In this document: positions 1-64,000 of the stretch, piece after piece | Layout: every line of letters starts with the position of its first letter | How positions within the stretch are numbered: the stretch's first letter is position 1 | Source of the DNA: a virus | Length of the DNA stretch: 64,000 nucleotides | IMG/VR virus record: IMGVR_UViG_3300037400_003528 | Span: 64,001-128,000 of that record | Strand: one strand, 5' to 3' | Notes under the pieces: model-generated | The model's database searches: none | Seen by the model: the letters and a program-made list of their open reading frames with translations, nothing else | What the model was told of the DNA's origin: nothing | Made by a program: the position numbers and the translations under genes

Positions 1-151
1 GTATGAAGTATAGCGGGTCAAATCTGGCCCTTTAATGTTACACAATAACAAAATAATTTTAGGAAAATCGGGAAGGCTGAGATGCTAATCCGAGCGGAAG
101 TTGTCTTTTAAAAGAGGCAACACGCGCAGAGCATAGGAGAAAAAACTTATT

Positions 152-1168
152 ATGGCAAACAAAAAAATAGTTCCAAAAGAACACCAAGATATTATTATTG
201 ATTTTTATGTAAATAAACAATATGGAATACAAAAAGTTATAAAAGAATTAAAAAAAATAGGTTTAAGTTATGGAGAAAGAGTAATAAAAAGGATTCTTCA
301 AGAAAATAATGTCCATATTCGTAATTTTAATGAAGCTAAAGTAGGAAGATATAAAATAGAAGTTCCTAAATAGCTTTAGCAAGAAATAATTGAATTATAT
401 TAGAGAGGATATGGATTAGAAAAAATTGTAGAAATTTTAAATACGTCTTTTTCTTTTGATAAAGTAAAATCTATTTTAATTGAAAATGGTATTCATATTA
501 GAAATTTACAAGAAGCTTCTTAGGTAAAGGTTATACCTGATTTAAGAAAATATTCTATTAATGATAATTATAATTTTCAAAGTCATAATGGAGCATGGGT
601 TTTAGGAATGTTTGCTTCAGATGGTTATTTACCAATTACTAAAGGGGCTAAGAATCGAATAATTTTAACATTACAAAGAAGAGATGAAGATTGTTTATCT
701 TTAATAAAAGAAGAATTATAGTATACAGGACCTATTAACCAATATAATTCAACTTTAGGGTATCCTAATTCTTCTCTTGCTTTTACTTCTTATAAAATTA
801 GAAAAGAATTTGAAAGTTTTGGTATTGTAAATGCTAAAACATTTAAATTAAAACATCTTCCATAGAATATAAAAGATGAATATATATTAGATTTTATTCG
901 AGGTTATTTTGATGGAGACGGAAGTGTTTATGAGAAAAGAGGATCTATAGCTTCAAGTTTTACTTGCGCTAACAAAACTTTTTTAGAAGATATAAAGAAA
1001 GTTTTATTTTAGAAGTTAAAATTAGAAGGAGGGTCTATTTCCTTAAATCACAATGTATATTCTTTAAAATATGGAAAAGAGGATACTTTAAAAATGTGTT
1101 CTTTCTTTTATGATAATAATTATTTATCTCTTCCTCGAAAAAAGAAAAAATTTAATGCTTTAAGATAA
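152..1168 (+). CDS. LAGLIDADG homing endonuclease (double-motif), 338 aa with 7 in-frame TAG read as sense
   Basis: Two LAGLIDADG motifs are readable: 'WVLGMFASDGYL' and 'ILDFIRGYFDGDGSV'. The frame is continuous from ATG 152 to TAA 1166-1168 only if TAG is translated. Confidence 0.8.
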
Positions 1169-1461
1169 TATCTCCCACGAGCCTAAATATCCCAAAAGGA
1201 TAAAAAGATATGCCGAACTTATACGAAAAAGAAGTATAAGAAGTAAAGATAAAAAACTTTACGATAACAAGAATTTGCAGATTTTAAATTTACGTCACAA
1301 GCTAATCATATTCAAAAATTACAGAAACTAAAATAGCATTATACGCAACAAGGTTTTCATTTACAACGATTATATAAACGTAGAAAAAAAGACGATAATG
1401 GAATATATCGATCTACTTTTGGTACTATAATGTAGAAGCATCCATGGGGAGGTACATCTGT

Positions 1462-1791
1462 ATGTCACAAATGGTTTTAAAAAATGGAGTTTCTATTTAG
1501 TATGAAAGTTTTTTTATAAATATCAAAAGAATTATAAATCAAACATATAAACTTTTACCTATGAGAGAATAGGGAAAAAATTGGATTAAACCGCTTGAAA
1601 CTTTAATTGAAGAACTTTGCGGAATGAAAAGATTAATACCTAATCAAGATGATCTTTTTTTTACTTTATTATGTAAAATGGAGGGATTATTTGATTTAAC
1701 TGATGACGAAAAAGATATGATTCTTTATAGACGAATTATTTTTGAGTGTTTAAGTTTGTTAAATAGTTTAAATACAAATGTTACGATATAA
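1462..1791 (+). CDS. hypothetical protein (109 aa, 1 in-frame TAG)
   Basis: RBS 'ggggagg' lies 9 nt upstream of ATG 1462. The open frame runs to TAA 1789-1791 across one TAG. The start is ambiguous, since the frame is open from 1399. Confidence 0.4.
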
Positions 1792-3076
1792 AAATTTTAA
1801 AAATAGAATTTCAGCTAGAAATGATTAGTATAATCAAGATTTTGAAAATCATAAAGGATTAAACGGTCTACAAAAAAGATTAGCAGTCCGCGGTGGTTCT
1901 GACCAATGGATTAGAATGAGAGAAGATAAACTAAGAAGTTTAAAAAGTGCTTTAGTTGCTTCTTATCAACGTGCTATTGTTCAAAAGTATGATGTTAAAA
2001 AAGATAGTTTAGCAAAAAACATTATTTCAATAATTACTCTTTTACAAGATAAAGTTTAGTTATCTGATTCTGAAATACAATTTTTAAATGGAATTGAAGA
2101 ATAGTATAACTTTATAGAAACAGATAAGGATTCACCGCAATATATAAATCAATTACAAGAAATTGTAGATTCTTTAGTTAATAGCGAACCTTTATTTAAA
2201 TGTTTAATTAATCACGATAAATTAAAAGTAGATTATTAGGATAAAATTATATCTATTCCTTTTATGTAGCCTCCTGTTGGAGAAAAAGAACCTATTGAAA
2301 CTAATTTTCATAATGGTACTGTTTTTAAATGGGTGCATGGAAATAAAGAAGAATGGACTCCAGATACTTATTGGATTGTATATATGCAATACTCAGAAGA
2401 AACTGCTTATTTTAGAGCAGAAATTAGAAAAGCAGATGAAGAAATTGAAATTATAACAATAGATGAAGAAGGTAATGAAAATACTGTTACTTATCATGGT
2501 TGGATGACAGGACCTAATGAAACAACAGCTTTATGGAATACTAAAAAAGGTGTTGTTTGGAATGATATGAATTATACTAAATTACTATATATAACAAAAG
2601 ATGAAGATACATTGGCTTTTTTTCAACGCTTTGATAGAATTATAATTAATGGAAAACCTTGGTAGGTACAAGCCTATAATGAAAGTTATAGTACAAATAA
2701 ACATGGAGATGCGGAAACTGGTATAATTAGAGTAGCATTAAAAGAAACTTATACAGGTACTTCTCAATTTGTAAAAGAAACAATATAGGATTTGGATAAA
2801 CAACAAGCAGATAAATAGGTTTATGATGTTACTCATACATAGGGGTATATTGACGGTCCTATGGTTGCCGCACCTTATGATAGATTGACCTATACAGCAA
2901 AAAATCTAGAACCCGCAGAATGGTCTATATCTGATACCACTCTTGCTAAAATAGTTTCAATATCATAGGATGGAAAAACTATTAAAATAGATATTTTAAC
3001 AGGATTTTCTAATAAAGAAGGTTTTGAAATTAGTTATGGAGATTTAAAGTTGCAAATTCCTATTGTATCTTTATGA
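1778..3076 (+). CDS. virion/tail structural protein, hypothetical (432 aa, ~9 in-frame TAG, ends TGA)
   Basis: ATG 1778 overlaps the upstream gene end. A triplet-by-triplet check found no TAA/TGA until TGA 3074-3076. The frame contains the supplied ORF 2333..2665. Confidence 0.6.
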
Positions 3077-3095
3077 GGGAAAAGGAGAATATTGC

Positions 3096-3728
3096 ATGAG
3101 AAAAGATTTAATATCTTTAAAACCTATCTATTCAACGTTTTTATCATGCGATAAAGATATATAGAAAATTTTAAAAACTCTTTTTGTTTAGAGTCGGCCT
3201 CATAGTGATATATTAAAAAAACTTTTGATTATAAATTCAAAAGATTGTTTAGAGAAGAATGAAGAATATCAACGTGTTATTGACAGTTTTTCTTTAAAAG
3301 ATTTAATTGATAAAGATTATATAAGATTAAATCCTAAAATATCAAGAGGAACACATTAGGAAGTAAAAAGTTATATTATTATTTCTTTAGATAATTTTTC
3401 TCCAAATATAAGAAATTCTTAGTATCGAGATTATTTTATTAATTTTGATATAGTGTGTTATAATGATACTTGGGTATTAAATGATTATAAAATTAGACCT
3501 TTAATGATTTGTGGATATATTTAGGGGATATTAAGAAGTTTAACTTCTTCTAATTCTAAAAATAAAAAATCTTATGATGCAGATATAAAGTTAACAGGTA
3601 TTGGAAAATATTAGTTAATTGGTTGTAAACAAGTTGTTTTAAATGAAGATTTATCTATGTATACATTATCTTTTAGAGGAATGCATTTTACAGAAGATAT
3701 AGGATAGATGAAGAACAATGGAGAATGA
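3096..3728 (+). CDS. hypothetical structural protein (210 aa, 8 TAG, ends TGA)
   Basis: RBS 'aaaggaga' precedes ATG 3096. The frame is open to TGA 3726-3728 only with TAG read-through. Confidence 0.55.
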
Positions 3729-4464
3729 ACTTTTATATTTATCAGGAAACGATATTCCTTTTATAGAAGCTAAAGTAATTATTCATCAACCTACTATTAA
3801 AGAAATTGCTTACATAGGAGAAAAATCTTTCTTTACAGGATGTTAGTTTTTAAATTTTTCAAAAGACAATTTAGAAGAAAAGGACAAAATTATTTCAGAA
3901 AAATTAAATGATTTTGAAATATTAATGAAAATGATAAGACAAAAAGATGCAGTAACTAAAAGTTATAAAGTATGTATGTAGATGGTATTAACTTTAATTT
4001 TTCCTTAGTATAAAATAGATTTTTTACCGTTAAGTATTAGATTGGTAAAAGATAATGAAGAATTTTTTATAGATAAGGATAATTTTGATATATTTAAAAA
4101 TATATTACAAAAAATGTTTTGTTTATATCAAAATAATAATTCATCTAAATACAATCCTGGCGGACCGCAGGCGAAAGCAATTGTTGAAAAATTTAGATAG
4201 AGAGATAGAAAATTAGCAAAATTAAAAAGGCAAGGGGCTGAAGTAGATTAGATTAATATTTTATCTGAGTATATATCTATTTTAACGGTCGGTTAGAAAA
4301 AAGATATGAATTAGTTATTACATTATACTGTTTATCAATTATAGAATGAAATCCGCCGATTTAGATTAAAACAGAATTATGATTTATATATTAAAGCTAA
4401 ATTAGCGGGCGCACAAAATTTATAGGAAGTTAAAAATTGGATGGAAAGAATTTCCACCGATTAA
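3718..4464 (+). CDS. hypothetical tail-assembly/structural protein (248 aa, ~11 TAG)
   Basis: ATG 3718 overlaps the previous gene. The frame was verified line by line to TAA 4462-4464. Confidence 0.55.
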
Positions 4465-4485
4465 AATTTTTAAGGAGGAAAAAAC

Positions 4486-5517
4486 ATGAAGTTTGGTGTA
4501 CGCGAATGTGCAAATATTGTTTTCCGTGCAAAACAAGAGACTGTTATTGGAACTTCAAGATTCCATGTTGGTCAACCAGTACTTTATATTGATACAGCAA
4601 CTACATCTTCAATGGAACAAGCTAGTTCAACTGTATACGCGCAAGGTGGCCGCGGTAACTCACGTTTAATTGCTTGGGAAGGTGATAAAACTCTTACATT
4701 TACTGTTACCGATGCTCTTATTTCACCTGTTTCTTTAAGTATTTTATCTGGAGCAGGTCTTGTAAAAGAGGGTAGTCAGACTGTACATGTGCATGCTACT
4801 ACTGCTGCAACAATGACTGTTTCTGGACAAATTGGTACTATTGATTTAACTGATGCTCTTGTTGAATTTGGTCCTTTAACTGGAGAGAATGCTATTTCTA
4901 TTGATGCCGGTACTGATGCTCCTATTTTTATTATTAGAACTGAAGATGATGGTTCTATTACAGGAGATATTGTTGTTTCTGGAAATACTCAAGAGAAATA
5001 GGTTAAGTATAATTATGATGCTAGTTCTAAAAAGGCTACATTACAGATTGGTGATCCTAAATGGAATTCTGCTAGTGGAACAGCTATTTCAGGAAATGTA
5101 AATGTATTAGTTGATTATTACGTAGTTAAGAAATCTGAAAAAGTTTCTGAAATTCAGCTTACTCCCGCCGATTTTGCAGGTTATTACTATGTTGAAGCTG
5201 ATACTCTATTTAGATCACAGTCTACTGGTGTTGATATGCCTGCTAACTTAACATTCCCTAATGTTAAAGTTCAGTCTGGATTTACTATTTCAATGGCAGG
5301 TACAGGTGATCCTTCTACATTTGATTTTACAATGGATGCTTTCCCTGGATATACTTATTTTGATAAGACTAAACAGGTTCTTTGTGTAATTCAAATTGTT
5401 GAAGATAGCTTATCTGCTACTACTTCTGGACATAGTGTAATGAGAAATGAAGCTCCTGTTGAACATCCTGATGTTTTAGCAGGTGATAGTGACTTATTTG
5501 AAAATGTCTCAGGTTAA
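4486..5517 (+). CDS. major tail (tube) protein candidate, 343 aa, 1 in-frame TAG
   Basis: Strong RBS 'taaggagga'. The reading joins ORFs 4486..5001 and 5236..5517, which share a frame across one TAG. Codon usage is GC-richer and high-expression-like. A strong terminator follows, and the gene sits upstream of the chaperones and tape measure gene. Confidence 0.55.
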
Positions 5518-5531
5518 AGATAATTAATTTA

Positions 5532-5575
5532 ATGGGAAAGGATATATAAAAATATCCTTTCCCATTTTTTGTTTT
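5532..5575 (+). terminator. rho-independent terminator (14-bp perfect stem atgggaaaggatat/atatcctttcccat + T-run)
   Basis: Perfect inverted repeat with a 6-nt loop, followed by 'tttttt'. Confidence 0.8.
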
Positions 5576-5590
5576 ATGGGAGATTATTAT

Positions 5591-6739
5591 ATGGCTGCTT
5601 TTTCTATATCAATTAATAAAAAAATATTATAGCAAATTTCTAATGAAATTGGAGATAGGACTGCTGAAGAATTGAAAGAGATTGGAGATAATCAAAGTTT
5701 ATTTTTAAAAAAGATTGCTTTAGATTATTTACAAGTTGTAGAAAAAAATAAAGAAAAAATAAAAATAATAGAAGATACAGAAAAAAAACTAAAAGAAAAA
5801 AGACATGCTTTAAATTTGAGCAAAAATCCTAAAGATCGTAAATTAGTATAGCAATATAATGAATATAAAGAATAGTTAAAAAATAGTATTCAAATAGATA
5901 CTATTTTAGATGATTTTTTTAAAGCATCCTTAATATTTAATGAATCTATTGTTTAGATTTTAACTGGAAGAAAAACAAGAATTACTATTGTAATACCTAC
6001 AGCAAACGAAGCACCTATAATTAGAGATTATAGTATAGAAGAATTATTAGATTAGAGATCTGGTGTTTCAATAATTCAAGATATTACTTCTGGAAATATT
6101 CCTAGAGTAGCGGGACGATTACAATATGATATTGAAAAAATGAAAAACGATTTTAATATTGCAATTCAAAAAGATACTATGATAAATTTAGAAGAATTAG
6201 ATGCTTTAAATGAAACTTATAATTCTGCTTTATTTGATAATTTTAATAGATATAAACCATATGTATATTGGAAGCCTTTGTCATCTGAAAAATGGTTTAA
6301 AATGAAAATTAGTGGTGGCGCAGGAGATATTTCTGAAGGGTATGCTTATTTTTATTATAAAAGTAATGAAAATAATTTTAATTTTGCTGTTCATCATTTG
6401 TATGATAATTTAGATACTTTTTTTAGAATAGGAGTAGCTTCTGTCAGTAATTTATCTGGATTATATGCAGGAGACATATCAACATCTCAATATGAATATG
6501 CTGTAAAAAGTTTACAAGCATCTTTACCAGGTTATATACAAATGATTAAAATGGCTCAAAAAATTATAAATAATAAAATAAAAGATGTTCCGGCTTTAAA
6601 AAAGATAGCATTAAAAGCTCAATATAAAAATCCTATTTAGAAGACAGGAGAAAAGGGTTTAAGAAATGTAGTTACAGAAGCATTAGAAGAAGATCTTTAG
6701 AAAAAATTAGAAACTGATTTAAAATATAATTTATTATAA
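5591..6739 (+). CDS. hypothetical tail assembly protein (382 aa, ~9 TAG)
   Basis: The frame is continuous from ATG 5591 through ORF 6140..6640 to TAA 6737-6739 when TAG is read through. Confidence 0.55.
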
Positions 6740-6741
6740 AT

Positions 6742-6770
6742 TTGACAAAATAAAAAATTTTTGTTATACT
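6742..6770 (+). promoter_or_regulatory. sigma70-like promoter TTGACA-17-TATACT
   Basis: Exact -35 hexamer, 17-nt spacer 'aaataaaaaatttttgt' and a -10 'tatact'. An RBS and ATG 6812 lie downstream. Confidence 0.7.
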
Positions 6771-6811
6771 ATAAAAAATGAATTAATTTAAATTCAAAAG
6801 GAGATAAAAGG

Positions 6812-7348
6812 ATGAATTATAAAGATTTAAATCTACATATTAATAAAGATACTTATTGTATTGAAATGTAGGGGAAAAAAATTAATATTAAAAAATACCT
6901 TCCTATTAGAGATAAAAAAGATTTAATTGAAATAACTTTACAAAAAGCGGAATAGGCGGACGGTACATATAATGAAATTTTAATTGATATGTATTTTCAT
7001 TTACATCTTATTTATCTTTATACTGATATTGAATTTACAGAGGAAGATAGAGAAGATGAAATGAAACTTTATGATGAATTAGAAAGTAACGGAATACTTG
7101 AAAGGATAGTTAATAAAATTCCTGATGAAGAATATGAAATTTTAATGGATTATTTAAAGACAACACGTAAAGAAATTAGTTCTTATAAGCATAGTGCGGC
7201 AGCTATGGTACAAAAATTAATTATAGATTTACCAAAGAATGCAGAAGCCGCCGCCAAAATTGTATAGGAATTTGATCCAGAAAAATATAAAGAAATTGTT
7301 GATTTTGCTCAACATGCTAATGCAGATAGACCAATTCCTTCAAAATAA
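6812..7348 (+). CDS. putative tail assembly chaperone (178 aa, 4 TAG) immediately upstream of the tape measure gene
   Basis: RBS 'aaaggagat' precedes the start. The frame contains ORF 6989..7267 and ends at TAA 7346-7348. The call is positional. Confidence 0.5.
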
Positions 7349-7376
7349 AATTAGGGCTAAATAATTTAATTTTAAT

Positions 7377-7420
7377 CGCTCTCTTTGTATAATATACAAA
7401 GAGAGCGATTTTTTTATTTT
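7377..7420 (+). terminator. rho-independent terminator (cgctctctttgtat...atacaaagagagcg + T-run)
   Basis: 14-bp perfect inverted repeat followed by 'tttttttatttt'. Confidence 0.75.
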
Positions 7421-7448
7421 ATTTAAAATGTAGAGGAGGAGATAATTA

Positions 7449-10400
7449 ATGGCTCAACAAGGAGGGAAAATAGATTTTTAGATAGGGTTTAAAACAGATA
7501 AAACCGCTATCGAAGAAATTAAGAAAAGTCTTCAAAGTATCCAAAATATAAAAATAACTGATTTTGGAGGAACAAAAGAAGAATTAAAAGATATAAAAGA
7601 TACAGCAGCGGAAGTAGAAAGAGCCTTAAATGAAGCATTTAATCCAAATATAAAATCAATTAATTTAAAGACTTTTGATACTTAGCTAGGAAAATCTAAA
7701 ATAACGATAAATGATATATCAGAAAAATTTTCTAAACTTGGTCCGCAGGGGCAAGTGGCTTTTAGTCAAGTTGCTCGCACCGTTTTAACAACTAATCAGG
7801 AATTAAAACAAACTAGTAGCCTTGTTAATGATTTAGGAACTACTTTTATTAACGCAATGAAATATAATATTGCGGGAAGTATTTTTAGAGGTCTTACAGA
7901 AAGTATTCAAGGTGCTTTTCAATATGTTGAAAGTTTAGAAAAATCATTAACAGATATTAGAATTGTTACAGGAGACTCTCAAGAGAAAATGTAGCAATTT
8001 GCGGATTCTGCTAATAGAGCTGCTCAGGCCATTGGACGTAGTACTATGGATTACAGCAAGGCCGCACTTACTTTCTATCAACAGGGTTTAGATGATTAGG
8101 CTGTTGCTGAAAGAACTCAAACAGTACTACAAGCACAAAATATTACTGGTGCTGGAAGTGAAATGGCTGACTATTTAACCGCAGTATGGAATGGTTATAA
8201 AGTTGCAAATGAATAGGCATAGTTATATGTTGATAAAATGGCGGCAGTTGCAGATACTAGTGCTTCGAACATGAGTTAGTTAGCTATTGCTACATCTAAA
8301 GTTGCATCAACCGCTAGTGCTATGGGAGTTAATGTTGACCAATTAAATGCATCATTAGCTACTGTTATAGCTACAACACGTCAAGCGCCATAGGCAGTAG
8401 GTACTGCTTTTAAAACTATTTTTACTCGTTTAAATGATATTAAAGCTGGAACTGATGATGCGGAAATTAGCCTTGGAAATTATTCAAGTAAAATGGCGCA
8501 ATTAGGATTTAATGTTCTTGATGCAACAGGCCATTTAAGAGACACTGGATAGGTTATAGAAGAAATTGGTTAGAGATGGGATACTCTAACCAGATAGCAA
8601 CAAGTTTACTTAGCTACGACTATGGGTGGTCAAAGACAAGTTAACCAATTAATGGCTTTATTTGAAAACTGGACTACTTATAGTGAATTATTAAATACTT
8701 CTCTTTAGGCGGAAGGTACTCTTGCTGAAAAGAATAGTCGTTATATGGAATCTCTTGGTGCTAAAATGGAGAAGTTAGGTGCAGCAGGAGAACGAGTAAA
8801 AGCTAGTTTAATAGATAGTGAAAGTTTTGGTGGAGTAATTGATATATTAACTACTGGAACTAATTTATTAAGTACTTTTATTTAGGCTATAGGCGGAGGC
8901 GGTTCCGCACTTTTAGGACTTGGTGGTATTGCCACACAAGTTTTTAGCGGAGTTATTGCAAAAGAAATTAATAATGCTATTGTTAATTTTCAAAATATGC
9001 GTTTTAATGCAGAACAAACTAAAATAGAATTACAAAAAACAGAATAGTTTGGACAAATTCAAGGATTAAATAGAGAAGCTATTAATTAGATGTTATTAGC
9101 TAAAAAATAGATGCAAGGTCTTTATTCTGTGATGTCTATATAGGAACGAAATGGTTATAATGCTATTGTTGAAAGTTTAGGTAAAGCTAAATAGCAAGTA
9201 TTGATTTAGCAAGAAAAAGTTAATAAAGCTAAAGAGTATGAAAAGGCTTTAACAGATGTCGCTAATAGTTATGGAATTGATTTTTAGAAACAAAGACTTG
9301 GCGTTATAGATTATGTTGATGCTATAGATAATATGTTGAATAAAATTAAAAAAGGATCTGGAAATTTTGCAGATTTAATAGATTCAACAGAAGAATTAAA
9401 AGTCAATTTAGGCGAATTACCAGAAAGTTTAAAAAATTTATATAATCAATTAGAAAATGCTAAACATGATAAAAGTCTTTCAGAAGATTTATTAAATCAA
9501 ATAAAAAATGATGAAACTGGTACTTTTAAATCTATTTTTGATTAGAAAGAAATTGAAAAACAATTAACTGGTGCTGAAAATATAATTAGAGATAGAATAT
9601 CTAAAATTGTTCAAGAAGTAAGAAATTTAACTGATTTAAGTTTAAATTTAGATATAAATACAGCAAATTTAGAATAGGCTACAAAAAAATTAGAAGATAT
9701 AAAGAAAAAAGTTCAAGATTTACAAAATCAAATTAATCAATCTTTAAATATACGAGGTATTGTTCAAGGTATTGGAAGTATTGGAAGAATTGCTTCAGGA
9801 CTTACTTCTTTATCTAGTGGGATAAAAAATTTATTTAATGAAAATATTTCTGGTTCAGAAAAATTTTTAAAAGTTTTAACAAGTATTGGATATGCTTTAC
9901 CTTCAATTGTTTCTGGTATTACTCAATTAAAAACATTAACTCAAGCACTTTCTGTTGTAACCGTTAATGCTACAAAGGTAGCTGAAGCAAAATTAGCAGT
10001 TGATCAAACTAAACAAATATTAGATTAGAAAACTATAATATTATAGGCAGCAAGAAAAGTTGGTCTTATTGATTTAACAGCTTAGTAGGCGGCAGTTACC
10101 GCAGCAACGGAAGCTCATACAGCAGCAGAAGAAAGATTAGCTGCTGTTATGAGTTTAAATCCATTAGGAAAATATTTAATTGCACTTGCAGCTATTGCAG
10201 GGGCTATTGCATTAGTGGTTAAAGTTGTTGATTAGGTTAATATGTCTATTAAATAGGCAGATTAGGCTATTGATACTTTTAATAAAAAAGTAGAATAGTC
10301 TAATAATAAAATAAAGAATTTTAATTCTAATATAGGTTCATTAAAAGATGCAGAAGAGGAATGGGATAAATTATCTCAACAAGCTGGAGTTTATAATTCT

Positions 10401-13400
10401 ACTATTGATAACTTAACAGAATCAGAAAAACAACGCTATTTTGAATTAAGTAATTTAATTGCTGAATATAATGAAGATGCTGTTGCTGGATATGATGAAC
10501 AAGGTAATGCTATTATTGCAAACAATGAAGCATTAAAAGAAACTATTTAGTTATTAAAACAAAAACGTCAAGAATAGATTAATAATACTTATAATAGTCC
10601 AGAATATCATCAAAGTTAGAGAGGTAGACAAGAAAAATATAAAAAAGCAACAAAAAGCACTTCAGAATTAGAATCTGCTGGAAAAGATATAGTTAATTAT
10701 TTAAATAGATTAAATAATAATATGACTGATGAGCAATCGGAAATAAAAGCTCAAATAGAAGATATAATTGCTCAAGGCAGATAGGGAATTTATAAAAATA
10801 GAGATTAGCTATTAAATCTTATTGAATCTGTTTATTCTAAATTAGATTCTTCTCAAAAAGATTATTTAAATGATAATTTTAAAGAATGGTTATCTACAGC
10901 AAAAGAAAATGAAAAATTAATAGAAGATAGTATAGATGGATTAAAAGATAGCGTTTTAATTGCTTTACAAGCTACAAAAGATTCAAATTAGACTTCTATT
11001 TTTCAAAAAGCTAAATAGGCAGGTATTTCTAATATAGAAGGAATGGTTGCTGGTTATTATGAAGGATTAAAAGAACGGGGTTAGTTAGAAGGAAGATCTT
11101 CTGAAGATATAGCTAAAGAAATTAATGAACAATTAATTCAACCTATGTTAGATACTTTTGGTAAAACAGATTCTAATGGAATATCTCTTTATCAAAAATT
11201 ACTTGATAGTATTTCAAATGATGAAAAACTTCAAAAAGGAGATTTTTTAAATCTTGAAGAAAAAAATCAATATATAAAGGAATTATTAGAAAATTTCTTT
11301 CAAGAAAATTTAGATACTATAAAAGAATTATCTGGTGCTTCAGATAAAACCAAAGCAGCTTTTTAGCAATTATTTGTTAATATGTTTAATATTGACGGTA
11401 ATTTAAAAATTAACTTTGATACGGGTAAAGTTTAGGATGTTATTGTTTCAAAAATAGATACTTTAAGAGAACGTATTTCTAATAAAGTTAGAAAAGATAA
11501 TATTTAGTTAATGCCTTCTAAAGAAGAAATTGCCGCTTTATTACCTTCTGATATAACAAACGAAGAATTAGATAATATTACAGAAAGAATTGAAGAATTA
11601 ATAAATAAAACTGGTTCTTGGAGATAGGCTTTAGCTTTAGCTTTAAAAGATGGTGGAGCATTAGCTAATTTAAATACTAATTTAGATACTGTTGGATTAT
11701 TAAATAAACAAGCGGCAGGTGAAAAATTAAGTGATAAAGAGACTACTGCTTTAAATGAAGGTTTAGATACATTAAAACGTTCTTATTCAGATTTACAGAA
11801 TGAAGTTGCAATTTTAAATACAGAATGGCTCCAAGGAACAAGTCAATATGAAGATGCTTTAAGAAAAGTAAAAGGTGCTTTATTAGAAACTTTAGTACAA
11901 TCTGTTGCAGAAATTTAGGGAGAAGATTAGCGATTACAAAAACAAGAAGAAGTCAATGATAGTATTATAAATATGACTACTTCTATGGAAGATTTACAAC
12001 AAGCATGGTTTGCATTAAATCTTGAAGGTCAACAAAATGCTTTAATAAAAGTTGCTTCAAGTTATGAAAGTTGTAGAAATGAAATTCAAGCATATACTTT
12101 GGCTTTATAGGGAAGTAACGATGAAGAAAAGGCGGCTGCTGCGAATGACTTAGCTAGAGCCGCATATTCTGCAGAAAAAGGGTAGCAATATGGAATAGAA
12201 GCAGAACGTATTTCTGAATTGGCTGATGAATATGCAAGATTAGCAGCTGAAGGACAAGTAGAATATGCAGGATTAGATTAGAATGCTGAATTAGCAGCAG
12301 ATGCTGCAACTCGATATATTAGATTAAATGATGCTATTGCAGATTTACAAAAAAATTATAATAGTATGACCTAGCTTCTAAATGCTTTTGCTTCTAGTTC
12401 TCAAAATATTGGAGATATTATTGCTGATAACTCTGATGCTTATCAGTCATTAAAAAAAGATATTGCTGGTATTATTGATGTATCTGAATAGATGATGGAA
12501 AATTAGGGTTGGGGAGACTGGATTGCTGCTAATGCAGATAAAATTCAACAAGCTATGGAAGGTAGCCAAGAAGCAGTTGATGCTCTTCAAAGAAGTGCAG
12601 CTGAGAAAGCTGATGATGTTTTTAATAATATATCTATAGATGGATTATGGTCTATTTTAGATAAAGCTTATGATTCGGTTGCAGATTGGGCAAACAGCTT
12701 ACCAGAAGGCAAACTTGAAATTAATGATCTTAAATTTTTACAAGGTTTAACAGATGCTTTAGATCAAGCTGGTTATACAGCAGGCCAAATTGAAGATATT
12801 TTTAGTTTAATGGATATTGATGTTGATTTTGCAGATAAAATGGTCGATGCTGGAAATGAAATGATAGATATAGCCAATCAAACTGGTTAGTAGACACAAA
12901 AAGGTCTTATGAAAGGTGCTGTAGATATATAGACAACTTCAAGCACAGCTACCAGCTAGGATGCTGCAGAAGCAACTTAGATTATACCAAGACTAGAAGA
13001 AGAATCTAAACCACTTTCAATTCCAACTTTTAGTCCTACTGTTAGTCCTTGGGGAACTTTTTATAACCAGGTTGGAACCGCAACTCCTATTATGACAACT
13101 TATGGTGTATCTATAGATACTAAACCTGTGGAAGATATATCTAAAAAAGAAACTACTGGCACTGGTTTAAAAGTCATTGGAGCTAATAAATCTGCTGGTG
13201 GTAAAGTAAGTCATAAAAATGCTTCCGGTGGTAATAAAAAATCTAGTGGTGGTGGTAAAAAAGGTAAAGGCAAAAAAGGAGGAGGTAAAAAAGGTAAATC
13301 CTCAACTCCAAAAACACCTAAAGTTTAGAAACCTGTAACTGACAAACCCGATCGTTATCATGATGTAAATCTTAAATTAAAAGATATTGATAATGAATTA

Positions 13401-16214
13401 GATAAAGTTCAAAAGAAACAAGATAAATTAACTGGCAAGGAATTACTTAAAAATCTTGAAGAACAATTAAAATTATTAGAAAAACAAGTAGATACATATA
13501 AACAAAAAATAGAATTAGAAAAACAATAGGCGGATTAGTTACGTAACAGTTTAAGAAAATAGGGATTTAATTTTGATTAGAATGGTAATATAACTAATTA
13601 CGCTACTGGTTTATCGAAAGCTCTTGCTGATTATAATAAAGCAATAGAAAAATATAATAAGATGAGCGCGGAAGACCAGTAGAAAAATAAAAATTTATTA
13701 GATGATGCTAAATAGAAATATGAAACGATTAAAAAGAATATTTAGAGATACGATAAAATTATATCAGAATAGATTCCTGGGTTAGAAAAAAGTATTCAAG
13801 ATGCCTTAGATAAATAGACAGAAATAAATATACAAAAATTTAAAATGAAAGTAGATTTATAGTTAGATTTATCATAGGCAGAAAGAGAATTTAATTAGTT
13901 TAATAAAAAAGTTATTAAACAATTAAGAGATAATGATGTATTAGGACAAGCTAAAGCATCATTTAAAGATTTAAGTTCTTATTATAAAAGTGGATACGAT
14001 GTTATTGAAGGTTTAACTAATCAAGTTTCAGATACATTAAGATAGATTAAAAATATAGATAATAATGGTTTTTCTGCAATTTATGGAAAAGATAGGGCGG
14101 CCGCATTAAAAGATCTAAATGATTATATGGAAACTTTAATGCAAAACCTTGAAGATGTAGAAGATAAAGTTAAAGAAATTAAAGAAGCTATTTTTGATGC
14201 TATTGATAAAGCACAAGATAGTTTCGATTAGCAAAAGAAAGAATATGAATATATTTCAGATTTAATTGACCATAATAAAGAAGTAGTTTAGTTATTATAC
14301 GGATAGGACGCTTATAAAGAATTATAGAAATATTATAAACTACAAGAAAAGAATAATAACAAAGAAATGGATTTCTTACGTCGCCAAAAAGATATGTGGT
14401 ATGATAAAATGCAAGAAGAACAAAAACGTATGAATAGTTTAGATAAAAATTCTAATGCATATTATGAATCACAAGAACGCTTTGAATAGTATAAAAAGCA
14501 TTGGATGGATGCGACAAAAGAATTAAATAGTTTAATGGAATCTTCTATTGAAAATATTGTAGATAAATATTTAAATAATATAGATAAAATATTTAAAAAA
14601 TTAGAAGATAAATTAACTAATAATAAAGGTTTATAGAATATTTCTGAAGAATGGTAGCTAATAAATCAATAGGCGGACATGTATTTAGATAAAGTTAATT
14701 CTATGTATGAAATAGATAAACTAGAAAATGCATATAAGGATGCTATTGATGATAATGAAGGTAATTTAAAGGCACAACAATCTTTAAATAATTTAATGAA
14801 TGAACAGTTAAAGTATTTAAAAGATAAAGATAAATTAACTAAATATGATGTAGATAGAGCAAATGCTTTATTACAAATTTAGATTAAACGATTAGCTTTA
14901 GAACAAGCGCGCCAAAGTAAAACTAAATTACGTTTAAGAAGAGATGCACAAGGAAATTATACTTATCAATATACTGCGGATGAAGATGCTTCAAGAAAAG
15001 CACAATAGGAACTTGCGGAAGCTGAAAATAGTTTATATAATTTAACAAAATAGGCTTATAAAAATAATTTAAATGATTATTATAATACTACAGAATAGTT
15101 TAATGATAAAATTAAGTAGGTTTATAAAGATACTACTTTAAGTGCGGAAGAGCAGAATCAAAAAATTGCTATGTTATATTAGCATTACGGAAATATTATT
15201 AATGGATTAACTCAACAAAATGAAGATTTAAAGAAATTCATGATGGAAGATACATTTAATGAAATGGCTAAAATGTATAATACTGATGTTGAGAATTTTA
15301 AAGCCATGACAGATGAGTAGAAAAATACTCTTATGGAACAAATGATTCCATATTGGAAATCTGGCATCCAAGAAATGGCGGATACTGTTTCTGGCGCAGG
15401 TGGTTTTGTACCTGTCACTAAAGATGCATTTAAAGAATTAAAAGATACTACTAAAGATTATAAAGATTCATTAAAAGAAGTAAGTGAAACCGCAGGTCAA
15501 TCTTTAAATGATATTAAAAAAGGATTAGATAAAAATATTTCCAGAACAGAAAAATTATTAGATAAAAATAAATAGTTAATTAATGGATATAAAGATGAAA
15601 TTTCCGCGGTACAAGATGTAATAAATAATGTTGAAAAATTAGCAGATACTTATTAGACAGCTAAAAAAGCGGCAATAGATGCTACTAAATAGGCATATAA
15701 TTTTATTCAAATACAGAATAAAGATATAGAAAATAAAAATTCTCCTACTTCTAAAACAACTTAGCAATAGACTAAAAGTGGGGGCCAAAATATTAAAGTT
15801 ATAGATAGTAAAATGTTTTCAACAGATACAAATTTATTAATATAGTCTTTATTAAATTCTTCTAAGAAAGTTTCTTTTGATACAGGTGGTTATACTGGAG
15901 CATGGGGTAATACAGGTAAAAATGCAATTGTACATGAAAAAGAGTTAATTTTAAACAAAAAAGATACAGAAAATATATTAACTGCTATACATATTACAAG
16001 AACGTTAGATAATATATTATCTAATTTTAGTTTAAGAAATGATTTTACAAATGCTTTAACTGGTTTATCTACTTCTATGGGTAAACAAGAATTAGATCAG
16101 CATGTTACAATTTCTGCAACCTTCCCTAATGTTAAATAGAAATCAGAAATTTAGGAAGCATTTAAAAACCTTATGAATAAAGCAAGTCAATTTGCTTATC
16201 ATAATAAAAAATAA
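7449..16214 (+). CDS. tail tape measure protein, 2921 aa, on the order of 150 in-frame TAG, ends TAA
   Basis: RBS 'gaggagga' precedes ATG 7449. All seven supplied ORF fragments between 7755 and 15575 lie in frame 0. A triplet check across every inter-fragment segment found only TAG, never TAA/TGA. A TP901-like tape measure core is readable ('MSQLAIATSKVASTASAMGVNVDQLNASLATVIATTRQAP.AVGTAFKTIFTRL'). The protein has coiled-coil character and a Gly/Lys-rich insert at 13190-13320. Confidence 0.8.
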
Positions 16215-16293
16215 TATGGTCAAAAAATAATAAGTAATTATTTTAAATTTTAAATATAATTATAACAATTAAGAGAAAAAAGGAGGTAGTATA

Positions 16294-19200
16294 ATGGGCA
16301 GTGAGCAATACTCCAATGAATTATTATCTGCAATGTCTATAATTGCAAATAGAGCTGTTGAAACTGCTAATTATAATAAAACTATTAAAGCTACGATAAT
16401 ATAGTGTCAAGATGCAACTATAGAAAGATATAAAGTTCAATATCAAGATGGGTATTGGACTGCCTATGGAAATGGTTCAGGAGTTTCTTATACAAAAGGA
16501 ACTCCTGTCTATATTTTAATTCCAAATGGGGATATGTCTTAGCGAAAAACTATTTTAGGTAGTGTAAAACAGTTAGGGATTAATTATATAAATGTTCCAA
16601 CTTAGGAAAATAAATATTCAGAAAATGGAAATAATATTTTAACAGAACAAGAATCAAATTATGGTTTATGTTCTTATAGAAATCAAAGGCAAATAATTTT
16701 TAATGTAGCTAATACTACAAATAATATAAAAATCAATCTTAGGGCTGCTTCTGTTTATATTAAGCAATCTTCTCATTTAAAATGTTCATTTAAAATACAA
16801 ACGAAATTACCATTAGAACAACAGTATAGTGGTAATTATGGAATAATATTTTATTTAGATTTTAAAGATAGAACTACTAATGAAACGGTAACAAGATAGT
16901 ATATTTTTGATACATATTTAATGACTGGAAATCCATATTTATTTAATAATGCTGTCACTCAAACTATGTCTTTTTAGATAGATGGACCAAGATTTGAAAG
17001 AATTTCTAAAATAGAATTATTTACAAAGGATTTTCCTCATAGAAGTATAAAAAATCATCCTGATGATATTTTTATTTTTGATTTAAATATAAAAGGAGTT
17101 ACTTTATTATCGCAAGAATAGATGGATAAAGTTTCTTTATCTTTTGTTGCTAAAAGAGGATATATTTTTACAGAAGAAGACGAAGATAATTAGAGTAAAA
17201 AAATATAGACAATTATAAGGGTGTTAGGTAAAACTGTAACTGATACAAATAGTCAAGATATAAAATTTTATTGGTTTGTTCAAAATATCAGTATTACTCA
17301 AAACAGTATTTTTTATAATAAATATGGTGGTTCTGGTTGGAAATGTTTAAATAAATATAAAGTTTTAAAAAAAGAAGAAGGAAAACCTACAAAAATTGAA
17401 TTCAATTCAGGCTCTTCTTATTTTATAATTAAAAAAGCGGATGTTTTGATTAAAAATCAAAAATATAAATGTGTAGTATTATATGGTGATACTATCCTTC
17501 AAAAAGAATTTACGATAATAAACGATGCCGCTGATTATACAATTAATATTATTTCTAATAAAGGAACTAGTTTTACTCTTGATTCTGGTTATCCTGATCT
17601 TACTTGTGAAATAAGTAATAAAAATGGAACCCCTTTAGGATTACAATATCATTGGGGAATTGTTAATTATCAGGGTGTTTTTAGTAATCTCTCTGAAAAT
17701 TCTACTAATTATAATAATTGGAAAACAGACTTAGAAGATTATAATAAATTAAAAGATGATTTAAATAATAAAACAATTTATAGAAATGGTATATATAAAG
17801 GTACAAATAAAAAAAATATTGATGTATATAATGAATTAAAAGATCAAATTAAAATATGGAATAAAACAGAAATTGTTTATCAAAATTTTATTTATCATGT
17901 AAATATTAAAAATATTGTAAACTTTAGTACATTTATTTGTACTGTTGTAGATAAAAATGCTAATGTTATAGGTTCCGCAGAAATTACGTTAATAAATAAA
18001 TCTTCTTCTAATGGCGGATATTTTTTACGATTAAATAATGGTAAACAAGTATTTAATTATAATTAGGAAGGATTAAGTCCATGTAAAAATCCAAAACTTA
18101 AATATGTAATTCCAGAATTAAGTTTTTCTTTATATAATAATGAAAATTAGGAAATAGATCAAGATTAGATTAATGCAAATAATATTAAATGGTTTATACC
18201 GAAATCTAATGATTCATTATTAACATGTAATTATGAAAATGGTAAAACAGAAGGAAATATGATAGTATATTCTGGTAGAAAAACTTTTGTTTATGGAATT
18301 TTAAATAGATATATTAAAAATCATAATATTAATAATATACAACTTTAGGTTAAATATCATGGTTATACTTTAACTGCTGAAACTAATTTTACTTTTACTA
18401 AATAGGGGTATTCTGGTACTAATGGAACTGGTGTAGTAGTTAGAATAGTTCCTATAGATGAAAATAGTATAGAAATTAATTCATTACCCTATTATACTGC
18501 TAATACTAATACGTCAAATTTTAATAAACTAAAAGTAGAAGTATATAAAGGCGGAGAACAAGTATCAACAAATAATTATACTTGTGTTTGGTCAGTATTA
18601 ATTAATAAAAAAAATAATAAAATAGAAACTACTGGTAAAACAGTAACAGCAATAACATTATCATCTTGTGAAATTATAAAAGTTGCAGTAAGTATGGAGG
18701 GTAAAACTATTTATGCAACTTTACCAATTATATATTGTAATTATGAAGGAAATGGATATAGAATATCTTTAAAATAGAATACAGGTTATCAATATGTTTA
18801 TTATGCAGAAGATGGTACTAACCCTCAATATAATAATAAATATCCTTTTACTTTTATCATTGAAAAAACGATTAATGGTATTTTATAGGATGTTAGTACA
18901 AATACAAATTTTATAAATGATAAAACTTTTCAATATTCAACTTTTGGTAATTTAACTGAAGTAGATAAAGTATCATCAAAATCCAATTCAATAAGAGTAA
19001 ATCCTAAGAGTTATTATAATGGTGATAATGTTATAAATTATATACAATGTATTGTTTTTGATTCTACAATATAGAAAAATAAAAAAGTAGCAACATGTCA
19101 AGTGCCTATTCATATGATGTTAAATAGATATGGGCATGCTGCCTTAAATGATTGGGATGGTAATTCTATTGATATTGGTAAAAATGGATAGACTATATTA

Positions 19201-20802
19201 GCACCTCAAGTTGGAGCAGGAGAAAAAGATAAAACAACTAATAGATTTACAGGAATTCTTATGGGTTCTATTAAAAAAAATAATGTAATTGAGAATGGAT
19301 TATTTGGTTATGGAGATGGAGACAGAACTATTTTTCTTAATGCTTCAAATGGAAATGCTATTTTTGGAAAAGAAGGACAAGGCCAAATAACTGTAAGTCC
19401 AACTAAAAGTTCAATTGAAAGCGGTCAATATAATTGGAGTAATGATAAAAAAGGAAAAGGGTTGAAAATAAATTTTGATAATGACAATCCTTACATTCAT
19501 TTTGGTTCTCAAAAGTTTTATGTAAATTCAAATGGTGAAATGACTGCAAGAGGCGGAGGTCATATTGCTGAATGGGATATTGGTGAGAATGATTTAACAA
19601 AAGGTAAAGTTGGTATTAGTTCTGATAATTCTGAAGATGGAAATATTGCTTTTTGGGCGGGAAATAAAGATCGTACTAAAGCCCCTTTTAGAGTTGATTT
19701 TGGCGGAGCATTTATAAGCACTAAAGGTAATATTGCTGGATGGGAAATTAATAAAAATTCTTTAACAAAAGGTAAGGTTGGTATTAGTTCTAATAATTCT
19801 AAAGACACAAATATAGCTTTCTGGGCGGGAAGTTCAGATAGCACTAAGGCTCCTTTTAGAGTTGATTTTGGCGGAAATTTAGTTATTAATTCTGGTAAAA
19901 TTGGTAGAGGATCATATCCTATTTATATTGGCGGAAAAGGGTCATATGAAAGTGGAACGTTATATAGCGGGACACACAATGTTTTAGACTCTACTGCTAA
20001 AGGTTTTTATTTAGGAACAGATGGTATATCTTTTGGTGGATTTTTTAAAATGGATGCATCTGGTGATTTAACTGCTAAAAGCGGAAAAATAGCTAATTGG
20101 AATTTTGATGCTAATGCTATTTATAATGATGAAGCCAAAAAATATAGTAAACCTGCATATACAAATGATAAAGGTGTTGTTTTAGGTAGAGGAATTTATT
20201 TTGGAAAAGGCGGTCTCCGTATGGGAGAAAATTTCCATGTAAATGAAAATGGAGATTTATATGCTAGAAGTGGATATTTTTAGGGAACTTTATATTCTTC
20301 AGAAGGTAAAATTGGTGGATGGGAAATAAAACCTACTTTATTAAAAGGTGGAAATATGTAGATTAACTCTAATGGTTCTATGAAAGGATCTAATTGGAGC
20401 ATTAATTCAGATGGAAAAGCTAATTTTAGTAATATGAATATTTCTGGTGGAACTATTTCTGGAGGTAGTAGAACAGGCGGTTCTATGTCAGGAGGAACTA
20501 TTCATCCTGGCAGTGTTGGAGTACCTGGTGGAAAAACTTTAAATGAATGGTGTAAAGATATTGTTGCTACAAGTGTAACTGCTGATTATATTAAAGGTAA
20601 AATATCAAGTATAGACATTCTTTCAGTAAAAACTCTTTCGGCACGAAAAATATTAATTGGGGGAAGACGTGGAATTGAAGTTGCTACACAAACATGGGCT
20701 GCACAAATGGTTAATGATAAACTAAAAAATTATGTAAAAAAGGGAGATATACATATACCTACTAAAGTTACTATTAATGGAGTAACTTATCATTTATCAT
20801 AA
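16294..20802 (+). CDS. fused distal-tail / tail-tip (Dit-Tal-like) protein, 1502 aa, ~30 TAG
   Basis: RBS 'aaaaaggagg' precedes ATG 16294. Every line 16321-20761 was read in triplets with only TAG interruptions. The frame contains ORFs 17221..18066, 19261..20283 and 20380..20802. It ends at TAA 20800-20802. Confidence 0.6.
19573..19905 (+). repeat. tandem ~165-bp (55-aa) direct repeat inside the tail-tip gene
   Basis: Two ~85%-identical copies encode '..NSLTKGKVGISS.NS.D.NIAFWAG...TKAPFRVDFGG'. The repeat also creates the spurious minus-strand ORFs 19403..19600 and 19560..19844. Confidence 0.6.
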
Positions 20803-20826
20803 TTTAAAAAGAAAAAAGGAGCTATA

Positions 20827-21057
20827 ATGGAAACAATAAACATTAATAGTGAACAATTTAAAAGAAATCTTTAGAATTTAATAAATTCAAGTAATTTACC
20901 AATTTCTAATATATATTATATAATATCACTTATACAAAAGGAATTGGAATATGAATATTATACTATATTAAATTCAGAATTAGCATAGCAATCACAGAAA
21001 CAAGAGGAAGAAGAGGTATAGAATGAGTAGAGTAACGAAAGTATACAAGAAAACTAA
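20827..21057 (+). CDS. hypothetical small protein (76 aa, 4 TAG)
   Basis: RBS 'aaaggagc' precedes the start. The frame is open to TAA 21055-21057. Confidence 0.4.
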
Positions 21058-22798
21058 TGGTCAATTTGGATAGCCTGTTCCAATAGGTACTTCTTCTTAG
21101 TATGTAACAGTAAATTCAAATGGGACTACTTTACAACAAATATTAGGAGATGTAAATGAATTACAGGAAAAATTAGAATAGGGTGATTTAACATCTTCTA
21201 TTTTAAAAGTTGCGGAATCTAGTGGTGTTAGTATAGGAGAAGCTACCGCAGAAAAATCTGGATTAATGTCATCTACAGATTTTAAAAAGATTAATCCTGT
21301 AATATTAAAATAGGGTGATGATTTAAATGATATTAAATAGATTGGTTGGTATAGAGTATCAACAGATGTTAGAAATAGACCAATTGCTAATTATGTAGGT
21401 TGGTTATAGGTTCAACAATTAGGAAGTGGAAATTTTTTTCAAAGATTTAGAGGATCAAATTCAACAGGTACTTATTACGAAAGACTTTATACAACATCTA
21501 ATTTATGGTCGAACTGGAAACAGCTAGATGCTCCTATGACAGGAGCAACTTCTGCATCTAACGGAAGTGTAGGATTAGTACCTGCTCCTTCTGCGGGAAA
21601 ACAAAATTCTTATTTACGTGGAGATGGTACATGGCAAATTCCACCAAATACTTGGACCGCCAATACATCAACAAGTGCAGGATATGTTGCTGCTGGATCT
21701 GGTCATAATGATAAAGTTTGGATGACAAATAGTTCTGGAACTCCTGCTTGGAGAACAATTACTACCATGACTGGTGCAACTAAAACTACAGCAGGCACTA
21801 AAGGATTAGTACCTGCGCCTGGAAGTAATAAAGAAGAATATCTTTTATCTGGAGCGGGAACATGGATTGCACCTCCTAAGAATAGTTCTGGTACAACTAG
21901 TGGGTTGTTATTAACACAAAGTCAATTTAATACTATTTCTAGTAGAAGTAAGAATTTTAGTAATCATGCTTTAGATTTAATACCAACTTCAAATGCCAAC
22001 TATGGTGGTTATATAGATTTTCATTATAATGGAGCTACAAATTTTACTTCTCGTATTGTAGAAAATACAAAAGGTAAAATTAAAGTTTCTAATGATTTTG
22101 AAGTTGGTGGAGATACTGCTTTAAATAAAACAACAGCAGGAGCAACCATTGTATCTTCATTAACAAATAATGGAAATACAAATCTTAAAGGAACAACCTC
22201 TTTTAATGGTTCTGCTAATTTTAATAAAACAGCTATTTTTAATAAAACAGTAACAGTAAATGATCTTATTGATGTAGTTGGAACTATTAAAATCCCAAAT
22301 CGAGGAAGTGGTAATTTAGGTTATTACCCTGTTGCTTCTTCTGCGGCAGATACAGGAGAAGTTTATATGTTAAATTCTTATTTAGGTAATTGTTTAGAAA
22401 TATAGGGAAACTGGGGAGTAAAAAAAGGAAGAACTGTTAAAAGATTTTATATTACAAATACTTCTGATATAAGATTAAAATAGGATATAAAGGATAGTTC
22501 TATTAGTGGTTTAGATTTAATTAATAAAATTAAAGTTCGTGATTTTAAATGGAAAGAAGACCATCGACATCAAAAAATTGGTTTTATTGCAGATGAATTA
22601 GAAGAATTAGATCCTAATTTAAGTTTAGGTGAAAAACCTTATAATGAATAGGGGCATCCTATATATAAACAAGTAAATAGTTTTTATTTACAAGGATATG
22701 AAGTAAAAGCTATTCAAGAATTATCTTCTCAAAATAAAAAATTATTAGAAAAGATTGAGAAATTATAGAAAGAAATAAAATAGCTTAAAAATAAATAA
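21023..22798 (+). CDS. tail fiber protein with C-terminal intramolecular chaperone / peptidase-S74-like domain (591 aa, ~14 TAG)
   Basis: Gly-rich fiber repeats are present ('[24 protein letters not shown]', '[24 protein letters not shown]'). The C terminus reads '[51 protein letters not shown]', typical of the auto-cleaving chaperone domain. The frame was verified to TAA 22796-22798. Confidence 0.8.
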
Positions 22799-22803
22799 AA
22801 AAA

Positions 22804-22840
22804 AGCAAGTGATTTACAATAAAATCACTTGCTTTTTTTA
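22804..22840. terminator. bidirectional rho-independent terminator where the + and - modules converge
   Basis: Stem 'agcaagtgattt' / 'aaatcacttgct', with an A-run before and a T-run after. Confidence 0.75.
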
Positions 22841-22842
22841 TT

Positions 22843-23325
22843 TTAAAAAGCACTTTTATGCTATTTAATATAAGCCATACCTAAACAAATTGCATCACTT
22901 ATATCATCATTGACATTTATGCCATAAACCATTTTAACTAAACGTTGACTATTAGCTTTTAAAATTTCTCTTTTAATTCCTGGCCCAGTCTGTATTCCAC
23001 ATAATTTTCGCCAATGTCCAGATACATATAAATTTACTTTATATCCTTGTACACCTAAATCTGTAATTACTCTTCCTTGAAGATATATTAATGCTTTATA
23101 TACAGATTGATTTTGTTTAACATCCTATGGTAAAACTTCTTCCATAACAATATCAGTAGGATTATATTTTTTACAAATTTCTACAATTTTACTACTCATA
23201 TTTTTTATTCTTTTATATACGTTTCGATCATTTTCTATTAAACATTCATAATGTATTAGTTTGCCCTACTAAAATATTGCAACTCCGCTAGATTTAGTAG
23301 AGGCGTCTATCGCTAAAGTTTTCAT
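22843..23325 (-). CDS. RuvC-like Holliday junction resolvase (160 aa, 3 TAG including a TAG-TAG tandem at 23266-23271)
   Basis: The N terminus 'MKTLAIDASTKSSGVAIF' matches the RuvC/YqgF fold signature. RBS 'aaggagg' precedes the start. Confidence 0.65.
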
Positions 23326-23354
23326 CGTTAAAACTACCTCCTTAATCTAATTAG

Positions 23355-23383
23355 AGTATATCAAAAATTTTTAAAAATGTCAA
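23355..23383 (-). promoter_or_regulatory. sigma70-like promoter TTGACA-17-TATACT (minus strand) upstream of the RuvC-like gene
   Basis: Minus-strand reading is 'ttgacatttttaaaaatttttgatatact'. Confidence 0.65.
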
Positions 23384-23436
23384 AAAAATAAGAGGATAGC
23401 AATTTATTAAAATTACTATCCTCTTATTTTTTATTT
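23382..23436. terminator. hairpin terminator (aagaggatag...ctatcctctt) flanked by an A-run and a T-run
   Basis: 10-bp perfect stem with a 16-nt loop; bidirectional. Confidence 0.55.
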
Positions 23437-23868
23437 ACTACCAGTACTACCAAAACCGCCATCGCCGCGGACTGTGTCTGAAAGATTCTAAACCTAATTA
23501 AACTATAAATTATATTTAGGTAATAAAGCAAATTGTGCTATTCTTTCATATGGTTTTATAATTTGAGTTTCATATGAATCATTTTGTAATGAAACTAATA
23601 ATTCTCCCCTATAATCGGGATCAATTACTCCAACACAGTTTGAAGGACGAAGATGTTTTTTTGAAGCAATTCCGCTTCTTGGGAAAATTCCTCCCCAGTA
23701 CTACTTAGGAATCTACATAGCTATTCCTGTTCCAATCATTTTTGAACTATGTGGTGGTATAAGTATATCTTCTGCAATATCTGCATAAAGATCACACATT
23801 GCGGCATCCTAACTTCCGCAATAAGGCGTTTTCGCCGTTTCTGTTAATTTTTTAAAATTAATAATCAT
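23431..23868 (-). CDS. dut: dUTPase (145 aa, 5 TAG)
   Basis: Motifs readable: 'VIDPDYRGEL', 'ERIAQF' and C-terminal 'RGDGGFGSTG'. Confidence 0.8.
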
Positions 23869-24112
23869 ATGATAAAGCTCCTCTATCTTGATAGAAAGGT
23901 AAAAGTCTTCCTTCTGGTTCTATTTCTTTACAAAATTCTTTAACAAGAATAACACGAACCCATTCTTCTTCAGTCTTTTTTCTTTCTTTTACTTCACTGC
24001 TACTTTTAATTACTGTATAATCAGCATTCTTCTTTGCTTCCTATATTAAATTTTGTGCTTCTTTCTAGTTTCCGCAACGATATTGTTCAGTTACTTTTAT
24101 AAGTGTAGTCAT
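23858..24112 (-). CDS. hypothetical protein (84 aa, 2 TAG)
   Basis: RBS 'ggagttaag' precedes the start. The gene overlaps the dUTPase start by 11 nt. Confidence 0.4.
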
Positions 24113-24121
24113 CTTAACTCC

Positions 24122-24373
24122 TTAAATTTTATAACAAAAAACAGTAGGTTCTTTATCTGTATACATACTTTGTTCGATTTTATTTGTTTGTTCTTCAATT
24201 TTTTTTAAAAATTTAATAGGGGCGCCATTTAAATAAACTTTATTTATATCTTTCTCTTTTGCAAAAAAAGTTGGAAGAGAACATAGTGGAATACTTTCTC
24301 GTTTCCGCTATCCATTACTAAAAAAAACTGTTTGATAAAAAGTTCCTATATTTATTTTACATGCTGCTTCCAT
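24122..24373 (-). CDS. hypothetical protein (83 aa, no TAG)
   Basis: RBS 'aaggagat' precedes ATG 24373; the ORF ends at TAA. Confidence 0.45.
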
Positions 24374-24382
24374 AATATCTCC

Positions 24383-24766
24383 TTAACATTCTATAACGGC
24401 ATTATCATATGGAAAAAGATAATAAGCAAAAGGTTCATTATTAATTTTTATCCAAATTTCAAAATTTCCATCAGGTTGCTCTTCAATAGAAAGAATATCT
24501 CCCCTATCTGTGCAACATCCTAAACATTCTTTTGCTGCTATTGCGGGAGGGTTTGGATTTTGATTTTCATACATGTGAAAAATAGTAATATCACTTCTTT
24601 CTCTACAATATAACATACCATATGAATCACATTTCATATTAAAAAAATCTTCTATTTTACACTGGGCGGCCGCCAATTCAAGATGATTCATAGGTTTAAA
24701 TAACTATTTATTAGACATTAATTGTTTATTAGCAGCATATAATGTTCCCATACTAAGTTCTGCCAT
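24383..24766 (-). CDS. hypothetical Cys-containing protein (127 aa, 1 TAG)
   Basis: RBS 'taaggag' precedes the start. The reading extends the supplied ORF 24383..24691 upstream across one TAG. Confidence 0.5.
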
Positions 24767-24777
24767 TTATTTTCTCC

Positions 24778-24963
24778 TTATAATTCTATTTTTTTATATA
24801 AACCGCAATGGCATTCACCGAGTCCTTGCTATCTAAATTCTTTACAAATACATTTAGTATCTTCATTTTTTATTGTTTTACAAGGGCAATACCCATTATT
24901 TGTTTTGAGCATTGCCCGTATCTAATTAGCAAGTTCTTTATCTTCCGTTACTTTTATTATCAT
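24778..24963 (-). CDS. small Cys-rich protein (61 aa, 2 TAG)
   Basis: ATGA overlap with the nrdG stop. Contains 'GYCPCK...CICK...CHCG'. Confidence 0.4.
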
Positions 24964-25436
24964 ATTATTAACCTTTCTGCATATTGATTATTACTAGCTA
25001 AATTTACACCCAATGTTTCATCATAATGTTGCTCTTGATTAGGTATAAATCTTCCATATTTTATAATTATATTATCAAAATTTTTTAAAAAAGTCAAATA
25101 CCATTTAATTTCTTCTTTATTATATCCAGTATAGATTATTATATCATCATTAGATACCTATCTAAATTTTTTAATAAAATCTAGTACCTAATAGAAAGAA
25201 TCAAATGGTTCTAATCCTTGAAAAACAATAGCTTCAGAAATATTATTATTTAAATAACTATTTATAATTTCTTTTATAGGTATATTTATTTTCTTTGCGG
25301 AAGCTAGGTCTGAGTTCTGACAGACCTGTTTCCCGCATTCTTTATCACATTTAAATGTGCAACAAGGCATCATTATTGTCATACAAGGTTTTTTATAATT
25401 TATAAAATCTTCATTTATAATATCAATTACTTTCAT
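24960..25436 (-). CDS. nrdG: anaerobic RNR activating protein NrdG-like radical-SAM enzyme (158 aa, 2 TAG)
   Basis: A Cys cluster 'CTFKCDKEC' and 'FQGLEPF' are present. The gene sits immediately downstream of nrdD with an ATGA overlap. Confidence 0.7.
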
Positions 25437-27385
25437 ACTTTTTTTACCGTTTGATTAATAGGCTCCCAGCGTCGCATTTTATATTCTTTTACTCTTGCAT
25501 TTGACCAAGTATTAATTGGAGTATAAAAACCTACAACACGAGTATATTCTGTTTCAACAGGTTTTCCACAAATTGGGCAAGTTCTTCCATAAAAGGCATG
25601 ATTATCTTCACAAGCCTGAATTTTTGTATTAAAAGCAAAATATGTCACACCAGCATCAGCAATATATTTTACCATTTTATAAGCCATTTTATAAGAATTA
25701 AAAGGAGCATCAATATTAACATGAAGAATAGATCCACCATTGCAAAAACTATCAAATAAAGCCTGTACTCTTATTCTCTCTTGCAATGTAGTTTTTATTC
25801 CTAATGGAATAAATTGATTACCATAAAGAGGTAAATCATAAATTGAAGCATTAGGATAAAAGAACATATCTTTTTTCATAAGTTTTGCGGCGGCAGTTTC
25901 ACCAGGAATTTGTTCTGTATTAATCATATAATCACAATTATAAGTTTCAATAAATTCATCAGCAGTTTGTCTCATTACTTTAAAGATTTTTTCTCCAAAT
26001 TTACTTGCCTTTTCTGTATAAAAATTATTTCCTAAATTATCTTTTTTTACATAATGGAAACGTTTCATCGTTTCATAAATACCAATAAAACCAATAGTAT
26101 TATATAAATGTTCAAAATCAACTAATTTATAAGAAAAATTAGGAAGTAATCCTTTATCTACATCACGTTTAATAATATTACGAACTATATCAAGAGCCTT
26201 TAGATTTAAAAGAACTCGTTTTTCTAACTCTTTAAGATATTCTTCTTCTGAATTTGTATCTAAAGCTAATCGTGCTAAATTAATAGTAGAAACTTTTACA
26301 CTACCAACTTTAAGGGCGGTTCCGCCGATTGAGTTAAAGTAGCCTAAATCTCTTATATCACTTTTTAATCTACAACAATTACTTAAACTATTTACACTGT
26401 CATCTACAAAAATATTACTATCTGACCATATCATATTATGTTTGATAGCCCACTTTGCAAAATCAGAATCAACAAAATCTCCGTTTTGATAAAGTAGTGA
26501 AATAGTATTTACAGGAAATGTAAACATATTTTCACTTCTCGTTTTTGCCATCTATTCCATATACCACTTTTGAAACTCAATAATTTCATCTTCATAATCA
26601 ATCATAAAAGTACCATCTGGAAATTCTGCACCACCAAATAATGCTTCAAAATAAGGTTTATCAAATACTGATGTATTGGTAAATGCGGATTGTTGTCCAT
26701 CACGAACATAAGGTTGATTCACCGCATAAATAAAACGTTGAAAGTTTTGACGCGCGTATCCTTCAGCAGACTCTGATGTAGTTATACCAAGGTAGTCCGT
26801 CTATTTATCTTTATTCCAAAAATAAAACATATATGGAATTAAGTTAGGTAAACCTACTGCTCCACTACTTCGATTACTTGCAAAACCAATAAATTCTTTT
26901 ACAAAGTCAACAAAAGTAGTAAGATGCTTTGCGGGCTTATAATTAAACGGATCTCCTATGAAATAAAGACCTTTTTCCGCTAAATCTTTTAAATCGTAAG
27001 CAAAACAATAATGTTTAAATGTAGATGTATCTGAATCATGTAAATATAATTCTCCAACCCACTCCGCACGTAACCATTCATTAGCTGTTTTAAATCCATA
27101 TTTTTTTTGAATTTCATAATAAATTTTATTAAAAGCTAAAAGTTTTCTATGTGGCTTAGGCATTTCAGAAAGTAATGTCACCATATCTTTTCGTCTAACA
27201 TTACTATTTCCATCTATTGAAACATTAGCAACTGTTTTTTCATCAATAAAATTATCTATAAAATCAGTATAACTTAATTGATCATCATCAAAACCATTGA
27301 TTCGTGCAATCTATGTTCCAAACTATCCTTGTAATTTATTATATTGTGTTGTAAAATTTTTTCCAAGTCTAATAGGTATTTGCAT
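25433..27385 (-). CDS. nrdD: anaerobic ribonucleoside-triphosphate reductase NrdD (650 aa, 4 TAG)
   Basis: ORFs 25433..26551 and 26801..27184 share a frame and are bridged by TAG-containing sequence. The C-terminal glycyl-radical region reads 'RVVGFYTP' next to a Zn site 'CPICG'. Confidence 0.85.
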
Positions 27386-27594
27386 TAGTTATAATTCTCC
27401 TTTAACCATTGAATAGCTTGTCCAAAATCTAAAATAGTATTATTTATTTCAAGGGCGGGTGCTGATAAAATACCTAACTATAACATTTTATCAATATCCT
27501 AATTTATTATATATGATATATTATTTTGATTTAATTTTTTCTACAATACTTTACATTTTGGACAATGTGTTGTATATAATATGATATTCATCAT
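27385..27594 (-). CDS. nrdH: NrdH/glutaredoxin-like redoxin (69 aa, 3 TAG)
   Basis: N-terminal 'MMNIILYTTHCPKCK' carries a CxxC thioredoxin-fold motif. The gene is adjacent to nrdD. Confidence 0.7.
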
Positions 27595-27637
27595 TTTTCT
27601 CCTTATTATATTTTTAAAATTATAAAATATAAATTAA

Positions 27638-28192
27638 TTATTTTTGTTCATTTCGAATAATATGAAACAAATCAGATATAATAGGTTGTACCTAATTTGT
27701 TTCATTTAAAATTACTTTATAAGAAAAAGGAAGATTTTTAAAATCTTCTTTATCAGTAAAAAAACGTCTACATATTTCTGAACAATCAGGAGAACTCTAT
27801 CGTGATAATTGTCTTAATAATCTAATTTTATCAGAACAATGTATCATAATAGGTATACACTAGATATTCTATTTCTATAAAATCTAATTAATAGCTCTTG
27901 GAGAAAAAACACCAATATTAATTTTATCTTCTTTTAAATCATCTATTGATGTACCATACCACCAGTTATTGAAACATTGAGACTATATCCACTATTTGTT
28001 TTTAAACTACTAAATAGTTAAAAAATGATAATGGACATTCTATTTTTCATATACTCGCGGAGGTCTTGTAGTAGATGTAATAATCTTATGTAAATGAATT
28101 TTTCCATAAATAGTTTCAAAAAGTCTGGAAAGAATATAATCCTTTCCAGACCCTGCTGGTCCACATAAAGCGATAATTTTATATTTACTCAT
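27638..28192 (-). CDS. guanylate-kinase-like dNMP kinase (184 aa, ~9 TAG including a TAG-TAG tandem)
   Basis: P-loop 'GPAGSGKD' and 'TTRPPR' motif are present. The start overlaps the DNA polymerase stop. Confidence 0.7.
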
Positions 28193-31100
28193 TTATTGCC
28201 TCCATTCCATATCTTGTTGAAGTTAGTTCAATTCTTCTTCCATTTACATTTGTTATCAAATAAAGCTGATGCCCGCCAGTACTTTTATATTTTTTAGCTA
28301 CAAAAGTATCATCACGTCTATATCCTGTAACTAATAATTTATTACCACGAGTAAACCAACCTTTTTCTTTTACTTTTTTGACACCTTCTTCATTCACTTC
28401 ACTTATCTGTCTATTGAACATTGCATAATAATCACGAGTAAATTTAACATTAACAGTTCCTGTTGGTGTTAAAAGAGTAACTATATGACGGGTATCATTT
28501 TTATCAATAACAGTTCCCGCAATTCTTTGTAACTTATAAATAGGAATTTGTTTACCATTACGTTTAAAAAAGTAATCAACCACAGGAGAAGAAGAAAGAT
28601 TATTAAAATCTACAATCCCATAAAAACTATTATCAATATTTTCTAATTCGTGAGCATGATAATAAAAACATAAGGATTTCATTTCCCAGAAAGAAATATT
28701 TCCTTCTGCATATTTATTCCATTCTTCTTCAAAAAGTTTCAAATTTAATTGTTGTAAAACTTCTTGTTGTTCACATTGTAACCATGCTCGTACGTTATCC
28801 ATAATTTTATTATAAATTTTGTCCCATGTTTTTTGTTTTATTACAAAACAATTATTTATAATATCAACATCTTCCATATCGAAATGATCAGAATAAAAAT
28901 TCATACTATATTGTTCTGGCATAACATAATTATCTTGCCATTTCTTTGTTTTTAAATATTTATTAAAAAAGAAAACTCTTTTTTCAAAATCTAAAGATTC
29001 AGGAAAAAGATTATAATTAATTAAAGTTGATACATTTTGAAGATTTAATCGTGTTTTTGGGTTACTTGTAATAGATAAATAATATACCATAGCCCATATA
29101 CGAGGATTTACATTATTTTTTTTAGCTTCTTCTTTTGATAATTCATCAAAAGCACCTGCTTTAATTAAACTAATCATGGCGGTTTTATTTAATTTACACC
29201 TATTCATAAAATCTTTAATAGATTCATATGGACGATTTTGTTTAATCTGGTCAACAACAGATGCTCCTACATTACTTAATGCCTTCATACCGAATAAGAT
29301 TTGATTATTTTCTACATCGGGTTTAAAACCATAATCTGATTTATTAATATCTACTAAACTAACTTCAATACCCGCATTTATAATTTCACCTAATGCTTTT
29401 GCAACCTTACCATAATCAGTTACATTTTCTTTTTTCTTAATAGGCGTATCATCTTCATCATACTCAACATCATCTTCTTCTTCAAGACTTCCACTATTTA
29501 CTACAAGACATGCGGCATCCCAATAAATTGGACTCCAATGTGTAGCAATATAAGCTGTTTGGAAACCGATAAAACTATAAGCAAGAGCATGAATGATAGA
29601 AAATGAGTATCCCATCTGAGGACCGACACCATTTTCCCATACGTATTTACCAAGTTTTTCTGAAGATGCCCGCTCTAAGATTTTTTGATGTAATTCTGGA
29701 ATTTTACTCATTTGTTTCTTACCAACAATTTTTCTTGCGGCGTTTGCTTCCGCTAAGGTAAAGTTACAAATATTCTTATCCATAAGCATTAACATCAATT
29801 GTTCTTGCGAAGGGGGAACTCCATACGATGATTTAAAATACGGTTCAAGATAATCTCTTTCGTCTGGAGTTAAACCAAATATATACATTTCTTTATACCA
29901 AAGGTCAAGATTATTCTTATAACGGATATATTTTTCCATCGGTGTTTCCGCACCCTTTTCCGCAGTCATTAATCTCATAAGACCATTGGCATCAGTTAAC
30001 TCAAGAATTGTTTTCGGTTTAATTTTTTTAGCAGCCTGACTACCAACTTCTGAATCAAACTGAAACACATTTATTACTGAACCATTTTGAATCGCATCCC
30101 ATACATCTTTATCATTTATAGGTAAAACATTTGGATGAAAATATTTATCATAAACAGGACGTAGATTAATTCCAGTATCTTCTATTTCTCCATCCTCTTG
30201 TAAAAATCTAATTGCTTGAGCGAGTTTATCTTGAACTTCTGTAACCAGAAAGTCATATTTAACAAGACCTGCCGCTTCACAATCATGTAAATCATATTGT
30301 GTAATTATTTCTCCCTTTGGAGTTTTCATGAAGCACCCAAATTCATATGGATCTTCGTCAAAAAGAATTACACCAGAAGCATGACTACTACGTTTATTTA
30401 CAAGACCAACAATACCAAAAATAATATCAAGAAGTCCAGGATATTCATTTACTTCTTTAACAAAAACGTGAACAGGTTCTCTATCTTTATCTTTGTTACC
30501 ATTTATAACATCTTCAAGAGGCCACAAAAATCCTCTCTCTGAAGGAATTAATGATGCTATATACTGTGCTTCATCATTATCAATACCATCAGGAAATTCT
30601 TCTGACCTATATCCGCGGCAAGCGGTAAGAACTGCGGACTTAGTTTGTTCTGTACCATATGTGGCTACTAAAGTACAACCTAGATTCTTTCGTGATAAAT
30701 CATCTATATCAGGATTAAATCTGCGGCCGCGCTCTTCTTTTATCTTTCTTACTATTGTTCCTTTTTTCGATGGACAAATATCAATATCAATATCACCTAA
30801 CTCAGTTCTTTCATCATTCATATAACGAAAGAAAGGTAGATTCCATTCAATTGGATCAAGCTGAGTGATACCTAAAAGATAATGATTTAATGCGGCACAT
30901 GATGAACCTCTTCCGGCACCGACAAGACTTCCGCATTCCCATATCATATCAATGTAATATTTTAATGTAATAGGATATTTGAACATATTAGTACCAAGTT
31001 TTTCTCCTATTACTTTTTTAACTCTTGCTTCTTCTTCTAGTTGTTCATAATATTTATCGTTGGTATGATTATAATGTATATGGTCAAACTTTTCACATAA

Positions 31101-32138
31101 TTGATTTACACATTCATGAACCCAATATCTATCATAAATATTATCAGATTCAAACATACCTGCAAGAGTAGGATAATGTTCATGCCAATATGAACTTGCT
31201 GGAACTTTTTCATAATTACTAATAGGAACGCTTGGAATTGTTTGATTATGAAGTAAATCATATATCTGAATTTTATCAAACATTTCCATACTATTAGCGC
31301 ACATTTCTTCTATTAATTCGCCAATAGAAGGTTCAAGATTTTTCTTTAAATCATCTTCATCTTGGAGATACGCATACTCATAGAAAGCATCGGTTTCTCT
31401 TTCTCCACCTTTAGAATTAAGATATGCTTTATGAATATATCTATCTTCTTTTTTAAGATAATGAGCATCATCTCCGATTACAATTTTTTTATCATATGAA
31501 TGTGCAATCTGTACTAATTTTTTATTTGCAATAATTTGTTCTTTAGATGCTCCTGGAGCAACCTCAATATAAAAATCATTACCAAAAATTCTATCAACAA
31601 AATCTATAAAATTAATGATTTGATTTTGTTTAATTGTCACCGTCTCTTCATCTTCCACATGTCTAGCTTTTTCCATTTCTATAATACAACTAGATAGTTC
31701 ACCGCCTAAACATGCGGATGTTGCTATAAGATGACCTGGGTTCCGCATCACCACCTCTTCTAATTCACTTTTGAGAGTTGGTACACGTTCCATACCTCTA
31801 TCCCAATAAGAATTCATCCAAGTGCGTGATGATAATTGACGTAATTGTTTATGGCCTTCCGCATCTTTAGCAATTAATATAAAGTGATAATACTTTATAC
31901 CATTTTGTCTTACATCTGTAAGATATATTTCATTGCCTATTGCTATTTTAAAATCTGGATTTTCTTTTTGAAGTTTACAAACACGAATAGATTGGGCAAG
32001 GGTTTCATGGTCTGTGATAGCCAATCCTGCAAGCCCAATCTCTTTTCCTCTTTTTACGAGGTCTGGTAATTTATTTATACAATCGAGAAGTCTAAAGTTT
32101 GACATCTCTGTATGACAATGTGGAACAAAACGTTGCAT
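28185..32138 (-). CDS. DNA polymerase III alpha (DnaE/PolC family) with N-terminal PHP domain, 1317 aa, no TAG
   Basis: Supplied ORF. PHP motif 'FVPHCHTEMS...ITDHE' at the N terminus; the remainder is large-polymerase-like. Confidence 0.8.
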   Translation of the reverse strand: MQRFVPHCHTEMSNFRLLDCINKLPDLVKRGKEIGLAGLAITDHETLAQSIRVCKLQKENPDFKIAIGNEIYLTDVRQNGIKYYHFILIAKDAEGHKQLRQLSSRTWMNSYWDRGMERVPTLKSELEEVVMRNPGHLIATSACLGGELSSCIIEMEKARHVEDEETVTIKQNQIINFIDFVDRIFGNDFYIEVAPGASKEQIIANKKLVQIAHSYDKKIVIGDDAHYLKKEDRYIHKAYLNSKGGERETDAFYEYAYLQDEDDLKKNLEPSIGELIEEMCANSMEMFDKIQIYDLLHNQTIPSVPISNYEKVPASSYWHEHYPTLAGMFESDNIYDRYWVHECVNQLCEKFDHIHYNHTNDKYYEQLEEEARVKKVIGEKLGTNMFKYPITLKYYIDMIWECGSLVGAGRGSSCAALNHYLLGITQLDPIEWNLPFFRYMNDERTELGDIDIDICPSKKGTIVRKIKEERGRRFNPDIDDLSRKNLGCTLVATYGTEQTKSAVLTACRGYRSEEFPDGIDNDEAQYIASLIPSERGFLWPLEDVINGNKDKDREPVHVFVKEVNEYPGLLDIIFGIVGLVNKRSSHASGVILFDEDPYEFGCFMKTPKGEIITQYDLHDCEAAGLVKYDFLVTEVQDKLAQAIRFLQEDGEIEDTGINLRPVYDKYFHPNVLPINDKDVWDAIQNGSVINVFQFDSEVGSQAAKKIKPKTILELTDANGLMRLMTAEKGAETPMEKYIRYKNNLDLWYKEMYIFGLTPDERDYLEPYFKSSYGVPPSQEQLMLMLMDKNICNFTLAEANAARKIVGKKQMSKIPELHQKILERASSEKLGKYVWENGVGPQMGYSFSIIHALAYSFIGFQTAYIATHWSPIYWDAACLVVNSGSLEEEDDVEYDEDDTPIKKKENVTDYGKVAKALGEIINAGIEVSLVDINKSDYGFKPDVENNQILFGMKALSNVGASVVDQIKQNRPYESIKDFMNRCKLNKTAMISLIKAGAFDELSKEEAKKNNVNPRIWAMVYYLSITSNPKTRLNLQNVSTLINYNLFPESLDFEKRVFFFNKYLKTKKWQDNYVMPEQYSMNFYSDHFDMEDVDIINNCFVIKQKTWDKIYNKIMDNVRAWLQCEQQEVLQQLNLKLFEEEWNKYAEGNISFWEMKSLCFYYHAHELENIDNSFYGIVDFNNLSSSPVVDYFFKRNGKQIPIYKLQRIAGTVIDKNDTRHIVTLLTPTGTVNVKFTRDYYAMFNRQISEVNEEGVKKVKEKGWFTRGNKLLVTGYRRDDTFVAKKYKSTGGHQLYLITNVNGRRIELTSTRYGMEAINE

Positions 32139-32196
32139 TTATTAAACCTCTCTTTAGTTTATTATATAAATATTATATCATAATTTTTATTAATTG

Positions 32197-32391
32197 TCAA
32201 AAGTAAAATTCATCTCTTGTTTTTACTTTTCTTTCAAATTCTTTACAAGTTACATAAAATTCAATTACTTCAGGACAAGATTCATTATCAAGTTTCCCTT
32301 CGACCTTTGAAATAATTTCAGGTACTTCAATTTCTGTATATTTACAAACATTATGTTTTTTACAATCTTCACATTCAAAATTAATATTCAT
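32197..32391 (-). CDS. hypothetical small Cys-containing protein (64 aa)
   Basis: Supplied ORF in the operon position between the nuclease and polymerase genes. Confidence 0.35.
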   Translation of the reverse strand: MNINFECEDCKKHNVCKYTEIEVPEIISKVEGKLDNESCPEVIEFYVTCKEFERKVKTRDEFYF

Positions 32392-32412
32392 ATTTACCTC
32401 ACTAAAACTAAT

Positions 32413-33384
32413 TTATCTTCTTGATTCATAATAATCTTTTTCGTTTTCTGGCGTTAAAAGAAAATGTGTAGTTTCTAATTTTAAATCTTCAAAAGTATAT
32501 TCTGTATCATAGGGGATACGAATTAATGGAATATTATGTTCAAAGCAATATTTATTTTTTAATAAATCATTTTGTCTTGTTACTTTAAAAGTATTTTCAT
32601 TATTCCAAGTATTACCAGAATGATATTTAAAATGTTGTTCTCCATTATATTCAATTATATAAAAATTATCAATAAAAAAATCAAAATATACTGGATAATT
32701 ATTTATTGATTTTAAATCATTAAAAGTTTTTTGTGTAATAAAATTAATATTATTAGTCATTAAAATTTCATTTATATTATATTCTCCGTAAGATAAACCT
32801 AAGCAGCCACAAGATTTTGTAGTTCCTGAAAGTAAATATGCAGCACTTACATTACAATAGTTTCCGCAATCGCATTTACAATGCCAAATAACTCTACCTC
32901 GTTTTCTTTCTTTTGTTTTATATAAAGGTGTTAATTTACCAAATTTTTGATTTGTTAAATCTATAATTTTTTTAGATTCATGTCCACAACTAGTACTTTC
33001 TCCAGATATTAAACTTGAACCTAATACGGATTTTATTATACCACATGAACATTCGCATAACCAATAAGCATGTTCATTTTTAACCTAATTAAATTTTAAA
33101 ACTTTCCAATCTCCGAATGTTTGATTTGATAAATCTTTAATTGGTCTACCACCAGCTTTATTTTCCGTTTTTAAACATCCACAACTTTTAGTATGACCAT
33201 TTTTTAAATGATTGGCTGCAACTGCTAAAATTGTATGTTTATTACATTGACACTAACAGACCCACATAGGTTTTTTACCTTGATTCTAAGTTCTATATAG
33301 TACTTTTAAGCGATTAAATTGTTGTCCCGATAAATTTTTAGCTCTTCCTATAGAAATTTTTGGAAAACCTTTTATTTCTTCCAT
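32413..33384 (-). CDS. putative (homing) endonuclease: three N-terminal Zn-ribbon repeats plus C-terminal Vsr/DUF559-like PD-(D/E)xK nuclease (323 aa, 3 TAG)
   Basis: The N-terminal module 'F..L.V....W.C.C.CG.....L..G.T.SCGC' occurs three times. The C terminus 'YFDFFIDNFYIIEYNGEQHF...IPLIRIPY' resembles Vsr-like endonucleases. Confidence 0.55.
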
Positions 33385-33391
33385 ATTATAC

Positions 33392-34576
33392 TTACCTCAC
33401 TAATACTAATTTGGAACTGGCTCTCGTACACGCTGTATATAACCACCGAGCATGCTCTTCTTTATTAAAAGGAAAGTTTTCTTCTATAACGAGAACTTTC
33501 GACCATTCGCTACCTTGAGCACGATGGGTAGTAATAGCATAACCGTACGTAAATTCATACGGGATTAAATTTTGATATTTAATATTTTTTCCTAATATAT
33601 ATTTCTCCTTTTGAGTTAAAGAGCCTTCTCCTATTAATATATAATTTTTATCCATATTCAATAAACCAAAATTGTCCCCATCTTCTGATATAAAATTACC
33701 AGAAATTATTGGGATAATATTATTAGATTTTTTTACCCAAGGAGGAATTTTATAATATGTTTCATATGAATTAGATAAATATCCCATTGTTCCATTAATT
33801 AAAGGAGCATCAGTATCAGAATAATTATCCCAATAATTTCTTAAACAAGTTAAGCGTTCTCGTTCTCCAATAACTCCTTTTTCAAAACCCATAAGGTCTC
33901 TCATTTGATTATTAATAGCTACGCGTGTTGCATTTGTACCTACTAGTATCTGGTCTGCCCATTTAAGTACACCAGTATTTAAATCTTTTTTAGGCATAAC
34001 AATAGCATCATGGCTAGTAAAATATTCAAATGATTCTTTATTGCGGACTTGCATAGATAGTCTAATAATTTCAGAATCTAAAGCCTGTCGCATAATTTCA
34101 TCAAGGAAAACATCAGGATTATTCAAAAGACCATTATCTTGATTTTTATCTACTGGCGGAAGCTGGAATGGGTCCCCTAAAGCAATTATAAAAACGTTAT
34201 GTGTAAAAAGAAGTTCCATTAACTGTTTAGGAGCCATAGAAACTTCATCAACAATAACAATTTTATAATCTATAAAAGGTTTAGGTTTGCGGAAGAAGGT
34301 TCCATCAGGTTTAGGAATACTTTCATAAAGAAGTTTATGTAAAGTTAAAACATTTTTATTACCTTTTTTAAGAAGAACTTGCGCCGCCTTACCTGTATAA
34401 CAAGCATATACTACATCTTCTTCAAGGTTAATACCTGGAAGATTTTGAACAATAAATTTTACTAATGTAGATTTACCGGCGCCCGCATATCCAGATATAA
34501 CACAATATTTTTCACCGTTAATATATTTCTCAATACAAGTTTTTAAACCTTGCTCTTGCTTTTTTGTTAATATCAT
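33392..34576 (-). CDS. SF1B (Dda/RecD/Pif1-like) DNA helicase, 394 aa
   Basis: Walker A 'GYAGAGKST', 'DEVSM' and 'TTHRAQGSEW' are readable. Confidence 0.8.
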   Translation of the reverse strand: MILTKKQEQGLKTCIEKYINGEKYCVISGYAGAGKSTLVKFIVQNLPGINLEEDVVYACYTGKAAQVLLKKGNKNVLTLHKLLYESIPKPDGTFFRKPKPFIDYKIVIVDEVSMAPKQLMELLFTHNVFIIALGDPFQLPPVDKNQDNGLLNNPDVFLDEIMRQALDSEIIRLSMQVRNKESFEYFTSHDAIVMPKKDLNTGVLKWADQILVGTNATRVAINNQMRDLMGFEKGVIGERERLTCLRNYWDNYSDTDAPLINGTMGYLSNSYETYYKIPPWVKKSNNIIPIISGNFISEDGDNFGLLNMDKNYILIGEGSLTQKEKYILGKNIKYQNLIPYEFTYGYAITTHRAQGSEWSKVLVIEENFPFNKEEHARWLYTACTRASSKLVLVR

Positions 34577-34842
34577 TATTCATGTTCTCCTATTGCTTCA
34601 TCTAAAATTTCACAAAAACGTAGTATATCTCGTTTAGCCACATCATAATATTGAGATTTTTCTAATTTATGATCTCTTGACCATTCTAATTCAGCCATAG
34701 CTTCTCTAGCCCGAATATATCTATACACTAAAGAATCATATTGATAACCTTTTAATTTTTTTTCATCTTTTTTTGTAAATAATTTAAAGACAGTATCACC
34801 AATTCCTATTTCTTTTACTTCAGTATTTACAAATTCTGCCAT
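34576..34842 (-). CDS. hypothetical protein (88 aa)
   Basis: Supplied ORF coupled to the helicase start. Confidence 0.45.
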   Translation of the reverse strand: MAEFVNTEVKEIGIGDTVFKLFTKKDEKKLKGYQYDSLVYRYIRAREAMAELEWSRDHKLEKSQYYDVAKRDILRFCEILDEAIGEHE

Positions 34843-34981
34843 TATTTTTTTCTCCTTTTATTTTATATTATAATTTTATCATAAAAAAATAAAAATTGCA
34901 AAATCGAAATAAAAAAGACCAAAACCTGTTTTTAAATCAGAATCTTGGTCCAGCGCGCGCCCAGCAGATTAAAATACAAAA

Positions 34982-35254
34982 TCACTACGGTATTTTATGA
35001 TTGCTTTCATAATAAAACCCATAAGTATCGTATAATGATTGTGCAACTTTTTTAGCACAATCATGACATAAATAATAAGTTTTCTAATAAAAATCTGCCT
35101 TTTCAAAATAAGAAGGTAAAACTGAAGGATATAAAGAAAGGGTAGGGAAATTATACATACGATAACCTTTATCATTTGATTTCTTCATTTTCCTTGTATC
35201 CAATTCTTTATTACATAAATCACAAAATCCATACGCATAATGTTGTACACTCAT
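34982..35254 (-). CDS. small Zn-finger protein (90 aa, 1 TAG, ends TGA)
   Basis: RBS 'aaggag' precedes the start. Contains 'CDLC...CHDC'. Confidence 0.45.
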
Positions 35255-35264
35255 ATTATACTCC

Positions 35265-37079
35265 TTAAAATACAAAATTGCCACGGTCTATAATCTAATA
35301 ATCCTATATAAAAATTTGAGGAGATATATTTCCCATCCATTCGTTTTGATGTGCTCTTCCTATTATATTTAATTCATAATAACCAGAAGTATTCTGTAAC
35401 ATATAACATTCTTCATCAGTTGCTTTAAATTTAATTAATGATATACCTTGTGGAGTAGTTATCTTTAAAGTATTATTTTTCTTAACATAAACTGTTATCA
35501 TATCTGAAGTTACTTTTAAATGCTAAATACATATAAATGGTTCATCTATATCTTTACCCCATAAATCCTACATATTAGCAATAGTAAGTATATCATTCGG
35601 ATTTATATTATTTCCTTGATAAATATAATCTACATAATACATTGCCTAATTAGGCATGTCTTTTAATAACTCATCTGTTTTTTCTATAAATGCAGGAATG
35701 TTTTCCTACAATATACCTAGACCAAATGCTCCAGGATGACCTACCTAATACATCGTTAAATCTGTGTCCGCGCATATACTTTTAAAATCATTTATTCCTA
35801 CTTTATCACATCCTCTTGCAGAGCCTTGATATGTAGTAACTATCTAAGGAAAAGGCTGTTTTTCTCCTGGAGAAAGATCTGTATAAATAGTAATTTTAGG
35901 TATTTCCACTTTTGTTAATAAACATGTAGGCCGCTGATATTTAGCCATAATTTTATTAGCAATTAAACCTGCAATATTCTTATCAACTTGTCCAGGTTCA
36001 AGTAAAAATAATAATACTTTATGGTCTAAAAGATGTTGCTCCTATATCATTCTTTCTATTGTTTGTAACCCTGCCTCTTGTGCTTTTGTTTGTCTGTTTT
36101 TAACATTAGTAACAACTCGCATAACTTGCTAAACAAGTTGTTCCATTTCTCCAGGAGCATGTCCTCTTTTTGTAGAAGGTAACATTTTAAACGCTTTATG
36201 CTTTAACATAGATTCAAATGTCAATGTTTTTTCTTCTATTGTTCCGCTTCTGCAAATAGCATTAATATAAGGAGCCACATAAAAAGCTACACTCATATGA
36301 TTAATTTTATTATTCATAGAAAAAGCATTTTTTTCAGATAAATTTACAAAGAACGGATTTTTAAGATTATGAAAACCTTTATTAATAAGATGTTTTGTTT
36401 CAATAGATAGCATAGACATCATATCAGCACAGTTACCTAATGCCATTAAATCAGTATAATTATCAGCATTATTAATTTTGAGCAAAGAATCAAGATAACG
36501 ACAAAATTGCCAAACAACACCAGCACCGCTAAAATCTTTATTAGGATAATCTGATAATTGATTGTTTATAACAATAGCATCAGGATTCTATATATCACAA
36601 ATATGATGGTCTAAAATAATTATATTAATATTATTTTGTTTTAAACGAGTACATTCTTCTATATCATTACTCCCTGCGTCTGGGACAATAACAAGAGAAT
36701 ATACTTTAGCTTCAATTATCCAATCTATATGGTCATTTAATCCATGCTGTTTTCCTTTATGTATACAATAATCTAAATTAGTTTCTACCCAAGCGGGAAA
36801 CAGGTCATGTAGATAATTAATCAAGATTGCAGAACTGGTAAAACCGTCAGCATCACTATCTATAATAACTAAACATTTATTATTATTTTTAATATTTTGT
36901 ATTAAAAGACTGGCGGCCGCCTATAATTTTTCTCTATCTAATTCTTTAAAAGAATTTATATCGTTATCTGTTGTATTAAGATAATGATATACTTCATTAT
37001 AAGGAATTCCCCTATTAGTTAAAATTTGTTCTATTGTTGAATAACTCTAATTAATAGGATTTATTAATTGATATTTCAT
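35265..37079 (-). CDS. DHH-family phosphoesterase (RecJ-like), 604 aa, ~13 TAG
   Basis: Motifs 'IIDSDADGFTS' and 'IIILDHH' are present. The frame links ORFs 36588..36824, 36129..36485 and 35304..35501. Confidence 0.75.
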
Positions 37080-37120
37080 ATTTTTTTGTTACCTTTCTTT
37101 TATTATTTTCTCTTCTTTAT

Positions 37121-37149
37121 ATGATAACAAAAAAAATTTGAGTTGTCAA
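37121..37149 (-). promoter_or_regulatory. promoter TTGACA-17-TATCAT (minus strand) inside a 9-bp inverted repeat
   Basis: Minus-strand reading is 'ttgacaactcaaattttttttgttatcat', upstream of the DHH gene. It overlaps the palindrome gagttgtca...tgacaactc. Confidence 0.5.
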
Positions 37150-37163
37150 ATTTATATGACAAC

Positions 37164-38315
37164 TCAAACTGTAATCCTATTTTTAAATAATTCTATAAAA
37201 ACATCAGGCCCATTGTCGATAGGGGACATTTTAAAATCTAATAAATGTTCCTTATCCCATAAAAAACTTATTTGTACTTTTGTACAATATTTTTTATTAA
37301 TATCAATTAATTTCTTAGTCCATTTTTTCCAAGTGTCGTCCCCTATTTCTTCATATTGTCTATCAAAGCCAATTATAATTTCTTGTACTCCAAGAGATAA
37401 AAGCATATCAATTTGATAGTTGATTAAATTACTTCCACATGCGGCAACTGTAATGTCATTCTCGATACCGAAATAACTTTCATATAGAAGCGGACTTTTT
37501 TCACCTTCAAAAATAATAACCTTTTTTATATTACGTATATTATCTTTACTAACGTTAATATTATATAAATTAAAACCTAATGGATGATTATACATTTTCC
37601 CATGAATTATTGCAGGAATATATTTCCCTCTTGCTTCATTTTCTTTAAGGAGCGTCCGCTCTCTAATACCAATTAATTCTCCATTAATATTATAATGAGG
37701 AATAAGTATACCTTGAGTTATAGGATTGTAACGTATATTATGATATTGAATTACTTCTTGTGATATACCTTCTTTAATCCATGGAAGTATAATAGGCTGT
37801 GGAAAATTTTCCAAAAAATCGCATTGAAAAGTATTGAGAGAGACAATTTGATTGCTTGATTTTTTATGTTTTTTTGCTTCTAATTTTGAAAAAATTTGCC
37901 AATCTGGTAATTCTGAATGTTTCTCTGAAAAAATTTCATTTGGCGGCTCAATATTAAAAAAGACTGCAACATAATGAACAGCATCAGGTAAATCCCATGG
38001 ACGAGATACTTTTTTACCTTCTTTAGACCAATATACAACTTGTTCTTGTGCTGTTGCTTTTATTTTTAATGTTAATTCAAAAATATCAAATGTATCATTA
38101 CATTGTGTAAAACATTTAAATAATTTTGTATTATCATAATAATATAATTTAAAAGAACCATGACCAGGCGGATTATGACAAATTGTACGTGATATAATTA
38201 CATCGTGATGAATTTGTGGTTCTCCGCCCATATCAGTAAGGAATTCATATACCTGGTCAATCGTCAAATTGTTCTTTATATCTTCGAGATATTTCTTTCT
38301 TTCTATTTCGTTCAT
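37164..38315 (-). CDS. DNA primase (Zn-ribbon + TOPRIM), 383 aa
   Basis: Zn ribbon 'CHNPPGHGSFKLYYYDNTKLFKCFTQC' and TOPRIM-like 'IIFEGEKS'. Confidence 0.75.
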   Translation of the reverse strand: MNEIERKKYLEDIKNNLTIDQVYEFLTDMGGEPQIHHDVIISRTICHNPPGHGSFKLYYYDNTKLFKCFTQCNDTFDIFELTLKIKATAQEQVVYWSKEGKKVSRPWDLPDAVHYVAVFFNIEPPNEIFSEKHSELPDWQIFSKLEAKKHKKSSNQIVSLNTFQCDFLENFPQPIILPWIKEGISQEVIQYHNIRYNPITQGILIPHYNINGELIGIRERTLLKENEARGKYIPAIIHGKMYNHPLGFNLYNINVSKDNIRNIKKVIIFEGEKSPLLYESYFGIENDITVAACGSNLINYQIDMLLSLGVQEIIIGFDRQYEEIGDDTWKKWTKKLIDINKKYCTKVQISFLWDKEHLLDFKMSPIDNGPDVFIELFKNRITV

Positions 38316-38451
38316 TTTCTTTTGCTTGGACTTGTTTTAGTTTTTTACAACCGTTACAATTATTTTTATTTTTACACCACCAACAATTATCATTTTCCCA
38401 CCAATACCAATGAGGTGGAGATGGTCTAGGCTTACGAAATTTCTTTTTCAT
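38257..38451 (-). CDS. possible small basic Trp/Cys-rich protein (64 aa); overlaps the primase start
   Basis: The supplied ORF reads 'HWYWWENDNCWWCKNKNNCNGCKK'. It is uncertain because of a 59-nt overlap with the primase gene. Confidence 0.25.
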   Translation of the reverse strand: MKKKFRKPRPSPPHWYWWENDNCWWCKNKNNCNGCKKLKQVQAKENERNRKKEISRRYKEQFDD

Positions 38452-38647
38452 CTTCTAATAAAGGTAAAATTTTTATTAAATTTTTAATTAAAATCTTTAA
38501 TTGACATTTATTTAATATAATTTTTATTCGACCTTGATTTAAAAATATTTCAATTGAACTATCAATTGGATCTATACCCATTAAAACACCAAGATTAGAT
38601 TCTTTTTCCCCAATAAAAAGTTCAAGAACATCACTACTATTTAACAT
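38432..38647 (-). CDS. hypothetical protein (71 aa)
   Basis: Supplied ORF. Confidence 0.35.
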   Translation of the reverse strand: MLNSSDVLELFIGEKESNLGVLMGIDPIDSSIEIFLNQGRIKIILNKCQLKILIKNLIKILPLLEDEKEIS

Positions 38648-38667
38648 TATTAAAATACTCCTTATTT

Positions 38668-38895
38668 TTATTTTATATAAATATCTTCATCTTCATCTGG
38701 GATTTTTATAATTTGTATCCACTCAGATAATGGACAAAATGGAAGTTTTCCTATCTCTGGATTAAATTTATACCCTCCAGACATTTTTGTAGCATAACAG
38801 GTAAGATAATCTCCACTGTCATCTAAAAGAGGACATTCACTACAAGTTTTAGAAAAAGGAATATCAATATGTGTTACAACTTTTTTTATCTTCAT
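38668..38895 (-). CDS. hypothetical Cys-containing protein (75 aa)
   Basis: Supplied ORF containing 'CSECP...CYA...CP'. Confidence 0.4.
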   Translation of the reverse strand: MKIKKVVTHIDIPFSKTCSECPLLDDSGDYLTCYATKMSGGYKFNPEIGKLPFCPLSEWIQIIKIPDEDEDIYIK

Positions 38896-40433
38896 TAAAA
38901 TGCGCCTTTCTCTGGAATAACATTAACTTTAAAATCTTCCATTTCAATTAATTCATAAACATATGATGTAGCAAATATAGGATTAATTCTACATGTACCT
39001 AAATCAGCCTTACACCATAAAAGAATATGATTATATCTACCTCGTCTATTTTTATATATAGACATTTTAAGATTAGGAATTTCCATTCCCTTTTCAGAAC
39101 AAAGTTTATTTATAACTTCTTTATCTGCTTCCGTTAAATTTAGAAGAATACTACCTGCATCAATTTTATCGGCAATAGATTTTGCACCACGAAGAAGATT
39201 TTGATCAAAAATTGTAACGCTAGTATAATCACCATTTAATTGTGTACTTGACATAATGAAAATATTATTTTCAACAGCAAGGTCTTTAAGTCTAACGCTA
39301 ATCATAAAAAGAACATTATCTTCTCTTAAACCTTTTACGGATGCGCGAGAAGCTACTTCAGAAAGAATCTTCATGCTACTATGAATATAATCTAAAAAGA
39401 AATAACTAATATTATAGCTTCTAATAGAAGTTTTAACTACATTCTCAATATCCTTTAAAGAAAAATCATGGAGTTCTTTTAAATATAAAGGACTTTTTTC
39501 AATTAAATCAATAGCGTGAAGAACTCTTTCTTCCTCGTCTCCAACATATTTATATGTTAGAATATGCTCTTCATTTACACCAGATAAGAAAGCCCACATC
39601 ATAGTTTGAACTTCATCAAATTCTTGTTCTGTCATAACATACATAGCTGGTTGAGCGGGACCTGTGCTTACCCATTGTTTCTTTTCTAAATCATAAATTT
39701 CATTACAACCTATATAACAAGCATCTGCGGCCATTGCTCTAGATTTACCTACATTAGTTGCTGCTGAACGTAGATAAAATTTACCAAGGCGAGCACCACG
39801 AAACACGGTATTGATAAGTCTCCCATATAGAGGATAACCAATATCAGGATTATTTTTTAATTGTTCAAATAACTGGCGGCCACCCTTACCAGCTTGAATT
39901 ATACCGTCTGCCGCTCCGCCAGAATAAGATATTTTAATATTATCAATTTTCTCGTCAATTAAATCAATAATTTCTTGTTCAGTATGATTATCTAACCAAT
40001 CTTCCTGTGCTTGTTTTTTCTTTTGGTCAAAAATATTATTTAAATCATATAACCAAGATAAGTCCATACCTATCTCTTCATTATATAATCTAAGTAGTGT
40101 CATCTTTTTTAAACGATGATAATAATAATTAAATGCGGCAACCTGTGAATTTTCACTTATCTTTTCAAGATATTCTGACCCACGATTAGCTTTATATACA
40201 GCTAATTTTTTTGGTCTTGATTCAAGATAATCTTCGATATTAGCAGAAGATATTTTTCTAACACCCAATTGATGTAAATTATATATACTACCAAAAATAA
40301 CTTTATGAAATTCTTCTATAAAATCGTCAAGAGTAAAAGTATACTGTTCATCTTCTAATATCTAAGGATTTTGATATACACTGCCTATGATTTGAATTAT
40401 TGCTGATGTATCTGTATATCTAACTTTACCCAT
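38895..40433 (-). CDS. DnaB-like replicative helicase (512 aa, 1 TAG near the N terminus)
   Basis: The upstream extension 'MGKVRYTDTSAIIQIIGSVYQNP.ILEDEQ' gives a DnaB-type N-terminal domain. A RecA-fold Walker A 'SAATNVGKS' is present. Confidence 0.75.
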
Positions 40434-40439
40434 TTATTT

Positions 40440-40940
40440 TTATTCATCTCCTAAATCTAAAAGGCGGGGTGCAGGTCTTTTAGGTTTAGGGGGTACAATA
40501 TTAAACTCAATAACCTGCTGCCGCATTTGCTTGTTACTATTTTGATACTGTGTTGTATATAACTGTTGATAATATTTCCTTACATCTTCATATATGTAAG
40601 GGATAATACCAATTCCGCCATGGCCTTCCTCTAAATTACCATGATTAATATTATAAAACCAATGTAAGCATCCTGTCATACCGCTCCAAGTATAACCATA
40701 TTGTTTTATGAAATTTAATGCTTGTTTATTAATCATTACATAATTATAATCTGGCCCATATATACTTTTTACACATTTAAAAAAATTCTCTTTATCAATC
40801 TCCTCTTGTTTAACACTATCATCTTGAGATTCTGCACATTCTTTATGAGCATATCTTCGTGCTCCTACTTTAACAAAAGGTTCTTTATCTCGGTTAAAAG
40901 ATTTTCCGCAATAAAGACATTTTACCATATGTACAGCCAT
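40440..40940 (-). CDS. Zn-ribbon protein, putative helicase loader/replication accessory (166 aa)
   Basis: 'CLYCGKSF...HKEC' at the N terminus; placed between the DnaB-like and Sak4-like genes. Confidence 0.4.
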   Translation of the reverse strand: MAVHMVKCLYCGKSFNRDKEPFVKVGARRYAHKECAESQDDSVKQEEIDKENFFKCVKSIYGPDYNYVMINKQALNFIKQYGYTWSGMTGCLHWFYNINHGNLEEGHGGIGIIPYIYEDVRKYYQQLYTTQYQNSNKQMRQQVIEFNIVPPKPKRPAPRLLDLGDE

Positions 40941-40981
40941 TTTATTTCCTCATTTTATTTTTATTATATCATTTTTTTTAT

Positions 40982-41016
40982 AAAAAAACAAGATAGTGAT
41001 TTATATCACTACCTTG
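40982..41016 (-). terminator. rho-independent terminator (12-bp stem with one mismatch + T-run on the minus strand)
   Basis: Sequence 'caagatagtgat ttat atcactaccttg', preceded by A7 on the plus strand. Confidence 0.6.
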
Positions 41017-41023
41017 TTACTAA

Positions 41024-42010
41024 TTATTGTCTATCTTTAAATAATTCTTTTAAATCAAAAACAATTAAAGATAACTGTTCTGTTTGGTCTCTTGTAATAT
41101 TAGCAATCTTTTTACCTTTACCTAAATATTTATCAGTAATTTCAGTGATATAAGGTGCATAATGAATTTCTTCTTCTTTTGACAGAGATGATAAAAGGTT
41201 TCGACATTGTGCGTAAAGATCATCAAAACTAACTTCTGTAGAATAAGTATTGACGTTTCTTTCTTCAGTAATAAATTCTTTTCCAGTATATCTTGCTTCT
41301 TCGTCTATTGCATTATTTAAAGCATTAACAAGAGAATCATAAGAAAAATCAACTTCTGGTTGCATGTATTTAAAACGGGATCCACAATCAATTGTTCCAT
41401 CAAGAGAACGTAAAGTTAAAACTCTTTTAGGTTCACCCTCTTTTAAAATGAGATGAGCATAACCATAAATATCTACCATATCTTTAATAATTAAATTATA
41501 GCTATTTCCAAGAGTTGGAACGATTTGATTAAACTCTGTACCATCTTGTCTTTTAAAAGTTTTGTCTTTATCATGGGAAATAAATAATACGGCATAACCC
41601 ATTTGAGTAACTTCTCTAAAAGTATCTTCTAACTATCGTTTTACTCTTGACCATCCTTGACCATATGGAATTTGATTAAGTGTATCAACTCCCGCTTGTG
41701 AAATAATATATTTCTAACATGCGGCAGCTGCTATATCAATTGTATCTATAATAATAGAATGAAACATATCTTTTACTTCTGGTTTTTTTAAATCTCGTAA
41801 AATTATTTTCATATCTGCCCAGGTTGTAACATCTTGTGCATATATATTTGGTAAAGCATTGTAACCCTTCTAAAAAGCTAAGATAAGCGCACCAGGCATT
41901 TGACTTCCAAATGTGGTTTTTCCAATTTTACCAGGACCATATATATAAGTAATATAACCACTTAAATCTCTACTGACTTTATGTGGTTGAAGTTTTGTTA
42001 AATCAATCAT
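41024..42010 (-). CDS. AAA_24 / Sak4-like RecA-fold ATPase (328 aa, 3 TAG)
   Basis: Walker A 'YGPGKIGKTT' and Walker B 'IIIDTID' are present. The reading extends ORF 41024..41602 upstream through TAG. Confidence 0.7.
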
Positions 42011-42060
42011 ATTTTTCTCCTTTACTATTTTCTTATTTCATACTCACAGTAAACACAAAT

Positions 42061-42098
42061 AACATAGAAAGAATATATTCTTTCTATGTTATTGTTTT
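42061..42098. terminator. perfect 30-nt palindrome hairpin terminator
   Basis: Sequence 'aacatagaaagaatatattctttctatgtt' followed by 'attgtttt'. Confidence 0.6.
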
Positions 42099-42106
42099 AA
42101 ATTATA

Positions 42107-43081
42107 TTAAAAATTAAATCCGCCTTCAGGAACTGCTGTTGATGGAGTAGGAAGAGGACCGTTTTGAATATTAGAAGAAGCAGTTGTTTTTCTTTCTGCA
42201 TAATATTTCTTAGTTGCAGCTTTCTGCTCTTCAAGATAAATATTTCTATCAGAAATTGCTTTTTGAAGTTCTTCCTGGGTAATAGTATCAGGTGTATCAA
42301 ATACATAAGGATTAGGCTGTGCCCAAGTGATAATCCATTCTCTTTCATGACGAGGAGTAGAATCAACAATAGCTTCACCAAATGCATTTTCCATAACTTT
42401 AGGAATTACAATTGTAGTATTAGTAATTTCACCTATAACTTTTGTATAAATAGGATTCTTTTCTGAAGCATTAAGACCAAGAAAATAATTTACAGAGCCA
42501 GGTGCTTTAGAATCTTTTGCAATCAAAGAGAAAGGCATAATTGCATTTTTAAAATCAAAAATCGCTGCATTAATTCTTACAAAATCTTCTGGTATATTAT
42601 GTTCAGGATCAGCAGGGATAAGAGTTACTTTATTGATAATAACATCAAAAGTAAACTTTTTTCTGGCTTTTTCATCAGGATTAAATTCTGAAATAAAAGA
42701 AACAAAACCGCCTTCATTTTTTTGAGTAGTTACAAGTAGGTCTCCACCGCCAGGAAAAGAATCCTTTAAGCCAGCAGATGTATTCAAACGAACTTTAAGA
42801 GCTCCATCTTTACCATCCTTAAGCCATGTCTTTCCGCCATCAAGAATCTGCTTCAGATTTACAAAAGTACTACTAACTGCTCCAGCTTTAGTATATTCTG
42901 TTACAAAAGTATAGTGTACAGGGATAACATTCAAACCTTCCTCATCAGTTGCAACATTAAGATTGCCTGAAATAAAGTCAACACCAAAATTTTTTGATGC
43001 TTTATTAGTAACCTTTTTCATCTGAAGTGAATGGTCATATACTCTACCTTCAATAATTTCTTCATTAATATTTTTTCTCAT
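42107..43081 (-). CDS. hypothetical protein, possibly ssDNA-binding partner of Sak4 (324 aa)
   Basis: Supplied ORF with no TAG and an aromatic C-terminal tip '...PEGGFNF'. The SSB assignment is speculative. Confidence 0.4.
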   Translation of the reverse strand: MRKNINEEIIEGRVYDHSLQMKKVTNKASKNFGVDFISGNLNVATDEEGLNVIPVHYTFVTEYTKAGAVSSTFVNLKQILDGGKTWLKDGKDGALKVRLNTSAGLKDSFPGGGDLLVTTQKNEGGFVSFISEFNPDEKARKKFTFDVIINKVTLIPADPEHNIPEDFVRINAAIFDFKNAIMPFSLIAKDSKAPGSVNYFLGLNASEKNPIYTKVIGEITNTTIVIPKVMENAFGEAIVDSTPRHEREWIITWAQPNPYVFDTPDTITQEELQKAISDRNIYLEEQKAATKKYYAERKTTASSNIQNGPLPTPSTAVPEGGFNF

Positions 43082-43125
43082 TAATTTTTCTCCTATTTTT
43101 TATTTTTTCTTTATCTTATATTAAT

Positions 43126-43154
43126 ATTATATAATAAATTTTTATAAAAATCAA
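43126..43154 (-). promoter_or_regulatory. promoter TTGATT-17-TATAAT (minus strand)
   Basis: Minus-strand reading is 'ttgatttttataaaaatttattatataat', upstream of gene 42107..43081. Confidence 0.5.
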
Positions 43155-43160
43155 ATTTTG

Positions 43161-43994
43161 TTAATTAAACAAAATTAATTCTTCAGCATATGGTAATGTT
43201 TTTACCCAATCACAAAAATTTTTTCTCCATTCTGTAAGTTTATGATTTTTACGTTGATTATACATATTTCGTAAAGTTTCATAATTAGCTGTCCAAGTTC
43301 TAGTTTGTAACCAACCATTAGGAAGCCAACGAATTAATTCTTTCCAATACCTTTTATCTTTAGTCTATAAATAACGTTTACGAAGAGTTTCACAAATATT
43401 AATGATATTATCTGCACAATCATTCATTAAATAATCTGGTGTATATGGTTCACCATCAAAAACAATTATATTTGGATTAAAATCTTCTATTTCAAAACAG
43501 TCTTTAGTAATTGGAGTGGTTGCTAATTTATGCATTGTTGACGTTGAATTAGCAACTGTTGCTACTTTGTAGGTATCTGCCTACTTCCACCAATATAATG
43601 GTGCTGTTACATCAACAGAAACAAAGATTTGACGAAGAAATTTCCTATCACTTGAACCAGCCTTAATCATACGTTGCGCAAGATCTAAATCTTTTGGACC
43701 TAATAAGGCTAAATCAAAGATTGTCATTCCATTATCATCTTCTGATAAAACGCTATTTTTTATAAGCCAGTCTATATAACTATCTTCTAATCTACAATAT
43801 TCAAGACTTCCTTCTTCAATTACTTTTTGATTATTTTTTTCTGCTTTAATATTATAATCAGTTATCCATTCATGTGCAGTTAAAAGAGTTACTTCATAAC
43901 TATATTCTTCAGGATACATTCCAAAACTACTATCACTTTTTTTCCAACTTTCAAGAGGATTACGTAAACCGCGGAACGCACCTTCAAAATTCAT
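43161..43994 (-). CDS. hypothetical protein (277 aa, 2 TAG), possibly nucleotide-metabolism related
   Basis: ORF 43581..43994 extends across TAG to TAA 43161. The N terminus 'GAFRGLRNPLESW' was not matched to any known family by eye. Confidence 0.45.
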
Positions 43995-44017
43995 TACTTT
44001 AGTATTCTAAAATTTCA

Positions 44018-44962
44018 TTATTTATTACCTTTCGTCACATTTAAACCAACTTTATTTGATTGATACATCTAAATCCAAAATCGTTCTTTTTCATTTAATT
44101 TATCACGAGTACATTTCTAAAGAATTTCAAAAGTGAAATTCCATACACCATATTTCTGCATGTTATTATAAAGTTTATTTGTTACAGAAGCGTCTATACC
44201 AAGTCCGCATTTTATATGTTGTTTCCATCTATCTGCGATATTAACACTTTGCCCAATATAAATATCACCAGTTTGTTTATTAGTAATTTTATAAATTCCG
44301 CAGATTGTAGTAGATCCTAATACACGATTACACAAATCAGAAGTAGGTTTCATTATGAAAGCAGACCAAATAATTTTAGAAACAATAGAAGGATCATTTA
44401 GTTCATTTTTCCATTCTTGAAGATGTGTAATATCGTTAATTTGTTTTTCAGATATTTTTATACGATAAAATGCAATTTTATCTTCTTCCTCTTGCTATCT
44501 AAGACGTGCGGCGGTTGCAGCCTAATATACTGATTTAAGCTAGTTTAAATTTGATTGAACTTGATCTCGTTGTTGTTGAATATTAATTATCTATTGTTTT
44601 AATTGCTACTAATAATCTTTAGCTTCTTGGGCTTGTGAAATAGAAGCATTATGATAAATCTATTTTATTTTTTTTAATTGTTCTTGATAAGTCTGTTCTA
44701 TCTATTCTAATTTTTTGCCTCTATTTTCTCTTACCTATTCTAAAATAATATATTCTTTTTGTCTTTTATTTGTTAACTATAAAATTGTATTTTGTCTCTA
44801 AGTAATACGTTCATTTAAATCATTTAATTTTTTGTGTCTTCTCTATATCTCATTTATTATCTAATTATTATATTGCTATTTTTTTTTGCCGCTTATTAAA
44901 TACCAACAAAAACAACTAGACTAAATGATAATAATAATAATAAAAATAATAATCATACTCAT
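44018..44962 (-). CDS. GIY-YIG nuclease with an N-terminal hydrophobic segment and a Gln-rich coiled coil (314 aa, ~26 TAG)
   Basis: GIY-YIG core 'GIYKITNKQTGDIYIGQSVNIADRWKQH...YGVWNFTFEIL...ERFWI' lies at the C terminus. The 5' 600 nt have no TAA/TGA and ~24 TAG. The N terminus 'MSMIIIFIIIIII.SSCFCWYLISGKKK' is hydrophobic. Confidence 0.55.
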
Positions 44963-44976
44963 TTTTTAAAAAAGAA

Positions 44977-45002
44977 TGGGTTAAGTAATAAAATACTTAA
45001 CC
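44977..45002. terminator. bidirectional terminator (gggttaagta/tacttaaccc)
   Basis: 10-bp perfect stem with a 6-nt loop, A-run upstream and T-run downstream. Confidence 0.7.
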
Positions 45003-45014
45003 CCTTTTTAAGAA

Positions 45015-45323
45015 TTATTCCATTTCTGGAACAAGTGCGCGGCCCGATTCTGTTAACTTAACAAATTTTACAGATTCATGTTTGATAGAGCCATCTTTTT
45101 GCTCAATTTCTAGTTCGCCTTCAACTCTCTTTGCCCAAGGATCTTTTACCTTTTCTCCATCAACATCTTTCATATGACGAACGAATGCACCAGTAATAAT
45201 ACCATTTACCTGTCTGGGATCTAATCCAAGTGCTGCGGCAATATCCTTTGCAGTAATATCCTCATCTTCATGCTGTTTTAGATACTGAAATACATTATAA
45301 GTGTTTTCCTTAAATTTAACCAT
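45015..45323 (-). CDS. HTH DNA-binding protein, putative transcription regulator (102 aa, no TAG)
   Basis: 'DITAKDIAAALGLDPRQVNGIITGA' is helix-turn-helix-like. The gene has its own consensus promoter and terminator. Confidence 0.5.
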   Translation of the reverse strand: MVKFKENTYNVFQYLKQHEDEDITAKDIAAALGLDPRQVNGIITGAFVRHMKDVDGEKVKDPWAKRVEGELEIEQKDGSIKHESVKFVKLTESGRALVPEME

Positions 45324-45370
45324 TTGTTTTTTCTCCTTTGAAATATATATTTTTTATTTTCATTATAAAA

Positions 45371-45399
45371 ATTATACTAAAAATTTTTATATTTGTCAA
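45371..45399 (-). promoter_or_regulatory. sigma70-like promoter TTGACA-17-TATAAT (minus strand)
   Basis: Minus-strand reading is 'ttgacaaatataaaaatttttagtataat'. Confidence 0.7.
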
Positions 45400-45575
45400 A
45401 CATTTTTAAAATATTGATCCACTATATCATTAATCTACAGTACTTCTGGAAATGATAGTTTAGATAATATTGTTTGAATTTCCTTCATTGTAGTATAATC
45501 TTTAGGATCATTTTTTAATTTTTTCTAAAGGTCTATAATTTGACCTGCCAATATTTGTAATTCTTTTTTATCCAT
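45396..45575 (-). CDS. small hypothetical protein (59 aa, 2 TAG, ends TGA)
   Basis: A short frame read through TAG. Confidence 0.3.
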
Positions 45576-45587
45576 TATTATTCCTTT

Positions 45588-47564
45588 TTAAAAATTATTA
45601 ACTATAGATAATAATTCTTCTTCATTAATAATTTTTACACCTTTTTCTTTTGCTTCTTTATTTTTTGTTGAAGAAGAATTAATATCATTATTTACTAAAT
45701 AATTTGTTTTTTTAGAAATAGAACCCGTTACTTTTCCGCCATTTGATTCAATAAACGTTTTAAGTTCATTTCTATTTTTAAAAGATTGTGTTTTACCTGT
45801 TAAAACAAAAATTTTATTTTGTAACGGTTTTATTTCTTTCTCTTCTGTATCAGGTACTGATGAAATAATTTCAACTATATAATTATCAAAAATACTATCG
45901 GCTTCTGTATAATTAAAAGTAGTAAGAGTTTTTATCATAACTTCACCAATACCCTTGATATTATAGAGTCTATCATCTTCATCAGGGAAATCAACAGCAT
46001 GTCTAAATCCATTATAGGTATGATATACTTTAATTAAATCTTCTGAAGCTACTTTACCTATCTGCGGAATACCAATTGCCGCAATAAATTTAGATGCTGT
46101 ACAATTTTTACTTTCTTCTATTGCTGTTAAAATTTTGTCAACAGAAGCCATACCGAAACCATCTTTTTCAATCCATTCATTACGATGCTCTTGTAATTTA
46201 AAAATATCTTCTAATGAATTAATCCATCCCCAATCAATAAGTTTTTCAAGAGTTTTTTTAGATAACCCTTTTATATCAAGTCCCTTTTTACCGCAGAAAT
46301 GGTCAAGACGATTAATTAATTTACCTGAGCACGCAGGGTTTGTACAATAAAGAACTTCACTATCATAATCTTTTCTTATTTCAGTAGGACTTCCACAATA
46401 AGGACACACTTCAGGAATAGGAATTAATGGAACATTATCAGGTTTATTTATTTGAACATAAGCTACTTGTGGTATAATTTGATTTGCTTTATAAATATAA
46501 ACCCTTTGTCCTGAGAAAGCTCCTTTCATAATGTTTTTCATAACAGAAATATTATGAAGACTTGCTCTATTACAAATAGTTCCATCAATATCAATATCAT
46601 TATAAATTAGTACGGGAGTTAATTGTCCTGTTCTTCCCATAGTCCATTCAATATCTTTTACTTCTGTTTCATATTCATCATCGTAAAATTTATAAGCAAT
46701 CCCGCCTTTAAAGTGATGATCGGTACGACCTGCTGCTTCATATTCAGCAATATTATCATATTTAAAAACAATTCCATCAATAGGATAAGATTCTTCTTCA
46801 CACATGCTCTTTATATCATTAATGACATTTTCATAATCATAATTATGTTTATTAAAATATTCATCATTTAAAAAAGGAACTGTAAGAAACTTCCAAAACA
46901 TTAAAGTAGTAAGAGTATTTGTTAAAAATACAGCTTTTGGTTCTACAATATCCCAAGCCACAAAAGTAAGATTACGTTTCTCACACTCTTTTGAATCTAA
47001 AAGTCTTATGCTACCACTTGCAAAATTTCTTGGGTTTTTATAAGAACCTTTAAAAGCTTCAAAATTTTTATAAGTACAAATAATTTCGCCATCAACAATA
47101 ACTTCTTTTGTTTTTATTGGTATATGTTTAGGAATGGATGGAATTACCATAGCATTATGGGTTATATCTTCTCCTATGATACCATTTCCTCTTGTCTCTG
47201 CGGATACTAATTCTCCATTAACGTATCGTAAAGAACAAGTAAGACCATCCATTTTAGCCATAGCAATCCATTCTTTATTATTAAGGAATGTTTTAATTTC
47301 TTCTATATCTTTTGTTTTTTGAAGAGAAAGCATAGGATGATTATGAGTAACTTTTCTTAATTTATTAACTACACTATAATGAATTGATTGTGTGGGAGAG
47401 TCAGGATAAATAAGATTAGTTTCTTTTTCAAGTTTTTCTAATTTACCGTACATTATATCCCATTCCATATCAGTAAGATATGGTTCTCCTTTATCATAGG
47501 CTTCTGTTGCTTGATTTAATTTATTTATAAAAGTTCTTATATCTTTTGAATTATTTATCATCAT
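45588..47564 (-). CDS. ligA: NAD-dependent DNA ligase LigA (658 aa)
   Basis: Adenylation domain, Zn finger 'CPYCGSPTEIRKDYDSEVLYCTNPAC' and a C-terminal BRCT-like region. No TAG. Confidence 0.85.
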   Translation of the reverse strand: MMINNSKDIRTFINKLNQATEAYDKGEPYLTDMEWDIMYGKLEKLEKETNLIYPDSPTQSIHYSVVNKLRKVTHNHPMLSLQKTKDIEEIKTFLNNKEWIAMAKMDGLTCSLRYVNGELVSAETRGNGIIGEDITHNAMVIPSIPKHIPIKTKEVIVDGEIICTYKNFEAFKGSYKNPRNFASGSIRLLDSKECEKRNLTFVAWDIVEPKAVFLTNTLTTLMFWKFLTVPFLNDEYFNKHNYDYENVINDIKSMCEEESYPIDGIVFKYDNIAEYEAAGRTDHHFKGGIAYKFYDDEYETEVKDIEWTMGRTGQLTPVLIYNDIDIDGTICNRASLHNISVMKNIMKGAFSGQRVYIYKANQIIPQVAYVQINKPDNVPLIPIPEVCPYCGSPTEIRKDYDSEVLYCTNPACSGKLINRLDHFCGKKGLDIKGLSKKTLEKLIDWGWINSLEDIFKLQEHRNEWIEKDGFGMASVDKILTAIEESKNCTASKFIAAIGIPQIGKVASEDLIKVYHTYNGFRHAVDFPDEDDRLYNIKGIGEVMIKTLTTFNYTEADSIFDNYIVEIISSVPDTEEKEIKPLQNKIFVLTGKTQSFKNRNELKTFIESNGGKVTGSISKKTNYLVNNDINSSSTKNKEAKEKGVKIINEEELLSIVNNF

Positions 47565-47761
47565 GCTTCATAATCCTCATAATTTCTATTAACAGATTCT
47601 CCGCAAAAAGGACAAATAGCTGTAATGTACAACTCATTTCTCCAATTATTACGAGTGTAAGAAGAGTTGTCTGCTTCAAAAATACAATCACATTTAGAAC
47701 AAATAAAACGTTTTGTTTCGTTCATTTTTTTTAAAGAACCATCTTTAATAATTTTAATCAT
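47561..47761 (-). CDS. small Zn-ribbon protein (66 aa)
   Basis: 'CSKCDC...CPFCG'. Confidence 0.45.
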   Translation of the reverse strand: MIKIIKDGSLKKMNETKRFICSKCDCIFEADNSSYTRNNWRNELYITAICPFCGESVNRNYEDYEA

Positions 47762-49797
47762 AGTACAATTACGGATTGAACCGTACTCCTTTCTATAATT
47801 TTTGTACCAGAACCATTTTTAGATTGTTCAGATAATTCAGATACAGTTGTACAAATAGAATTAGGTTTACCTACTACTAAAATAGAATCATCTTCTTTTA
47901 ATGGAGCAATAGAAGCTATATAATCATTTTTTTCAAGAGGAATAATATTAATACCTCTACCGTTTCTTTTTTGAATAATAAAGTTATTTATATCTACTTT
48001 TTTACTATTGCCATTACAAGTAAAAACTCCAAGATAACTAATATCTTTAGAAATATAAAAAGCAGAAACTACTTCATCATTTTCTTTTAAAGCAATTCCT
48101 TTTACACCGCTTGTAGCTTTCCCAATAGGTTTAATATCATCTGTTGGTACTTTTATAACATTACCAAATTTAGTAGCAAAAATAACATCTTCTTTATTCA
48201 TAAAAGTAACTGATAATAATTCATCCCCATCTTTAATTTTAATAGCTTGAATACCTGTTGACTTTTTTATAGAAATATATTCTTCTATTTTAGTCTTTTT
48301 TATTAAACCATTTTTAGTAAAGAAAACTACATAATTCGCAGGCTTTTCTCCAGAAATAGCTGTAGCTGTTTGAAACACTTCATTATCAGCAAAAGGAAGA
48401 AGTAAATGTAAATTAGTTCCTCTTGAAGCATTAGTTCCTTCAGGAATTTTATCTACCGCTAATTTATACATTTTACCTTTTGATGTAAATATCATTAAGT
48501 CATCAAGAGTATTAGTAGATATGGTCGTTTTGATTGCGGCATCCACAGTTTTTACACCTTTACCGTTTCTTTTTTGTATTCTAAAACTCTTTTTAGGAAT
48601 ACGTTTAATATCTCCGGTATGGGTAATAATAACTACGACATCTTCAGGAGTTATATCAATTTTTTCTTTTTCTTCTTTTACGTCGTCAATTTGAGTTAAC
48701 TCTGTACGACGTTTATCTCCATATTTATTAACCAAATCCGCCAAACGAACTTTTAACAAATCTATTTGTTCTTCTTTACTATTGATAAGGCTTTCCCATT
48801 TTTGAATATTATAAACTAATTCATTTCGCTCTTTTTCTAATTCTACACCTTCTAATTTTGCTAAACTTGAAAGTCGCATAGCAAGAATGGCTTTTGCTTG
48901 ATTCTCGGTAAAGCCCCATTTTTCAATAAGGGAGATTTTTGCTGTTGCTCCAGACTCACTTTGTTTGATAAGAGCAATGATTTCGTCAATATGAATAATG
49001 GCTCTAAGTAAACCATCAACAATTTCCTTTCTTAATTTAGCTTTTTCTAAATCAAATTGAGTTTCTTTAACGATACATTCGAGATTATGGTCTACATAGA
49101 TTTTTATAGCATCCCGCAAGTTTAATTCAGTAGGAGTTTTATCTACCAAAGCTACCTGATTATAACTAAATGAAGTTTGAAAATTAGTTTTTGCATAAAT
49201 TTGTTTTGCAATTGCATCAGGTGAAAAACCTTTTTGACATGTTACAACAATTCTAATTTCTTTAGAACTTTCATCATGTATATCATGAATACCTTTTATT
49301 TCTTCCTTGTCACAAATTTCACCAAGTTCTGTAATTAATCCTTCTATTGTAGTTCCATATGGAATTTCATAAAAGATAATTTTATTTTTATCTACTTTAT
49401 AACGTGCTCTAATTTTTACAGAACCATGTCCCGTTTCCATAATTTTAGGGATGTCATTTTTATTAATGATTAATCCCCCAGTAGGAAAGTCAGGACCAGG
49501 CAACATAGGAAGAGCACCATCCAAATAATTATATATGGCTTGACCAACATCATACAGGTTGTGAGGAGCCCAGTTACAGGCCATCGCAACACCAATACCA
49601 GTATTAGGATTACAAAGCAAATTAGGAAAGGTACAAGGGAGAGTAATAGGCTCTTTAAGACTTTCATCATAATTTGAGATAAAATCAACGTTATTTTTCT
49701 TAATTCCATTTAACATACCTTCTTCTGATATTTTACTAAGGCGGGCTTCGGTATAACGTGCGGCAGCAGGTCCATCACCTGTAATATTACCATTATT
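47758..49797 (-). CDS. type II DNA topoisomerase A subunit (GyrA/T4 gp52-like), exon 2
   Basis: Begins 'NNGNITGDGPAAARYTEARLSKI', the catalytic-Tyr region of GyrA. It continues as the supplied ORF 47758..49716. Confidence 0.75.
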   Translation of the reverse strand, partial: NNGNITGDGPAAARYTEARLSKISEEGMLNGIKKNNVDFISNYDESLKEPITLPCTFPNLLCNPNTGIGVAMACNWAPHNLYDVGQAIYNYLDGALPMLPGPDFPTGGLIINKNDIPKIMETGHGSVKIRARYKVDKNKIIFYEIPYGTTIEGLITELGEICDKEEIKGIHDIHDESSKEIRIVVTCQKGFSPDAIAKQIYAKTNFQTSFSYNQVALVDKTPTELNLRDAIKIYVDHNLECIVKETQFDLEKAKLRKEIVDGLLRAIIHIDEIIALIKQSESGATAKISLIEKWGFTENQAKAILAMRLSSLAKLEGVELEKERNELVYNIQKWESLINSKEEQIDLLKVRLADLVNKYGDKRRTELTQIDDVKEEKEKIDITPEDVVVIITHTGDIKRIPKKSFRIQKRNGKGVKTVDAAIKTTISTNTLDDLMIFTSKGKMYKLAVDKIPEGTNASRGTNLHLLLPFADNEVFQTATAISGEKPANYVVFFTKNGLIKKTKIEEYISIKKSTGIQAIKIKDGDELLSVTFMNKEDVIFATKFGNVIKVPTDDIKPIGKATSGVKGIALKENDEVVSAFYISKDISYLGVFTCNGNSKKVDINNFIIQKRNGRGINIIPLEKNDYIASIAPLKEDDSILVVGKPNSICTTVSELSEQSKNGSGTKIIERSTVQSVIVL

Positions 49798-50987
49798 CTA
49801 ATCGTTATTAACCATAGGCTTTTTGTCCTATGCTCTGGAGGTTTCCCTCATTTTCATCGAATAGTTAATTCTATTCCAGTATAGCATATCTTTTTAACAT
49901 AATAAACTCTGTTATTATACTACCCGTTAGCGCGGACTCTTGGAGATATTATATTCTTAAATTCGCATTTAAGGTTCAATCTCTATGCGTTGCGTTTGAC
50001 TATATTATTACATATAGCCTTCAATCTCTGATTAGGATGACTAAACCCTTCCAGTTTAATTCCGCGCTGATCATTCTAAATTAATTGGTAGTTTCATTTA
50101 GAACGGCATAATTTTTAACTAAGTCAAATTTTCTTTCAAGATATAATTGATTTTCATTCTCTAATATGTTATGGTAAAATTTTATTATTCCATCTTTATT
50201 AGAAATTCTTAATCTAAAAATAGAATTTATTTGATCTAATTCAATTGGATTAATTTTTATTGTTTTTTCAAGATATTCTTTAATAGATTCGCACAACTCT
50301 TTTGTTCCTGAAATACCTATTTCATGACTATTTTTAGAAAAATAACACCAACCATCCCCGTCGAAAATACCCCTAATAAAAGCATTTTGTAATTTTTCAT
50401 TGTTAAAATTATACATAGGCTCATGATTTAAAGAAATTTTATTTGGAATAATTCCATATTTTAATATTGCATTACACATTTCTCTACTTGAAATGGTTAA
50501 ATTAGCAATAGAATTTTGTTTTCCTTCTGTGAAACCAGAACCATTTTCAATTTTTATAGGAATATTACTTTTTAAACACTGATTGAATTTTTCAAGAATA
50601 GATTTATCATCAGCTTTTAGTCTAAATCGAATAGTTGTTCCAGTATTATTTCCATCTGCTAATAAAAAACCTAACCAGTATGCTTTTTCAGCAGTATCAA
50701 TTTTATTAAAGTATGTTCTATTATAAGAATATTTTTCTCTTTTTGATCGGGAAGGAATATTTAATGCTTTTAGTTTATTATAAAAGGTGCCTCGATCAAT
50801 ATTAAATTTTTTAGCTACATCTGTAGTTGATTCTTCTTCATTTTCTAAATAATACTAGAGAGCTTGTTTATAAGTTTCATTCATTTTAATCATATAAAAT
50901 ATCTCCTTTTTATTTTTGATATTTTATATAAAATTTTACCATAGAAATTTAATCAATTTTTACCTTGAATGTTAAAAATTTTTATTT
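49798..50987 (-). other. putative group I intron (~1.19 kb) splitting the topoisomerase A-subunit gene
   Basis: Exon 1 ends '...RYPLIDWHG' and exon 2 begins 'NNGNITGDG', reconstructing the GyrA motif 'YPLVDGQGNFGS.DGDGAAAMRYTE'. The 3' segment 49798-50080 is GC-richer with P7/P8-like pairings (agtata...tatact) and a terminal G. An endonuclease ORF is embedded. Confidence 0.5.
50081..50893 (-). CDS. intron-encoded LAGLIDADG homing endonuclease (270 aa, 1 TAG)
   Basis: Motifs 'WLGFLLADGN' and 'FIRGIFDGDGW' are present, with its own RBS 'aaaaggagat'. Confidence 0.8.
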
Positions 50988-51287
50988 ACCGTGCCAATCT
51001 ATAAGAGGGTAACGCATAACCCAAGGTTGAGAAAGACGAACCATTGCTCCATAGATTGAACTGTCTCCATGAGGGTGATATTTACCCATAACATCACCAA
51101 CAATTCTTGCCGCTTTAACGTGAGGCTTAGATGAAGTCCGCCCTTCTTCAAATGCTGACCAGAGAATACGTTTTGCAACAGGTTTAAGGCCAGATTTGGC
51201 ATCAGGAATTGCTCTGTCGGTATTAACAGCTACCGCATATTCTATAAAGTTTGTACTTAATTCTTTTGTTAAATCATTCTGTATCAT
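50988..51287 (-). CDS. type II DNA topoisomerase A subunit, exon 1 (100 aa)
   Basis: 'RAIPDAKSGLKPVAKRILW...GKYHPHGDSSIYGAMVRLSQPWVMRYPLIDWHG' matches the GyrA N terminus. Confidence 0.75.
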
Positions 51288-51522
51288 CTATTACCTCATA
51301 TTCTATGCTATCAATCCCACCATAATCTTCTACACTATAGTCATCTATAACTAAATCTAAATCATGAAGAATCTCTTCTTCGTAAACAAATTTTTTAGGA
51401 TTTTCTTGAAGTCTTTTAAACTCTTCTGCTGTTAATTCTAAAACACCCTCTTTATGTCCATAACGAAGATGTCCTACTACATATTCTAATGGAATATCGA
51501 ATTTTACTTTTTTATTCTGCAT
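51274..51522 (-). CDS. small acidic hypothetical protein (82 aa)
   Basis: Starts at an internal ATG with an RBS, overlapping the GIY-YIG gene end. Confidence 0.4.
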   Translation of the reverse strand: MQNKKVKFDIPLEYVVGHLRYGHKEGVLELTAEEFKRLQENPKKFVYEEEILHDLDLVIDDYSVEDYGGIDSIEYEVIDDTE

Positions 51523-52063
51523 TATAAGTAGCCTCCTTACCAATAAACTCCCATCGTAATGGCTCTCCTGTAATAGGATGTTTACCATTTGTTTTTAATC
51601 TTCCTTTTCCATTAGCAACTTGTCTAATGTGGTTTCGATCTCCTCCCTTGCACCATTCTGCAGCTCTACTGGCATTATCAAAAATTTGACCAGTATTTAT
51701 ACAACGTATTTTTTTACCTTTTCCATAATTAGGATGTTTTTCTCCAGATAAATTTTTAGAAATTTTTTCTTTTGTTTCTTCTGATAAGGCTCCTTGAGAA
51801 CTAGCATTTCTTATATTATAACCAAACTGTTTATTTTGAGTATTAAATAAATTTATATATTCTTGTTCTTTGAGGTTAGCTTCTTCTAAAGTTAAGTTAC
51901 TTTCTAAAATTTTAACTGAAAAGTTATCCCAACCATATTTTTGAATGGCCTAGTAAAAAGCAACACAATTTTTATACTTTTTACCTTCTTTACCTGACCT
52001 TTGGTACAAAGAAGAACAAGTTTGTCCAATATATTTTTTATGATTTATTTTATTTTCATACAT
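51512..52063 (-). CDS. free-standing GIY-YIG endonuclease (Seg/I-TevI-like), 183 aa, 1 TAG
   Basis: 'KKYIGQTCSSLYQRSGKEGKKYKNCVAFY.AIQKYGWDNFSVKILE' is a GIY-YIG core. Located between the topoisomerase subunit genes. Confidence 0.7.
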
Positions 52064-52096
52064 ATATATTTTATATATATTCATTAATTTTTCCCT

Positions 52097-53995
52097 TTAA
52101 ATAAGACATTGTGCTTCTATACTGTGTTCTTTAATAAATACTTTTCTCGGAATAATAGCAGTTCCCATTAAATCATCAAATAATTTATCTGTTTCTTCGC
52201 TATCATCAATCGTAATTTGTTTAATAATTCTATTAGCAGGATTTGTAAGAGTCTCTTCTATTTGTTCAACATCCATTTCTCCTAATCCTTTCATACGATT
52301 GACTTGATACTTTCCCGTATAAGTTTTTCTAAATGCTTCAAGGTCATCATCATTCTTTAAATATTTATAACCTTTATTTCCACCAAGAGTAATTTTATAA
52401 AGAGGTGGAACTCCAGCATAAATGATACCGTCATAAATCAATTGAGGACAAAAGTTCCAAATAAAAGTATAAAATAGATTTTTAATATGAGCACCGTCTA
52501 CGTCAGCGTCACTCATAATAATAATTTTACCATAGCGGAGTCCATCACGGTCATATGTAACCCGCATTGTTTTTGTATCAATCTTTAAACCAAACGCTTC
52601 AATCATAGTCATAATCTCAGCATTTTTTTGAATCTTATCTAAGGTAGCTTTTTGTGTATTAAGGATTTTACCACGGACAGGCATTACAGCTTGAAATTCA
52701 TTATTACGTGCCGTTTTTAAACCACCTGCCGCACTATTTCCTTCAACAATATAAATTTCACATCTTTCTCTATCTTCACTATAGCAGTCCGCAAGTTTAC
52801 TATCAAATTTTAAAGCCTTTTCTTTTTTCTTTCCTTGCTCTCTTGCTTTTTCTCTTGCCTTTTTAGCAGCTTCTCTTGCTTTTTTAGCATTAATAGCTTT
52901 GTCTGCAATAAGTTTAATTTCTTTTTCATTATTAGCTAACCAATATTGAAGATTTTCAGTTAAAGCTACATTAAAAGGTTTCATTTCAATTTTAGTAATA
53001 CGAGTTTTAACTTGTGCATCATATGATACATTTGGAGCAGTAATATTAAAAACAATATACATACCTTCTTGTATATCATCACCAGTTAAATTTTCATCTG
53101 TGGATTTAAGCCATTTCTTTTCTTTAAAAAATTTGTTAAATTCACGAGTAATAATAGATTTTACTTGTGTAATATGTTGTCCAGTTTCAGTTAAGCCAGT
53201 ATTAACATATGGAACAATAGTAGATGAATAATTAGAAGTATAGGTAAGAACCATATCCATTTTATTCTTACCTTCTGCAAAATTCATATCAAATCTATTA
53301 TTAATAAGTTCTTTATTTCCAACTGCGGCATCAACTAAATCATTTAAACCTTTATTAGATATATAGTCATATATCTTACCATTCTCATTTAAATGAATTG
53401 TTAATCCGGGGCATAGACAAGAAATAGTTTTAAATAAAGAATGAATTTTATTACTTTCTACTTCTGTATGAGTAAAAAATTCCTCTGAAGGTTGCCATTC
53501 TACTAATGTACCAGATACGCCGCCTGCGCCAGTACTTCTATTTTGAAAAACACCTTCTTTAAAATATATTTCTTCCCATTCTCCGTTTCTTATAGTTTTA
53601 ACTCTTAGCCAATGAGATAAAAATGTAGTAATTTTAGAACCAATACCAAAAGAACCTAATGAAGTTCCTTCATAAGTTCCATCTTCTCTATATTTACCAG
53701 AAGTATTAAGAACACTAAAAGCAGCTTCAAGAATTGTTTTATCGTCTTCTCTAAAATGATTTGGAAGAAAACCTTGTCCATAATCTCTTACAGCAAAAGT
53801 ATCTCCAATTATCGTTACATCAATTTGATTACCATGTCCAAGTCTAAATTCATCAATTGCATTAGAAACAATTTCTATGAGCAACTGAGTTGAATACGTA
53901 GTATCACCTGCATATACACCTGGTTTTAATCTGGTAAATTGTAATGGATCTAATGATTCTATTGATTGTTCTGTATATAAGGTTTTATCTATCAT
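52097..53995 (-). CDS. type II DNA topoisomerase ATPase/TOPRIM subunit (GyrB/T4 gp39+gp60-like), 632 aa
   Basis: Supplied ORF with a GHKL ATPase N terminus and TOPRIM 'EGNSAAGG'. Confidence 0.85.
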   Translation of the reverse strand: MIDKTLYTEQSIESLDPLQFTRLKPGVYAGDTTYSTQLLIEIVSNAIDEFRLGHGNQIDVTIIGDTFAVRDYGQGFLPNHFREDDKTILEAAFSVLNTSGKYREDGTYEGTSLGSFGIGSKITTFLSHWLRVKTIRNGEWEEIYFKEGVFQNRSTGAGGVSGTLVEWQPSEEFFTHTEVESNKIHSLFKTISCLCPGLTIHLNENGKIYDYISNKGLNDLVDAAVGNKELINNRFDMNFAEGKNKMDMVLTYTSNYSSTIVPYVNTGLTETGQHITQVKSIITREFNKFFKEKKWLKSTDENLTGDDIQEGMYIVFNITAPNVSYDAQVKTRITKIEMKPFNVALTENLQYWLANNEKEIKLIADKAINAKKAREAAKKAREKAREQGKKKEKALKFDSKLADCYSEDRERCEIYIVEGNSAAGGLKTARNNEFQAVMPVRGKILNTQKATLDKIQKNAEIMTMIEAFGLKIDTKTMRVTYDRDGLRYGKIIIMSDADVDGAHIKNLFYTFIWNFCPQLIYDGIIYAGVPPLYKITLGGNKGYKYLKNDDDLEAFRKTYTGKYQVNRMKGLGEMDVEQIEETLTNPANRIIKQITIDDSEETDKLFDDLMGTAIIPRKVFIKEHSIEAQCLI

Positions 53996-54033
53996 AGAAT
54001 TAAATTTTATCCTTTCTATAATTTTCTATAATA

Positions 54034-54062
54034 ATTATAGCAAAATTTTTATAAAAATGCAA
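54034..54062 (-). promoter_or_regulatory. promoter TTGCAT-17-TATAAT (minus strand) for the topoisomerase operon
   Basis: Minus-strand reading is 'ttgcatttttataaaaattttgctataat'. Confidence 0.6.
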
Positions 54063-54088
54063 ATGCTTTTTTCTTTGTTTAAGAAAAT

Positions 54089-54116
54089 TTGACATCTCAA
54101 AAATTTTTGATATAAT
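54089..54116 (+). promoter_or_regulatory. promoter TTGACA-16-TATAAT (plus strand), divergent from the 54034-54062 promoter
   Basis: Sequence 'ttgacatctcaaaaatttttgatataat'. Confidence 0.6.
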
Positions 54117-54122
54117 ATAAAA

Positions 54123-54220
54123 AAAGAAAATAAATGACAAAAGTGCGTCTACATTTATATACATATATATCAACAGACAAAAATAAGTGTGTAGTAATAT
54201 TACTACACACTTATTTTTTA
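54123..54220 (+). ncRNA. candidate ~100-nt small RNA (promoter to strong terminator), no convincing RBS/ORF
   Basis: Bounded by the 54089-54116 promoter and an 18-bp perfect hairpin plus T6. Confidence 0.3.
54181..54220. terminator. strong bidirectional terminator (18-bp perfect stem aaataagtgtgtagtaat/attactacacacttattt)
   Basis: Palindrome flanked by an A-run and a T-run. It lies downstream of the endolysin on the minus strand. Confidence 0.8.
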
Positions 54221-54322
54221 TATTATTTCAACATATCTGAAATTAACAAATCCATAAATTTTATTATTAATTTTCACATAATACCAAGTAGTACCATTGC
54301 TTGCTTGAATACTATCACAAAT

Positions 54323-55687
54323 CTAAATAATTTTGTCTTTATAGATATAAGGAATACTTTTTAAAGGATTAAATTCAACCCCTGCCCAGCTTCTTACATA
54401 TAGTGCATTTGCTGTAACTTTAGCTTTAGCATAAGTATCTCGGGCGGGAGACACTTTACCTGTTCTTGTAAATTTAGTTTTAGATGTTGCAATTAATTTT
54501 TTATCAGTATTAACGGGTTTTTCGGGCATCACCTTCTCCGAAGATTGAGGTGCTGCCGCCGCATTCGCATATTTAGGTATAGCATATCCACGAATATTAC
54601 CATTAGCAACTTGTAATGTACGTCGCGCCACCACTCCGCCATTACCTGTATTTCCTTCTATTGTTATGATAATATTTCCCTCAACCTTTTCAATAATACC
54701 AATATGATCTGCAAAACCGTCATTTGGTTGAGTGCCGTCATCCCAATTATAGGTTATAATCCAGCCTGGTTGAGGAGTAACTGAACCATTCTATTCCCAA
54801 ATACCAGCTTTTTTAAACAATTGAATATGTCTCTAAACACCACATTCAGTTCCACCAATTAAATCGACGGCGTTATTCTTAATAAAAGCCGCAGAAAGAG
54901 TAGTATCACAATAGTCATCAGTATATTTAACTTTATAACCAACGGCAAGAGGTTTATGATTATTATAAATATCAATAATATCTCTATGTGTTTGTTTAGC
55001 CATACTTTTTCCAATCCATTCTGCCATTGTGTTAATTATATCTTGCGCAGAAGTACCTTTAGTCTAAACAGATTTTTCCTCTTTCTTTTCCTATTGCTCA
55101 TAGTAGAAATTCATATCTACATTACCTGAAATACCATTTACTTTACCTTTACTTGTATATTGATGATAAACGCAATCATAATGAGGTGTAGTATTATAAT
55201 CCGCTAACCATATAATATATTTTTTTATGGTTGCCGCATCATACCAATTTTTATAATAGTCTTGATTTAAATAAAAACCTACTTTATATCCTTTGCTTTT
55301 AATATAATCACAAAAAACATTGGTAAAATTAATGCAATCAGTTTTTGTTAACTTAACTTTTTTTTCTCTGGCATTATTAACCGTATCATATTCAAAATCG
55401 TAAAAAACAATTATGTCTTTTCCTAACCCTGCTTTCTAAATATTTTTTATACAACTTTTTGCTTCTTCTATTGCATCATTTTTATTTAAAGGATAAGCAA
55501 AATGATAAACACCATGAATATTTATATTAGCTTCTTTAAATTTTTTTACGTTGTTTAAAAAATATTTATCAATTTGTTTTCTATATCCCTAACGAATAAT
55601 AACAAAGTTTATACCATCTTTTTTTACTTTTTCGGCATTTATATTATTACCTTGATGCTAAGAAATATCAATTCCTTTTAAAGCCAT
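54323..55687 (-). CDS. endolysin: GH25 muramidase + CHAP-like peptidase + SH3b-like cell-wall binding (454 aa, several TAG)
   Basis: N terminus 'MALKGIDIS.HQGNNINAEKVKKDGINFVIIR.GYRKQ...GVYHFAYP' is GH25-like. The middle 'GWIITYNWDDGTQPNDGFADHIGIIEKVEGNIIITIEGN' is CHAP-like. The C terminus is SH3-like. RBS 'gaaaggagac' precedes the start. Confidence 0.75.
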
Positions 55688-55704
55688 TTTGTCTCCTTTC
55701 TAAA

Positions 55705-55740
55705 TAAAAAAGCGGGAGATCACTCTCCCGCTTCTTTTTG
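55705..55740. terminator. GC-rich hairpin (agcgggaga/tctcccgct) overlapping the holin stop codon
   Basis: 9-bp stem with loop 'tcac', flanked by A/T runs. It sits between the holin and endolysin genes. Confidence 0.65.
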
Positions 55741-55956
55741 TTCTATCATATTTTCTGAAAGTTTAACTTCTGGAAGTCCTGCTAAACTAGTCATAATTGA
55801 AAGGATACCTGCTGTACAAGCTACCGATGCTACATAAGCCCAATCTACTTCTCTAAAAGCTGCTCCCACCGTAATCATAGAGGCAAAAGTTTGAGCAAAA
55901 GTTTTTAATGCTCTAATACCAGCCGCCTTAATCCATATTTTAGATTTTTCACTCAT
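55720..55956 (-). CDS. holin (78 aa, two predicted TM segments)
   Basis: The hydrophobic segments 'MITVGAAF' and 'VASVACTAGILSIMTSLAGL' are separated by a short linker. The gene is immediately upstream of the endolysin. Confidence 0.6.
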   Translation of the reverse strand: MSEKSKIWIKAAGIRALKTFAQTFASMITVGAAFREVDWAYVASVACTAGILSIMTSLAGLPEVKLSENMIEQKEAGE

Positions 55957-56002
55957 AGTAAAATTCCTCCTTTTTTATATATATACTTAAAAAAGATTTA
56001 TT

Positions 56003-56470
56003 TTACTTTTTATTATTTTGACCTTTCTTTTCTTTAATTTGAGTTAAAAGAAGTTTTCTATGTTCTAAATCTTTATCAATATTTTGGATTTGTTCTTTTA
56101 AAAATTTAATATTATTGGTATGATTTCTAATCATAAAATAGAATCTATTTTCAAGTAATCTTGTTATAGCAAAACAAGTATAATTATCTCCATTATAATT
56201 TTTTACAAAAGGTAAAATATCTTTCTTAACTTCTCTTTCTATTGTTTGGAGTATTAGTCTTTCTCGTTTTAATTCTTCTTTATAAAATTTTTTTGTTGCT
56301 TTCATTTCAGCAATAGATAATCCAGAAAGTTTACTTTGAACTTCTTTATCTTCAGGATGGACTTTTGCTACTCCCTTAAATATACCTCTTTTAGTTTTTA
56401 TTGTTACAATAGATACTCCTGTATTTGGGTTAAAATTAGAATTAAAAAGTTTTGTTTTTAATTGTCTCAT
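56003..56470 (-). CDS. hypothetical protein (155 aa), possibly a regulator
   Basis: Supplied ORF; basic and Lys-rich. Confidence 0.35.
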   Translation of the reverse strand: MRQLKTKLFNSNFNPNTGVSIVTIKTKRGIFKGVAKVHPEDKEVQSKLSGLSIAEMKATKKFYKEELKRERLILQTIEREVKKDILPFVKNYNGDNYTCFAITRLLENRFYFMIRNHTNNIKFLKEQIQNIDKDLEHRKLLLTQIKEKKGQNNKK

Positions 56471-56576
56471 TATTTTTTTTGCTCCTTATTTTTATAATAT
56501 AATTTTTAATAATATATAAACTCATTTCAACAAAAAGAGTTCCAAAAATTCCTACTAAAACTGGATTTACAATCAT
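56442..56576 (-). CDS. small hydrophobic peptide (44 aa)
   Basis: 'MIVNPVLVGIFGTLFVEMSLYIIKNYII...'. ATGA-coupled to the phosphoesterase stop. Confidence 0.3.
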   Translation of the reverse strand: MIVNPVLVGIFGTLFVEMSLYIIKNYIIKIRSKKNNETIKNKTF

Positions 56577-57115
56577 TCTTTTTTCTCCCTATATTTATTA
56601 ATATCTTCAATTATTTGTTCTATTGATACAGGATAACAATTATGAGCATCCATTGCTACATTATAAATACTATATTGTCCAAATTCAAATTTATTAGAAC
56701 TATGAGTATGTCCAGATAGATTCCAAAAGAAACGTTTTTCTTCAAAATTACCTACAAGAGTAGGATAATGAGAAAGATAAAACATTTTCTTTTTATTATA
56801 TTTATAGATTGAAGCAAAACCAAGATATGTCATACCATATTCTGTTTGATATTTATTAAGTTTGTTATTTGTATCATGATTACCCCAAATAACATTTTTT
56901 TCTCCATTTAATACTTTATAGACACGATTCCATTCTTTTTCATTTCCGCTCATACATAAATCGCCAAGAATATAAACAGTATCTTTTGGAGTAATAATAC
57001 TATTCCATCTTTTTAAGATTTCTGTATCATGTTCTTCTATTGAAGAAAAACCGCGCGGCTGCCAGAGAAAATTTTTATCGTGTCCAATATGGAGGTCTGC
57101 TGTAAAATAAATCAT
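56573..57115 (-). CDS. calcineurin-like metallophosphoesterase (180 aa), putative 3'-phosphatase of the RNA-repair cassette
   Basis: 'DLHIGHD', 'GDLCMSGNE' and 'GNHD' motifs. Confidence 0.7.
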   Translation of the reverse strand: MIYFTADLHIGHDKNFLWQPRGFSSIEEHDTEILKRWNSIITPKDTVYILGDLCMSGNEKEWNRVYKVLNGEKNVIWGNHDTNNKLNKYQTEYGMTYLGFASIYKYNKKKMFYLSHYPTLVGNFEEKRFFWNLSGHTHSSNKFEFGQYSIYNVAMDAHNCYPVSIEQIIEDINKYREKKE

Positions 57116-57118
57116 TTT

Positions 57119-57607
57119 TTAATTCCTTTTTAGTGGAACCAATTGATCGTTAACATAAGTAAAAATCATATCAAATGGTTCATTATAAGTAGGTGGTTTT
57201 AAATGTGTATACATATTATATATCTCGTTGGGCGGGACATAAGTTTTAGTTCCTTTTCTAAGGTCATTTCTTTCTAAGCATACTTCAATCGGAGTATTAA
57301 TATATATTGCAATAATATTAGTTTTATGACGATTAATATGGAGTTGATTAAGAAGTTTATAACGACTTTTTGGATTTAAATGGGTAGCATCCGCAATAAC
57401 ATCTTCCCCATTATTAATATGAAGATTTATTTCTTCAAGAAAAGTTTTATACACTTCTTTTTCTTTTGCGAAATAATTATCGTGTTCATTTAATAATGAA
57501 AATCTAATGACATCTCTTGATATATGAATTTTTTTAGGTTGAGCTTTTGCAAAAGTAGTTTTTCCAGACCCAGGAACTCCTATCATAATAAATAAATTAT
57601 TTTTCAT
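57119..57607 (-). CDS. P-loop polynucleotide 5'-kinase (Pnk kinase-domain-like), 162 aa
   Basis: Walker A 'GVPGSGKTTFA', a size typical of the T4 Pnk kinase domain, and adjacency to the phosphoesterase and RNA ligase. Confidence 0.6.
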   Translation of the reverse strand: MKNNLFIMIGVPGSGKTTFAKAQPKKIHISRDVIRFSLLNEHDNYFAKEKEVYKTFLEEINLHINNGEDVIADATHLNPKSRYKLLNQLHINRHKTNIIAIYINTPIEVCLERNDLRKGTKTYVPPNEIYNMYTHLKPPTYNEPFDMIFTYVNDQLVPLKRN

Positions 57608-57633
57608 TTCTTCTCCTTTATTATAACATAAAA

Positions 57634-57672
57634 TTTTATAAAAGGCAAAAAAGTTATAATAACCTTTTTGCC
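57634..57672 (-). terminator. hairpin + T-rich terminator between the RNA ligase and kinase genes
   Basis: Sequence 'ggcaaaaa...tttttgcc'. Confidence 0.5.
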
Positions 57673-57679
57673 TTTTATT

Positions 57680-58915
57680 TTAATTATGATATGTCATCAA
57701 AAATTCATTAGAAACAGCTTTAAAAGATTGAGTTCCATCTTCTGACCGAAATACAATACCTTCACGCATATCTTCGTCAATTTGAGATTTATCAGTAGCA
57801 TAATCAAGCAATTCTTCAACAGTATCAGGGAGAATGAATTTACTATTTACAATAGGGACACAAGGAATATTGTAATAATCTTCAAGCAGTTCTCTCATTT
57901 TAAGAGTATTAAATCTTCCTTTGTCAGAAGTAATAAGATTAAATGCCATAAAATCATGACCAGTTAGATGATAATCTCTTTTTTGTACTCCTGCTCCATA
58001 AGTTTCACCCTGGATAGTAATCCATTCTGCGGCCGGAAATAACGATAGCATTTCAATAAGAGCATGTTCAATATGATACTTTTCCGCCATTTCTGTATAA
58101 ATATTAGTTTCATAAAAACATGTTTTATCAGGCTTATCAAAGCAGACATTACGAGAACAAACATAAAATTCATTTTTATGAGGCCACTTTCCACGTTTGA
58201 TAGTAAAAGTAGTTGAAGAACCATCAATCTTTTCTGTTGCAATCCAAGGGTTCTTATCTTTAAGAATCCAAGGCATATTTTGGATTCTTTCTTCATCAGT
58301 TTTCTTTACCCAAGTGGGCCAGCCTGTTTTGTCTCGCTTTCTACCAAAGAAAATAAAAAGAAGTTTCTTACCCCAGTCGCGCTTCATAAGCCAGCGGAAA
58401 GGCTGCTTTGAAAACAATTTTCCATTACGCTGTGCCATTTTTTTATATTTATCTACAGAAGAGGTCTTACGTTCATTATCTTCTGCTACATAATAAGTTA
58501 CTCCAAGCTGTTTAGTAAGAAAACGAGAATCATTTCCAGCATTGTGTTCAACCCCATTAGAGTCATGAATAGAATAACCATAATTATGATTTTCAATAGT
58601 CCAATTAAGATTAGCAGCAGATATAAGTAAACCTTGACTTAATGATTTACACATCTTTTGAGTCTTTATACGATATTTCTTTTTAACAAGAAAAGTCATA
58701 TCAGTAAAAGGTTCTACTTCAGGAAGTTTTGAATCAATCTCAAAGTAAATAGCGGGGTCACCCACTTTAAATTCACCCTTACCGACAACGATAGTCCATC
58801 CGCCAACGTGCGCCAATTCAACTCTATCGTATCCTTCAATTGGAGTAATATCATCAATAGTTACGACATACGCAAGTTCTCTTTCGTTAGTTTTTGGATT
58901 AAGCAAAGTAGTCAT
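57680..58915 (-). CDS. RNA ligase (nucleotidyltransferase motif I KxDG), 411 aa
   Basis: 'WIATEKIDGSSTTFT' gives motif I. The remainder is covalent nucleotidyltransferase-like. Confidence 0.7.
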   Translation of the reverse strand: MTTLLNPKTNERELAYVVTIDDITPIEGYDRVELAHVGGWTIVVGKGEFKVGDPAIYFEIDSKLPEVEPFTDMTFLVKKKYRIKTQKMCKSLSQGLLISAANLNWTIENHNYGYSIHDSNGVEHNAGNDSRFLTKQLGVTYYVAEDNERKTSSVDKYKKMAQRNGKLFSKQPFRWLMKRDWGKKLLFIFFGRKRDKTGWPTWVKKTDEERIQNMPWILKDKNPWIATEKIDGSSTTFTIKRGKWPHKNEFYVCSRNVCFDKPDKTCFYETNIYTEMAEKYHIEHALIEMLSLFPAAEWITIQGETYGAGVQKRDYHLTGHDFMAFNLITSDKGRFNTLKMRELLEDYYNIPCVPIVNSKFILPDTVEELLDYATDKSQIDEDMREGIVFRSEDGTQSFKAVSNEFLMTYHN

Positions 58916-59069
58916 CTCCTTTCATATTTTCTTCAAAAATAATTCTTTTTATAAAAAATAGTTTTTCTTTATCATTTAAAAAATCTGCTTTTAGAATTTT
59001 TTTAATTTTATTTAATTGATATTCCATTTTGATATAAGTAGGGTCTTCATCAGGGTCAAACATTCCCAT
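58899..59069 (-). CDS. small hypothetical protein (~56 aa)
   Basis: Internal ATG with RBS 'ggaag'. Confidence 0.3.
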   Translation of the reverse strand: MGMFDPDEDPTYIKMEYQLNKIKKILKADFLNDKEKLFFIKRIIFEENMKGDDYFA

Positions 59070-59245
59070 TATTCTACTTCCTCCCAAGTGAAATCAATAC
59101 GATTAAAAATTATATCTACGGCTGCATCAAAAACAAGACGAGGAAGTTCTGCTTCTGATATATCTCCGTTAATTGTAACTATATCTACATCATCAGGAAC
59201 TCCCGCCCAAGGATAACCAATTCTAATTTTTATCTTTTTTTCCAT
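59069..59245 (-). CDS. small hypothetical protein (58 aa)
   Basis: TAATG coupling with the upstream gene. Confidence 0.35.
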   Translation of the reverse strand: MEKKIKIRIGYPWAGVPDDVDIVTINGDISEAELPRLVFDAAVDIIFNRIDFTWEEVE

Positions 59246-59508
59246 TAATCTTCTTCCTTTCCAAGGAAAATTATAAACTCTTCGAAATGTAAATTTAATA
59301 TTTCATCTTCAACATAAAAAATATCTTTTCCATATGTAGTATGATACCAATCTATAAAGATAGATAAAAGTTGACCCATTCGTAATTCAGGACATTTCAT
59401 ATGTAAAAATTTAAAATCGTCCCATAAACTCATAATTTCTATCATTCTTTTACGACAGTTTTCATCATTTTTATTATTAATAGCGTTAAGTCTTAAATTA
59501 TTTTTCAT
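59245..59508 (-). CDS. hypothetical protein (87 aa)
   Basis: Supplied ORF; first gene of the minus-strand module. Confidence 0.45.
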   Translation of the reverse strand: MKNNLRLNAINNKNDENCRKRMIEIMSLWDDFKFLHMKCPELRMGQLLSIFIDWYHTTYGKDIFYVEDEILNLHFEEFIIFLGKEED

Positions 59509-59547
59509 TTTTATTTTCTTCTTTCTTTTTTCTTTTTCATTATATAA

Positions 59548-59576
59548 ATTTTATCAAAATTTTTTAAAAAGGTCAA
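59548..59576 (-). promoter_or_regulatory. promoter TTGACC-17-TAAAAT (minus strand) with an A/T-tract spacer
   Basis: Minus-strand reading is 'ttgacctttttaaaaaattttgataaaat'. Confidence 0.5.
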
Positions 59577-59602
59577 ATATAAGAAAATGATTTTGTGTTC
59601 TT

Positions 59603-59632
59603 TTGAAAAAGAGTAAAAGAAATAAATATAAA
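59603..59632 (+). promoter_or_regulatory. candidate promoter TTGAAA-18-TATAAA (plus strand)
   Basis: A weaker match upstream of the palindrome and RBS. Confidence 0.35.
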
Positions 59633-59635
59633 GGA

Positions 59636-59655
59636 GTAGGAAATATATTTCCTAC
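59636..59655. promoter_or_regulatory. perfect 20-bp palindrome gtaggaaata|tatttcctac between the promoter and RBS (candidate operator)
   Basis: Exact dyad symmetry 16 nt upstream of ATG 59672. Confidence 0.5.
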
Positions 59656-59671
59656 AAAAAGGAGAGAAAAA

Positions 59672-62482
59672 ATGCCAGGAATAAGCAATAATTTATATCC
59701 ACCAATTTTTAAAAAATCTTATGTTCCTGCTTTTGTAGGTTCATGTGAAATATATTTTTCTATTTCTGCTTATAATAGTTAGAGTGATATAAATACACAA
59801 TGTATACAAGTTAGTGTTCAAAATCAAAAAACAAATCAATCTGTTTTAAATAAAAATAAATACCCAAGCGGAGTTATGATAACAACATTAAAAATTAATA
59901 ATGATATTAAAACAGAAAATAAATATTCTATTGTTATTTTAGGTAATGATATAGAAGGTGGATTTCAATATAATCAATATTATAAAGTACAAATACGTTT
60001 TACTGGATCTAATGTTCGTACACCGGTAATGACATCAAATTCTTATAAAATAGATCAATGGATAAATAATAATTTATCTAATTTTTCATAGTGGTCAACA
60101 GTAGTATTAATAAAAGCTATAAGTAAACCAGAAATAAAATTAAAGTATTTTGAATCAGATTCTATTGTTACTGTAACAACAAGTAATTTAACTGTATTAG
60201 GGACAGTAACTAATCATATAAAAGATTATGAACTTTTAAAAAGTTATAAGATTTTAATTTATAATACTTAGGATGTTTTATTAGAAGAAAGTGAAAATAT
60301 ATTATTTGATTCTTCTAATAAAATTGAATATAATTGTAGATACAATTTTGAATCGTAGCATTATTATAAATTGTGTGTACAAATATTAACTAAAAATTTA
60401 TATTTTATGTAGCAATTTTTTGATTTTTATGTAAGTTATTCTTTTTATGGAAATTTTGGCGGACAAATAGAAGCTACTATTAGTGAAAATATTGGATGTG
60501 CTATTATAACTATAAAAAATAATGAATTTTCTTAGTTAGGTACAAATATTGTAATTAGACGAACTTCTAATAAAGATAATTTTAAATATTGGGAAGATGT
60601 TTTTACAACATCAGTTAAACCTAATGTAATGTTAAATTTAGTATGGAGAGATTATACTATAGAAAGCGGAATATGGTATAAATATAGTGTAGTAACACGT
60701 AATAAGAATAATATTAGATCGAATCCAGTTTAGATTAAATATCCTATAATGGGAATTTTTGAAGATATATTTTTAACGACAAAAGATCAACAATTAAAAG
60801 TTCGTTTTGATCCTCAAATAAATAATTTTTCAACAGTGGTTTCAGAATCTTTAACTGAAACATTAGGCTCAAAATATCCTTTTATTAGAAGAAATGGTGC
60901 AGTAAATTATAGAACTTTTTCTTTAAGTGGAACAATAAGTTATTTTATGGACATAGGTCAAAATTTAATGCACGCTTCTTTAGAAGAAAATTATGGAGAC
61001 TATGCTTATTTATATAATGATTATAATCAAAAAAATAATATCAATATGTTTAAAGATATTACCCAGTAGAAAGTCTTTAGAGAAAAAGTATTAACTTTTT
61101 TATATGCTAATGATATAAAATTGTATAAATCTGCGACATAGGGTAATTTATTAGTTAAATTAATGAATATTAATTTAACCCCTAATAATAGTTTAGGTAG
61201 ACAAATTTATACTTTTAATTGTACTGTCTATGAAATTGATAATTTTAATTATTAGAATTGTATAAAATATGGTATTCAAGAATAGGGTGAATATGTAGAG
61301 CAAACCTCCATTACTGTAACTAAACATGGACAAATTTATATTCCACAAAGACAAATCTATGAAATGAAAACAATAGATAATGAGGAAAACAAGGTTTATC
61401 AAATAGACGAAAATCTTTTTTTTGGTACTCAAGATTTATTAACAACTAAAATTGCGGAAAAATATAAAACATTAGCGAGATATAATACTTCTATTAGTGT
61501 TCAAAATTTAACTTATTTAAAAATTTAGTTAACGAATGATCCATATCCTATAGGAATAGAAAGTGGGATTCCGCGAAGATTAGAAATAAGTACAAATAAT
61601 ACTTATTTAGGACATATCGTAATAATTAATGGATAGTATATTATTATTGGAAAAGATGGGATATATGAGTTATCAGGAGATGATATTAGTATTACTAGTT
61701 TATCTTTTGTTTACCCTAATGAACAGGGAATTATAGATTATGAGGTTTCATTAACAGAATCTATAAAGACAGAACAAGATTTTCTAAGAATTACTTCTCT
61801 TTTCAAAACAGGTCAATTATGGGGTACTTTTGCTCTGTAGAATAATTTAATTTATACATAGATAGCTAATAAATATAAATTTGAAGAAGCTAATTTAAAA
61901 TTTAGTCAAGAATTACAACGAATAAAGGGTTTATGTGTACAAGCGGAACCTGGTATGACTTTTTATATAAAATAGAATCAAGATAGTGATTATGAAAAAC
62001 ATGTATTAAATGAAACTGGCTTATTAGAATTTTATAATGATGATACTGATATAAAAGGATTATATTTTATTGGACCTAAATTAACAGAAGTCTCAGCAGA
62101 AGAGCTAAGACAAAGAGGATTAGGACCAAATGAATTTTATGATACAAATTAGGTTATTACAGTAACAGAAATAAATGCACCTCATAATAATTATGTTTAT
62201 CGTATTTCTCCAATGGGTAGAATAGATTCAGATTCTTTAGTAATAGGAGAAGAAGAAATAGATAATTTACCAGAAAATCCTTCTTTTTTATTATGGGATG
62301 TTATGAATACTGTTGGTGAAGATTTAAATTATAGTACGTTAGGACTTTTTTATAGTTCTTTTGGTAAATATATTTATTATCAAGGAACTTGGTATCCTTT
62401 TACAAATAATAATGAAGTAATTATTCCTAATGTAGAAGCTATTGTAGATTATTATTGTGAAATTTTAAGAAAGGAGTATTAA
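59672..62482 (+). CDS. large virion structural protein, hypothetical (936 aa, ~20 TAG)
   Basis: RBS 'aaaaaggagag' precedes the start. All lines 59672-62482 were read in triplets with only TAG interruptions. The frame links ORFs 59876.., 60749.. and 62213.. Confidence 0.65.
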
Positions 62483-64000
62483 TGGTAGGTGAAAAGGAAT
62501 ATTTAAATGATGCTACTTTTTTAAAATACGTTGCTGGATTACATATAAAAAATTATTTAGTTAAAATAACAGTATTAGATTGGGAATAGAATTAGATAAA
62601 AGATATTCATGGTAAAGTTTTAACAGCTTCTATTAATATAGATGGAAATAGTATTATTAGAAGAAGTGCTACTTTAAGTGTATATATTGATGACACTAAT
62701 AATGATATAACTAGTGCTTAGAATATTTTATCTATAAATAAAAAAATTAATTTATAGATTGGCTTTTTAAATAATACTGAATATTATTCAGATTATTCTA
62801 TATTATGGTTTCCATTAGGAATTTATGTTATATTAGGTAATTCTATTTCTTATTCAGAAAGTGGATTAACAGCTTCTCTTCAATTAAAAGATAAGATGTG
62901 TTTATTAAATGGTGAATGCGGCGGGACTTTACCTGCCGCTACTGTTTTTGATAATTATATAACAGTAGATGAAAATGGTGATGAAATTGTTGAACGTCCT
63001 ACTATTTATATGATTATTCAAGAATTAGTAAATCATTTTGGGGGATAGCAATTAGGTAAAATAATTATTTCTGATTTAGATACAAGAGTAAAACAAGTAG
63101 TAAAATGGACAGGAACTTCTCCTTTATTTCTTTATAAAAATGGTAATCAATTTCAATATTCTATGTAGCAAAATAATGGAAATGTATATAAAAATTGGCC
63201 TAAAGAAATGTTTTAGTACGGAGAGGATGTAGGTTTTATTTATACTGATTTTACTTTTCCTGGAGATTTAATAGGTGATGCAGGAAATACTGTTACTGAT
63301 ATATTAGATCAAATTACAGAAGTATTAGGAAATTATGAATATTTTTATGATATAAATGGAAATTTTGTTTTTCAATAGATTAAAAATTATTTAAATAATG
63401 CTCAATCAAAATATATTTTAGATATTTTAAATAATAAGAAAAATAATAATAAAAATACTTTAGTTCCTGATTATATAAAAAATTTAGAAGGAAATAATGA
63501 TTTAAATGCTTATTTAATAGATATTAATAATGGAACTTCTGCCTTTGAGTTTAATGATAGTTTTTTAGTATCTAGTTATTCTAATACTCCTCAATATTCT
63601 GCTATTAAAAATGATTTTGTAGTATGGGGAGTAAGAACTACAACTTAGGGCACTGAAATACCTATACGATATCATTTAGCAATAGATGAAAAACCCTTAC
63701 CTGGAAATACTTATTAGATTTTTTAGTATAAAGACCCATTAGACGGATCTGATAGATGGTATTATCCAATAGCAATAGATTCAATAGAAAGTTTACCAGA
63801 AAAGGGAACAGAAGATGTTTGTTATAAAATAGAAAATAATGTATATGTATGGGATGTAGATGAACAAAAATGGATTAACACAGAAAGTTCACCAACAATA
63901 ATAACAACAGTAGATTGGCGGACATAGTTATTTTGTCAAGGGCTCGTTGCAAATACACTGGGTACAGATTCTAATTATTATTTTGCAGAATTACATAATG
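62482..64000 (+). CDS. structural protein, hypothetical (partial, >=506 aa, many TAG); continues beyond the window
   Basis: TAATG coupling with the upstream gene. The frame is open to the window end with only TAG interruptions. Confidence 0.6.

Follow-up and report, generated by a model that had tools for sequence, protein, structure and literature searches.

Gene organization of the window

The window, a 64-kb stretch of viral DNA, comes from a ~140-kb phage genome belonging to a large rumen/gut family. Among cultured phages, this genome is closest to SPbeta-like Bacillus phages and the ~140-kb Enterococcus phages EF1 and VRE9. With TAA and TGA as sole stops and a minimum length of 80 aa, we obtained 48 gene models in the window. 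The features on which our analysis rests are given below with their in-frame TAG codons.

152..22798, + strand: virion-gene block g01-g11 (LAGLIDADG-type endonuclease, virion structural proteins, tape measure, tail fibres); 168 TAGs
7449..16214, + strand: tape-measure-like gene, 2,921 codons; 92 TAGs, no in-frame TAA or TGA; PhageMin_Tail match at residues 188-394
22843..28192, - strand: TAG-containing DNA and nucleotide metabolism genes, assigned by profile/PDB matches
within 22843..28192, - strand: RuvC; 4 TAGs, including the tandem pair 23266-23271
within 22843..28192, - strand: dUTPase; 6 TAGs
within 22843..28192, - strand: four small ORFs
within 22843..28192, - strand: NrdG-like gene; 2 TAGs
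within 22843..28192, - strand: NrdD; 4 TAGs
within 22843..28192, - strand: guanylate-kinase-like gene; 11 TAGs, 61% of its Glu-type codons
27797..27799, - strand: TAG codon in the guanylate-kinase-like gene; faces Glu in 12/12 standard-code relatives
28185..32138, - strand: DNA polymerase III alpha (PolIII alpha), 1,317 codons; 108 Glu codons, 0 TAG
33392..34842, - strand: helicase and a small ORF; both TAG-free
35265..37079, - strand: DHH/RecJ-like phosphoesterase; 13 TAGs, several facing Glu (e.g. 35646-35648, E in 13/17 standard-code relatives)
37164..38315, - strand: primase; TAG-free
41870..41872, - strand: TAG codon in an AAA_24 ATPase gene; faces Glu in 10/10 standard-code relatives
44018..44962, - strand: coiled-coil and GIY-YIG protein; 17 TAGs
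45588..47564, - strand: NAD-dependent DNA ligase; 0 TAG among 54 Glu codons, P ~9e-6
52097..53995, - strand: GyrB; 0 TAG among 49 Glu codons, P ~3e-5
54218..55687, - strand: GH25 and CHAP endolysin; 8 TAGs
55720-55956, - strand: r1t-type holin adjoining the endolysin; 0 TAG
56003..59508, - strand: TAG-free block of metallophosphatase, AAA_33 kinase and RNA ligase (an RNA-repair-like set) with small ORFs
59509..59671, no strand: divergent intergenic region of 163 bp directly upstream of g47; no tRNA
59672..63999, + strand: two baseplate/tail-like genes, g47 and g48 (g48 cut by the window end); 29 TAGs

Support for TAG as a sense codon

Under the standard code, 54% of the window falls within ORFs of at least 100 aa. 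Coverage rises to 94% when TAG is treated as sense and merely to 59% when TGA is made sense instead, so the gain is particular to TAG. Of the 19,723 codons in the 48 gene models, 282 are in-frame TAGs; all models terminate at TAA or TGA, the majority at TAA. Profile matches continue uninterrupted through the TAG codons, spanning positions 3-180 of 182 for Guanylate_kin (over 11 TAGs), 1-180 of 180 for GH25, 13-560 of 562 for NRDD and 4-201 of 201 for PhageMin_Tail; profile or PDB matches to DHH plus RecJ_OB, AAA_24, LAGLIDADG, RuvC and dUTPase likewise extend through TAG.

These data bear on the possibility that the TAGs are true stops within pseudogenes, assembly or sequencing artefacts, or genes yielding low-level readthrough products. 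Apart from the expectation set by the standard code, nothing speaks for it. Against it stand the TAG-specific gain in coverage, the full-length domain matches, and the 2,921-codon frame that holds 92 TAGs without a single TAA or TGA. TAG positions are also kept across independent assemblies: 72 window TAGs lie opposite TAG in orthologues of at least 75% identity, which excludes sequencing error and pseudogenes, and the same phage was recovered in a separate Logan assembly, where 9.8 kb matched at 100% identity. We regard the true-stop explanation as refuted for practical purposes, and the sequence comparisons strongly support a sense reading of TAG, with termination left to TAA and TGA.

An initial annotation of this DNA had proposed this same assignment of sense and stop codons, and much of its detail stands, including termination of every gene at TAA or TGA, the TGA stops at 3074-3076, 3726-3728 and 34982-34984, and the tandem TAG-TAG at 23266-23271 in the RuvC-like gene. 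Its counts were too high. For 7449-16214 it correctly gave zero in-frame TAA/TGA, but its figure of ~150 TAGs compares with an actual 92; the ~30 and ~40 TAGs it gave for 16294-20802 and 59672-64000 fall to 19 and 29, and its "at least 40" TAG-bearing genes to 32. NrdH, which it listed among them, could not be confirmed. Its description of TAG use as genome-wide was also overstated, as 16 of the 48 genes (5,280 codons) have no TAG and usage follows gene class.

Glutamate as the predicted residue at TAG

We assessed which amino acid TAG specifies from the residues that face window TAGs in standard-code relatives. Glutamate accounts for 215 of 591 such residues (36%), followed by D (73), N (58) and K (45), while Q contributes 17 (3%). 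Counted by position, E is the majority residue at 72 of 188 columns and Q at 8; ~60% of columns are not Glu-majority, with D, K and N majorities at 14%, 6% and 6%. This profile is nearly that of genuine GAA/GAG codons, at which E is the majority residue in 47% of cases, and is unlike that of CAA/CAG codons (Q 42%, E 9%). Over independent positions, the likelihood favours E over D by 75 nats and over Q by 104 nats.

The most constrained positions give the same answer. E occupies all 8 columns with conservation of 90% or more, Q none of them, and all 5 invariant columns are likewise E. In the g47/g48 region, Glu faces the TAGs at 60089-60091 (20/20 standard-code relatives), 61139-61141 (24/24), 62587-62589 (23/23) and 63376-63378 (23/24). 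As a control, in the GH114 gene of a relative within the window's subclade, TAGs face E in 89/90, 78/90, 78/90 and 70/90 distant homologues. PDB alignments of the dUTPase and guanylate kinase place mostly E or D at TAG positions; that of the GH25 domain was uninformative on the TAG residue. When orthologues of at least 75% identity have a codon other than TAG at these sites, it is mainly GAA (39, versus 6 for CAA).

Amino acid composition fits only Glu. TAG-free genes contain 7.9% E and 3.1% Q. In TAG-rich genes, GAR codons make up 6.0%, rising to 8.4% with TAG included, and Q is at 3.6%; counting TAG as Q would bring Q to 6.0%, a doubled glutamine content.

The initial annotation had preferred glutamine (NCBI table 15), the residue used by crAss-like, Lak and Phassvirus phages. 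In favour of that assignment, it is the sole phage TAG assignment in the literature we searched, public database translations of the clade already show Q at TAG sites, some members of the same extended family score as Gln, and Q is the majority residue at the 8 window columns mentioned above. However, the alignment of homologues at TAG columns, the check which that annotation itself had suggested, returns Glu, and the coiled coil it cited for Gln (44360-44960) does not distinguish E from Q. The residue frequencies, conserved columns, likelihood, partner codons and composition all count against Gln. Nor is the method blind to Q, as the same pipeline recovers Gln for other TAG-recoded relatives (e.g. 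L099, 40 Q versus 12 E) and Trp for TGA-recoded relatives. Glutamine is consequently strongly disfavoured.

A further alternative is ambiguous decoding, in which near-cognate or promiscuously charged suppressor tRNAs would insert Glu mixed with Asp, Gln or Lys, or decoding as another acidic or polar residue or as a non-standard amino acid such as pyrrolysine. D, K and N are indeed the next commonest majority residues at TAG columns, a cognate tRNA was not found for the subclade (see below), and ARAGORN labels CUA tRNAs "Pyl", a call made from the anticodon alone. On the other side, the D/K/N spread resembles that at genuine Glu codons and the strongly conserved columns are all Glu. Pyrrolysine would predict Lys-like positions at TAG, at odds with the Glu found, and neither pyl nor other aaRS genes occur in the window or explored flanks. 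We rejected pyrrolysine decoding of UAG, having found no pylT, pylS or pylBCD among window proteins or relatives' flanks and Glu at the TAG columns; mixed or other decoding as a whole appears very unlikely. From these comparisons, we propose that TAG is very probably a glutamate sense codon in this phage, with TAA and TGA ending every gene.

TAG use differs between gene classes

In virion genes (all + strand genes, that is, the 152..22798 block and 59672-63999), 27% of Glu-type codons are TAG. About one in four Glu codons is a TAG in virion and lysis genes, as well as in some nucleotide-metabolism genes. Core replication genes exclude TAG. Among the 16 TAG-free genes are those for PolIII alpha, helicase, primase, ligase, GyrB and holin, and the RNA-repair cassette; for the first five, the probability of lacking TAG ranges from 8e-11 to 5e-3. 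The extreme value belongs to PolIII alpha (P ~8e-11, taking the TAG rate of the neighbouring genes that use it), which, being TAG-free, is readable under the host's standard code.

Enrichment of TAG in structural and lysis genes and its avoidance in replication genes, the pattern of recoded phages in the late-gene-lock model of Borges et al., are both present here. There are exceptions, as the holin is TAG-free and the dUTPase, guanylate-kinase-like and RecJ genes are TAG-rich.

Candidate suppressor tRNAs in related phages

As the initial annotation had reported, the 64-kb window contains no tRNA gene, either by ARAGORN or in Rfam searches down to E=5. A pattern search of IMG/VR found a tRNA(CUA) family (CGCCCGA...TCGGGTGA) on 7 contigs only, and the 5 of these that could be code-typed are all TAG=Glu relatives. 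In one TAG=Glu sister phage (L160) the tRNA(CUA) sits in a tRNA array at the site equivalent to 59509..59671, and in another (L110) the array lies ~6-10 kb upstream of the g48 homologue. Two family members have a GUCU...GGAC D-stem and match tRNA-Glu best, while body similarity of the main type points to no definite isotype. In the TAG=Glu relatives these tRNAs have C1-G72, A73 and a Glu-type D-arm, with no Gln-like body. Among ~390 phage tRNAs, the tRNA-Glu(CUC) of the window's subclade is the only other one to have the acceptor end C1-G72, G2·U71, A73.

In the DNA retrieved, suppressor tRNAs were found in sister clades and none for the window phage or its subclade. Sister-clade arrays place CUA among Asp, Asn, Leu(UAG) and Glu(UUC), and the window's subclade has Glu(CUC) roughly at that place. 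The visible parts of the subclade's arrays, which extend past the retrieved DNA, hold Glu(CUC) and Glu(UUC) and no CUA. On the closest contig (142 kb), ARAGORN found tRNA-Lys(UUU) alone over ~95 kb and the pattern search found no CUA-tRNA family member. Neither the surroundings of the arrays nor the window and explored flanks showed an aaRS or release-factor gene.

These observations could mean that TAG=Glu holds but that the subclade has no dedicated tRNA(CUA), relying instead on a co-infecting or host-borne suppressor or on an edited or modified tRNA-Glu. The searches of the closest contig and the position of Glu(CUC) in the subclade arrays point in this direction. However, the DNA covered stops short of ~29 kb of this contig and of the arrays' distal parts, 282 sense TAGs require efficient decoding, and, to our knowledge, no editing turns C36 into A, which counts against an edited tRNA-Glu. 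We consider a subclade without its own tRNA(CUA) unlikely.

Proposed mechanism and implications

We propose instead that a phage-encoded tRNA with anticodon CUA, charged with Glu, would decode TAG. A single anticodon change (C36 to A) in the tRNA-Glu(CUC) that the phage itself encodes probably gave rise to this tRNA. Its gene would lie outside the window, probably in the tRNA array carried by subclade relatives, which synteny places an estimated ~25-30 kb past the window's right end. Judging from general knowledge of tRNA identity, host GluRS would do the charging, and Glu-to-Gln transamidation would be avoided because the U1-A72 pair is missing and the D-loop is of the Glu type.

TAG-free replication genes could then be expressed immediately under the host's standard code, whereas TAG-rich genes would yield full-length protein only once the suppressor tRNA accumulates. 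Late and lytic functions may thereby be kept under a lock serving both timing and safety, a role already suggested in other recoded phages. TAG-rich genes that abut and overlap the TAG-free PolIII gene on the same strand, such as the guanylate-kinase-like gene, weaken this model of timing.

Taken together, a code in which UAG is glutamate and UAA and UGA are stops would be undescribed for any virus or prokaryotic system, and it probably arose in one ~140-kb rumen/gut phage family via a tRNA-Glu(CUC)-to-CUA suppressor. In the literature searched, glutamine is the residue so far assumed for TAG in such phages, and glutamate would be a new assignment. With TAG as Glu and not Gln, current software mistranslates these proteins; public pipelines applying code 15 would be writing Gln at thousands of Glu positions. 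Sequence comparisons indicate that the wider family includes members with the standard code as well as TAG=Glu, TAG=Gln and TGA=Trp phages. If UAG=Gln, UGA=Trp and standard-code lineages occur independently in the same family, the family would represent repeated code switching in a natural system.

Comparison with known phages and recoded systems

For the PolIII alpha (YorL-type), the SPbeta-like Bacillus phages and Enterococcus phages EF1 and VRE9 give the best matches among cultured phages, at 38-39% identity over 97-99% of the protein. These phages have similar genome sizes yet are distant, with DNA-level similarity restricted to an 88-bp patch.

Phage TAG assignments in the literature searched are to Gln only, with none to Glu; PMC9523058, for example, assigns phage TAG to Gln. 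TAG-to-Gln phages (crAss-like, Lak, the "gemstone" clades of Borges et al. and Phassvirus phAss-1) resemble the window phage in concentrating TAG in structural and lysis genes, in variable TAG use in DNA-metabolism genes, in keeping TAA and TGA as stops, in CUA-anticodon tRNAs within phage arrays (here in relatives) and in mixed codes among related phages. They differ in the residue, Gln there and Glu here. The Gln-type suppressor of Phassvirus starts with UGGGG, whereas the tRNA(CUA) family described here does not and has a Glu-type D-arm.

TGA-to-Trp phages (table 4), such as the Agate clade, have similar genome sizes and affinities to Firmicutes-infecting phages, and TGA-recoded, Trp-scoring members occur in the same extended family. 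They differ in both codon and amino acid, and we saw no "code change" cassette of the TrpRS/RF1 type.

NCBI tables 30 (peritrich ciliates) and 31 (Blastocrithidia) are eukaryotic nuclear codes in which TAG and TAA both specify Glu, with UAG read by tRNA-Glu-derived suppressors. They share UAG=Glu with this phage but differ in that TAA is also Glu, whereas in this bacteriophage TAA is the main terminator. We rejected membership in either code, as most gene models end at TAA and the compact ORF map covering 94% of the window has TAA/TGA stops. The likeness to codes 30 and 31 is one of convergence.

TAG is a sense codon in the window phage

The window has a G+C content of 28.1%. The fraction covered by open reading frames of at least 100 aa was 54% with the standard code, 94% when TAG was read as sense and only 59% when TGA was read as sense. 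When only TAA and TGA were allowed to terminate genes, 48 gene models of 80 aa or longer were obtained; they contained 282 in-frame TAG among 19,723 codons and always ended at TAA or TGA. The initial annotation had counted at least 40 TAG-bearing genes; 32 of our models contain TAG. It had also described three stretches (7449-16214, 16294-20802 and 59672-64000) as free of in-frame TAA and TGA, which is true, and had estimated their TAG codons at roughly 150, 30 and 40, for which our counts were 92, 19 and 29, respectively. The tandem TAG at 23266-23271 and the TGA stops that it quoted are present, and the NrdH that it named could not be confirmed. Matches to protein domain profiles ran across the TAG codons.

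Domain profile matches of window proteins that span TAG codons
Guanylate_kin: profile positions 3-180 of 182; match spans 11 TAGs
GH25: profile positions 1-180 of 180; match spans TAGs
NRDD: profile positions 13-560 of 562; match spans TAGs
PhageMin_Tail: profile positions 4-201 of 201; within the 2,921-codon tape measure gene, across TAGs

Further TAG-spanning matches were obtained for DHH with RecJ_OB, AAA_24, LAGLIDADG, RuvC, dUTPase, tail fibre and virion structural proteins. The same phage is present in an independent Logan assembly (SRR12668996; 9.8 kb at 100% identity). Together, these data show that TAG is translated in the window phage; this recoding is a real and strong feature of the window, and the general phenomenon is already known.

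The window phage belongs to a family with several genetic codes

A megablast search against cultured phages gave no useful match, and the best PolIII alpha matches were to SPbeta-like Bacillus phages and to Enterococcus phages of roughly 140 kb, at 38-39% identity. By these sequence comparisons, no cultured phage is close to the window phage. Within IMG/VR, PolIII alpha identified 80 related loci (59-92% identity, with one further-off at 42%) and a tail/baseplate protein identified 57, on contigs of up to 130-165 kb, some of which carry sample names that we take to denote cattle-rumen assemblies. Classified by ORF coverage, 138 sequences comprised 62 TAG-recoded, 50 standard-code, 10 TGA-recoded and 16 unclear cases. 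The TAG-recoded loci divide into a Glu-type and a Gln-type, which are similarly far from the window (about 46-47% identity for both in g48, a baseplate/tail-like gene), and the TGA-recoded loci score as Trp. This mixture of codes provides a clean residue test, since standard-code relatives reveal the residue that stands opposite a window TAG.

In three TGA-recoded loci (L014, L021 and L024), about one third of the TGA columns (8-9 of 20-28) had a Cys majority in standard-code relatives and 8-13 had a Trp majority; the remaining TGA-recoded loci were plainly Trp. In five close relatives (L042, L043, L045, L048 and L054), the PolIII match extended over 5.1-5.2 kb versus 3.9 kb, and the extra ~1.2 kb suggests an intein or homing-endonuclease insertion that the window gene lacks. 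Next to the GH114 gene of L312-L313 and L320-L322 lies a Lactamase_B protein that also matches the Anti-Pycsar Apyc1 family and is possibly an anti-defence gene.

The residue at TAG behaves as glutamate

The initial annotation had proposed Gln at TAG; homologue alignment at the TAG columns instead gave Glu. In alignments to PDB entries with TAG masked as X, X was mostly opposite E or D in dUTPase and guanylate kinase, and was opposite E/K/N, L/S/T and K/K/N in the GH25 domain, which did not discriminate. An X-masked concatenate of dUTPase, the guanylate-kinase-like (GK-like) protein and RuvC, searched against a large protein collection, returned dUTPase fusion proteins only. Standard-code relatives had E opposite window TAGs in 215 of 591 cases, D in 73, N in 58, K in 45 and Q in 17. 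In a larger set of 188 TAG positions from 24 ORFs, each with a standard-code column, the majority residue was E in 72 columns, D in 26, K in 12, N in 12 and Q in 8. As a reference, GAA/GAG codons of the same ORFs fell on E in 47% of columns, and CAA/CAG codons fell on Q in 42% and on E in 9%. By log-likelihood, Glu was ahead of Asp by 75 nats and of Gln by 104. At conserved columns, defined by at least 8 standard-code relatives with at least 90% agreement, the residue opposite TAG was E in 8 of 8, and at invariant columns in 5 of 5.

Glu in standard-code relatives at individual window TAG codons
27797-27799: E in 12 of 12
41870-41872: E in 10 of 10
60089-60091: E in 20 of 20
61139-61141: E in 24 of 24
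62587-62589: E in 23 of 23
63376-63378: E in 23 of 24

Codon exchange and composition were also assessed. Between orthologues that share 75% identity or more, the partners of TAG were TAG (72), GAA (39), GAT (10), CAA (6) and GAG (6). TAG-free genes contain 7.9% Glu and 3.1% Gln; TAG-rich genes contain 6.0% GAA+GAG, 8.4% when TAG is added, and 3.6% Gln, which becomes 6.0% if TAG is read as Gln. Depletion of GAG in TAG-rich genes was dropped as a signal of Glu because every NAG codon is depleted in these genes.

As a control, we ran the identical pipeline on every TAG-recoded relative. Relatives scoring as Glu include L001 and L002 (nearest to the window), L005/L110, L006, L016, L081, L082, L113 and L116, and those scoring as Gln include L099 (40 Q versus 12 E), L101 (27 versus 11), L096, L114, L129 and L135. 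TGA-recoded relatives gave Trp, so the pipeline is able to see Gln and Trp where these are valid. An independent family test came from the GH114 gene of L305, a relative in the window's subclade, which contains 8 TAGs. Among 90 homologues of less than 70% identity, E stood at 6 of these 8 positions (in 89, 78, 78, 70, 50 and 42 of the 90). Public-database proteins of the same clade (P0033-P0062, compared with L305 19527-20279) have Q at the GH114 TAG sites, which evidently comes from TAG→Gln (code 15) translation. Since Q stands where more distant homologues almost invariably have E, the code-15 translations that exist for these phages appear to contain systematic errors. From these alignments, we conclude that the residue at TAG has been shown, at the level of sequence, to behave as Glu.

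Sister phages encode a CUA tRNA with Glu-like features

The statement of the initial annotation that no suppressor tRNA gene is visible in the window held: ARAGORN found no tRNA, and Rfam, at gathering scores and with E up to 5, gave no match to tRNA, group I introns or any other RNA. Glu-group relatives have, just upstream of the homologue of g47 (baseplate/tail-like), a tRNA array containing tRNA(CUA), a candidate amber suppressor; the matching spot in the window is a 163-bp intergenic region. In pattern scans, the tRNA(CUA) body CGCCCGA...TCGGGTGA (the family sequence is also written CGCCCGA...UCGGGUGA) occurred in 7 IMG/VR contigs only, and all 5 that could be typed for code were Glu-group relatives. 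Its best cloverleaf has C1-G72, G2·U71, U8 and A73; the D-loop is long, similar to that of phage tRNA-Glu(UUC) and different from that of tRNA-Gln. Variants in L151 and L157 best match tRNA-Glu(UUC) genes and have a GUCU...GGAC D-stem, presumably representing the GluRS identity elements U11-A24 and U13·G22. Isotyping by body similarity to ~300 phage tRNAs was noisy, with even the Phassvirus Gln-type suppressor not placed with Gln, and we therefore used specific shared features alone. These observations show a dedicated CUA tRNA, Glu-like in its features, in the genomes of sister phages.

The suppressor tRNA of the window phage was not found in viral and metagenome scans, protein searches or contig look-ups. 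In the roughly 95 kb covered of the nearest relative's 142-kb contig, a conserved tRNA-Lys(UUU) was the only tRNA, and Rfam found no tRNA, group I intron or other RNA over 103.5 kb in five related loci (four from this contig plus the Logan contig of the window phage). Subclade tRNA arrays reached via the GH114 gene (L312, L313, L320 and L322) have the order Ile, Gly, Gly, Lys, Lys, Thr, Glu(CUC), Asn/Asp, Leu(UAG), Glu(UUC); a CUA tRNA is absent from their visible part, and the arrays extend past the retrieved DNA. The DNA beside the tRNA arrays yielded no aaRS or release-factor gene.

The subclade tRNA-Glu(CUC) and the tRNA(CUA) family have in common an unusual acceptor end (C1-G72, G2·U71, A73), a signature found in these two only among ~390 phage tRNAs collected; tRNA-Glu(CUC) is also placed alike, its gene lying among Asp, Asn, Leu(UAG) and Glu(UUC), which matches the setting of the CUA tRNA in L159. 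The common acceptor end and matching neighbours support, but do not prove, that the suppressor was derived from tRNA-Glu(CUC) via a C36-to-A change. We propose that the window phage encodes tRNA(CUA) outside the window and that host GluRS would charge it; the non-discriminating GluRS of many Firmicutes tolerates variation at position 36. GatCAB would then leave the Glu-charged tRNA unamidated, because tRNA(CUA) lacks U1-A72 and has a Glu-type D-loop.

Several other tRNAs were observed in relatives. Some TAG=Glu relatives (L110 2377-2451; L151) also encode a UUA-anticodon tRNA that would decode both TAA and TAG and whose D-arm is very close to that of a Firmicute tRNA-Glu, yet TAA is their main stop codon. 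A set of CUA-anticodon tRNAs from 52 IMG/VR contigs (L138-L189) contained 39 different sequences, most of which share the exact anticodon stem-loop GCGGTCTCTAAAACCGC on unrelated bodies. Among them are type-II-like tRNAs, insertion-bearing ones and the Phassvirus suppressor of Gln type, a pattern which suggests that an optimal amber-suppressor anticodon arm has been converged on or exchanged. A tRNA-like gene at L312 16568-16732, detected by Rfam and not by ARAGORN, has a ~95-nt insertion after the anticodon arm and an unusual anticodon loop, CAUAGCG. The solitary tRNA-Lys(UUU) conserved in the window's subclade (L302 15892-15965, also L303, L305, L307 and L308) lies amid small early-type genes, far from the main tRNA array. 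The arrays of relatives are accompanied by a ~500-aa DUF2828 + DUF7788 protein (L110 5817-7325, L147 2037-3521 and L160 5551-7071), a sigma-70 factor and PD-(D/E)XK endonucleases.

Homing-endonuclease-like genes, an apparently split GyrA and an RNA-repair-like cassette in the window

The window contains at least five genes of homing-endonuclease-like type (two of them LAGLIDADG, two GIY-YIG and one unclassified); all contain in-frame TAG and are thus adapted to the phage's code.

Homing-endonuclease-like genes, GyrA parts and cassette
152-1168: homing-endonuclease-like gene
32413-33384: homing-endonuclease-like gene
44018-44962: GIY-YIG gene, fused with a TAG-rich coiled coil (17 TAGs)
47758-51287 (-): GyrA, apparently split
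47758-49887: ORF within which GyrA resumes, near 'GDGPAAARYTE'
50081-50893: LAGLIDADG endonuclease gene between the two GyrA parts
50982-51287: N-terminal 101 aa of GyrA, stop-terminated
51512-52084: homing-endonuclease-like gene
56573-58915 (-): TAG-free metallophosphatase, AAA_33/KTI12-type kinase and RNA ligase (PF09414)

The GyrA split resembles an insertion of intron or intein-like kind, but Rfam found no group I intron. Both TAGs assigned to the second GyrA ORF are located upstream of the resumption, probably in a non-coding part. The cassette at 56573-58915 resembles an RNA/tRNA-repair set (kinase-phosphatase plus ligase) and could protect the tRNA pool on which a recoded phage relies.

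Relation to known recoding

Stop-codon recoding in phages is known, and tools and papers handle amber recoding as TAG→Gln. Borges et al. (preprint; 10.1101/2021.08.26.457843), Peters et al. (PMC9523058), Babkin et al. (PMC10607447) and Al-Shayeb et al. (PMC7162821) describe recoded TAG in phages solely as Gln or as an unresolved 'X'. No paper on TAG→Glu in phages was found in the literature searched, the coverage of which was incomplete, and an earlier description is possible. To our knowledge, TAG→Glu is known only from eukaryotic nuclear codes 30 and 31, in which TAA is likewise Glu. The assignment of TAG to Glu in a phage thus appears to be new, as does the occurrence of TAG=Glu, TAG=Gln, TGA=Trp and standard codes together in one phage family.

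A TAG=Glu clade makes phage codes more diverse than tables 4 and 15. Code-15 calls would place a wrong residue at ~1.4% of codons, and up to 6% in some genes; such errors hit invariant acidic residues and are already seen in the public protein collection. Glu-inserting amber suppressors are difficult to engineer because GluRS reads the anticodon, and a natural system of this kind would be of interest for tRNA identity and genetic-code engineering. With four codes in one family, how and why codes switch becomes directly comparable across sister lineages.

TAG use is biased by gene class

Across the whole window, TAG is commoner than GAG (282 versus 125). It makes up 27% of Glu-type codons in the virion genes of the + strand, and its share climbs to 50-61% in some small genes, those for a virion protein, dUTPase and the GK-like protein. 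TAG is absent from 16 genes, among them PolIII alpha (108 Glu codons, 0 TAG; P about 8e-11), ligase, GyrB, primase, helicase, RNA ligase, kinase and phosphatase; an r1t-type holin, too short to count among the 48 models, also lacks TAG. On the minus strand, genes rich in TAG are intermingled with genes that lack it; the GK-like gene, with its 11 TAGs, even shares sequence with the end of the TAG-free PolIII gene. These counts show that TAG use is biased by gene class. We hypothesize that the TAG-free replication genes would be the first to be expressed and that the TAG-rich genes would await the tRNA. The distribution of TAG in the window resembles the late-gene recoding of other recoded phages; unlike a clean early/late split, however, the window interleaves TAG-rich and TAG-free genes.

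What the first reader, a model, noticed from the sequence alone, without database searches (positions are those of the whole stretch)
6742..6770. Family of near-consensus sigma70 promoters sharing an A5T5 spacer core
At least seven promoters have TTGACA-like -35 and TATAAT-like -10 elements, most with an exact 17-nt spacer. They also share a central A4-6/T4-5 tract ('aaaaattttt') in the spacer. The sites are 6742-6770 (+), 23355-23383 (-), 45371-45399 (-), 54034-54062 (-), 54089-54116 (+), 59548-59576 (-) and 43126-43154 (-). A conserved spacer is not required by sigma70, so it may be a binding or bending element for a phage or host factor. The nearby HTH protein 45015-45323 is a candidate.
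Basis: seen in the sequence. Interest (0 to 1): 0.6.

Follow-up and report, generated by a model that had tools for sequence, protein, structure and literature searches.

The report
Phage promoter class with A-tract/T-tract spacer
The window comes from a gut or rumen phage whose host-type promoters share a conserved run of A's then T's between the two standard promoter boxes, and this signature marks one whole class of promoters across a clade of uncultured phages, so the spacer itself probably carries regulatory information.

Summary
All seven sites exist. A matrix built from them finds 9 sites scoring 26-37 (next best 13). With the 16-nt-spacer site and two weaker ones, the family has 10 firm and 2 weaker members. 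Eleven are intergenic and aimed at a gene or short RNA. Hexamers alone are at chance level in this 28% GC DNA; hexamers plus an A4+T3+ spacer occur 8 times against 0.8 expected.

The window is a TAG-recoded siphophage related to phAss-1. In 154 non-redundant promoters from relatives fetched by protein homology, A is kept at -23 to -21 (81-90%), T at -19 to -17 (69-90%) and TG at -15/-14. Flanking DNA is unconserved. The motif survives in phAss-1 (44.5% GC) as about 25 near-identical copies. A second class of equally consensus promoters there lacks it. Cultured relatives (Lactococcus 949, Enterococcus EF1) keep only the TRTG/-16 part.

The 3' part of the "conserved spacer" is therefore the known extended -10. 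The A/T-tract core (-24 to -18) is a clade- and class-specific element. It is most likely a curved-DNA signal read by RNA polymerase itself. A dedicated binding factor is not excluded. Nothing beyond adjacency and a winged-helix fold links the 45015-45323 protein to it.

The parts
6742..6770 (+). Promoter TTGACA aaataaaaaatttttgt TATACT, 41 nt upstream of gene 6812-7348, the gene preceding the 2921-aa tape-measure gene.
   Evidence: An orthologous promoter is present upstream of the 6812 ortholog in nearly all of 64 relatives fetched by tail-protein homology.
23355..23383 (-). Promoter TTGACA tttttaaaaatttttga TATACT upstream of the RuvC-like gene (probable start ATG near 23325). A terminator-like hairpin and T-run abut the -35.
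   Evidence: It has the highest matrix score (37.3).
25069..25097 (-). Promoter TTGACT tttttaaaaaattttga TAATAT, embedded in the coding sequence of the NrdG-like gene 24960-25436 (about codons 114-123). It points at genes 24778-24963 and beyond.
Evidence: score 28.2. The Pfam Fer4_12 match spans residues 22-137.
32172..32200 (-). Promoter TTGACA attaataaaaattatga TATAAT, 33 nt upstream of the 1317-aa DnaE-like polymerase gene 28185-32138.
37121..37149 (-). Weaker relative: TTGACA actcaaattttttttgt TATCAT upstream of the RecJ-like gene 35265-37079. It has a T-tract and TG but only A3.
40963..40991 (-). Weaker relative: TTGTTT ttttataaaaaaaatga TATAAT upstream of gene 40440-40940, directly after a terminator hairpin.
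   Evidence: (score 12.0).
43126..43154 (-). Promoter TTGATT tttataaaaatttatta TATAAT upstream of gene 42107-43081 (324 aa, no Pfam match, next to an AAA_24 ATPase gene).
   Evidence: Thirteen exact-consensus hits in other viral contigs sit upstream of orthologs of this gene.
45371..45399 (-). Promoter TTGACA aatataaaaatttttag TATAAT (12/12 hexamer match), 47 nt upstream of the winged-helix gene 45015-45323.
   Evidence: About 50 of 62 distinct upstream regions of orthologs carry the same architecture.
45015..45323 (-). 102-aa winged-helix protein. It is listed as context, not as a shown part of the mechanism.
   Evidence: AF2 pLDDT 93.7. The best PDB matches are MarR/MepR at E about 1e-2, TM about 0.5. 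62 unnamed homologs have no Pfam domain. Pfam EarA-like is below cut-off.
54034..54062 (-). Promoter TTGCAT ttttataaaaattttgc TATAAT, 38 nt upstream of the GyrB-like gene 52097-53995.
54089..54116 (+). Promoter TTGACA tctcaaaaatttttga TATAAT (16-nt spacer, 12/12 hexamers), back-to-back with 54034-54062. Its transcript would meet an 18-bp hairpin and U-run at 54179-54218, giving an RNA of about 95 nt.
57620..57648 (-). Promoter-like site TTGCCT tttataaaattttatgt TATAAT. This is the least certain of the ten: its -35 lies inside a terminator stem and the -10 ends only 12 nt before the ATG of 57119-57607.
   Evidence: (score 25.9).
59548..59576 (-). Promoter TTGACC tttttaaaaaattttga TAAAAT, 39 nt upstream of 59245-59508, the first gene of the long minus-strand block. 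It is divergent from the plus-strand late genes starting at 59603.

Best explanation
These sites are one class of host-RNA-polymerase (sigmaA/sigma70-type) promoters of a TAG-recoded, phAss-1-like siphophage. Their architecture is TTGACA, about 5 variable bases, an A-tract (-24 to -20), a T-tract (-19 to -15), G at -14, one base, then TATAAT.

Shown: the sites exist. They are far above chance. They are intergenic and correctly oriented. The spacer is conserved position by position across a deep phage clade and across a base-composition shift from 28% to 44.5% GC. It marks one promoter class and not another.

Inferred: the spacer is a composite cis-element read by RNA polymerase itself. The 3' part (T-17, T-15, G-14) is the extended -10 / -16 element bound by sigma region 3. 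The A-to-T tract junction around -20 gives an intrinsically curved, rigid, narrow-minor-groove segment exactly where the beta' zipper and the sigma 2-3 linker touch spacer DNA (-24 to -17). This makes a very strong promoter that needs no upstream UP element and has an all-A/T, easily deformed spacer.

This distinguishes it functionally, and probably in timing, from the phage's other promoter class. That class has an A-rich upstream block, TTGACAAA, a variable and often G+C-rich spacer, and TRTG. About 0.85 confidence applies to the promoter-class statement and about 0.45 to the RNAP-sensed-shape mechanism.
For: - **Sharp family, and enrichment only when the spacer is included:**
- **Position and orientation:**
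- **Conservation in samples chosen by protein homology, not by promoter:** orthologous promoters lie upstream of the 6812 ortholog and the winged-helix ortholog.
- **Position-by-position conservation:** in 154 non-redundant promoters, A-23/-22/-21 are 0.86/0.90/0.81, T-19/-18/-17 are 0.69/0.77/0.90, T-15 is 0.84 and G-14 is 0.69. Upstream flanks carry 0.06 bits per position.
- **Order matters, not just A/T content:** A4+T3+ is found in 47-61% of clade promoters against 0-5% for T4+A3+. In all viral contigs the A5T5-G form gives at least 120 loci (capped), against 16 for the same-composition T4A5-TG form.
- **Not composition:** phAss-1 (44.5% GC) has about 25 copies of TTGACA tAAAAAAATTTTTrTGr TATAAT.
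- **Class-specific:** a second class of equally consensus promoters lacks the tract in phAss-1 and in other clade contigs.
- **Overlap with known RNAP-spacer contacts:** the Z-element lies at -24 to -18, localised to -22 to -18 (AACCT/AACAT), and is active with E. coli, T. aquaticus and B. subtilis enzymes (PMC3173786). T, or TTT, is preferred around -18 and is sensed through sigma70 R451 (PMC3130263).
- **Precedent for a spacer tract setting selectivity:** a homopolymer tract in the spacer imparts curvature and sets promoter selectivity for B. subtilis ECF sigmas (PMC5758882).
- **Tolerated register shift:** the tract junction varies by 1-2 bp, as expected for a shape signal rather than a base-specific operator.
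Against: - If the tract were simply optimal for the host polymerase, the phage's other strong promoter class should carry it. So should the promoters of cultured relatives on Firmicute hosts (949, EF1). They do not.
- The near-invariance of the 17-nt spacer in phAss-1, together with a conserved downstream ATATATAGAAA, is more than the loose Z-element consensus would demand.
- The host is unknown, so its polymerase preferences cannot be examined.
- No transcription start sites or binding data exist.
- A 2-bp register shift would rotate a bend by about 70 degrees, which fits awkwardly with a strict curvature model.
Confidence: 0.5

Rival explanations
1. The A/T tract is the binding site of a clade-specific DNA-binding protein, phage- or host-encoded. 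The 102-aa winged-helix protein 45015-45323 is one possibility. The protein would switch this whole promoter class off or on, giving temporal control.
For: - The tract is class-specific. Equally consensus promoters without it coexist in the same genomes.
- It is absent from cultured relatives.
- The exact 22-base motif is rare in bacterial genome bins (79 loci in 596 Gb, at least 31 of them relatives of this phage group).
- Copies in phAss-1 are nearly identical.
- AAAAATTTTT is its own reverse complement.
- The winged-helix gene is clade-restricted (no match in 50,697 phage records).
- That gene is the one most often found behind an exact-consensus copy (23 of 124 hits).
Against: - There is no conserved dyad outside the tract itself.
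- The tract position relative to -10 varies (first T at -21 to -18).
- No excess of the motif occurs outside promoters. Of 7 AAAAATTTTT in the window, 4 are in promoters and 3 are scattered in coding DNA.
- The site lies under the polymerase footprint, so only repression or remodelling is easy to imagine.
- The winged-helix model gives only generic MarR-like matches and lacks MarR dimerisation helices.
- phAss-1 keeps the motif but has only a weak partial homolog of the protein (33% over 49 residues).
Confidence: 0.22
2. The class is read by a polymerase altered during infection, through a phage-encoded sigma-like or sigma-remodelling protein. The spacer tract would be the selectivity determinant that separates this class from early promoters, as T-tracts do among ECF sigma factors.
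For: - Two promoter classes share the same hexamers and differ only in spacer and flanks.
- There is precedent for spacer tracts setting sigma selectivity (PMC5758882).
- In phAss-1 the class covers the replication, nucleotide-metabolism and tRNA block, which is typical of delayed-early or middle genes.
Against: - No sigma or known polymerase-binding domain was found among about 30 window proteins scanned against Pfam/PHROGs.
- Perfect -35, -10 and TG elements should already be used efficiently by the unmodified host enzyme.
Confidence: 0.1
3. The all-A/T spacer is a topology sensor. It would be relaxation-tolerant and stay active on nicked or replicating phage DNA, while G+C-rich-spacer early promoters need negative supercoiling. 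The phage's own GyrB/GyrA-like topoisomerase would take part.
For: - Spacer G+C content sets supercoiling sensitivity and timing of synthetic promoters, and A/T-rich spacers tolerate or prefer relaxation (PMC8695583).
- Class I spacers are C/G-rich at -27 to -22, while class II spacers are pure A/T.
- A GyrB-like gene lies directly behind one family member.
Against: - A/T richness alone would suffice, yet the order A-then-T is strongly preferred over T-then-A.
- Specific positions are conserved.
- EF1 spacers are 84% A/T without any tract.
Confidence: 0.08
4. The spacer has no function of its own. The similarity would reflect A/T-rich composition, or recent duplication or gene conversion of one promoter cassette.
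For: The window is 28% GC and its intergenic DNA 22.6% GC. The copies in phAss-1 are nearly identical.
Against: - Simulations give 0.8 expected against 8 observed.
- The motif persists at orthologous sites in genomes whose proteins are 24-50% identical, while flanking DNA is randomised.
- It persists at 44.5% GC.
- Same-composition relatives lack it.
Confidence: 0.04

Closest known systems
Extended -10 (TGn) / Gram-positive '-16 region' (TRTG) sigmaA promoters
   Same: T-17, T-15 and G-14 are conserved just upstream of TATAAT. Eight of the 10 aligned window sites have TG at -15/-14, and G-14 is 69% in the clade. The same element is present in class I promoters and in Lactococcus 949 and Enterococcus EF1.
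   Different: This known element accounts only for the 3' third of the conserved spacer. The A-tract and the T's at -19/-18 are not part of it, and they are missing from relatives that have TRTG.
Z-element: spacer segment -24 to -18 contacted by the beta' zipper (Yuzenkova et al. 2011, PMC3173786), and the -18 T / sigma70 R451 contact (Singh et al. 2011, PMC3130263)
   Same: The class-specific conserved positions (-24 to -18) fall in the same window. A-22, A-21 and T-18 match AACCT/AACAT. TTT centred near -18 matches the reported preference.
   Different: The Z-element consensus is loose, has small effects (about 2-fold), and was defined on T7 A1/A2. Here the tract is long, homopolymeric and highly conserved, and it distinguishes a promoter class. 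Dependence on the zipper is untested.
Homopolymeric T-tract in the spacer of B. subtilis ECF-sigma promoters (Gaballa et al. 2018, PMC5758882)
   Same: A homopolymer tract inside the spacer is proposed to act through intrinsic curvature, and it changes which promoters are used.
   Different: Those promoters have ECF-type hexamers and a -35-proximal T-tract. Here the hexamers are housekeeping consensus and the element is an A-tract then a T-tract in the -10-proximal two thirds. The -35-proximal bases carry only 0.09 bits per position.
Phage T5 early promoters (for example PN25)
   Same: They form a family of very strong host-polymerase phage promoters with conserved A/T blocks beyond the hexamers. 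PN25 itself has GGAAAATTTTTCTG before TATAAT.
   Different: Across 15 annotated T5 early promoters, the shared blocks lie upstream (about -45) and downstream of the start. The spacers differ, and only PN25 has the tract.
phAss-1 and the 'Caudoviricetes code 15 clade' (Babkin et al. 2023, PMC10607447)
   Same: Both are siphophages with a giant tape-measure gene, TAG read as sense, an anaerobic RNR and a gut origin. The tail-tube protein is 46% identical, and a shared replication module is 25-35% identical. The same promoter class is present.
   Different: The window phage is far more A/T-rich (28% against 44.5% GC) and only distantly related. The paper does not mention promoters (0 occurrences).

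Membership tests
sigma70/sigmaA housekeeping promoter | -35 hexamer close to TTGACA | tested here: met
   Among the 10 firm sites the -35 match is 6/6 in five, 5/6 in two and 4/6 in three. The clade consensus is TTGACA at 1.64 bits per position.
sigma70/sigmaA housekeeping promoter | -10 hexamer close to TATAAT, 16-18 bp downstream | tested here: met
   The -10 match is 5-6/6 in 9 of the 10 firm sites and 4/6 in one (TAATAT). The spacer is 17 nt in nine of the 10 and 16 nt in one.
sigma70/sigmaA housekeeping promoter | Placed upstream of, and oriented toward, a gene | tested here: met
   Eleven of 12 sites are intergenic and all are co-oriented with a downstream gene or short RNA. Ten of the 12 lie 12-47 nt before the start codon (the NrdG-internal site is 106 nt from the next gene). 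SD-like AGGAG/GGAG sequences are visible before most of these starts.
sigma70/sigmaA housekeeping promoter | Transcription starts about 7 nt downstream of -10; bound and opened by holoenzyme | not testable with these tools
   No RNA or binding data are available, and the host is uncultured.
Extended -10 / -16 region promoter | TG at -15/-14 (TRTG at -17 to -14) | tested here: met
   Eight of the 10 aligned window sites have it. In the clade T-17 is 0.90, T-15 0.84 and G-14 0.69. Position -16 is T/A rather than R.
Z-element (beta' zipper) promoter | AAC(C/A)T-like sequence at -22 to -18 | tested here: inconclusive
   A-22 is 0.90, A-21 0.81 and T-18 0.77, which match. Positions -20/-19 are A/T, not C (compared).
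Z-element (beta' zipper) promoter | Activity depends on beta' zipper residues | not testable with these tools
   This requires mutant polymerase assays.
Operator of a dimeric HTH regulator overlapping a promoter | Conserved dyad symmetry at a fixed position | tested here: not met
   Only the AnTn tract itself is self-complementary. The flanking spacer bases are unconserved (0.09 bits). The junction position varies from -21 to -18. The apparent CA...TG symmetry is the end of TTGACA and the TG of the extended -10.
Operator of a dimeric HTH regulator overlapping a promoter | Demonstrated protein binding | not testable with these tools
   Only a fold prediction for the neighbouring winged-helix protein is available.
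T5-type early promoter family | Conserved A/T block near -45 and a conserved initially transcribed region, with TTGCTT-type -35 | tested here: not met
   The upstream region here carries 0.06 bits per position. T5 spacers are not conserved.
ECF-type T-tract promoters | ECF -35/-10 motifs with a -35-proximal T-tract | tested here: not met
   The hexamers are housekeeping consensus. -35-proximal T's occur in some window sites but are not conserved in the clade.

The most novel reading that the evidence does not exclude
In this clade of TAG-recoded gut and rumen siphophages, two temporal promoter classes share perfect housekeeping -35 and -10 boxes. They are told apart only by what lies between and around the boxes. 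The A-tract/T-tract spacer would be the discriminator, read by a phage-encoded factor or a phage-modified polymerase, and possibly by the small winged-helix protein whose own gene carries the best copy. That would be a temporal switch encoded in the promoter spacer, a mode not described for any phage.
Probability: 0.25. Interest if true: 0.75.

Novelty: new variant of a known kind. Interest (0 to 1): 0.5.

Why it matters
Promoter spacers are usually treated as passive rulers. Here a defined spacer sequence is conserved as strongly as parts of the hexamers across a deep, uncultured phage clade, and it separates one promoter class from another with the same hexamers. That gives a natural, many-copy test set for how spacer shape is read by RNA polymerase, or by a new factor.

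It also gives a practical signature for annotating transcription units and gene timing in TAG-recoded phages whose hosts are unknown. The paper describing the nearest named relative (phAss-1) does not mention promoters.

A further lesson is that in 28% GC DNA, near-consensus hexamer pairs alone are at chance level. The spacer motif is what allows real promoters to be called.

Tried and rejected
1. **Composition as the cause.** Rejected by simulations, by the T5A5 and T4A5-TG controls, by Enterococcus EF1 (31% GC, 84% A/T spacers, 0 of 20 with the tract), and by phAss-1 at 44.5% GC.
2. **T5 early promoters as a direct parallel.** My recalled PN25 sequence was confirmed. However, the 15 annotated T5 promoters do not share spacers.
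3. **A general bacterial promoter form.** The exact motif gives only 79 loci in 185,579 species' genomes, all of them metagenome bins. I first took these for mis-binned phage, but only about 31 show homology to the window or phAss-1. The rest are single occurrences of unknown status, so I do not claim that all are phage.
4. **The winged-helix candidate.**
   - After a database search the model was confident but matched only generic MarR-like winged helices.
   - There was no hit in cultured-phage records and no Pfam or PHROG family.
5. **A sigma factor or polymerase-binding protein in the window.** None was found among about 30 proteins scanned.
6. **tRNA and Rfam scans of the window.** Nothing was found.
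7. **A larger dyad-symmetric operator around the tract.** Not found.
8. **Numerical DNA-curvature model.** Not run, because I could not verify the wedge parameters from memory. The curvature of AnTn against TnAn is cited as established knowledge only.

Full report
**1. What the window is**

The window is 28.1% GC.
- Under the standard code, ORFs of at least 150 aa cover only 42% of it.
- Reading TAG as sense raises this to 89% and yields a 2921-aa tape-measure-like gene and a 1502-aa gene on the plus strand.
- The long minus-strand block (22.8-59.5 kb) encodes the replication and nucleotide-metabolism genes and the lysin:
  - DnaE-like polymerase, DnaB-like helicase and primase.
  - RecJ-like and RuvC-like nucleases.
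  - GyrB-like topoisomerase subunit, NAD ligase, and anaerobic RNR with its activase.
  - A GH25+CHAP+GW lysin.

It is therefore a TAG-recoded siphophage of an anaerobic Gram-positive host.
- Its tail-tube protein is 46% identical to that of phage phAss-1. phAss-1 is from human gut and is classed in the 'Caudoviricetes code 15 clade'.
- The same protein is 28-37% identical to those of Enterococcus EF1-like, Lactococcus 949-like and Bacillus Tsamsa-like phages.
- The phAss-1 paper proposes a Eubacteriales/Clostridia host and never mentions promoters (PMC10607447).

**2. Checking the observation**

A weight matrix from six of them, scanned on both strands, gives 9 sites scoring 26-37 and then a gap to 13. 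Together with the 16-nt-spacer site 54089-54116 and two weaker relatives, the window has 10 firm and 2 weaker members. The window consensus is TTGACa tTTttAAAAAtTTtTGa TATAAT.

Statistics:
- The full pattern with up to 3 mismatches gives 5 hits against 0.00 expected. The T5A5 swap gives none.
- Hexamers alone are at chance level in this A/T-rich DNA. There are 10 pairs with up to 1 mismatch against 6.8 +/- 2.6, and 57 with up to 2 mismatches against 63.9 +/- 7.6. The built-in loose scan finds 126 against 122.7.
- Requiring an A4+T3+ spacer as well gives 8 against 0.79 +/- 0.97, with 0 of 200 simulations reaching 8. The shared spacer is what makes the family real.

Eleven of the 12 sites lie in the 5.8% of the window that is intergenic, and all point at a downstream gene. 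The twelfth, 25069-25097, lies inside the NrdG-like coding sequence.

**3. Relatives**

The exact pattern TTGAC-N6-AAAAATTTTTG-N-TATAAT hits at least 120 viral contigs (capped). Many of these are relatives of the window phage. The hits sit at orthologous positions: 23 upstream of orthologs of the winged-helix gene 45015-45323, 13 upstream of 42107-43081, 12 upstream of 6812-7348 and 6 upstream of the RuvC-like gene.

To avoid selecting on the motif, I fetched loci by protein homology instead.
- 76 loci came through the tail-tube protein. In 64 with a 6812 ortholog, almost all have TTGACA-17-TATAAT upstream with an A-tract, a T-tract and TG, even at 24-45% protein identity.
- 80 loci came through an alignment of the winged-helix protein. 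About 50 of 62 distinct upstream regions show the same architecture.

Across 154 non-redundant promoters from these loci, chosen on hexamers only:

| Position | Base | Frequency |
|---|---|---|
| -23 | A | 0.86 |
| -22 | A | 0.90 |
| -21 | A | 0.81 |
| -19 | T | 0.69 |
| -18 | T | 0.77 |
| -17 | T | 0.90 |
| -15 | T | 0.84 |
| -14 | G | 0.69 |

The 30 bp upstream of -35 carry 0.06 bits per position, and +2 to +19 carry 0.12. The first T of the tract sits mostly at -19 or -20, with a range of -21 to -18.

**4. Controls for composition and generality**
- A same-composition pattern that keeps TG but reverses the tract order (T4A5-TG) hits only 16 viral loci, against at least 120.
- The share of near-consensus promoters with A4+T3+ in the spacer:

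| Sequence set | With tract / total |
|---|---|
| Tail-protein homology loci | 31 / 56 |
| Winged-helix homology loci | 63 / 104 |
| phAss-1, whole genome | 20 / 43 |
| Lactococcus 949 (first 50 kb) | 0 / 30 |
| Enterococcus EF1 (31% GC, spacers 84% A/T) | 0 / 20 |
| Viral loci fetched with the reversed-tract control pattern (L197-212) | 1 / 91 |

- The 949 and EF1 promoters do have T-17, A-16, T-15 and G-14, the Gram-positive TRTG / extended -10. They show no preference at -24 to -20 and have A at -19/-18.
- In 596 Gb of bacterial and archaeal genomes the exact motif occurs at 79 loci, all in metagenome bins. About 31 are recognisably relatives of this phage group and the rest are isolated occurrences.

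**5. Two promoter classes**

The complete phAss-1 genome (44.5% GC) carries about 25 near-identical copies of TTGACA tAAAAAAATTTTTrTGr TATAAT ATATATAGAAA. All but one lie on the minus strand between 55.8 and 125.8 kb, in the replication, nucleotide-metabolism and tRNA block.

A second set of about 23 equally consensus promoters is clustered at the genome end (127.6-136 kb and 0-0.5 kb). These have:
- an A-rich block near -46 to -40;
- TTGACAAA;
- a variable, C/G-rich spacer;
- TGTGg;
- often TACAAT at -10.

The same dichotomy appears in other contigs of the group. Dense arrays of the second type are flanked by A/T-tract promoters (L218, L251, L253/L252, L022). L253 and L252 lie on a 159-kb contig that also carries homologs of window genes. 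The window itself seems to contain only the A/T-tract class. The early-type array is presumably elsewhere in the genome.

**6. Interpretation**

The conserved spacer has two parts.
- **T-17, T-15, G-14.** This is the known extended -10 / -16 element. It is common to all promoter sets examined here except T5.
- **A at -24 to -20 and T at -19/-18.** This is specific to the clade and the class. It coincides with the spacer stretch that RNA polymerase contacts.
  - The beta' zipper 'Z-element' lies at -24 to -18, localised to -22 to -18 (AACCT/AACAT). It is functional with E. coli, T. aquaticus and B. subtilis enzymes (PMC3173786).
  - T, or TTT, is preferred around -18 and is sensed through sigma70 R451 (PMC3130263).

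By established knowledge, AnTn junctions are intrinsically curved and TnAn junctions are not. The strong preference for A-then-T order fits a shape signal. There is also a precedent for a homopolymer tract in the spacer acting through curvature to set promoter selectivity (PMC5758882).

My best reading is a polymerase-read structural element that makes a strong, UP-independent promoter class. Three things leave room for a dedicated factor or a modified polymerase: the class specificity, the absence from cultured relatives, and the near-invariance in phAss-1. The contrast between pure A/T spacers and C/G-rich spacers could also give different supercoiling responses (PMC8695583).

**7. The candidate protein**

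The product of 45015-45323 models confidently as a small winged helix (pLDDT 93.7).
- It has only weak MarR/MepR-like structural matches (E about 1e-2, TM about 0.5).
- It has 62 unnamed homologs without Pfam domains.
- It has no match in 50,697 phage records.

Its promoter is the best-conserved family member. That is equally expected for a highly expressed gene. phAss-1 has only a weak partial homolog, and it lacks such a promoter directly upstream. No evidence here links the protein to the spacer.

**8. Comparison with T5**

PN25 does carry AAAATTTTT in its spacer. Across 15 annotated T5 early promoters, however, the conserved blocks lie upstream and downstream of the core, not in the spacer.

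**9. Verdict**

The element is a new variant of a known kind: a housekeeping-type promoter with an extended -10 plus a conserved A-tract/T-tract spacer module that defines a promoter class in an uncultured, TAG-recoded phage clade. Interest is moderate (0.5). It would be higher if the spacer proves to be the discriminator of a temporal switch.

Noticed in passing
window 1-24000 and 59600-64000 (+ strand), and scattered genes on the - strand: TAG is read as a sense codon. Coverage by ORFs of at least 150 aa rises from 42% to 89% when TAG is sense. The tape-measure-like gene has 92 in-frame TAGs, while many replication genes have none. No tRNA gene, and therefore no suppressor, lies in the window. 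phAss-1 carries three tRNA-Sup-CTA genes.
   Followed up: partly
window 25069-25097 (-), inside ORF 24960-25436: A high-scoring family member (TTGACT tttttaaaaaattttga TAATAT) is embedded in the coding sequence of the NrdG-like radical-SAM activase, at about codons 114-123, within the Fer4_12 match. It would be an internal promoter for the genes downstream.
   Followed up: partly
window 54034-54226: Two family promoters stand back to back, 26 bp apart. The plus-strand one (54089-54116) has no Shine-Dalgarno sequence before the nearby ATG (54134). Its transcript would run into an 18-bp perfect hairpin plus U-run (54179-54218), which is also the terminator of the lysin gene on the other strand. 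This predicts an RNA of about 95 nt (fold z = -5.9) with no Rfam match.
   Followed up: partly
window 57638-57678, 40987-41018, about 23384-23425: Terminator-like hairpins with T-runs abut or overlap the -35 boxes of family promoters. At 57620-57648 the TTGCCT -35 is part of the terminator stem. This suggests tightly packed terminator-promoter junctions.
   Followed up: no
phAss-1 (L385-L387) 127.6-136 kb; L218, L251, L253, L205, L199, L197, L022: Dense arrays of a second promoter class occur, with about one promoter every 100-500 bp. Their architecture is aAAAAAnnnn TTGACAAA, a variable spacer, TGTG, then TATAAT/TACAAT. In many of them a GGGG...CCCC inverted repeat brackets the -35 box, so the -35 sits in the loop of a potential hairpin.
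   Followed up: partly
window 47758-51287 (-): The GyrA-like topoisomerase subunit appears to be split. An N-terminal piece of 101 aa (50982-51287) and a 709-aa piece (47758-49887) are separated by a LAGLIDADG homing-endonuclease gene (50081-50893). GIY-YIG genes lie nearby (44018-44962 by Pfam; 51512-52084 by sequence appearance only, not scanned).
   Followed up: no
L003-L115 and L302-L381, upstream of winged-helix orthologs: The 5' leaders of winged-helix gene orthologs (about 45-90 nt) often contain a short hairpin, for example GATGAAAAACATC, before a strong AAAGGAGA ribosome-binding site. This hints at a conserved leader structure.
   Followed up: no
window 34843-35264 (-): A 422-nt stretch without a called gene ends in another promoter-like site, TTGCAA tttttatttttttatga TAAAAT, which has a T-rich spacer and TG but no A-tract. 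It lies upstream of 34576-34842. The stretch also contains a G+C-rich segment (GGGCGCGCGCTGG) that is unusual for this genome.
   Followed up: no

What the first reader, a model, noticed from the sequence alone, without database searches (positions are those of the whole stretch)
7449..16214. Exceptionally long tape measure protein (2921 aa) with a Gly/Lys-rich low-complexity insert
A single frame of 8766 nt encodes a tape measure protein of roughly two to three times the usual length. At about 0.15 nm per residue this predicts a tail of roughly 400+ nm. A segment at 13190-13320 encodes 'GGNKKSSGGGKKGKGKKGGGKKGKSSTPKTPK', which is unusual inside a tape measure protein. The C-terminal ~200 aa look like a possible wall-active or adhesion region ('GGYTGAWGNTG...').
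Basis: partly seen in the sequence, partly recalled or inferred. Interest (0 to 1): 0.6.

Follow-up and report, generated by a model that had tools for sequence, protein, structure and literature searches.

The report
Long tape measure gene; TAG probably Glu
The 8.8-kb frame is a genuine single tape measure gene of a ~140-kb long-tailed gut/rumen phage and is of normal length for its family, but its 92 in-frame TAG codons behave like glutamate, not the glutamine that "code 15" assumes.

Summary
Observation confirmed. Window 7449-16214 (+) is one frame of 2921 codons ending in TAA, with 92 in-frame TAG and no TAA/TGA. It is a tape measure protein (TMP): Pfam PF10145, PHROG TMP families, and an SPbeta/EF1-type tail module around it.

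It is long, but not exceptional for its kind. The 120 best homologues have a median length of 2975 aa. Cultured relatives reach 2673 aa (Enterococcus VRE9_3), and the unrelated Bacillus phage Tsamsa has a 3123-aa TMP with a 440 nm tail. Published code-15 relatives have TMPs of 3149-3209 aa. Expected tail: about 400 nm.

The Gly/Lys-rich stretch (aa 1925-1960) is a clade-conserved basic linker at a module boundary. The C-terminal "TGGYTG.WG" region is a conserved TMP end that marginally matches lambda gpH's tip-lodged C-terminus. No wall-active domain was detected.

Unexpected result: several independent tests indicate that TAG is read mainly as Glu, not Gln, in this clade. These are codon exchange, composition trade-off, site conservation, three near-invariant Glu columns in a kinase, and standard-code outgroups. 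The same method returns Gln for phage phAss-1. Clade relatives carry a CUA tRNA whose acceptor and D stems match their own tRNA-Glu. Proteomics is needed.

The parts
7449..16214 (+). Tape measure protein gene: 2921 codons plus TAA, with 92 in-frame TAG read as sense
8010..8630 (+). PF10145 PhageMin_Tail domain (aa 188-394)
   Evidence: E=9e-25, 88 bits against a cut-off of 33
8865..8966 (+). Gly-rich hydrophobic segment 1 (aa 473-506)
9864..9923 (+). Hydrophobic segment 2 (aa 806-825)
10137..10253 (+). Strongly hydrophobic, transmembrane-like segment 3 (aa 897-935)
12996..13220 (+). Conserved Pro/Thr/Gly-rich segment before the linker ('TYGVSIDTKPVE...KETT.T.LKV.GA.KS.GG.VSHKN'); present in all six recoded TMPs aligned and absent from the two standard-code relatives
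13221..13328 (+). Gly/Lys-rich basic low-complexity linker (aa 1925-1960), at relative position about 0.65 in the family
13350..16211 (+). C-terminal module from the DRYHD motif to the end (954 aa here; family median 973 aa). It is collinear with VRE9_3 and MT835936. Its first ~190 aa are the unit that is tandemly multiplied in a 4113-aa homologue
15861..16211 (+). Conserved C-terminal end domain: 'DTGGYTG.WG..G..A.LHEKE.VLN..DT' (nt 15879-15998) followed by '..FPNV....EIE.AF.NL.N.ASQ.A'. The best solved match, marginal, is the lambda gpH C-terminus
   Evidence: PMC11101478
7374..7420 (+). 17-bp hairpin plus T-run (terminator-like) in the gap upstream of the TMP start
   Evidence: 1 found; 0.1 expected in shuffles
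7433..7441 (+). Strong Shine-Dalgarno sequence GAGGAGGAG, 7 nt before the ATG
   Evidence: read directly from the sequence
4486..5517 (+). Tail tube protein. The orthologue in L004 carries PF27173 YomU_Tube; also phrog_2729
6812..7348 (+). YomO-family protein (phrog_30570) immediately upstream of the TMP; candidate tail assembly chaperone. No frameshift partner frame found
16294..20802 (+). 1502-aa protein downstream of the TMP (19 TAG), conserved in position in relatives; presumed distal tail/tip protein. No family match
21023..22798 (+). Tail fibre with a C-terminal Peptidase_S74 chaperone domain
27638..28192 (-). Guanylate-kinase-family gene with 11 TAG, used as an independent decoding test. 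TAG lies in three near-invariant Glu columns

Best explanation
This is the tail length tape measure protein of a ~140-kb non-contractile-tailed phage of the SPbeta / Enterococcus EF1 / 'Agate'-like group. The host is probably a Bacillota (Firmicute) of the rumen or gut.

The gene is one continuous reading frame in which TAG is a sense codon. The protein has these parts:
- an N-terminal PF10145 domain;
- three Gly-rich hydrophobic segments;
- a long, poorly conserved spacer;
- a clade-specific basic Gly/Lys linker;
- a ~950-aa conserved C-terminal module that ends in a motif resembling lambda gpH's C-terminus.

By analogy with lambda, T5 and Tsamsa, the C-terminal end is held in the tail-tip complex and the tube polymerises around the extended protein. 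The ~2920 residues therefore set a tail of roughly 400 nm. On infection the protein is expelled first, and its hydrophobic segments help to cross the envelope (inferred).

The Gly/Lys stretch is most likely a flexible basic hinge between the two modules, and possibly a processing site (inferred).

The 92 TAG codons are most likely read as glutamate. The real protein would then be about 92 charges more acidic than the code-15 translation. Restricting TAG to late genes would delay their expression until the suppressor is made.
For: **TMP identity and single gene**
- PF10145 and PHROG TMP families match.
- The tail module is syntenic with VRE9_3 and with relatives whose genes carry YomU_Tube, YomO, YomV, YomW and YonB.
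- The frame is collinear with uninterrupted standard-code TMPs.

**Length is the family norm and looks constrained**
- 120 homologues have a median of 2975 aa, and 72 of them are 2900-2999 aa, at identities down to about 35-40%.
- One member reaches 4113 aa through four tandem copies of the DRYHD module.
- Calibration: Tsamsa has 3123 aa and a 440 nm tail.

**Linker**: conserved in position and composition in the recoded clade; standard-code relatives have a short mixed-charge linker at the same boundary.

**C-terminal end**: 23-24 invariant columns. The profile's best PDB hit is lambda gpH 727-766, which sits in the tip complex.

**TAG = Glu**
- Codon exchange: TAG pairs with GAA 45 times and with CAA 15 times.
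- Likelihood: Glu is the best model. Gln is worse by 98 lnL units against standard-code outgroups and by 152 in close pairs.
- The result is replicated in non-TMP genes.
- Composition: E+TAG is constant at 0.097-0.105 while E alone varies inversely with TAG.
- Conservation: identity at TAG sites equals that of ordinary Glu sites.
- Mixture fit: Glu 0.67-0.73, Gln at most 0.07.
- Kinase: TAG lies in columns that are Glu in 99/102, 102/102 and 101/102 homologues. TAG-free orthologues carry GAA, GAG or GAT in nine of the eleven columns where the window has TAG.
- Alignment-free: across 41 window genes the TAG fraction anticorrelates with Glu (rho -0.49, p 0.001) and not with Gln.
- Control: phAss-1 gives Gln with the same method.

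**Suppressor tRNA**: relatives carry a CUA tRNA in a tRNA array. It shares acceptor pairs 1-5, U8-G9, the D stem and a 4-nt variable loop with the array's tRNA-Glu(UUC).
Against: **On the TMP**
- No virion, EM or proteomic data exist for this phage, so tail length and tip anchoring rest on analogy.
- The gpH match is marginal (E=0.024, 40 residues).
- The AlphaFold model of the C-terminal domain was unusable (pLDDT 54).
- About half of the listed family members lack the TGGYTG motif.
- No G/GT-type frameshift chaperone was found.

**On Glu**
- All published phage TAG reassignments are to Gln.
- One kinase TAG column is Gln-majority (63/102).
- Gln is 2-3 times more frequent opposite TAG than at ordinary Glu sites.
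- The length-weighted regression is equivocal (slope on TAG: Glu -0.33, Gln +0.36).
- The window itself has no tRNA.
- The suppressor comes from relatives, not from this genome.
- Overall tRNA similarity does not discriminate the isotype.
Confidence: 0.8

Rival explanations
1. TAG is read as glutamine (standard 'code 15'), as the first reader, the public protein databases and the literature assume. The excess of Glu opposite TAG would then reflect frequent Glu-to-Gln replacement at tolerant surface sites under selection to create TAG codons.
For: - Every TAG reassignment reported so far in phages whose code differs from the host's is to Gln.
- phAss-1, a distant relative, is Gln-like in my own control and in Babkin et al..
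- One kinase TAG column is Gln-majority.
- Gln is somewhat enriched opposite TAG.
Against: - If TAG were Gln, TAG-to-CAA exchange would be synonymous and should dominate. Instead GAA is 3-4 times more frequent.
- Identity at TAG sites would be only about half that of ordinary Gln sites.
- Q+TAG would be about twice the Gln content of TAG-poor genes.
- Three near-invariant Glu columns of the kinase would carry Gln.
- Standard-code outgroups show Glu 22-35% and Gln 6-10% opposite TAG.
Confidence: 0.08
2. TAG is decoded ambiguously, as a mixture of Glu and Gln. This could happen if a suppressor is charged with Glu and partly transamidated by GatCAB, or if two suppressors coexist.
For: - There is a minority Gln-like signal: a mixture weight of about 0.07, one Gln-majority kinase column and a Gln excess opposite TAG.
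- phAss-1 carries three different CUA tRNAs, which shows that multiple suppressors can coexist.
Against: - The Gln-like minority is also what CAG-to-TAG transitions would produce under pure Glu decoding.
- The fit against standard-code outgroups gives Gln a weight of 0.
- Only one CUA tRNA was seen in the arrays of the clade.
Confidence: 0.1
3. The Gly/Lys-rich stretch is a proteolytic processing site, so the mature virion holds two TMP fragments (about 210 and 105 kDa) rather than an intact 320-kDa chain.
For: - The stretch sits exactly at the boundary between the variable N-terminal ~1950 aa and the conserved ~950-aa C-terminal module.
- It is compositionally disordered and basic.
- Tsamsa's 3123-aa TMP ran as two bands of 280 and 100 kDa.
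- Lambda gpH and T5 pb2 are processed (my own knowledge).
Against: - There is no evidence that Tsamsa's TMP shares this linker.
- No protease site motif was identified.
- Standard-code relatives lack the stretch.
- Nothing was tested directly.
Confidence: 0.25
4. The C-terminal ~200 aa form a cell-wall-degrading or adhesion domain.
For: - Many TMPs of Gram-positive phages do carry lysin domains. SPbeta-type TMPs are annotated as 'lytic transglycosylase' in several records.
Against: - Pfam finds nothing there even at E up to 10, and the whole-protein Pfam and PHROG scans place no lysin, peptidase or adhesin family on this region.
- The only solved match is a TMP C-terminus.
- The conserved columns are Gly/Thr/Trp/Lys/Asp/Asn in a short motif, not a catalytic-domain pattern.
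Confidence: 0.03
5. The frame is not one gene: TAG terminates at some or all positions, leaving fragments or a pseudogene.
For: - Under table 11 the frame breaks into pieces of at most 111 aa.
- No suppressor tRNA lies in the window.
Against: - All 92 internal stops are TAG and none is TAA or TGA.
- Homology runs across the TAGs for the whole length.
- Five relatives have 53-111 TAGs at largely different positions in the same intact frame.
- All 41 genes kept in the window's gene map end in TAA or TGA.
- Relatives carry a CUA tRNA.
Confidence: 0.01

Closest known systems
TMPs of the ~134-142 kb Enterococcus siphophages EF1, EF5, H1 and VRE9_1-4 (e.g. XAG97442.1, 2673 aa; phrog_34405)
   Same: - Syntenic tail module: phrog 29637, 6123, 4051, 2729, 30570, then the TMP.
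- Collinear similarity at the N-terminal ~600 aa, at the DRYHD module and at the C-terminal TGGYTG/FPNx end.
- Comparable length.
   Different: - Standard genetic code; the gene actually stops at TAG.
- Only about 25-27% identity.
- No Gly/Lys-rich linker and no conserved segment before it.
Phassvirus (phAss-1, BK046881, BK025033), 'Caudoviricetes code 15 clade'; Babkin et al. 2023, PMC10607447
   Same: - Human-gut phages of about 133-136 kb in the same broad group as EF1.
- TAG-recoded late genes.
- Very long TMPs (3149-3209 aa).
- Similarity to the N-terminal TMP domain.
   Different: - Only the N-terminal ~470 aa match, at about 30% identity.
- phAss-1's TAG behaves as Gln in the same test.
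- Its CUA tRNAs have A1-U72 or U1-A72 (one has a U1/C72 mismatch) with G73. The clade's suppressor has a tRNA-Glu-like G1.U72...A73.
'Agate' clade of recoded phages (Borges et al. 2021/2022)
   Same: - Genome size about 130-155 kb, animal-gut sources, recoded structural and lysis genes in several modules, standard-code replication genes, and a bidirectional GC-skew pattern.
- One relative here carries a contig name in the style of that dataset: Cattle_ERR2019377_scaffold_1186659.
   Different: - Membership was not tested with their terminase tree.
- They report only TAG-to-Gln and TGA-to-Trp, whereas here TAG behaves as Glu.
Bacillus phage vB_BanS-Tsamsa TMP (3123 aa, 440 nm tail; PMC3903500)
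   Same: - A very long TMP in a giant siphovirus of a Firmicute.
- It gives an empirical scale of 0.141 nm per residue.
   Different: - Homology was not established here.
- Standard code; temperate; 169-kb genome.
Lambda gpH (PDB 8IYK chain H)
   Same: - A shared C-terminal motif: [FY]-x-TGG[FY]TG followed by a hydrophobic-His-x-x-E-x-V stretch, placed near the C-terminus.
- A ruler role that is classically established for gpH.
   Different: - 853 aa against 2921 aa.
- The match is 40 residues at E=0.024.
- No other detectable similarity.

Membership tests
Phage tail length tape measure protein (PF10145-type) | PhageMin_Tail (PF10145) domain | tested here: met
   aa 188-394, E=9e-25, 88 bits against a cut-off of 33. 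PHROG TMP families.
Phage tail length tape measure protein (PF10145-type) | Gene position: after the tail tube and chaperone-type genes, before the distal tail and fibre genes | tested here: met
   tube (YomU), YomO-family gene, TMP, 1502-aa protein, S74 fibre. The order is the same in VRE9_3 and in five metagenomic relatives.
Phage tail length tape measure protein (PF10145-type) | Programmed -1 frameshift chaperone pair (G/GT type) immediately upstream | tested here: not met
   the alternative frames close within 3-26 codons, and only 100 nt separate the upstream gene from the TMP. This feature is common but not universal, so it does not exclude membership.
Phage tail length tape measure protein (PF10145-type) | Length proportional to tail length (ruler) | not testable with these tools
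   No virion images exist. Indirect support: narrow length distribution in the family and growth by module duplication in P0063.
Phage tail length tape measure protein (PF10145-type) | C-terminus lodged in the tail tip complex | tested here: inconclusive
   The profile hit to lambda gpH 727-766 is marginal (E=0.024). The AlphaFold model has pLDDT 54.
SPbeta / EF1-like ~140-kb siphophage tail module | YomU tube, YomV, YomW, YomO and YonB family genes around the TMP | tested here: met
   The Pfam families were precomputed on orthologues in L004-L009. Orthology to the window genes is 82-100% with L004.
Genetic code 15 (TAG = Gln) phage | In-frame TAG used as a sense codon, enriched in late genes | tested here: met
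Genetic code 15 (TAG = Gln) phage | TAG positions align with Gln in homologues | tested here: not met
   they align with Glu. Positive control phAss-1 aligns with Gln.
Genetic code 15 (TAG = Gln) phage | Phage-encoded tRNA with CUA anticodon | tested here: inconclusive
   None in the 64-kb window. One is present in tRNA arrays of clade relatives. By synteny it should lie roughly 20-25 kb beyond the right end of the window.
Genetic code 15 (TAG = Gln) phage | The suppressor has tRNA-Gln identity | tested here: inconclusive
   The acceptor and D stems match the array's tRNA-Glu(UUC) rather than tRNA-Gln. No isotype-specific model or charging assay was available.
Tail-associated lysin / wall-active TMP domain | Recognisable muramidase, transglycosylase, peptidase or binding domain | tested here: not met
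   none. The phrog_971 'endolysin' hit at aa 603-944 covers a low-complexity helical region, not a catalytic domain.

The most novel reading that the evidence does not exclude
This phage clade uses a previously undescribed viral genetic code in which TAG means glutamate. A phage tRNA(CUA) derived from tRNA-Glu would be charged by the host's GluRS and would escape GatCAB transamidation, in a Bacillota host that lacks GlnRS. Related lineages of the same phage group (Phassvirus) read TAG as Gln, so the meaning of a recoded stop would have diverged within one phage group. Public databases that translate these genomes with code 15 would then carry the wrong residue at thousands of positions.
Probability: 0.7. 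Interest if true: 0.85.

Novelty: new variant of a known kind. Interest (0 to 1): 0.6.

Why it matters
The tape measure gene by itself is a new member of a known and already published kind. Its value is as a clean example: the tight length conservation and the module duplication in this family are good material for studying how very long tails (about 400 nm) are measured.

The decoding result matters more. The literature I could search reports only TAG-to-Gln and TGA-to-Trp for phages whose code differs from their host's, and this has been explained by GlnRS and TrpRS being easy to hijack. A TAG-to-Glu code would have four consequences:
- A third synthetase could be co-opted.
- The choice of amino acid would be linked to host tRNA-charging biology, namely Firmicutes without GlnRS.
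- Annotation pipelines that default to code 15 would be systematically wrong for this clade (here 92 residues, about 92 charges, in one protein).
- The claim is directly testable by metaproteomics on existing rumen and gut samples.

Tried and rejected
- **Nucleotide search against deposited phages.** No match for the TMP and only trivial matches for the replication block. The phage is not in that collection.
- **tRNA search in the window.** ARAGORN and Rfam found nothing.
- **Walking out from both window ends through IMG/VR relatives.**
  - No tRNA in 27 + 16 + 4 loci, and no Rfam hit.
  - One tRNA-Lys lay in a GC-rich, foreign-looking segment and was set aside.
  - One scan was wasted because it re-fetched the same stored chunk.
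  - The array was finally reached.
- **Window proteins in restricted tools.** I used fragments of the 83%-identical homologue P0001 instead.
- **Structure of the C-terminal domain.** AlphaFold2 gave pLDDT 54 and pTM 0.25, so I ran no fold search.
- **Overall tRNA similarity as an isotype test.** Not discriminating.
- **My own error.** The hand-typed X mask of the kinase used was wrong at residues 72 and 128 (true Gln codons) and missed the TAG at 167. That produced a spurious 'invariant Gln' TAG column. It was corrected programmatically, and conclusions rest on the corrected analysis.
- **Internal features of the TMP gene.**
  - Self-BLAST found no internal repeats.
  - I looked for a frameshift or slippage product at the four A6 runs of the Gly/Lys DNA. 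The -1 frame closes at once and the +1 frame closes after 33 codons.
  - There is no G/GT-type frameshift upstream.
- **Weighted regression of Glu/Gln content on TAG content.** Equivocal, because it is dominated by the Gln-rich TMP itself.

Full report
**1. The observation**

Window 7449-16214 (+) begins with ATG and runs for 2921 sense codons to a TAA. It contains 92 in-frame TAG codons and no in-frame TAA or TGA. Under the bacterial code it breaks into pieces of at most 111 aa. Treating TAG as sense nearly doubles the summed length of open frames of at least 100 codons across the window (38 kb to 67 kb, six frames with overlaps) and gives a tidy gene map:
- a TAG-rich block of structural genes on the + strand (89-22798);
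- a mostly TAG-free replication and nucleotide-metabolism block on the - strand (22843-59550);
- a second TAG-rich + strand block from 59.6 kb.

All 41 genes kept in that map end in TAA (34) or TGA (7). The Gly/Lys-rich peptide lies at aa 1925-1960 (nt 13221-13328), and the 'GGYTGAWG' motif starts at about aa 2811. An open frame of this length free of TAA/TGA in a genome of about 28% GC cannot be chance.

**2. What it is**

The protein has a PF10145 PhageMin_Tail domain at aa 188-394 (E=9e-25). It matches several PHROG 'tail length tape measure protein' families whose profiles are themselves 2249-2675 positions long. The neighbours form a siphovirus tail module. Orthologues in relatives carry the SPbeta-derived Pfam families YonB, YomW, YomV, YomU_Tube and YomO upstream. 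Downstream lie a 1500-aa protein and a fibre with a Peptidase_S74 domain.

The same gene order occurs in Enterococcus phage VRE9_3, whose annotated TMP is 2673 aa in the standard code. A human-faecal contig, MT835936.1, encodes a 2939-aa homologue with no internal stop. Both stop at TAG. Similarity to these is collinear over three regions:
- the N-terminal 600-980 aa;
- aa ~1950-2550;
- the last ~115 aa.

Together with the absence of TAA/TGA, this rules out the 'several genes' alternative.

**3. Is it exceptional?**

Only against textbook phages. The large protein database returned 2288 hits. The best 120 have a median length of 2975 aa, with 72 of them between 2900 and 2999 aa, at identities down to about 35-40%. 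Many lie on contigs of 137-147 kb. Precedents:
- Babkin et al. 2023 already describe TAG-recoded gut phages related to Enterococcus phage EF1, with TMPs of 3149-3209 aa.
- Bacillus phage Tsamsa has a 3123-aa TMP and a measured 440 nm tail.

At Tsamsa's 0.141 nm per residue this protein predicts about 412 nm. The range of ratios I recall for other siphophages (0.126-0.176) gives 368-514 nm. The tight length distribution despite sequence divergence fits a length under selection, as expected of a ruler. So does one 4113-aa member that has the 'D.YHDIN...' module four times in tandem.

**4. Anatomy**

- Three hydrophobic, Gly-rich segments (aa 473-506, 806-825, 897-935) follow the N-terminal domain.
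- The middle (~aa 980-1850) is poorly conserved.
- At aa ~1850-1924 comes a conserved, non-helical-looking Pro/Thr/Gly-rich segment, followed by the Gly/Lys-rich stretch.
- About 54 aa after the stretch begins, at aa 1968, is the invariant-looking DRYHD motif that opens the C-terminal module. That module is 954 aa here, with a family median of 973 aa and a range of 919-1184 aa.

The basic stretch is present in all six recoded TMPs that I aligned, and in most database homologues, at relative position about 0.65. Its best 40-aa window has a median G+K+R content of 68%. VRE9_3 and MT835936 have only a short mixed-charge linker at that boundary. In one homologue the stretch is replaced by (TSTPK)n. 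So it is a conserved, composition-constrained linker, not a stray insert.

The DNA has four A6 runs, but the alternative frames close almost at once. I found no internal repeats and no G/GT-type frameshift upstream. A 17-bp hairpin with a T-run (7374-7420) and a strong GAGGAGGAG ribosome-binding site precede the start codon.

**5. The C-terminal region**

Pfam finds nothing there even at E up to 10, and the whole-protein scans place no lysin, peptidase or adhesin family on this region. A profile of 13 C-termini has 23 invariant columns. Its best hit among all PDB sequences is lambda gpH, residues 727-766: 'FATGGFTGTGG..GIVHRGEFVFTKEAT' (E=0.024). In the solved lambda tail, the gpH C-terminal region is a trimeric coiled coil sitting in the tip complex above gpI, and it leaves first on ejection.

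I therefore read this region as the tip-anchoring end of the TMP, not as a wall-active or adhesion domain. This step is inferred:
- the match is short and marginal;
- the AlphaFold model was unusable (pLDDT 54);
- about half of the 120 homologues lack the TGGYTG motif, although 80 of the 121 sequences examined (the homologues plus the window) keep the final '.FPN[VA]...' segment.

**6. An unexpected result: what TAG encodes**

To check the 'table-15' assumption I masked TAG as X and aligned the window's TMP with seven others: five recoded relatives (53-111 TAGs each) and the two standard-code TMPs. The residue most enriched opposite TAG was Glu (3.3-fold), not Gln.

- **Codon exchange.** TAG pairs with GAA three to four times more often than with CAA. 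For example, window against L005 gives GAA 45, TAG 27, CAA 15. If TAG were Gln, the exchange with CAA would be synonymous and should dominate.
- **Likelihood.** Using the empirical substitution profiles of all 20 amino acids from the same alignments, Glu is the best model. Gln is worse by 152 lnL units in close pairs and by 98 against the standard-code outgroups.
- **Replication.** The other genes of the module give the same result: Glu 31%, Gln 5%. Against VRE9_3 the figures are Glu 35% and Gln 10%.
- **Composition.** E+TAG is nearly constant (0.097-0.105) across the six recoded TMPs, while E alone falls from 0.084 to 0.059 as TAG rises from 0.018 to 0.038. Q stays flat.
- **Site conservation.** Identity at TAG sites equals that at ordinary Glu sites if TAG = Glu (0.67 against 0.64; 0.47 against 0.48). 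If TAG = Gln it is about half that at ordinary Gln sites (0.44 against 0.66; 0.20 against 0.46).
- **Mixture fit.** Glu 0.67-0.73, Gln at most 0.07.
- **Alignment-free test.** Across 41 window genes the TAG fraction anticorrelates with Glu codons (Spearman -0.49, p=0.001) and not with Gln codons (0.04). A length-weighted regression was equivocal.

**7. An enzyme test, a correction and a control**

The window's guanylate-kinase-family gene (27638-28192, - strand) has 11 TAGs. My first, hand-typed mask of it was wrong at two positions and suggested a TAG in an invariant Gln column. I corrected this programmatically. With the correct mask, and among 102 homologues of at most 56% identity, the TAG columns are as follows:

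| Column type | Residue (count of 102) |
|---|---|
| Near-invariant Glu | 70 (99), 132 (102), 167 (101) |
| Glu-majority | 62, 106, 108 |
| Asp-majority | 51, 111 |
| Gln-majority | 103 (63) |
| Variable | 61, 67 |

No TAG column is invariant Gln. Two related phages whose kinase genes contain no TAG carry GAA, GAG or GAT in nine of the eleven columns where the window has TAG, and CAA only at 103. In solved guanylate kinases the TAG at residue 70 aligns with the Glu of the conserved F-[IL]-E-[WY] motif. Within the TMP's own C-terminal motif, 'SEI*EAF' aligns with 'EIE.AF' in both standard-code relatives.

As a positive control, the same tabulation on phAss-1, for which Gln is published, returns Gln as the best model, with Glu worse by 47 lnL units. 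The method is therefore not biased towards Glu, and the two lineages differ.

**8. The suppressor tRNA**

The window has no tRNA. After several fruitless steps I reached a tRNA array about 3 kb beyond the second late-gene block in relatives. A complete CUA-anticodon tRNA sits in a 15-tRNA array on a 140-kb metagenome contig, alongside tRNA-Glu(CUC) and tRNA-Glu(UUC).

With that array's tRNA-Glu(UUC) it shares:
- acceptor pairs 1-5, including two wobble pairs (G1.U72 and U4.G69);
- U8-G9;
- the G10-U11-C12/G23-A24-C25 D stem;
- G26;
- a 4-nt variable loop.

Ten of its first 12 nt are identical to tRNA-Glu(UUC), against 5 of 12 for the clade's tRNA-Gln. Overall identity does not discriminate the isotype, and I had no isotype-specific models, so this is supportive rather than decisive.

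From established knowledge, most Bacillota lack GlnRS. They make Gln-tRNA through a non-discriminating GluRS followed by GatCAB, which recognises U1-A72 of tRNA-Gln. A tRNA-Glu-like suppressor with G1.U72 would be charged with Glu and stay that way. phAss-1's suppressors, by contrast, have A1-U72 or U1-A72 (one has a U1/C72 mismatch) with G73, which would fit Gln.

A Bacillota host is itself inferred, from three things:
- the strong Shine-Dalgarno sequence;
- cultured relatives on Enterococcus, Enterocloster and Bacillus;
- cattle sample names.

**9. Comparison with what is known, and novelty**

The TMP is a new member of a known family. The closest described systems are the EF1/VRE9 Enterococcus phages, Phassvirus and, probably, the 'Agate' clade of Borges et al. 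The decoding is the new element. Borges et al. state that only TAG-to-Gln and TGA-to-Trp are seen in phages whose code differs from the host's, and my literature searches found no report of TAG-to-Glu in phages. The library is limited to open-access papers and bioRxiv preprints.

The public protein collection translates these genes with Gln at TAG, since the P-sequences carry Q there and do not translate under table 11. If Glu is right, the window's TMP has a net charge of about -156 instead of -64.

**10. Verdict**

The frame is real and is a single tape measure gene. Its length is typical of its family and predicts a tail of about 400 nm. The Gly/Lys stretch is a conserved linker, and the C-terminus is a TMP end motif rather than a wall-active domain.

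The most interesting outcome is a side result that rests largely on this gene's 92 TAG codons: in this clade TAG most likely means glutamate. I rate that at about 0.8 for Glu being the main reading, and at about 0.7 for the full mechanism. It remains a computational inference until peptides are seen.

Noticed in passing
window 152-1168 (+): A LAGLIDADG homing endonuclease gene (phrog_4645; PF14528 in relatives) sits inside the structural module. It is 94-99% identical in relatives (L004, L007, L008) whose flanking genes are only 62-66% identical in L007 and L008, and it is absent from L005 and L009. It looks like a recently spreading mobile gene. It contains 7 TAG codons.
   Followed up: partly
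window 7374-7420 (+): A strong terminator-like hairpin (17 bp plus a T-run) lies between the YomO-family gene and the TMP start, followed by a consensus Shine-Dalgarno sequence. The TMP may be transcriptionally attenuated or separately controlled.
   Followed up: partly
L170 10668-10739 (-), IMGVR_UViG_3300001487_000194: The tRNA array of a clade relative holds a UCA-anticodon tRNA (an opal-suppressor type, which ARAGORN calls 'SeC') as well as the CUA tRNA. Whether TGA is also read through in some members was not examined. In the window TGA still ends 7 of 41 genes.
   Followed up: no
L164 about 2200-11000 (IMGVR_UViG_3300021399_000006, about 26-35 kb): A GC-rich segment (locally over 50% GC, with a tRNA-Lys(UUU)) lies inside an otherwise ~30% GC phage contig. 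It could be an inserted element or an assembly chimera.
   Followed up: no
window 22843-59550 (-) against IMGVR_UViG_3300035501_000484 (L016, L146): In the window and its close relatives, a ~37-kb replication block on the opposite strand separates the TMP/fibre genes from the second late block (59.6 kb onwards). In a more distant 139.6-kb relative the two late blocks are only ~24 kb apart, which suggests a large rearrangement within the group.
   Followed up: no
L165 3805-6555 (Cattle_ERR2019377_scaffold_1186659): The NrdD gene of this relative is 1028 aa with an Intein_splicing hit, whereas the window's NrdD (25433-27385, - strand) is 650 aa. The relative therefore carries an intein-containing allele.
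   Followed up: no
P0063 (4113 aa) and P0111 (3578 aa): These TMP homologues carry four and two tandem copies of the ~180-aa 'D.YHDIN...' module. This is a concrete example of TMP, and presumably tail, lengthening by module duplication.
   Followed up: partly
L010 44443-44611 and L011 37745-37821 (Phage Phass-1): phAss-1 has three different CUA tRNAs: a 91-nt one with a long extra arm, a Trp-like one with a U1/C72 mismatch, and one next to tRNA-Glu(CUC). In my tabulation Lys is the most frequent residue opposite its TAGs (20%, against Gln 13%), and the Lys model is only 13.8 lnL units behind Gln. Its decoding may deserve a closer look too.
   Followed up: partly
window 44018-44962 (-): A 314-aa protein with 17 TAG (the highest density in the - strand block) combines an N-terminal membrane anchor, a Gln/Glu-rich coiled region and a GIY-YIG-like C-terminus ('GIYKITNK..GDIYIGQS'). 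It is a recoded gene inside the otherwise standard-code early block.
   Followed up: no

What the first reader, a model, noticed from the sequence alone, without database searches (positions are those of the whole stretch)
22843..58915. Sharp partition of genes into TAG-free and TAG-rich classes
The core replisome and RNA-repair genes contain no TAG at all. These are the 1317-aa DnaE-type polymerase, Dda-like helicase, primase, LigA, both topoisomerase subunits, RNA ligase, Pnk kinase and phosphoesterase, about 5000 codons in total. The DnaB-like helicase has one TAG, in its first 24 codons. Interleaved genes on the same strand carry TAG every 15-60 codons: RuvC-like, dUTPase, NrdDGH, dNMP kinase, DHH, Sak4-like, the GIY-YIG nuclease, the Vsr-like endonuclease, the endolysin and all structural genes. 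This suggests the TAG-free set can be translated before a suppressor is available, while nucleotide-metabolism and recombination genes are delayed to the recoded phase.
Basis: seen in the sequence. Interest (0 to 1): 0.75.

Follow-up and report, generated by a model that had tools for sequence, protein, structure and literature searches.

The report
Replisome genes kept free of recoded TAG
In this gut or rumen phage the stop codon TAG is read as an amino acid (apparently glutamate, not the usual glutamine), and selection keeps a fixed set of replication and RNA-repair genes free of it, probably so they can be translated before the phage switches the code.

Summary
Across 60 genes (20,463 codons) there are 293 in-frame TAGs, very unevenly spread (dispersion p = 5e-30). 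DnaE, SF1 helicase, primase, LigA, both topoisomerase subunits, RNA ligase, Pnk kinase and phosphoesterase have none, although their GC and off-frame TAG counts are ordinary.

The split is inherited. In 31 dereplicated TAG-recoded relatives the core genes carry 5 TAG against 5,222 GAA/GAG, and the other genes 508 against 3,563. A sister lineage recoded TGA to Trp and spares the same genes, and so does the distant phage phAss-1.

The timing is still only inferred, and there are exceptions: the holin and an abundant virion protein are TAG-poor.

What looks new is that TAG here behaves as Glu, not Gln. Alignments, controls and composition all point that way, and two close relatives carry CUA suppressor tRNAs, one of them with a tRNA-Glu-type body.

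Verdict: a known kind of system, a new variant, moderately interesting.

The parts
28185..32138 (-). DnaE-type DNA polymerase III alpha, 1317 codons, 0 TAG (TAG-free core)
   Evidence: Pfam PHP, DNA_pol3_alpha, finger and HHH_6 domains. It has 108 Glu codons and 58 off-frame TAG but 0 in frame. In 31 representative recoded orthologs there is 1 TAG in 36,914 codons.
33392..34576 (-). SF1 (Dda/RecD-like) helicase, 0 TAG
   Evidence: Pfam AAA_30 and UvrD_C_2. 27 orthologs, 10,517 codons, 0 TAG.
37164..38315 (-). DNA primase, 0 TAG
   Evidence: phrog_47 DNA primase, E = 6e-38. 19 orthologs, 7,010 codons, 0 TAG.
38895..40433 (-). DnaB-like helicase with a single TAG at codon 24, inside the conserved N-terminal domain
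   Evidence: Pfam DnaB and DnaB_C. The TAG is shared only with the closest relatives (the L001 and L002 contigs). 17 orthologs carry 3 TAG in 8,326 codons.
40440..40940 (-). Conserved 166-aa protein (phrog_4680), 0 TAG
   Evidence: 15 orthologs, 0 TAG.
42107..43081 (-). Conserved 324-aa protein of unknown function, 0 TAG
   Evidence: The phAss-1 homolog is also TAG-free.
45588..47564 (-). NAD-dependent DNA ligase (LigA), 0 TAG
   Evidence: Pfam DNA_ligase_aden, OB and BRCT domains. 4 orthologs, 0 TAG.
47758..49797 (-). GyrA/ParC-like topoisomerase subunit A, exon 2, 0 TAG
   Evidence: Pfam DNA_topoisoIV positions 76-430 plus the GyrA C-terminal repeats. Exon boundary from comparison with uninterrupted relatives.
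49798..50985 (-). Mobile intron in gyrA carrying a LAGLIDADG endonuclease ORF (50081-50893, 1 TAG). The two TAGs formerly counted in the GyrA ORF lie here.
   Evidence: The insertion is absent from L081-L085. Pfam LAGLIDADG_3. No Rfam intron model reached threshold.
50986..51287 (-). GyrA-like exon 1, 0 TAG
   Evidence: Pfam DNA_topoisoIV positions 1-75.
52097..53995 (-). GyrB/ParE-like topoisomerase subunit B, 0 TAG
   Evidence: Pfam DNA_gyraseB, Toprim and GyrB_C.
56003..59508 (-). Head of the minus-strand module: three small ORFs, RNA ligase (57680-58915), Pnk-type kinase (57119-57607), metallophosphoesterase (56573-57115) and a 155-aa ORF. All have 0 TAG.
   Evidence: Pfam RNA_ligase, AAA_33 and Metallophos; counts.
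55720..55956 (-). r1t-type holin, 0 TAG. This is an exception to 'lysis genes are recoded'.
   Evidence: Pfam Phage_r1t_holin and phrog_443. 3 orthologs, 0 TAG.
54218..55687 (-). Endolysin (GH25 + CHAP + GW), 8 TAG, flanked by palindromic hairpins
   Evidence: Pfam. Hairpins at 55710-55733 and 54179-54218.
35265..37079 (-). DHH/RecJ-like nuclease, 13 TAG. It is the most consistently recoded gene in the replication module.
   Evidence: Pfam DHH and RecJ_OB. 23 representative orthologs carry 138 TAG against 768 GAR, and 21 of the 23 have TAG. The phAss-1 homolog has 6 TAG.
41024..42010 (-). AAA_24 (Sak4-like) recombinase, 3 TAG
   Evidence: Pfam AAA_24. 11 of 12 representative orthologs carry TAG.
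44018..44962 (-). GIY-YIG domain protein with a coiled-coil N-terminus, 17 TAG in 314 codons
   Evidence: Pfam GIY-YIG. 4 orthologs carry 57 TAG.
22843..28192 (-). Tail of the minus-strand module, where every gene carries TAG: dNMP/guanylate kinase (11), NrdH-like (3), NrdD (4), NrdG (2), four small ORFs, dUTPase (6), RuvC-like (4)
   Evidence: Pfam; counts. The kinase's conserved 'EEF' and 'FLE' motifs are encoded with TAG.
1..22798 (+). Late structural module, TAG-rich. The 2921-aa tape-measure protein has 92 TAG and the 1502-aa tail protein has 19. The exception is the abundant virion protein at 4486-5517, with 1 TAG.
59672..64000 (+). Second late module (936-aa protein and a 693-aa baseplate or tail protein that runs off the window's right edge, where 506 of its codons are visible), with 17 and 12 TAG
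   Evidence: The continuation is on Logan contig L122.

Best explanation
The window comes from a roughly 140-kb siphovirus-like phage of Bacillota. It belongs to a large cattle and gut family that contains standard-code, TAG-recoded and TGA-recoded members, very probably the 'Agate' clade of Borges et al.

In this lineage UAG is a sense codon that behaves as glutamate. It is decoded by a phage-encoded tRNA with a CUA anticodon. That tRNA sits in a tRNA array inside a block of small early-type genes. At least one version has a tRNA-Glu-type body (the Glu-specific D-arm, U11-A24, and a 4-nt variable loop). It lacks the U1-A72 pair that amidotransferases require, so it would stay charged with Glu.

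Purifying selection keeps a fixed set of genes free of UAG: DnaE, SF1 helicase, primase, DnaB (nearly), LigA, topoisomerase II A and B, the RNA ligase/Pnk/phosphoesterase RNA-repair set, small early ORFs and the holin. These genes can therefore be translated by the unmodified host machinery, where RF1 reads UAG as stop.

Genes that carry UAG yield full-length protein only once the suppressor is abundant: RecJ-like, Sak4, RuvC, the nucleotide-metabolism genes in this lineage, the endolysin, and the packaging, head and tail genes. In that way UAG acts as a gene-by-gene translational gate rather than a block-wise one.

What is shown: the partition, its conservation, its independence from which stop codon was reassigned, the Glu-like behaviour of TAG, and the existence and position of the suppressors in relatives.

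What is inferred: the temporal order, charging of the suppressor by host GluRS, and the way RF1 competition is overcome.
For: Partition and statistics.

Conservation: in 31 dereplicated recoded genomes the core genes have 5 TAG against 5,222 GAR, and the other genes 508 against 3,563 (Fisher p = 8e-181). A gene's TAG share in the window predicts the share in distant recoded relatives (rho = 0.55, p = 0.008).

Same partition with TGA->Trp in L014, L021 and L024: core TGA/TGG is 1/38, 0/36 and 0/38, against 8/9, 7/10 and 3/14 in the other genes. The same partition appears in phAss-1, whose DnaE is only 34% identical.

Interleaving: the middle of the module alternates more than chance predicts (16 runs against 10.9 expected, P = 0.014).

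TAG = Glu:
- Residues opposite TAG are E 34-39% and Q 4-8%, and a calibrated likelihood puts E well ahead of Q.
- In close orthologs the codons opposite TAG are GAA+GAG 42% and CAA+CAG 14%. Controls give E 40%, Q 6% opposite true Glu codons and Q 39%, E 9% opposite true Gln codons.
- Glu content is 8.07% in TAG-free genes and 6.20% in TAG-containing genes, rising to 8.20% when TAG is counted.
- Conserved Glu positions of guanylate kinase and dUTPase are encoded by TAG.

Suppressors: L178 18623-18695 (intronless) and L175 about 18319-18458 (64-nt intron). The D-arm motif of the L175 suppressor occurs in 112 bacterial tRNA-Glu genes and in no other isotype.

Identity rules for GluRS and the amidotransferase: PMC9976931. 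Published model.
Against: - No suppressor was found in the window, nor in 80% of the closest relative's contig. The suppressors seen are in relatives with 84-88% nucleotide identity to that contig.
- The L178 suppressor lacks the Glu-specific D-arm and has C1-G72.
- The anticodon nucleotides (C34, A36) differ from strong GluRS determinants, so charging with Glu is not assured.
- The Gln signal opposite TAG (13-15%) is higher than opposite true Glu codons (6%), so mixed or lineage-variable decoding is not excluded.
- Exceptions to a pure timing model: the abundant virion protein and the holin are TAG-poor; DnaB has a TAG; TAG-containing genes lie upstream of the tRNA array; two tail-fibre ORFs in a relative are TAG-free.
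- Near-consensus sigma-70 promoters precede genes of both classes.
- 92 TAGs in one protein require near-perfect suppression, and no mechanism for that was identified.
Confidence: 0.62

Rival explanations
1. Cost-of-decoding model. UAG is a slow, leaky or ambiguous codon because it competes with RF1 and may be decoded as a Glu/Gln mixture. Selection removes it from genes where truncated or heterogeneous products are most harmful or where output must be high, whatever their time of expression.
For: The abundant late virion protein at 4486-5517 has 1 TAG in 343 codons, and its orthologs have 6 in 3,849. The holin is TAG-free. Near-consensus promoters precede both classes. There is an excess Gln signal opposite TAG.
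Against: The 2921-aa tape-measure protein carries 92 TAG and TerL carries 21, so suppression must be efficient and accurate enough for essential, long, stoichiometric proteins. Replisome proteins are not high-abundance. The small early ORFs, which are neither long nor abundant, are also TAG-free.
Confidence: 0.2
2. Anti-competitor or containment model. Recoding mainly keeps late and accessory genes from being expressed in the wrong context, such as by co-infecting standard-code phages, after transfer, or in a non-permissive host. The replisome is left in the universal code to keep it exchangeable by recombination with standard-code relatives.
For: The family mixes standard, TAG and TGA members that share close replisome genes. 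Homing endonucleases and introns show frequent exchange in the replisome region. Two TAG-free tail-fibre ORFs sit in a recoded relative.
Against: It does not explain why RecJ-like, Sak4 and RuvC, which sit among the replisome genes, are consistently recoded, nor why the small early ORFs are spared. There is no direct evidence for it.
Confidence: 0.1
3. Historical artefact. The TAG-free genes are recent acquisitions from standard-code sources, or they evolve too slowly to have accumulated TAG.
For: DnaE, LigA and the gyrase subunits are bacterial-type genes. The two TAG-free tail-fibre ORFs in L091 may be such a case.
Against: TAG-free status persists across orthologs that have diverged to 59-63% protein identity, with 5,222 Glu codons and only 5 TAG. 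GC, GC3 and off-frame TAG match the rest of the genome. NrdD is more conserved than DnaE (median 80% against 62% identity) yet carries TAG. GAG->TAG would be synonymous, so protein conservation cannot block it.
Confidence: 0.03

Closest known systems
Alternatively coded phages with standard-code early or replication genes (Borges et al. 2021/2022), in particular the 'Agate' clade
   Same: Gut or rumen origin, genomes of about 127-154 kb, and a mix of standard, TAG-recoded and TGA-recoded members in one clade. Replication machinery is in standard code. Structural and lysis genes are recoded in several modules spread across the genome. Some members encode a suppressor tRNA. The same 'early genes use the host code, then switch' model applies. 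A close relative fetched here carries that study's style of name (Cattle_ERR2019377_scaffold_1186659).
   Different: That work reports only TAG->Gln and TGA->Trp, whereas here TAG behaves as Glu. The partition here is resolved gene by gene inside the replication module (RecJ-like, Sak4, RuvC and nucleotide-metabolism genes are recoded between TAG-free replisome genes). It is also shown to be the same under two different reassignments. Membership in Agate was not tested phylogenetically.
phAss-1 / proposed Phassvirus group (Babkin et al. 2023, PMC10607447)
   Same: A siphovirus-like phage of about 136 kb with DnaE, a tape-measure protein of about 3,150 aa, NrdDG, dUTPase, a large tRNA array and tRNA-Sup(CUA). 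TAG occurs in virion genes and 'several DNA-processing enzymes'. The same TAG-free replisome set is seen.
   Different: DnaE is only 34% identical and GC is 44.5% against 28%. The suppressor there resembles the phage's own tRNA-Gln (81%), and the authors assign TAG->Gln. Two of its suppressors sit next to nrdD rather than only in the array.
Genetic code 15 phages (crAss-like, Lak) with TAG->Gln, validated by metaproteomics (Peters et al. 2022, PMC9523058)
   Same: In-frame TAG is concentrated in late genes, and the hosts use the standard code.
   Different: The amino acid differs (Gln there, Glu-like here). The host phylum differs (Bacteroidota there, Bacillota inferred here). The phage families are unrelated.
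Peritrich ciliate nuclear code (NCBI table 30: TAA and TAG -> Glu); from my own knowledge
   Same: UAG is read as glutamate.
   Different: It is a eukaryotic nuclear code in which TAA is also reassigned. It applies genome-wide, with no partition and no code switch.

Membership tests
Stop-codon-recoded ('alternatively coded') phage with code switch | Many genes are interrupted by one in-frame stop codon, and reading it through restores full-length homologs | tested here: met
   Long-ORF coverage rises from 38 to 67 kb with TAG read-through. The read-through ORFs match Pfam and PHROG families end to end.
Stop-codon-recoded ('alternatively coded') phage with code switch | A subset of genes is compatible with the standard code | tested here: met
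   24 of 60 genes (5,786 codons) have no TAG. All genes end in TAA or TGA.
Stop-codon-recoded ('alternatively coded') phage with code switch | A phage-encoded suppressor tRNA matching the recoded stop | tested here: inconclusive
   There is none in the window, and none in 113.6 kb of the closest relative's 142-kb contig. It is present in two relatives at 84-88% nucleotide identity, L178 and L175.
Stop-codon-recoded ('alternatively coded') phage with code switch | The host uses the standard code, and recoded genes are expressed later than standard-code genes | not testable with these tools
   The host is unknown. Bacillota is inferred from the r1t holin, the GH25/CHAP/GW endolysin, the SPbeta-like DnaE and the tRNA-Glu motif hits. 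No expression data are available.
Genetic code 15 (TAG -> Gln) | TAG positions align with Gln in homologs | tested here: not met
   Residues opposite TAG are E 34-51% and Q 4-15%. The spectrum matches the Glu control and not the Gln control. The composition test also favours Glu.
Agate clade (Borges et al.) | Placement in the clade on a terminase phylogeny or by ANI to named members | not tested
   The support is circumstantial only: genome size, source, mixed codes, and a close relative whose ENA record name follows that study's scheme.
Phassvirus (phAss-1 genus) | Nucleotide identity of about 80% or more and synteny with phAss-1 | tested here: not met
   DnaE is 34% identical at the protein level, other proteins are 22-41% identical, GC differs by 16 points and the gene order differs.
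tRNA-Glu-derived suppressor | Glu-type body: the D-arm GGUCAARCGGUU(N)AAGAC with U11-A24, a 4-nt variable loop (no nt 47), and no U1-A72 | tested here: met
   Met for the L175 spliced tRNA(CUA). The motif hits 112 tRNA-Glu genes and 0 other isotypes in bacterial genomes. The variable loop is AGAU and the terminal pair is G1.U72. The L178 suppressor shares only the 4-nt variable loop and the absence of U1-A72. Identity rules are from PMC9976931.

The most novel reading that the evidence does not exclude
This phage family has reassigned UAG to glutamate. It uses a tRNA-Glu-derived CUA suppressor that host GluRS charges and that escapes transamidation because it lacks U1-A72. This route to recoding is available in Bacillota, which make Gln-tRNA indirectly. 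It would be the first UAG->Glu code reported for a virus or a bacterial system. Within one family, independent UAG->Glu and UGA->Trp reassignments spare the same replisome and RNA-repair genes. That would show that the partition is a selected regulatory architecture rather than a by-product of how the code changed.
Probability: 0.55. Interest if true: 0.78.

Novelty: new variant of a known kind. Interest (0 to 1): 0.58.

Why it matters
The partition itself confirms and sharpens a published model of phage code switching. It shows that selection acts gene by gene, and identically under two different reassignments. That is the strongest comparative evidence obtainable without an experiment that recoded stops act as a translational gate.

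If the Glu assignment holds, three things follow:
- Annotation pipelines that translate every TAG-recoded phage with table 15 put the wrong residue at about 2% of positions in the recoded genes of this abundant rumen and gut family.
- The rule that 'phages only do TAG->Gln and TGA->Trp' would no longer hold.
- The amino acid chosen for a reassigned stop would be linked to the host's aminoacylation pathway (indirect Gln-tRNA synthesis in Bacillota).

It would also provide natural CUA suppressors with Glu identity for genetic-code engineering.

Tried and rejected
- Base composition or gene length as the cause: rejected. GC, GC3 and off-frame TAG are alike in both classes.
- Gln normalisation of TAG, as in the literature: replaced by Glu normalisation once alignments showed Glu.
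- ORF coverage as a way to classify the relatives' code: too noisy. Replaced by homology-anchored counts.
- Rfam on the window: no tRNA and no intron family hit.
- Walking with exact DNA probes: the loci returned were too short.
- ARAGORN at relaxed thresholds: only noise.
- Whole-sequence identity for typing the suppressors: not discriminating, with all isotypes at 0.65-0.74.
- The phAss-1 composition test for the meaning of its TAG: inconclusive.
- A search for a catalytic Glu encoded by TAG: TerL has no PDB match by sequence and its Walker-B residues use GAA/GAG. GH25 alignments put X opposite variable positions.
- Sigma-70 promoter scans: counts equal the shuffled background, and near-consensus sites precede both gene classes.
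- A promoter motif taken from the tRNA array: only 4 weak matches in the window.
- HGT or slow evolution as the cause of TAG-free status: rejected (see rivals).

Full report
**1. What the window is**

The 64-kb window has 28% GC and no tRNA gene. GC skew and ORFs divide it into three parts:
- a plus-strand late module (1-22.8 kb);
- a minus-strand replication and nucleotide-metabolism module (22.8-59.5 kb);
- a second plus-strand late module (from 59.7 kb).

Treating TAG as sense raises long-ORF coverage from 38 to 67 kb, and treating TGA as sense does far less. The read-through ORFs match protein families end to end. They are RuvC-like, dUTPase, NrdG, NrdD, NrdH-like, a guanylate/dNMP kinase, DnaE, an SF1 helicase, a DHH/RecJ-like nuclease, primase, DnaB, an AAA_24 (Sak4-like) protein, GIY-YIG proteins, LigA, GyrA- and GyrB-like subunits, a GH25/CHAP endolysin, an r1t-type holin, a metallophosphoesterase, a Pnk-type kinase and an RNA ligase.

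**2. The observation**

I curated 60 genes (20,463 codons), which contain 293 in-frame TAGs. Of these genes, 24 (5,786 codons) have none. The distribution is hugely over-dispersed: p = 5e-30 for all genes and p = 3e-34 for the minus-strand module alone.

The TAG-free genes are not short. DnaE has 1317 codons, with 108 Glu codons and 58 off-frame TAG trinucleotides. They are also not compositionally odd (GC 0.28-0.34; off-frame TAG 0.039 per codon against 0.047).

- In five relatives gyrA is uninterrupted. The window carries a 1,188-bp insertion (49798-50985) with a LAGLIDADG ORF and in-frame stops, which makes it a mobile intron. The two TAGs at the start of the 709-aa ORF lie inside it, so both exons are TAG-free.
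- The DnaB TAG at codon 24 is real. It lies in the conserved N-terminal domain and is shared by the closest relatives.
- TAG density in the recoded genes spans 1 per 17 codons to 1 per 160.
- The abundant virion protein at 4486-5517 (phrog_2729) has only one TAG. From its position just before the chaperone-like genes and the tape-measure gene it is probably the major tail protein.
- The holin is TAG-free, while the adjacent endolysin has eight TAGs.

**3. The partition is inherited, not accidental**

DnaE, LigA and three other proteins recovered more than 150 related loci from IMG/VR. Many lie on 130-165 kb contigs, and the closest is IMGVR_UViG_3300021399_000006 (DnaE 92% identical).

I split ORFs only at TAA, found orthologs by BLASTP, and counted in-frame TAG and TGA within the aligned regions. 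The family contains standard-code members, about 46 TAG-recoded loci and three TGA-recoded loci.

After dereplication to 31 representative TAG-recoded genomes:

| Class | Codons | GAA/GAG | TAG |
|---|---|---|---|
| Genes TAG-free in the window | 68,782 | 5,222 | 5 |
| Other genes | 55,527 | 3,563 | 508 |

The odds ratio is 0.007 and Fisher p = 8e-181. These genomes are related, so the p-value overstates independence, but the effect size does not depend on it. Most of the five exceptions lie at extreme termini and are probably outside the true CDS.

The degree of recoding is also heritable. A gene's TAG share in the window correlates with its share in 21 distant recoded loci (rho = 0.55, p = 0.008).

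NrdD is more conserved than DnaE yet carries TAG, so slow evolution does not explain TAG-free status. Because GAG->TAG would be synonymous, only selection against the codon itself can keep 5,222 Glu codons free of it.

**4. Independence from the reassigned codon**

In L014, L021 and L024 the in-frame stop is TGA. It sits at columns that are almost invariantly Trp in the rest of the family. Within each of these genomes:

| Genome | Core genes, TGA/TGG | Other genes, TGA/TGG | Fisher p |
|---|---|---|---|
| L014 | 1/38 | 8/9 | 1e-4 |
| L021 | 0/36 | 7/10 | 1e-4 |
| L024 | 0/38 | 3/14 | 0.03 |

The recoded genes are again RuvC, RecJ-like, the dNMP kinase and a 127-aa protein.

The complete genome of phAss-1 (OQ749652) is only 34% identical in DnaE and has 44.5% GC, yet it shows the same split. 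DnaE, helicase, primase, both topoisomerase subunits and the 324-aa protein homolog have 0 TAG. The RecJ-like, tape-measure, tail and GIY-YIG genes carry TAG.

**5. Arrangement along the module**

In transcription order, the minus-strand module starts with eight TAG-free genes (small ORFs, RNA ligase, Pnk, phosphoesterase, holin). It ends with ten TAG-containing genes (dNMP kinase, NrdH, NrdD, NrdG, small ORFs, dUTPase, RuvC). The middle alternates more than chance predicts (16 runs against 10.9 expected, P = 0.014). The partition there is gene-specific, not block-wise.

Terminator-like hairpins are enriched in 40-59.9 kb (17 found against 5.3 expected). Strong ones sit at six junctions between TAG-free and TAG-containing genes. 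Near-consensus sigma-70 promoters, however, precede both DnaE and the recoded DHH and RuvC genes. Transcription signals therefore do not clearly separate the classes. This is weak evidence either way.

**6. What TAG encodes**

The literature assigns phage TAG recoding to Gln. Borges et al. state that they observe only TAG->Gln and TGA->Trp.

Here four independent lines point to Glu:
- **Family alignments.** Residues opposite TAG are E 34%, K 11%, D 10% and Q 8%, against backgrounds of E 7% and Q 3.5%. For the window's own TAG positions the figures are E 39% and Q 4%. A likelihood calibrated on the same alignments ranks E far above Q and D.
- **Close orthologs (75% identity or more).** The codons opposite TAG are GAA 29%, GAG 12%, CAA 11% and CAG 3%. 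Opposite true Glu codons the spectrum is E 40%, D 11%, K 8%, Q 6%. Opposite true Gln codons it is Q 39%, K 11%, E 9%.
- **Composition.** GAA+GAG is 8.07% of codons in TAG-free genes and 6.20% in TAG-containing genes. Adding TAG gives 8.20%. Adding TAG to Gln instead would overshoot (2.97% against 5.52%).
- **Conserved positions in solved homologs.** In yeast guanylate kinase, 'vsvDEfk...nnEfiE' aligns with 'ltiXXfk...nkXwiX'. In dUTPases, 'gsEdaa' and 'avEip' align with 'gsXdaa' and 'amXip'.

The Gln signal is about twice that of the Glu control. CAG->TAG transitions could explain this, but some Gln insertion cannot be excluded.

I found no report of UAG->Glu in a phage in the searchable literature. 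A Lak-phage paper only notes occasional alignment of TAG with E.

**7. The suppressor**

Neither the window nor any locus within 10 kb of DnaE, LigA, the baseplate protein or the head genes has a tRNA.

I walked along the closest relative's contig and covered 15.2-128.8 kb of its 142 kb. That stretch holds a single tRNA-Lys. It also revealed a second minus-strand block of small ORFs, almost all TAG-free and with higher GC.

In close relatives this block leads into a tRNA array. Two genome-sized ENA contigs were reached through a small ORF embedded in the array. Each carries 20 or more tRNAs (counting the intron-containing suppressor in L175), and each has a CUA-anticodon tRNA immediately upstream of tRNA-Ser(GCU):
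- an intronless one in L178 (18623-18695);
- one with a 64-nt insert between anticodon positions 34 and 35 in L175 (about 18319-18458).

Both genomes are TAG-recoded and are 84-88% identical in nucleotide sequence to the closest relative over the shared block.

The spliced L175 tRNA has the D-arm GGUCAAACGGUUUAAGAC. A scan of bacterial genomes for this motif returned 121 matches. Of these, 112 lie in tRNA-Glu genes (UUC or CUC) and none in any other isotype. The tRNA also has U11-A24 and a 4-nt variable loop (AGAU), which are the 'augmented D-helix' and 'no nucleotide 47' determinants of GluRS. It has G1.U72 instead of the U1-A72 pair that amidotransferases need (PMC9976931).

The L178 suppressor is less diagnostic. 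It has C1-G72, A11-U24 and a 4-nt variable loop, and its best bacterial match is tRNA-Glu at 0.73, only marginally above other isotypes.

By contrast, phAss-1's first suppressor is 81% identical to phAss-1's own tRNA-Gln(CUG). This is consistent with TAG->Gln in that group.

My inference is that the suppressor is glutamylated by the host GluRS. In many Bacillota this enzyme is non-discriminating and tolerates variation at anticodon position 36. The charged tRNA is then not transamidated, so Glu is inserted. This step is inferred, not shown.

**8. Interpretation and novelty**

That is the model Borges et al. proposed for alternatively coded phages. Their 'Agate' clade matches this family:
- cattle, pig and tortoise sources;
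- genomes of about 127-154 kb;
- standard, TGA-recoded and TAG-recoded members;
- replication machinery in standard code;
- several recoded modules spread across the genome.

One relative fetched here even bears that study's naming style. The phenomenon is therefore known.

My analysis adds four things:
- The spared set is fixed gene by gene inside the replication module. It includes the RNA-repair genes and the holin.
- RecJ-like, Sak4 and RuvC are consistently gated.
- The same set is spared under two different reassignments.
- The amino acid is apparently Glu, with a Glu-type suppressor.

The timing remains an inference, and there are real exceptions:
- an abundant late virion protein is TAG-poor;
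- the holin is TAG-free;
- DnaB has a TAG;
- TAG-containing genes, including an Apyc1-like protein, lie upstream of the tRNA array;
- two tail-fibre ORFs in a relative are TAG-free.

These exceptions leave room for a cost-of-decoding component.

I rate the finding as a new variant of a known kind, with interest 0.58.

Noticed in passing
window 49798-50985 (-): The gyrA-like gene is split by a 1,188-bp mobile intron carrying a LAGLIDADG endonuclease ORF (50081-50893). Five relatives have the uninterrupted gene. No Rfam intron family reaches threshold, so the intron class is unknown.
   Followed up: partly
window 51512-52084, 32413-33384, 152-1168; loci L042, L043, L045, L048, L054: Free-standing homing endonucleases (GIY-YIG+NUMOD3, HNH, LAGLIDADG-like) sit between replisome or head genes. 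Several relatives have about 1.2 kb of extra sequence inside DnaE (matches spanning 5.1-5.2 kb instead of 3.95 kb), which suggests further introns or inteins.
   Followed up: no
window 55720-55956 and 54218-55687 (-); hairpins 55710-55733 and 54179-54218: The holin is TAG-free while the adjacent endolysin has 8 TAGs. The endolysin is bracketed by two long palindromic hairpins, as if it were an insulated, separately gated unit.
   Followed up: partly
window 4486-5517 (+): An abundant virion structural protein (phrog_2729, probably the major tail protein) is nearly TAG-free: 1 TAG in 343 codons, and 6 in 3,849 across its orthologs. It lies in an otherwise TAG-rich late module and has a higher GC (0.36).
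   Followed up: partly
L014, L021, L024 (IMG/VR 3300045988 contigs): A sister lineage of the same family uses TGA->Trp instead of TAG recoding. The TGAs sit at invariant Trp columns and show the same gene partition.
   Followed up: yes
L175 ~18319-18458; L178 18623-18695: Suppressor tRNA(CUA) genes lie at the same array position in two relatives. One is intronless. The other is interrupted by a 64-nt insert between anticodon nucleotides 34 and 35, which is too short for a group I intron, so how or whether it is spliced is unknown.
   Followed up: partly
L164 12765-12836; L163 16585-16656: A conserved Gln-like tRNA (U1-A72) has an 8-nt anticodon loop (UUUUUGAC). ARAGORN calls a 4-base anticodon. 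It could be a frameshift-type or otherwise unusual decoder.
   Followed up: no
L175 4071-5801; L178 4399-6156: An Apyc1-like (anti-Pycsar) metallo-beta-lactamase-fold protein with a CW_7 domain lies just upstream of the tRNA array in the early-type block. It carries 6-9 TAG, which is unexpected for an anti-defence gene if recoded genes are late.
   Followed up: no
window 54089-54116 (+): A perfect sigma-70 promoter with an extended -10 (TTGACA-16-TG-TATAAT) lies on the strand antisense to the replication module. It points into the endolysin gene.
   Followed up: no
L091 16692-20961 (contig IMGVR_UViG_3300021399_000006, ~124-128 kb): Two tail-fibre ORFs (831 and 570 aa) have no TAG at all inside a TAG-rich late module. 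They may be recent acquisitions from a standard-code phage.
   Followed up: no
L086-L088 (phAss-1, OQ749652): phAss-1 has three CUA suppressors of different types: one 91 nt long with a long insert and 81% identical to its own tRNA-Gln, one with a U1.C72 mismatch, and one inside the array. A composition test could not decide what its TAG encodes, so the published TAG->Gln assignment is plausible but I could not verify it.
   Followed up: partly
window 56573-58915 (-): An RNA ligase, a Pnk-type kinase and a phosphoesterase lie together at the head of the minus-strand module, all TAG-free. This looks like a tRNA-repair set, which could protect phage or host tRNAs (including a suppressor) from anticodon nucleases.
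   Followed up: no
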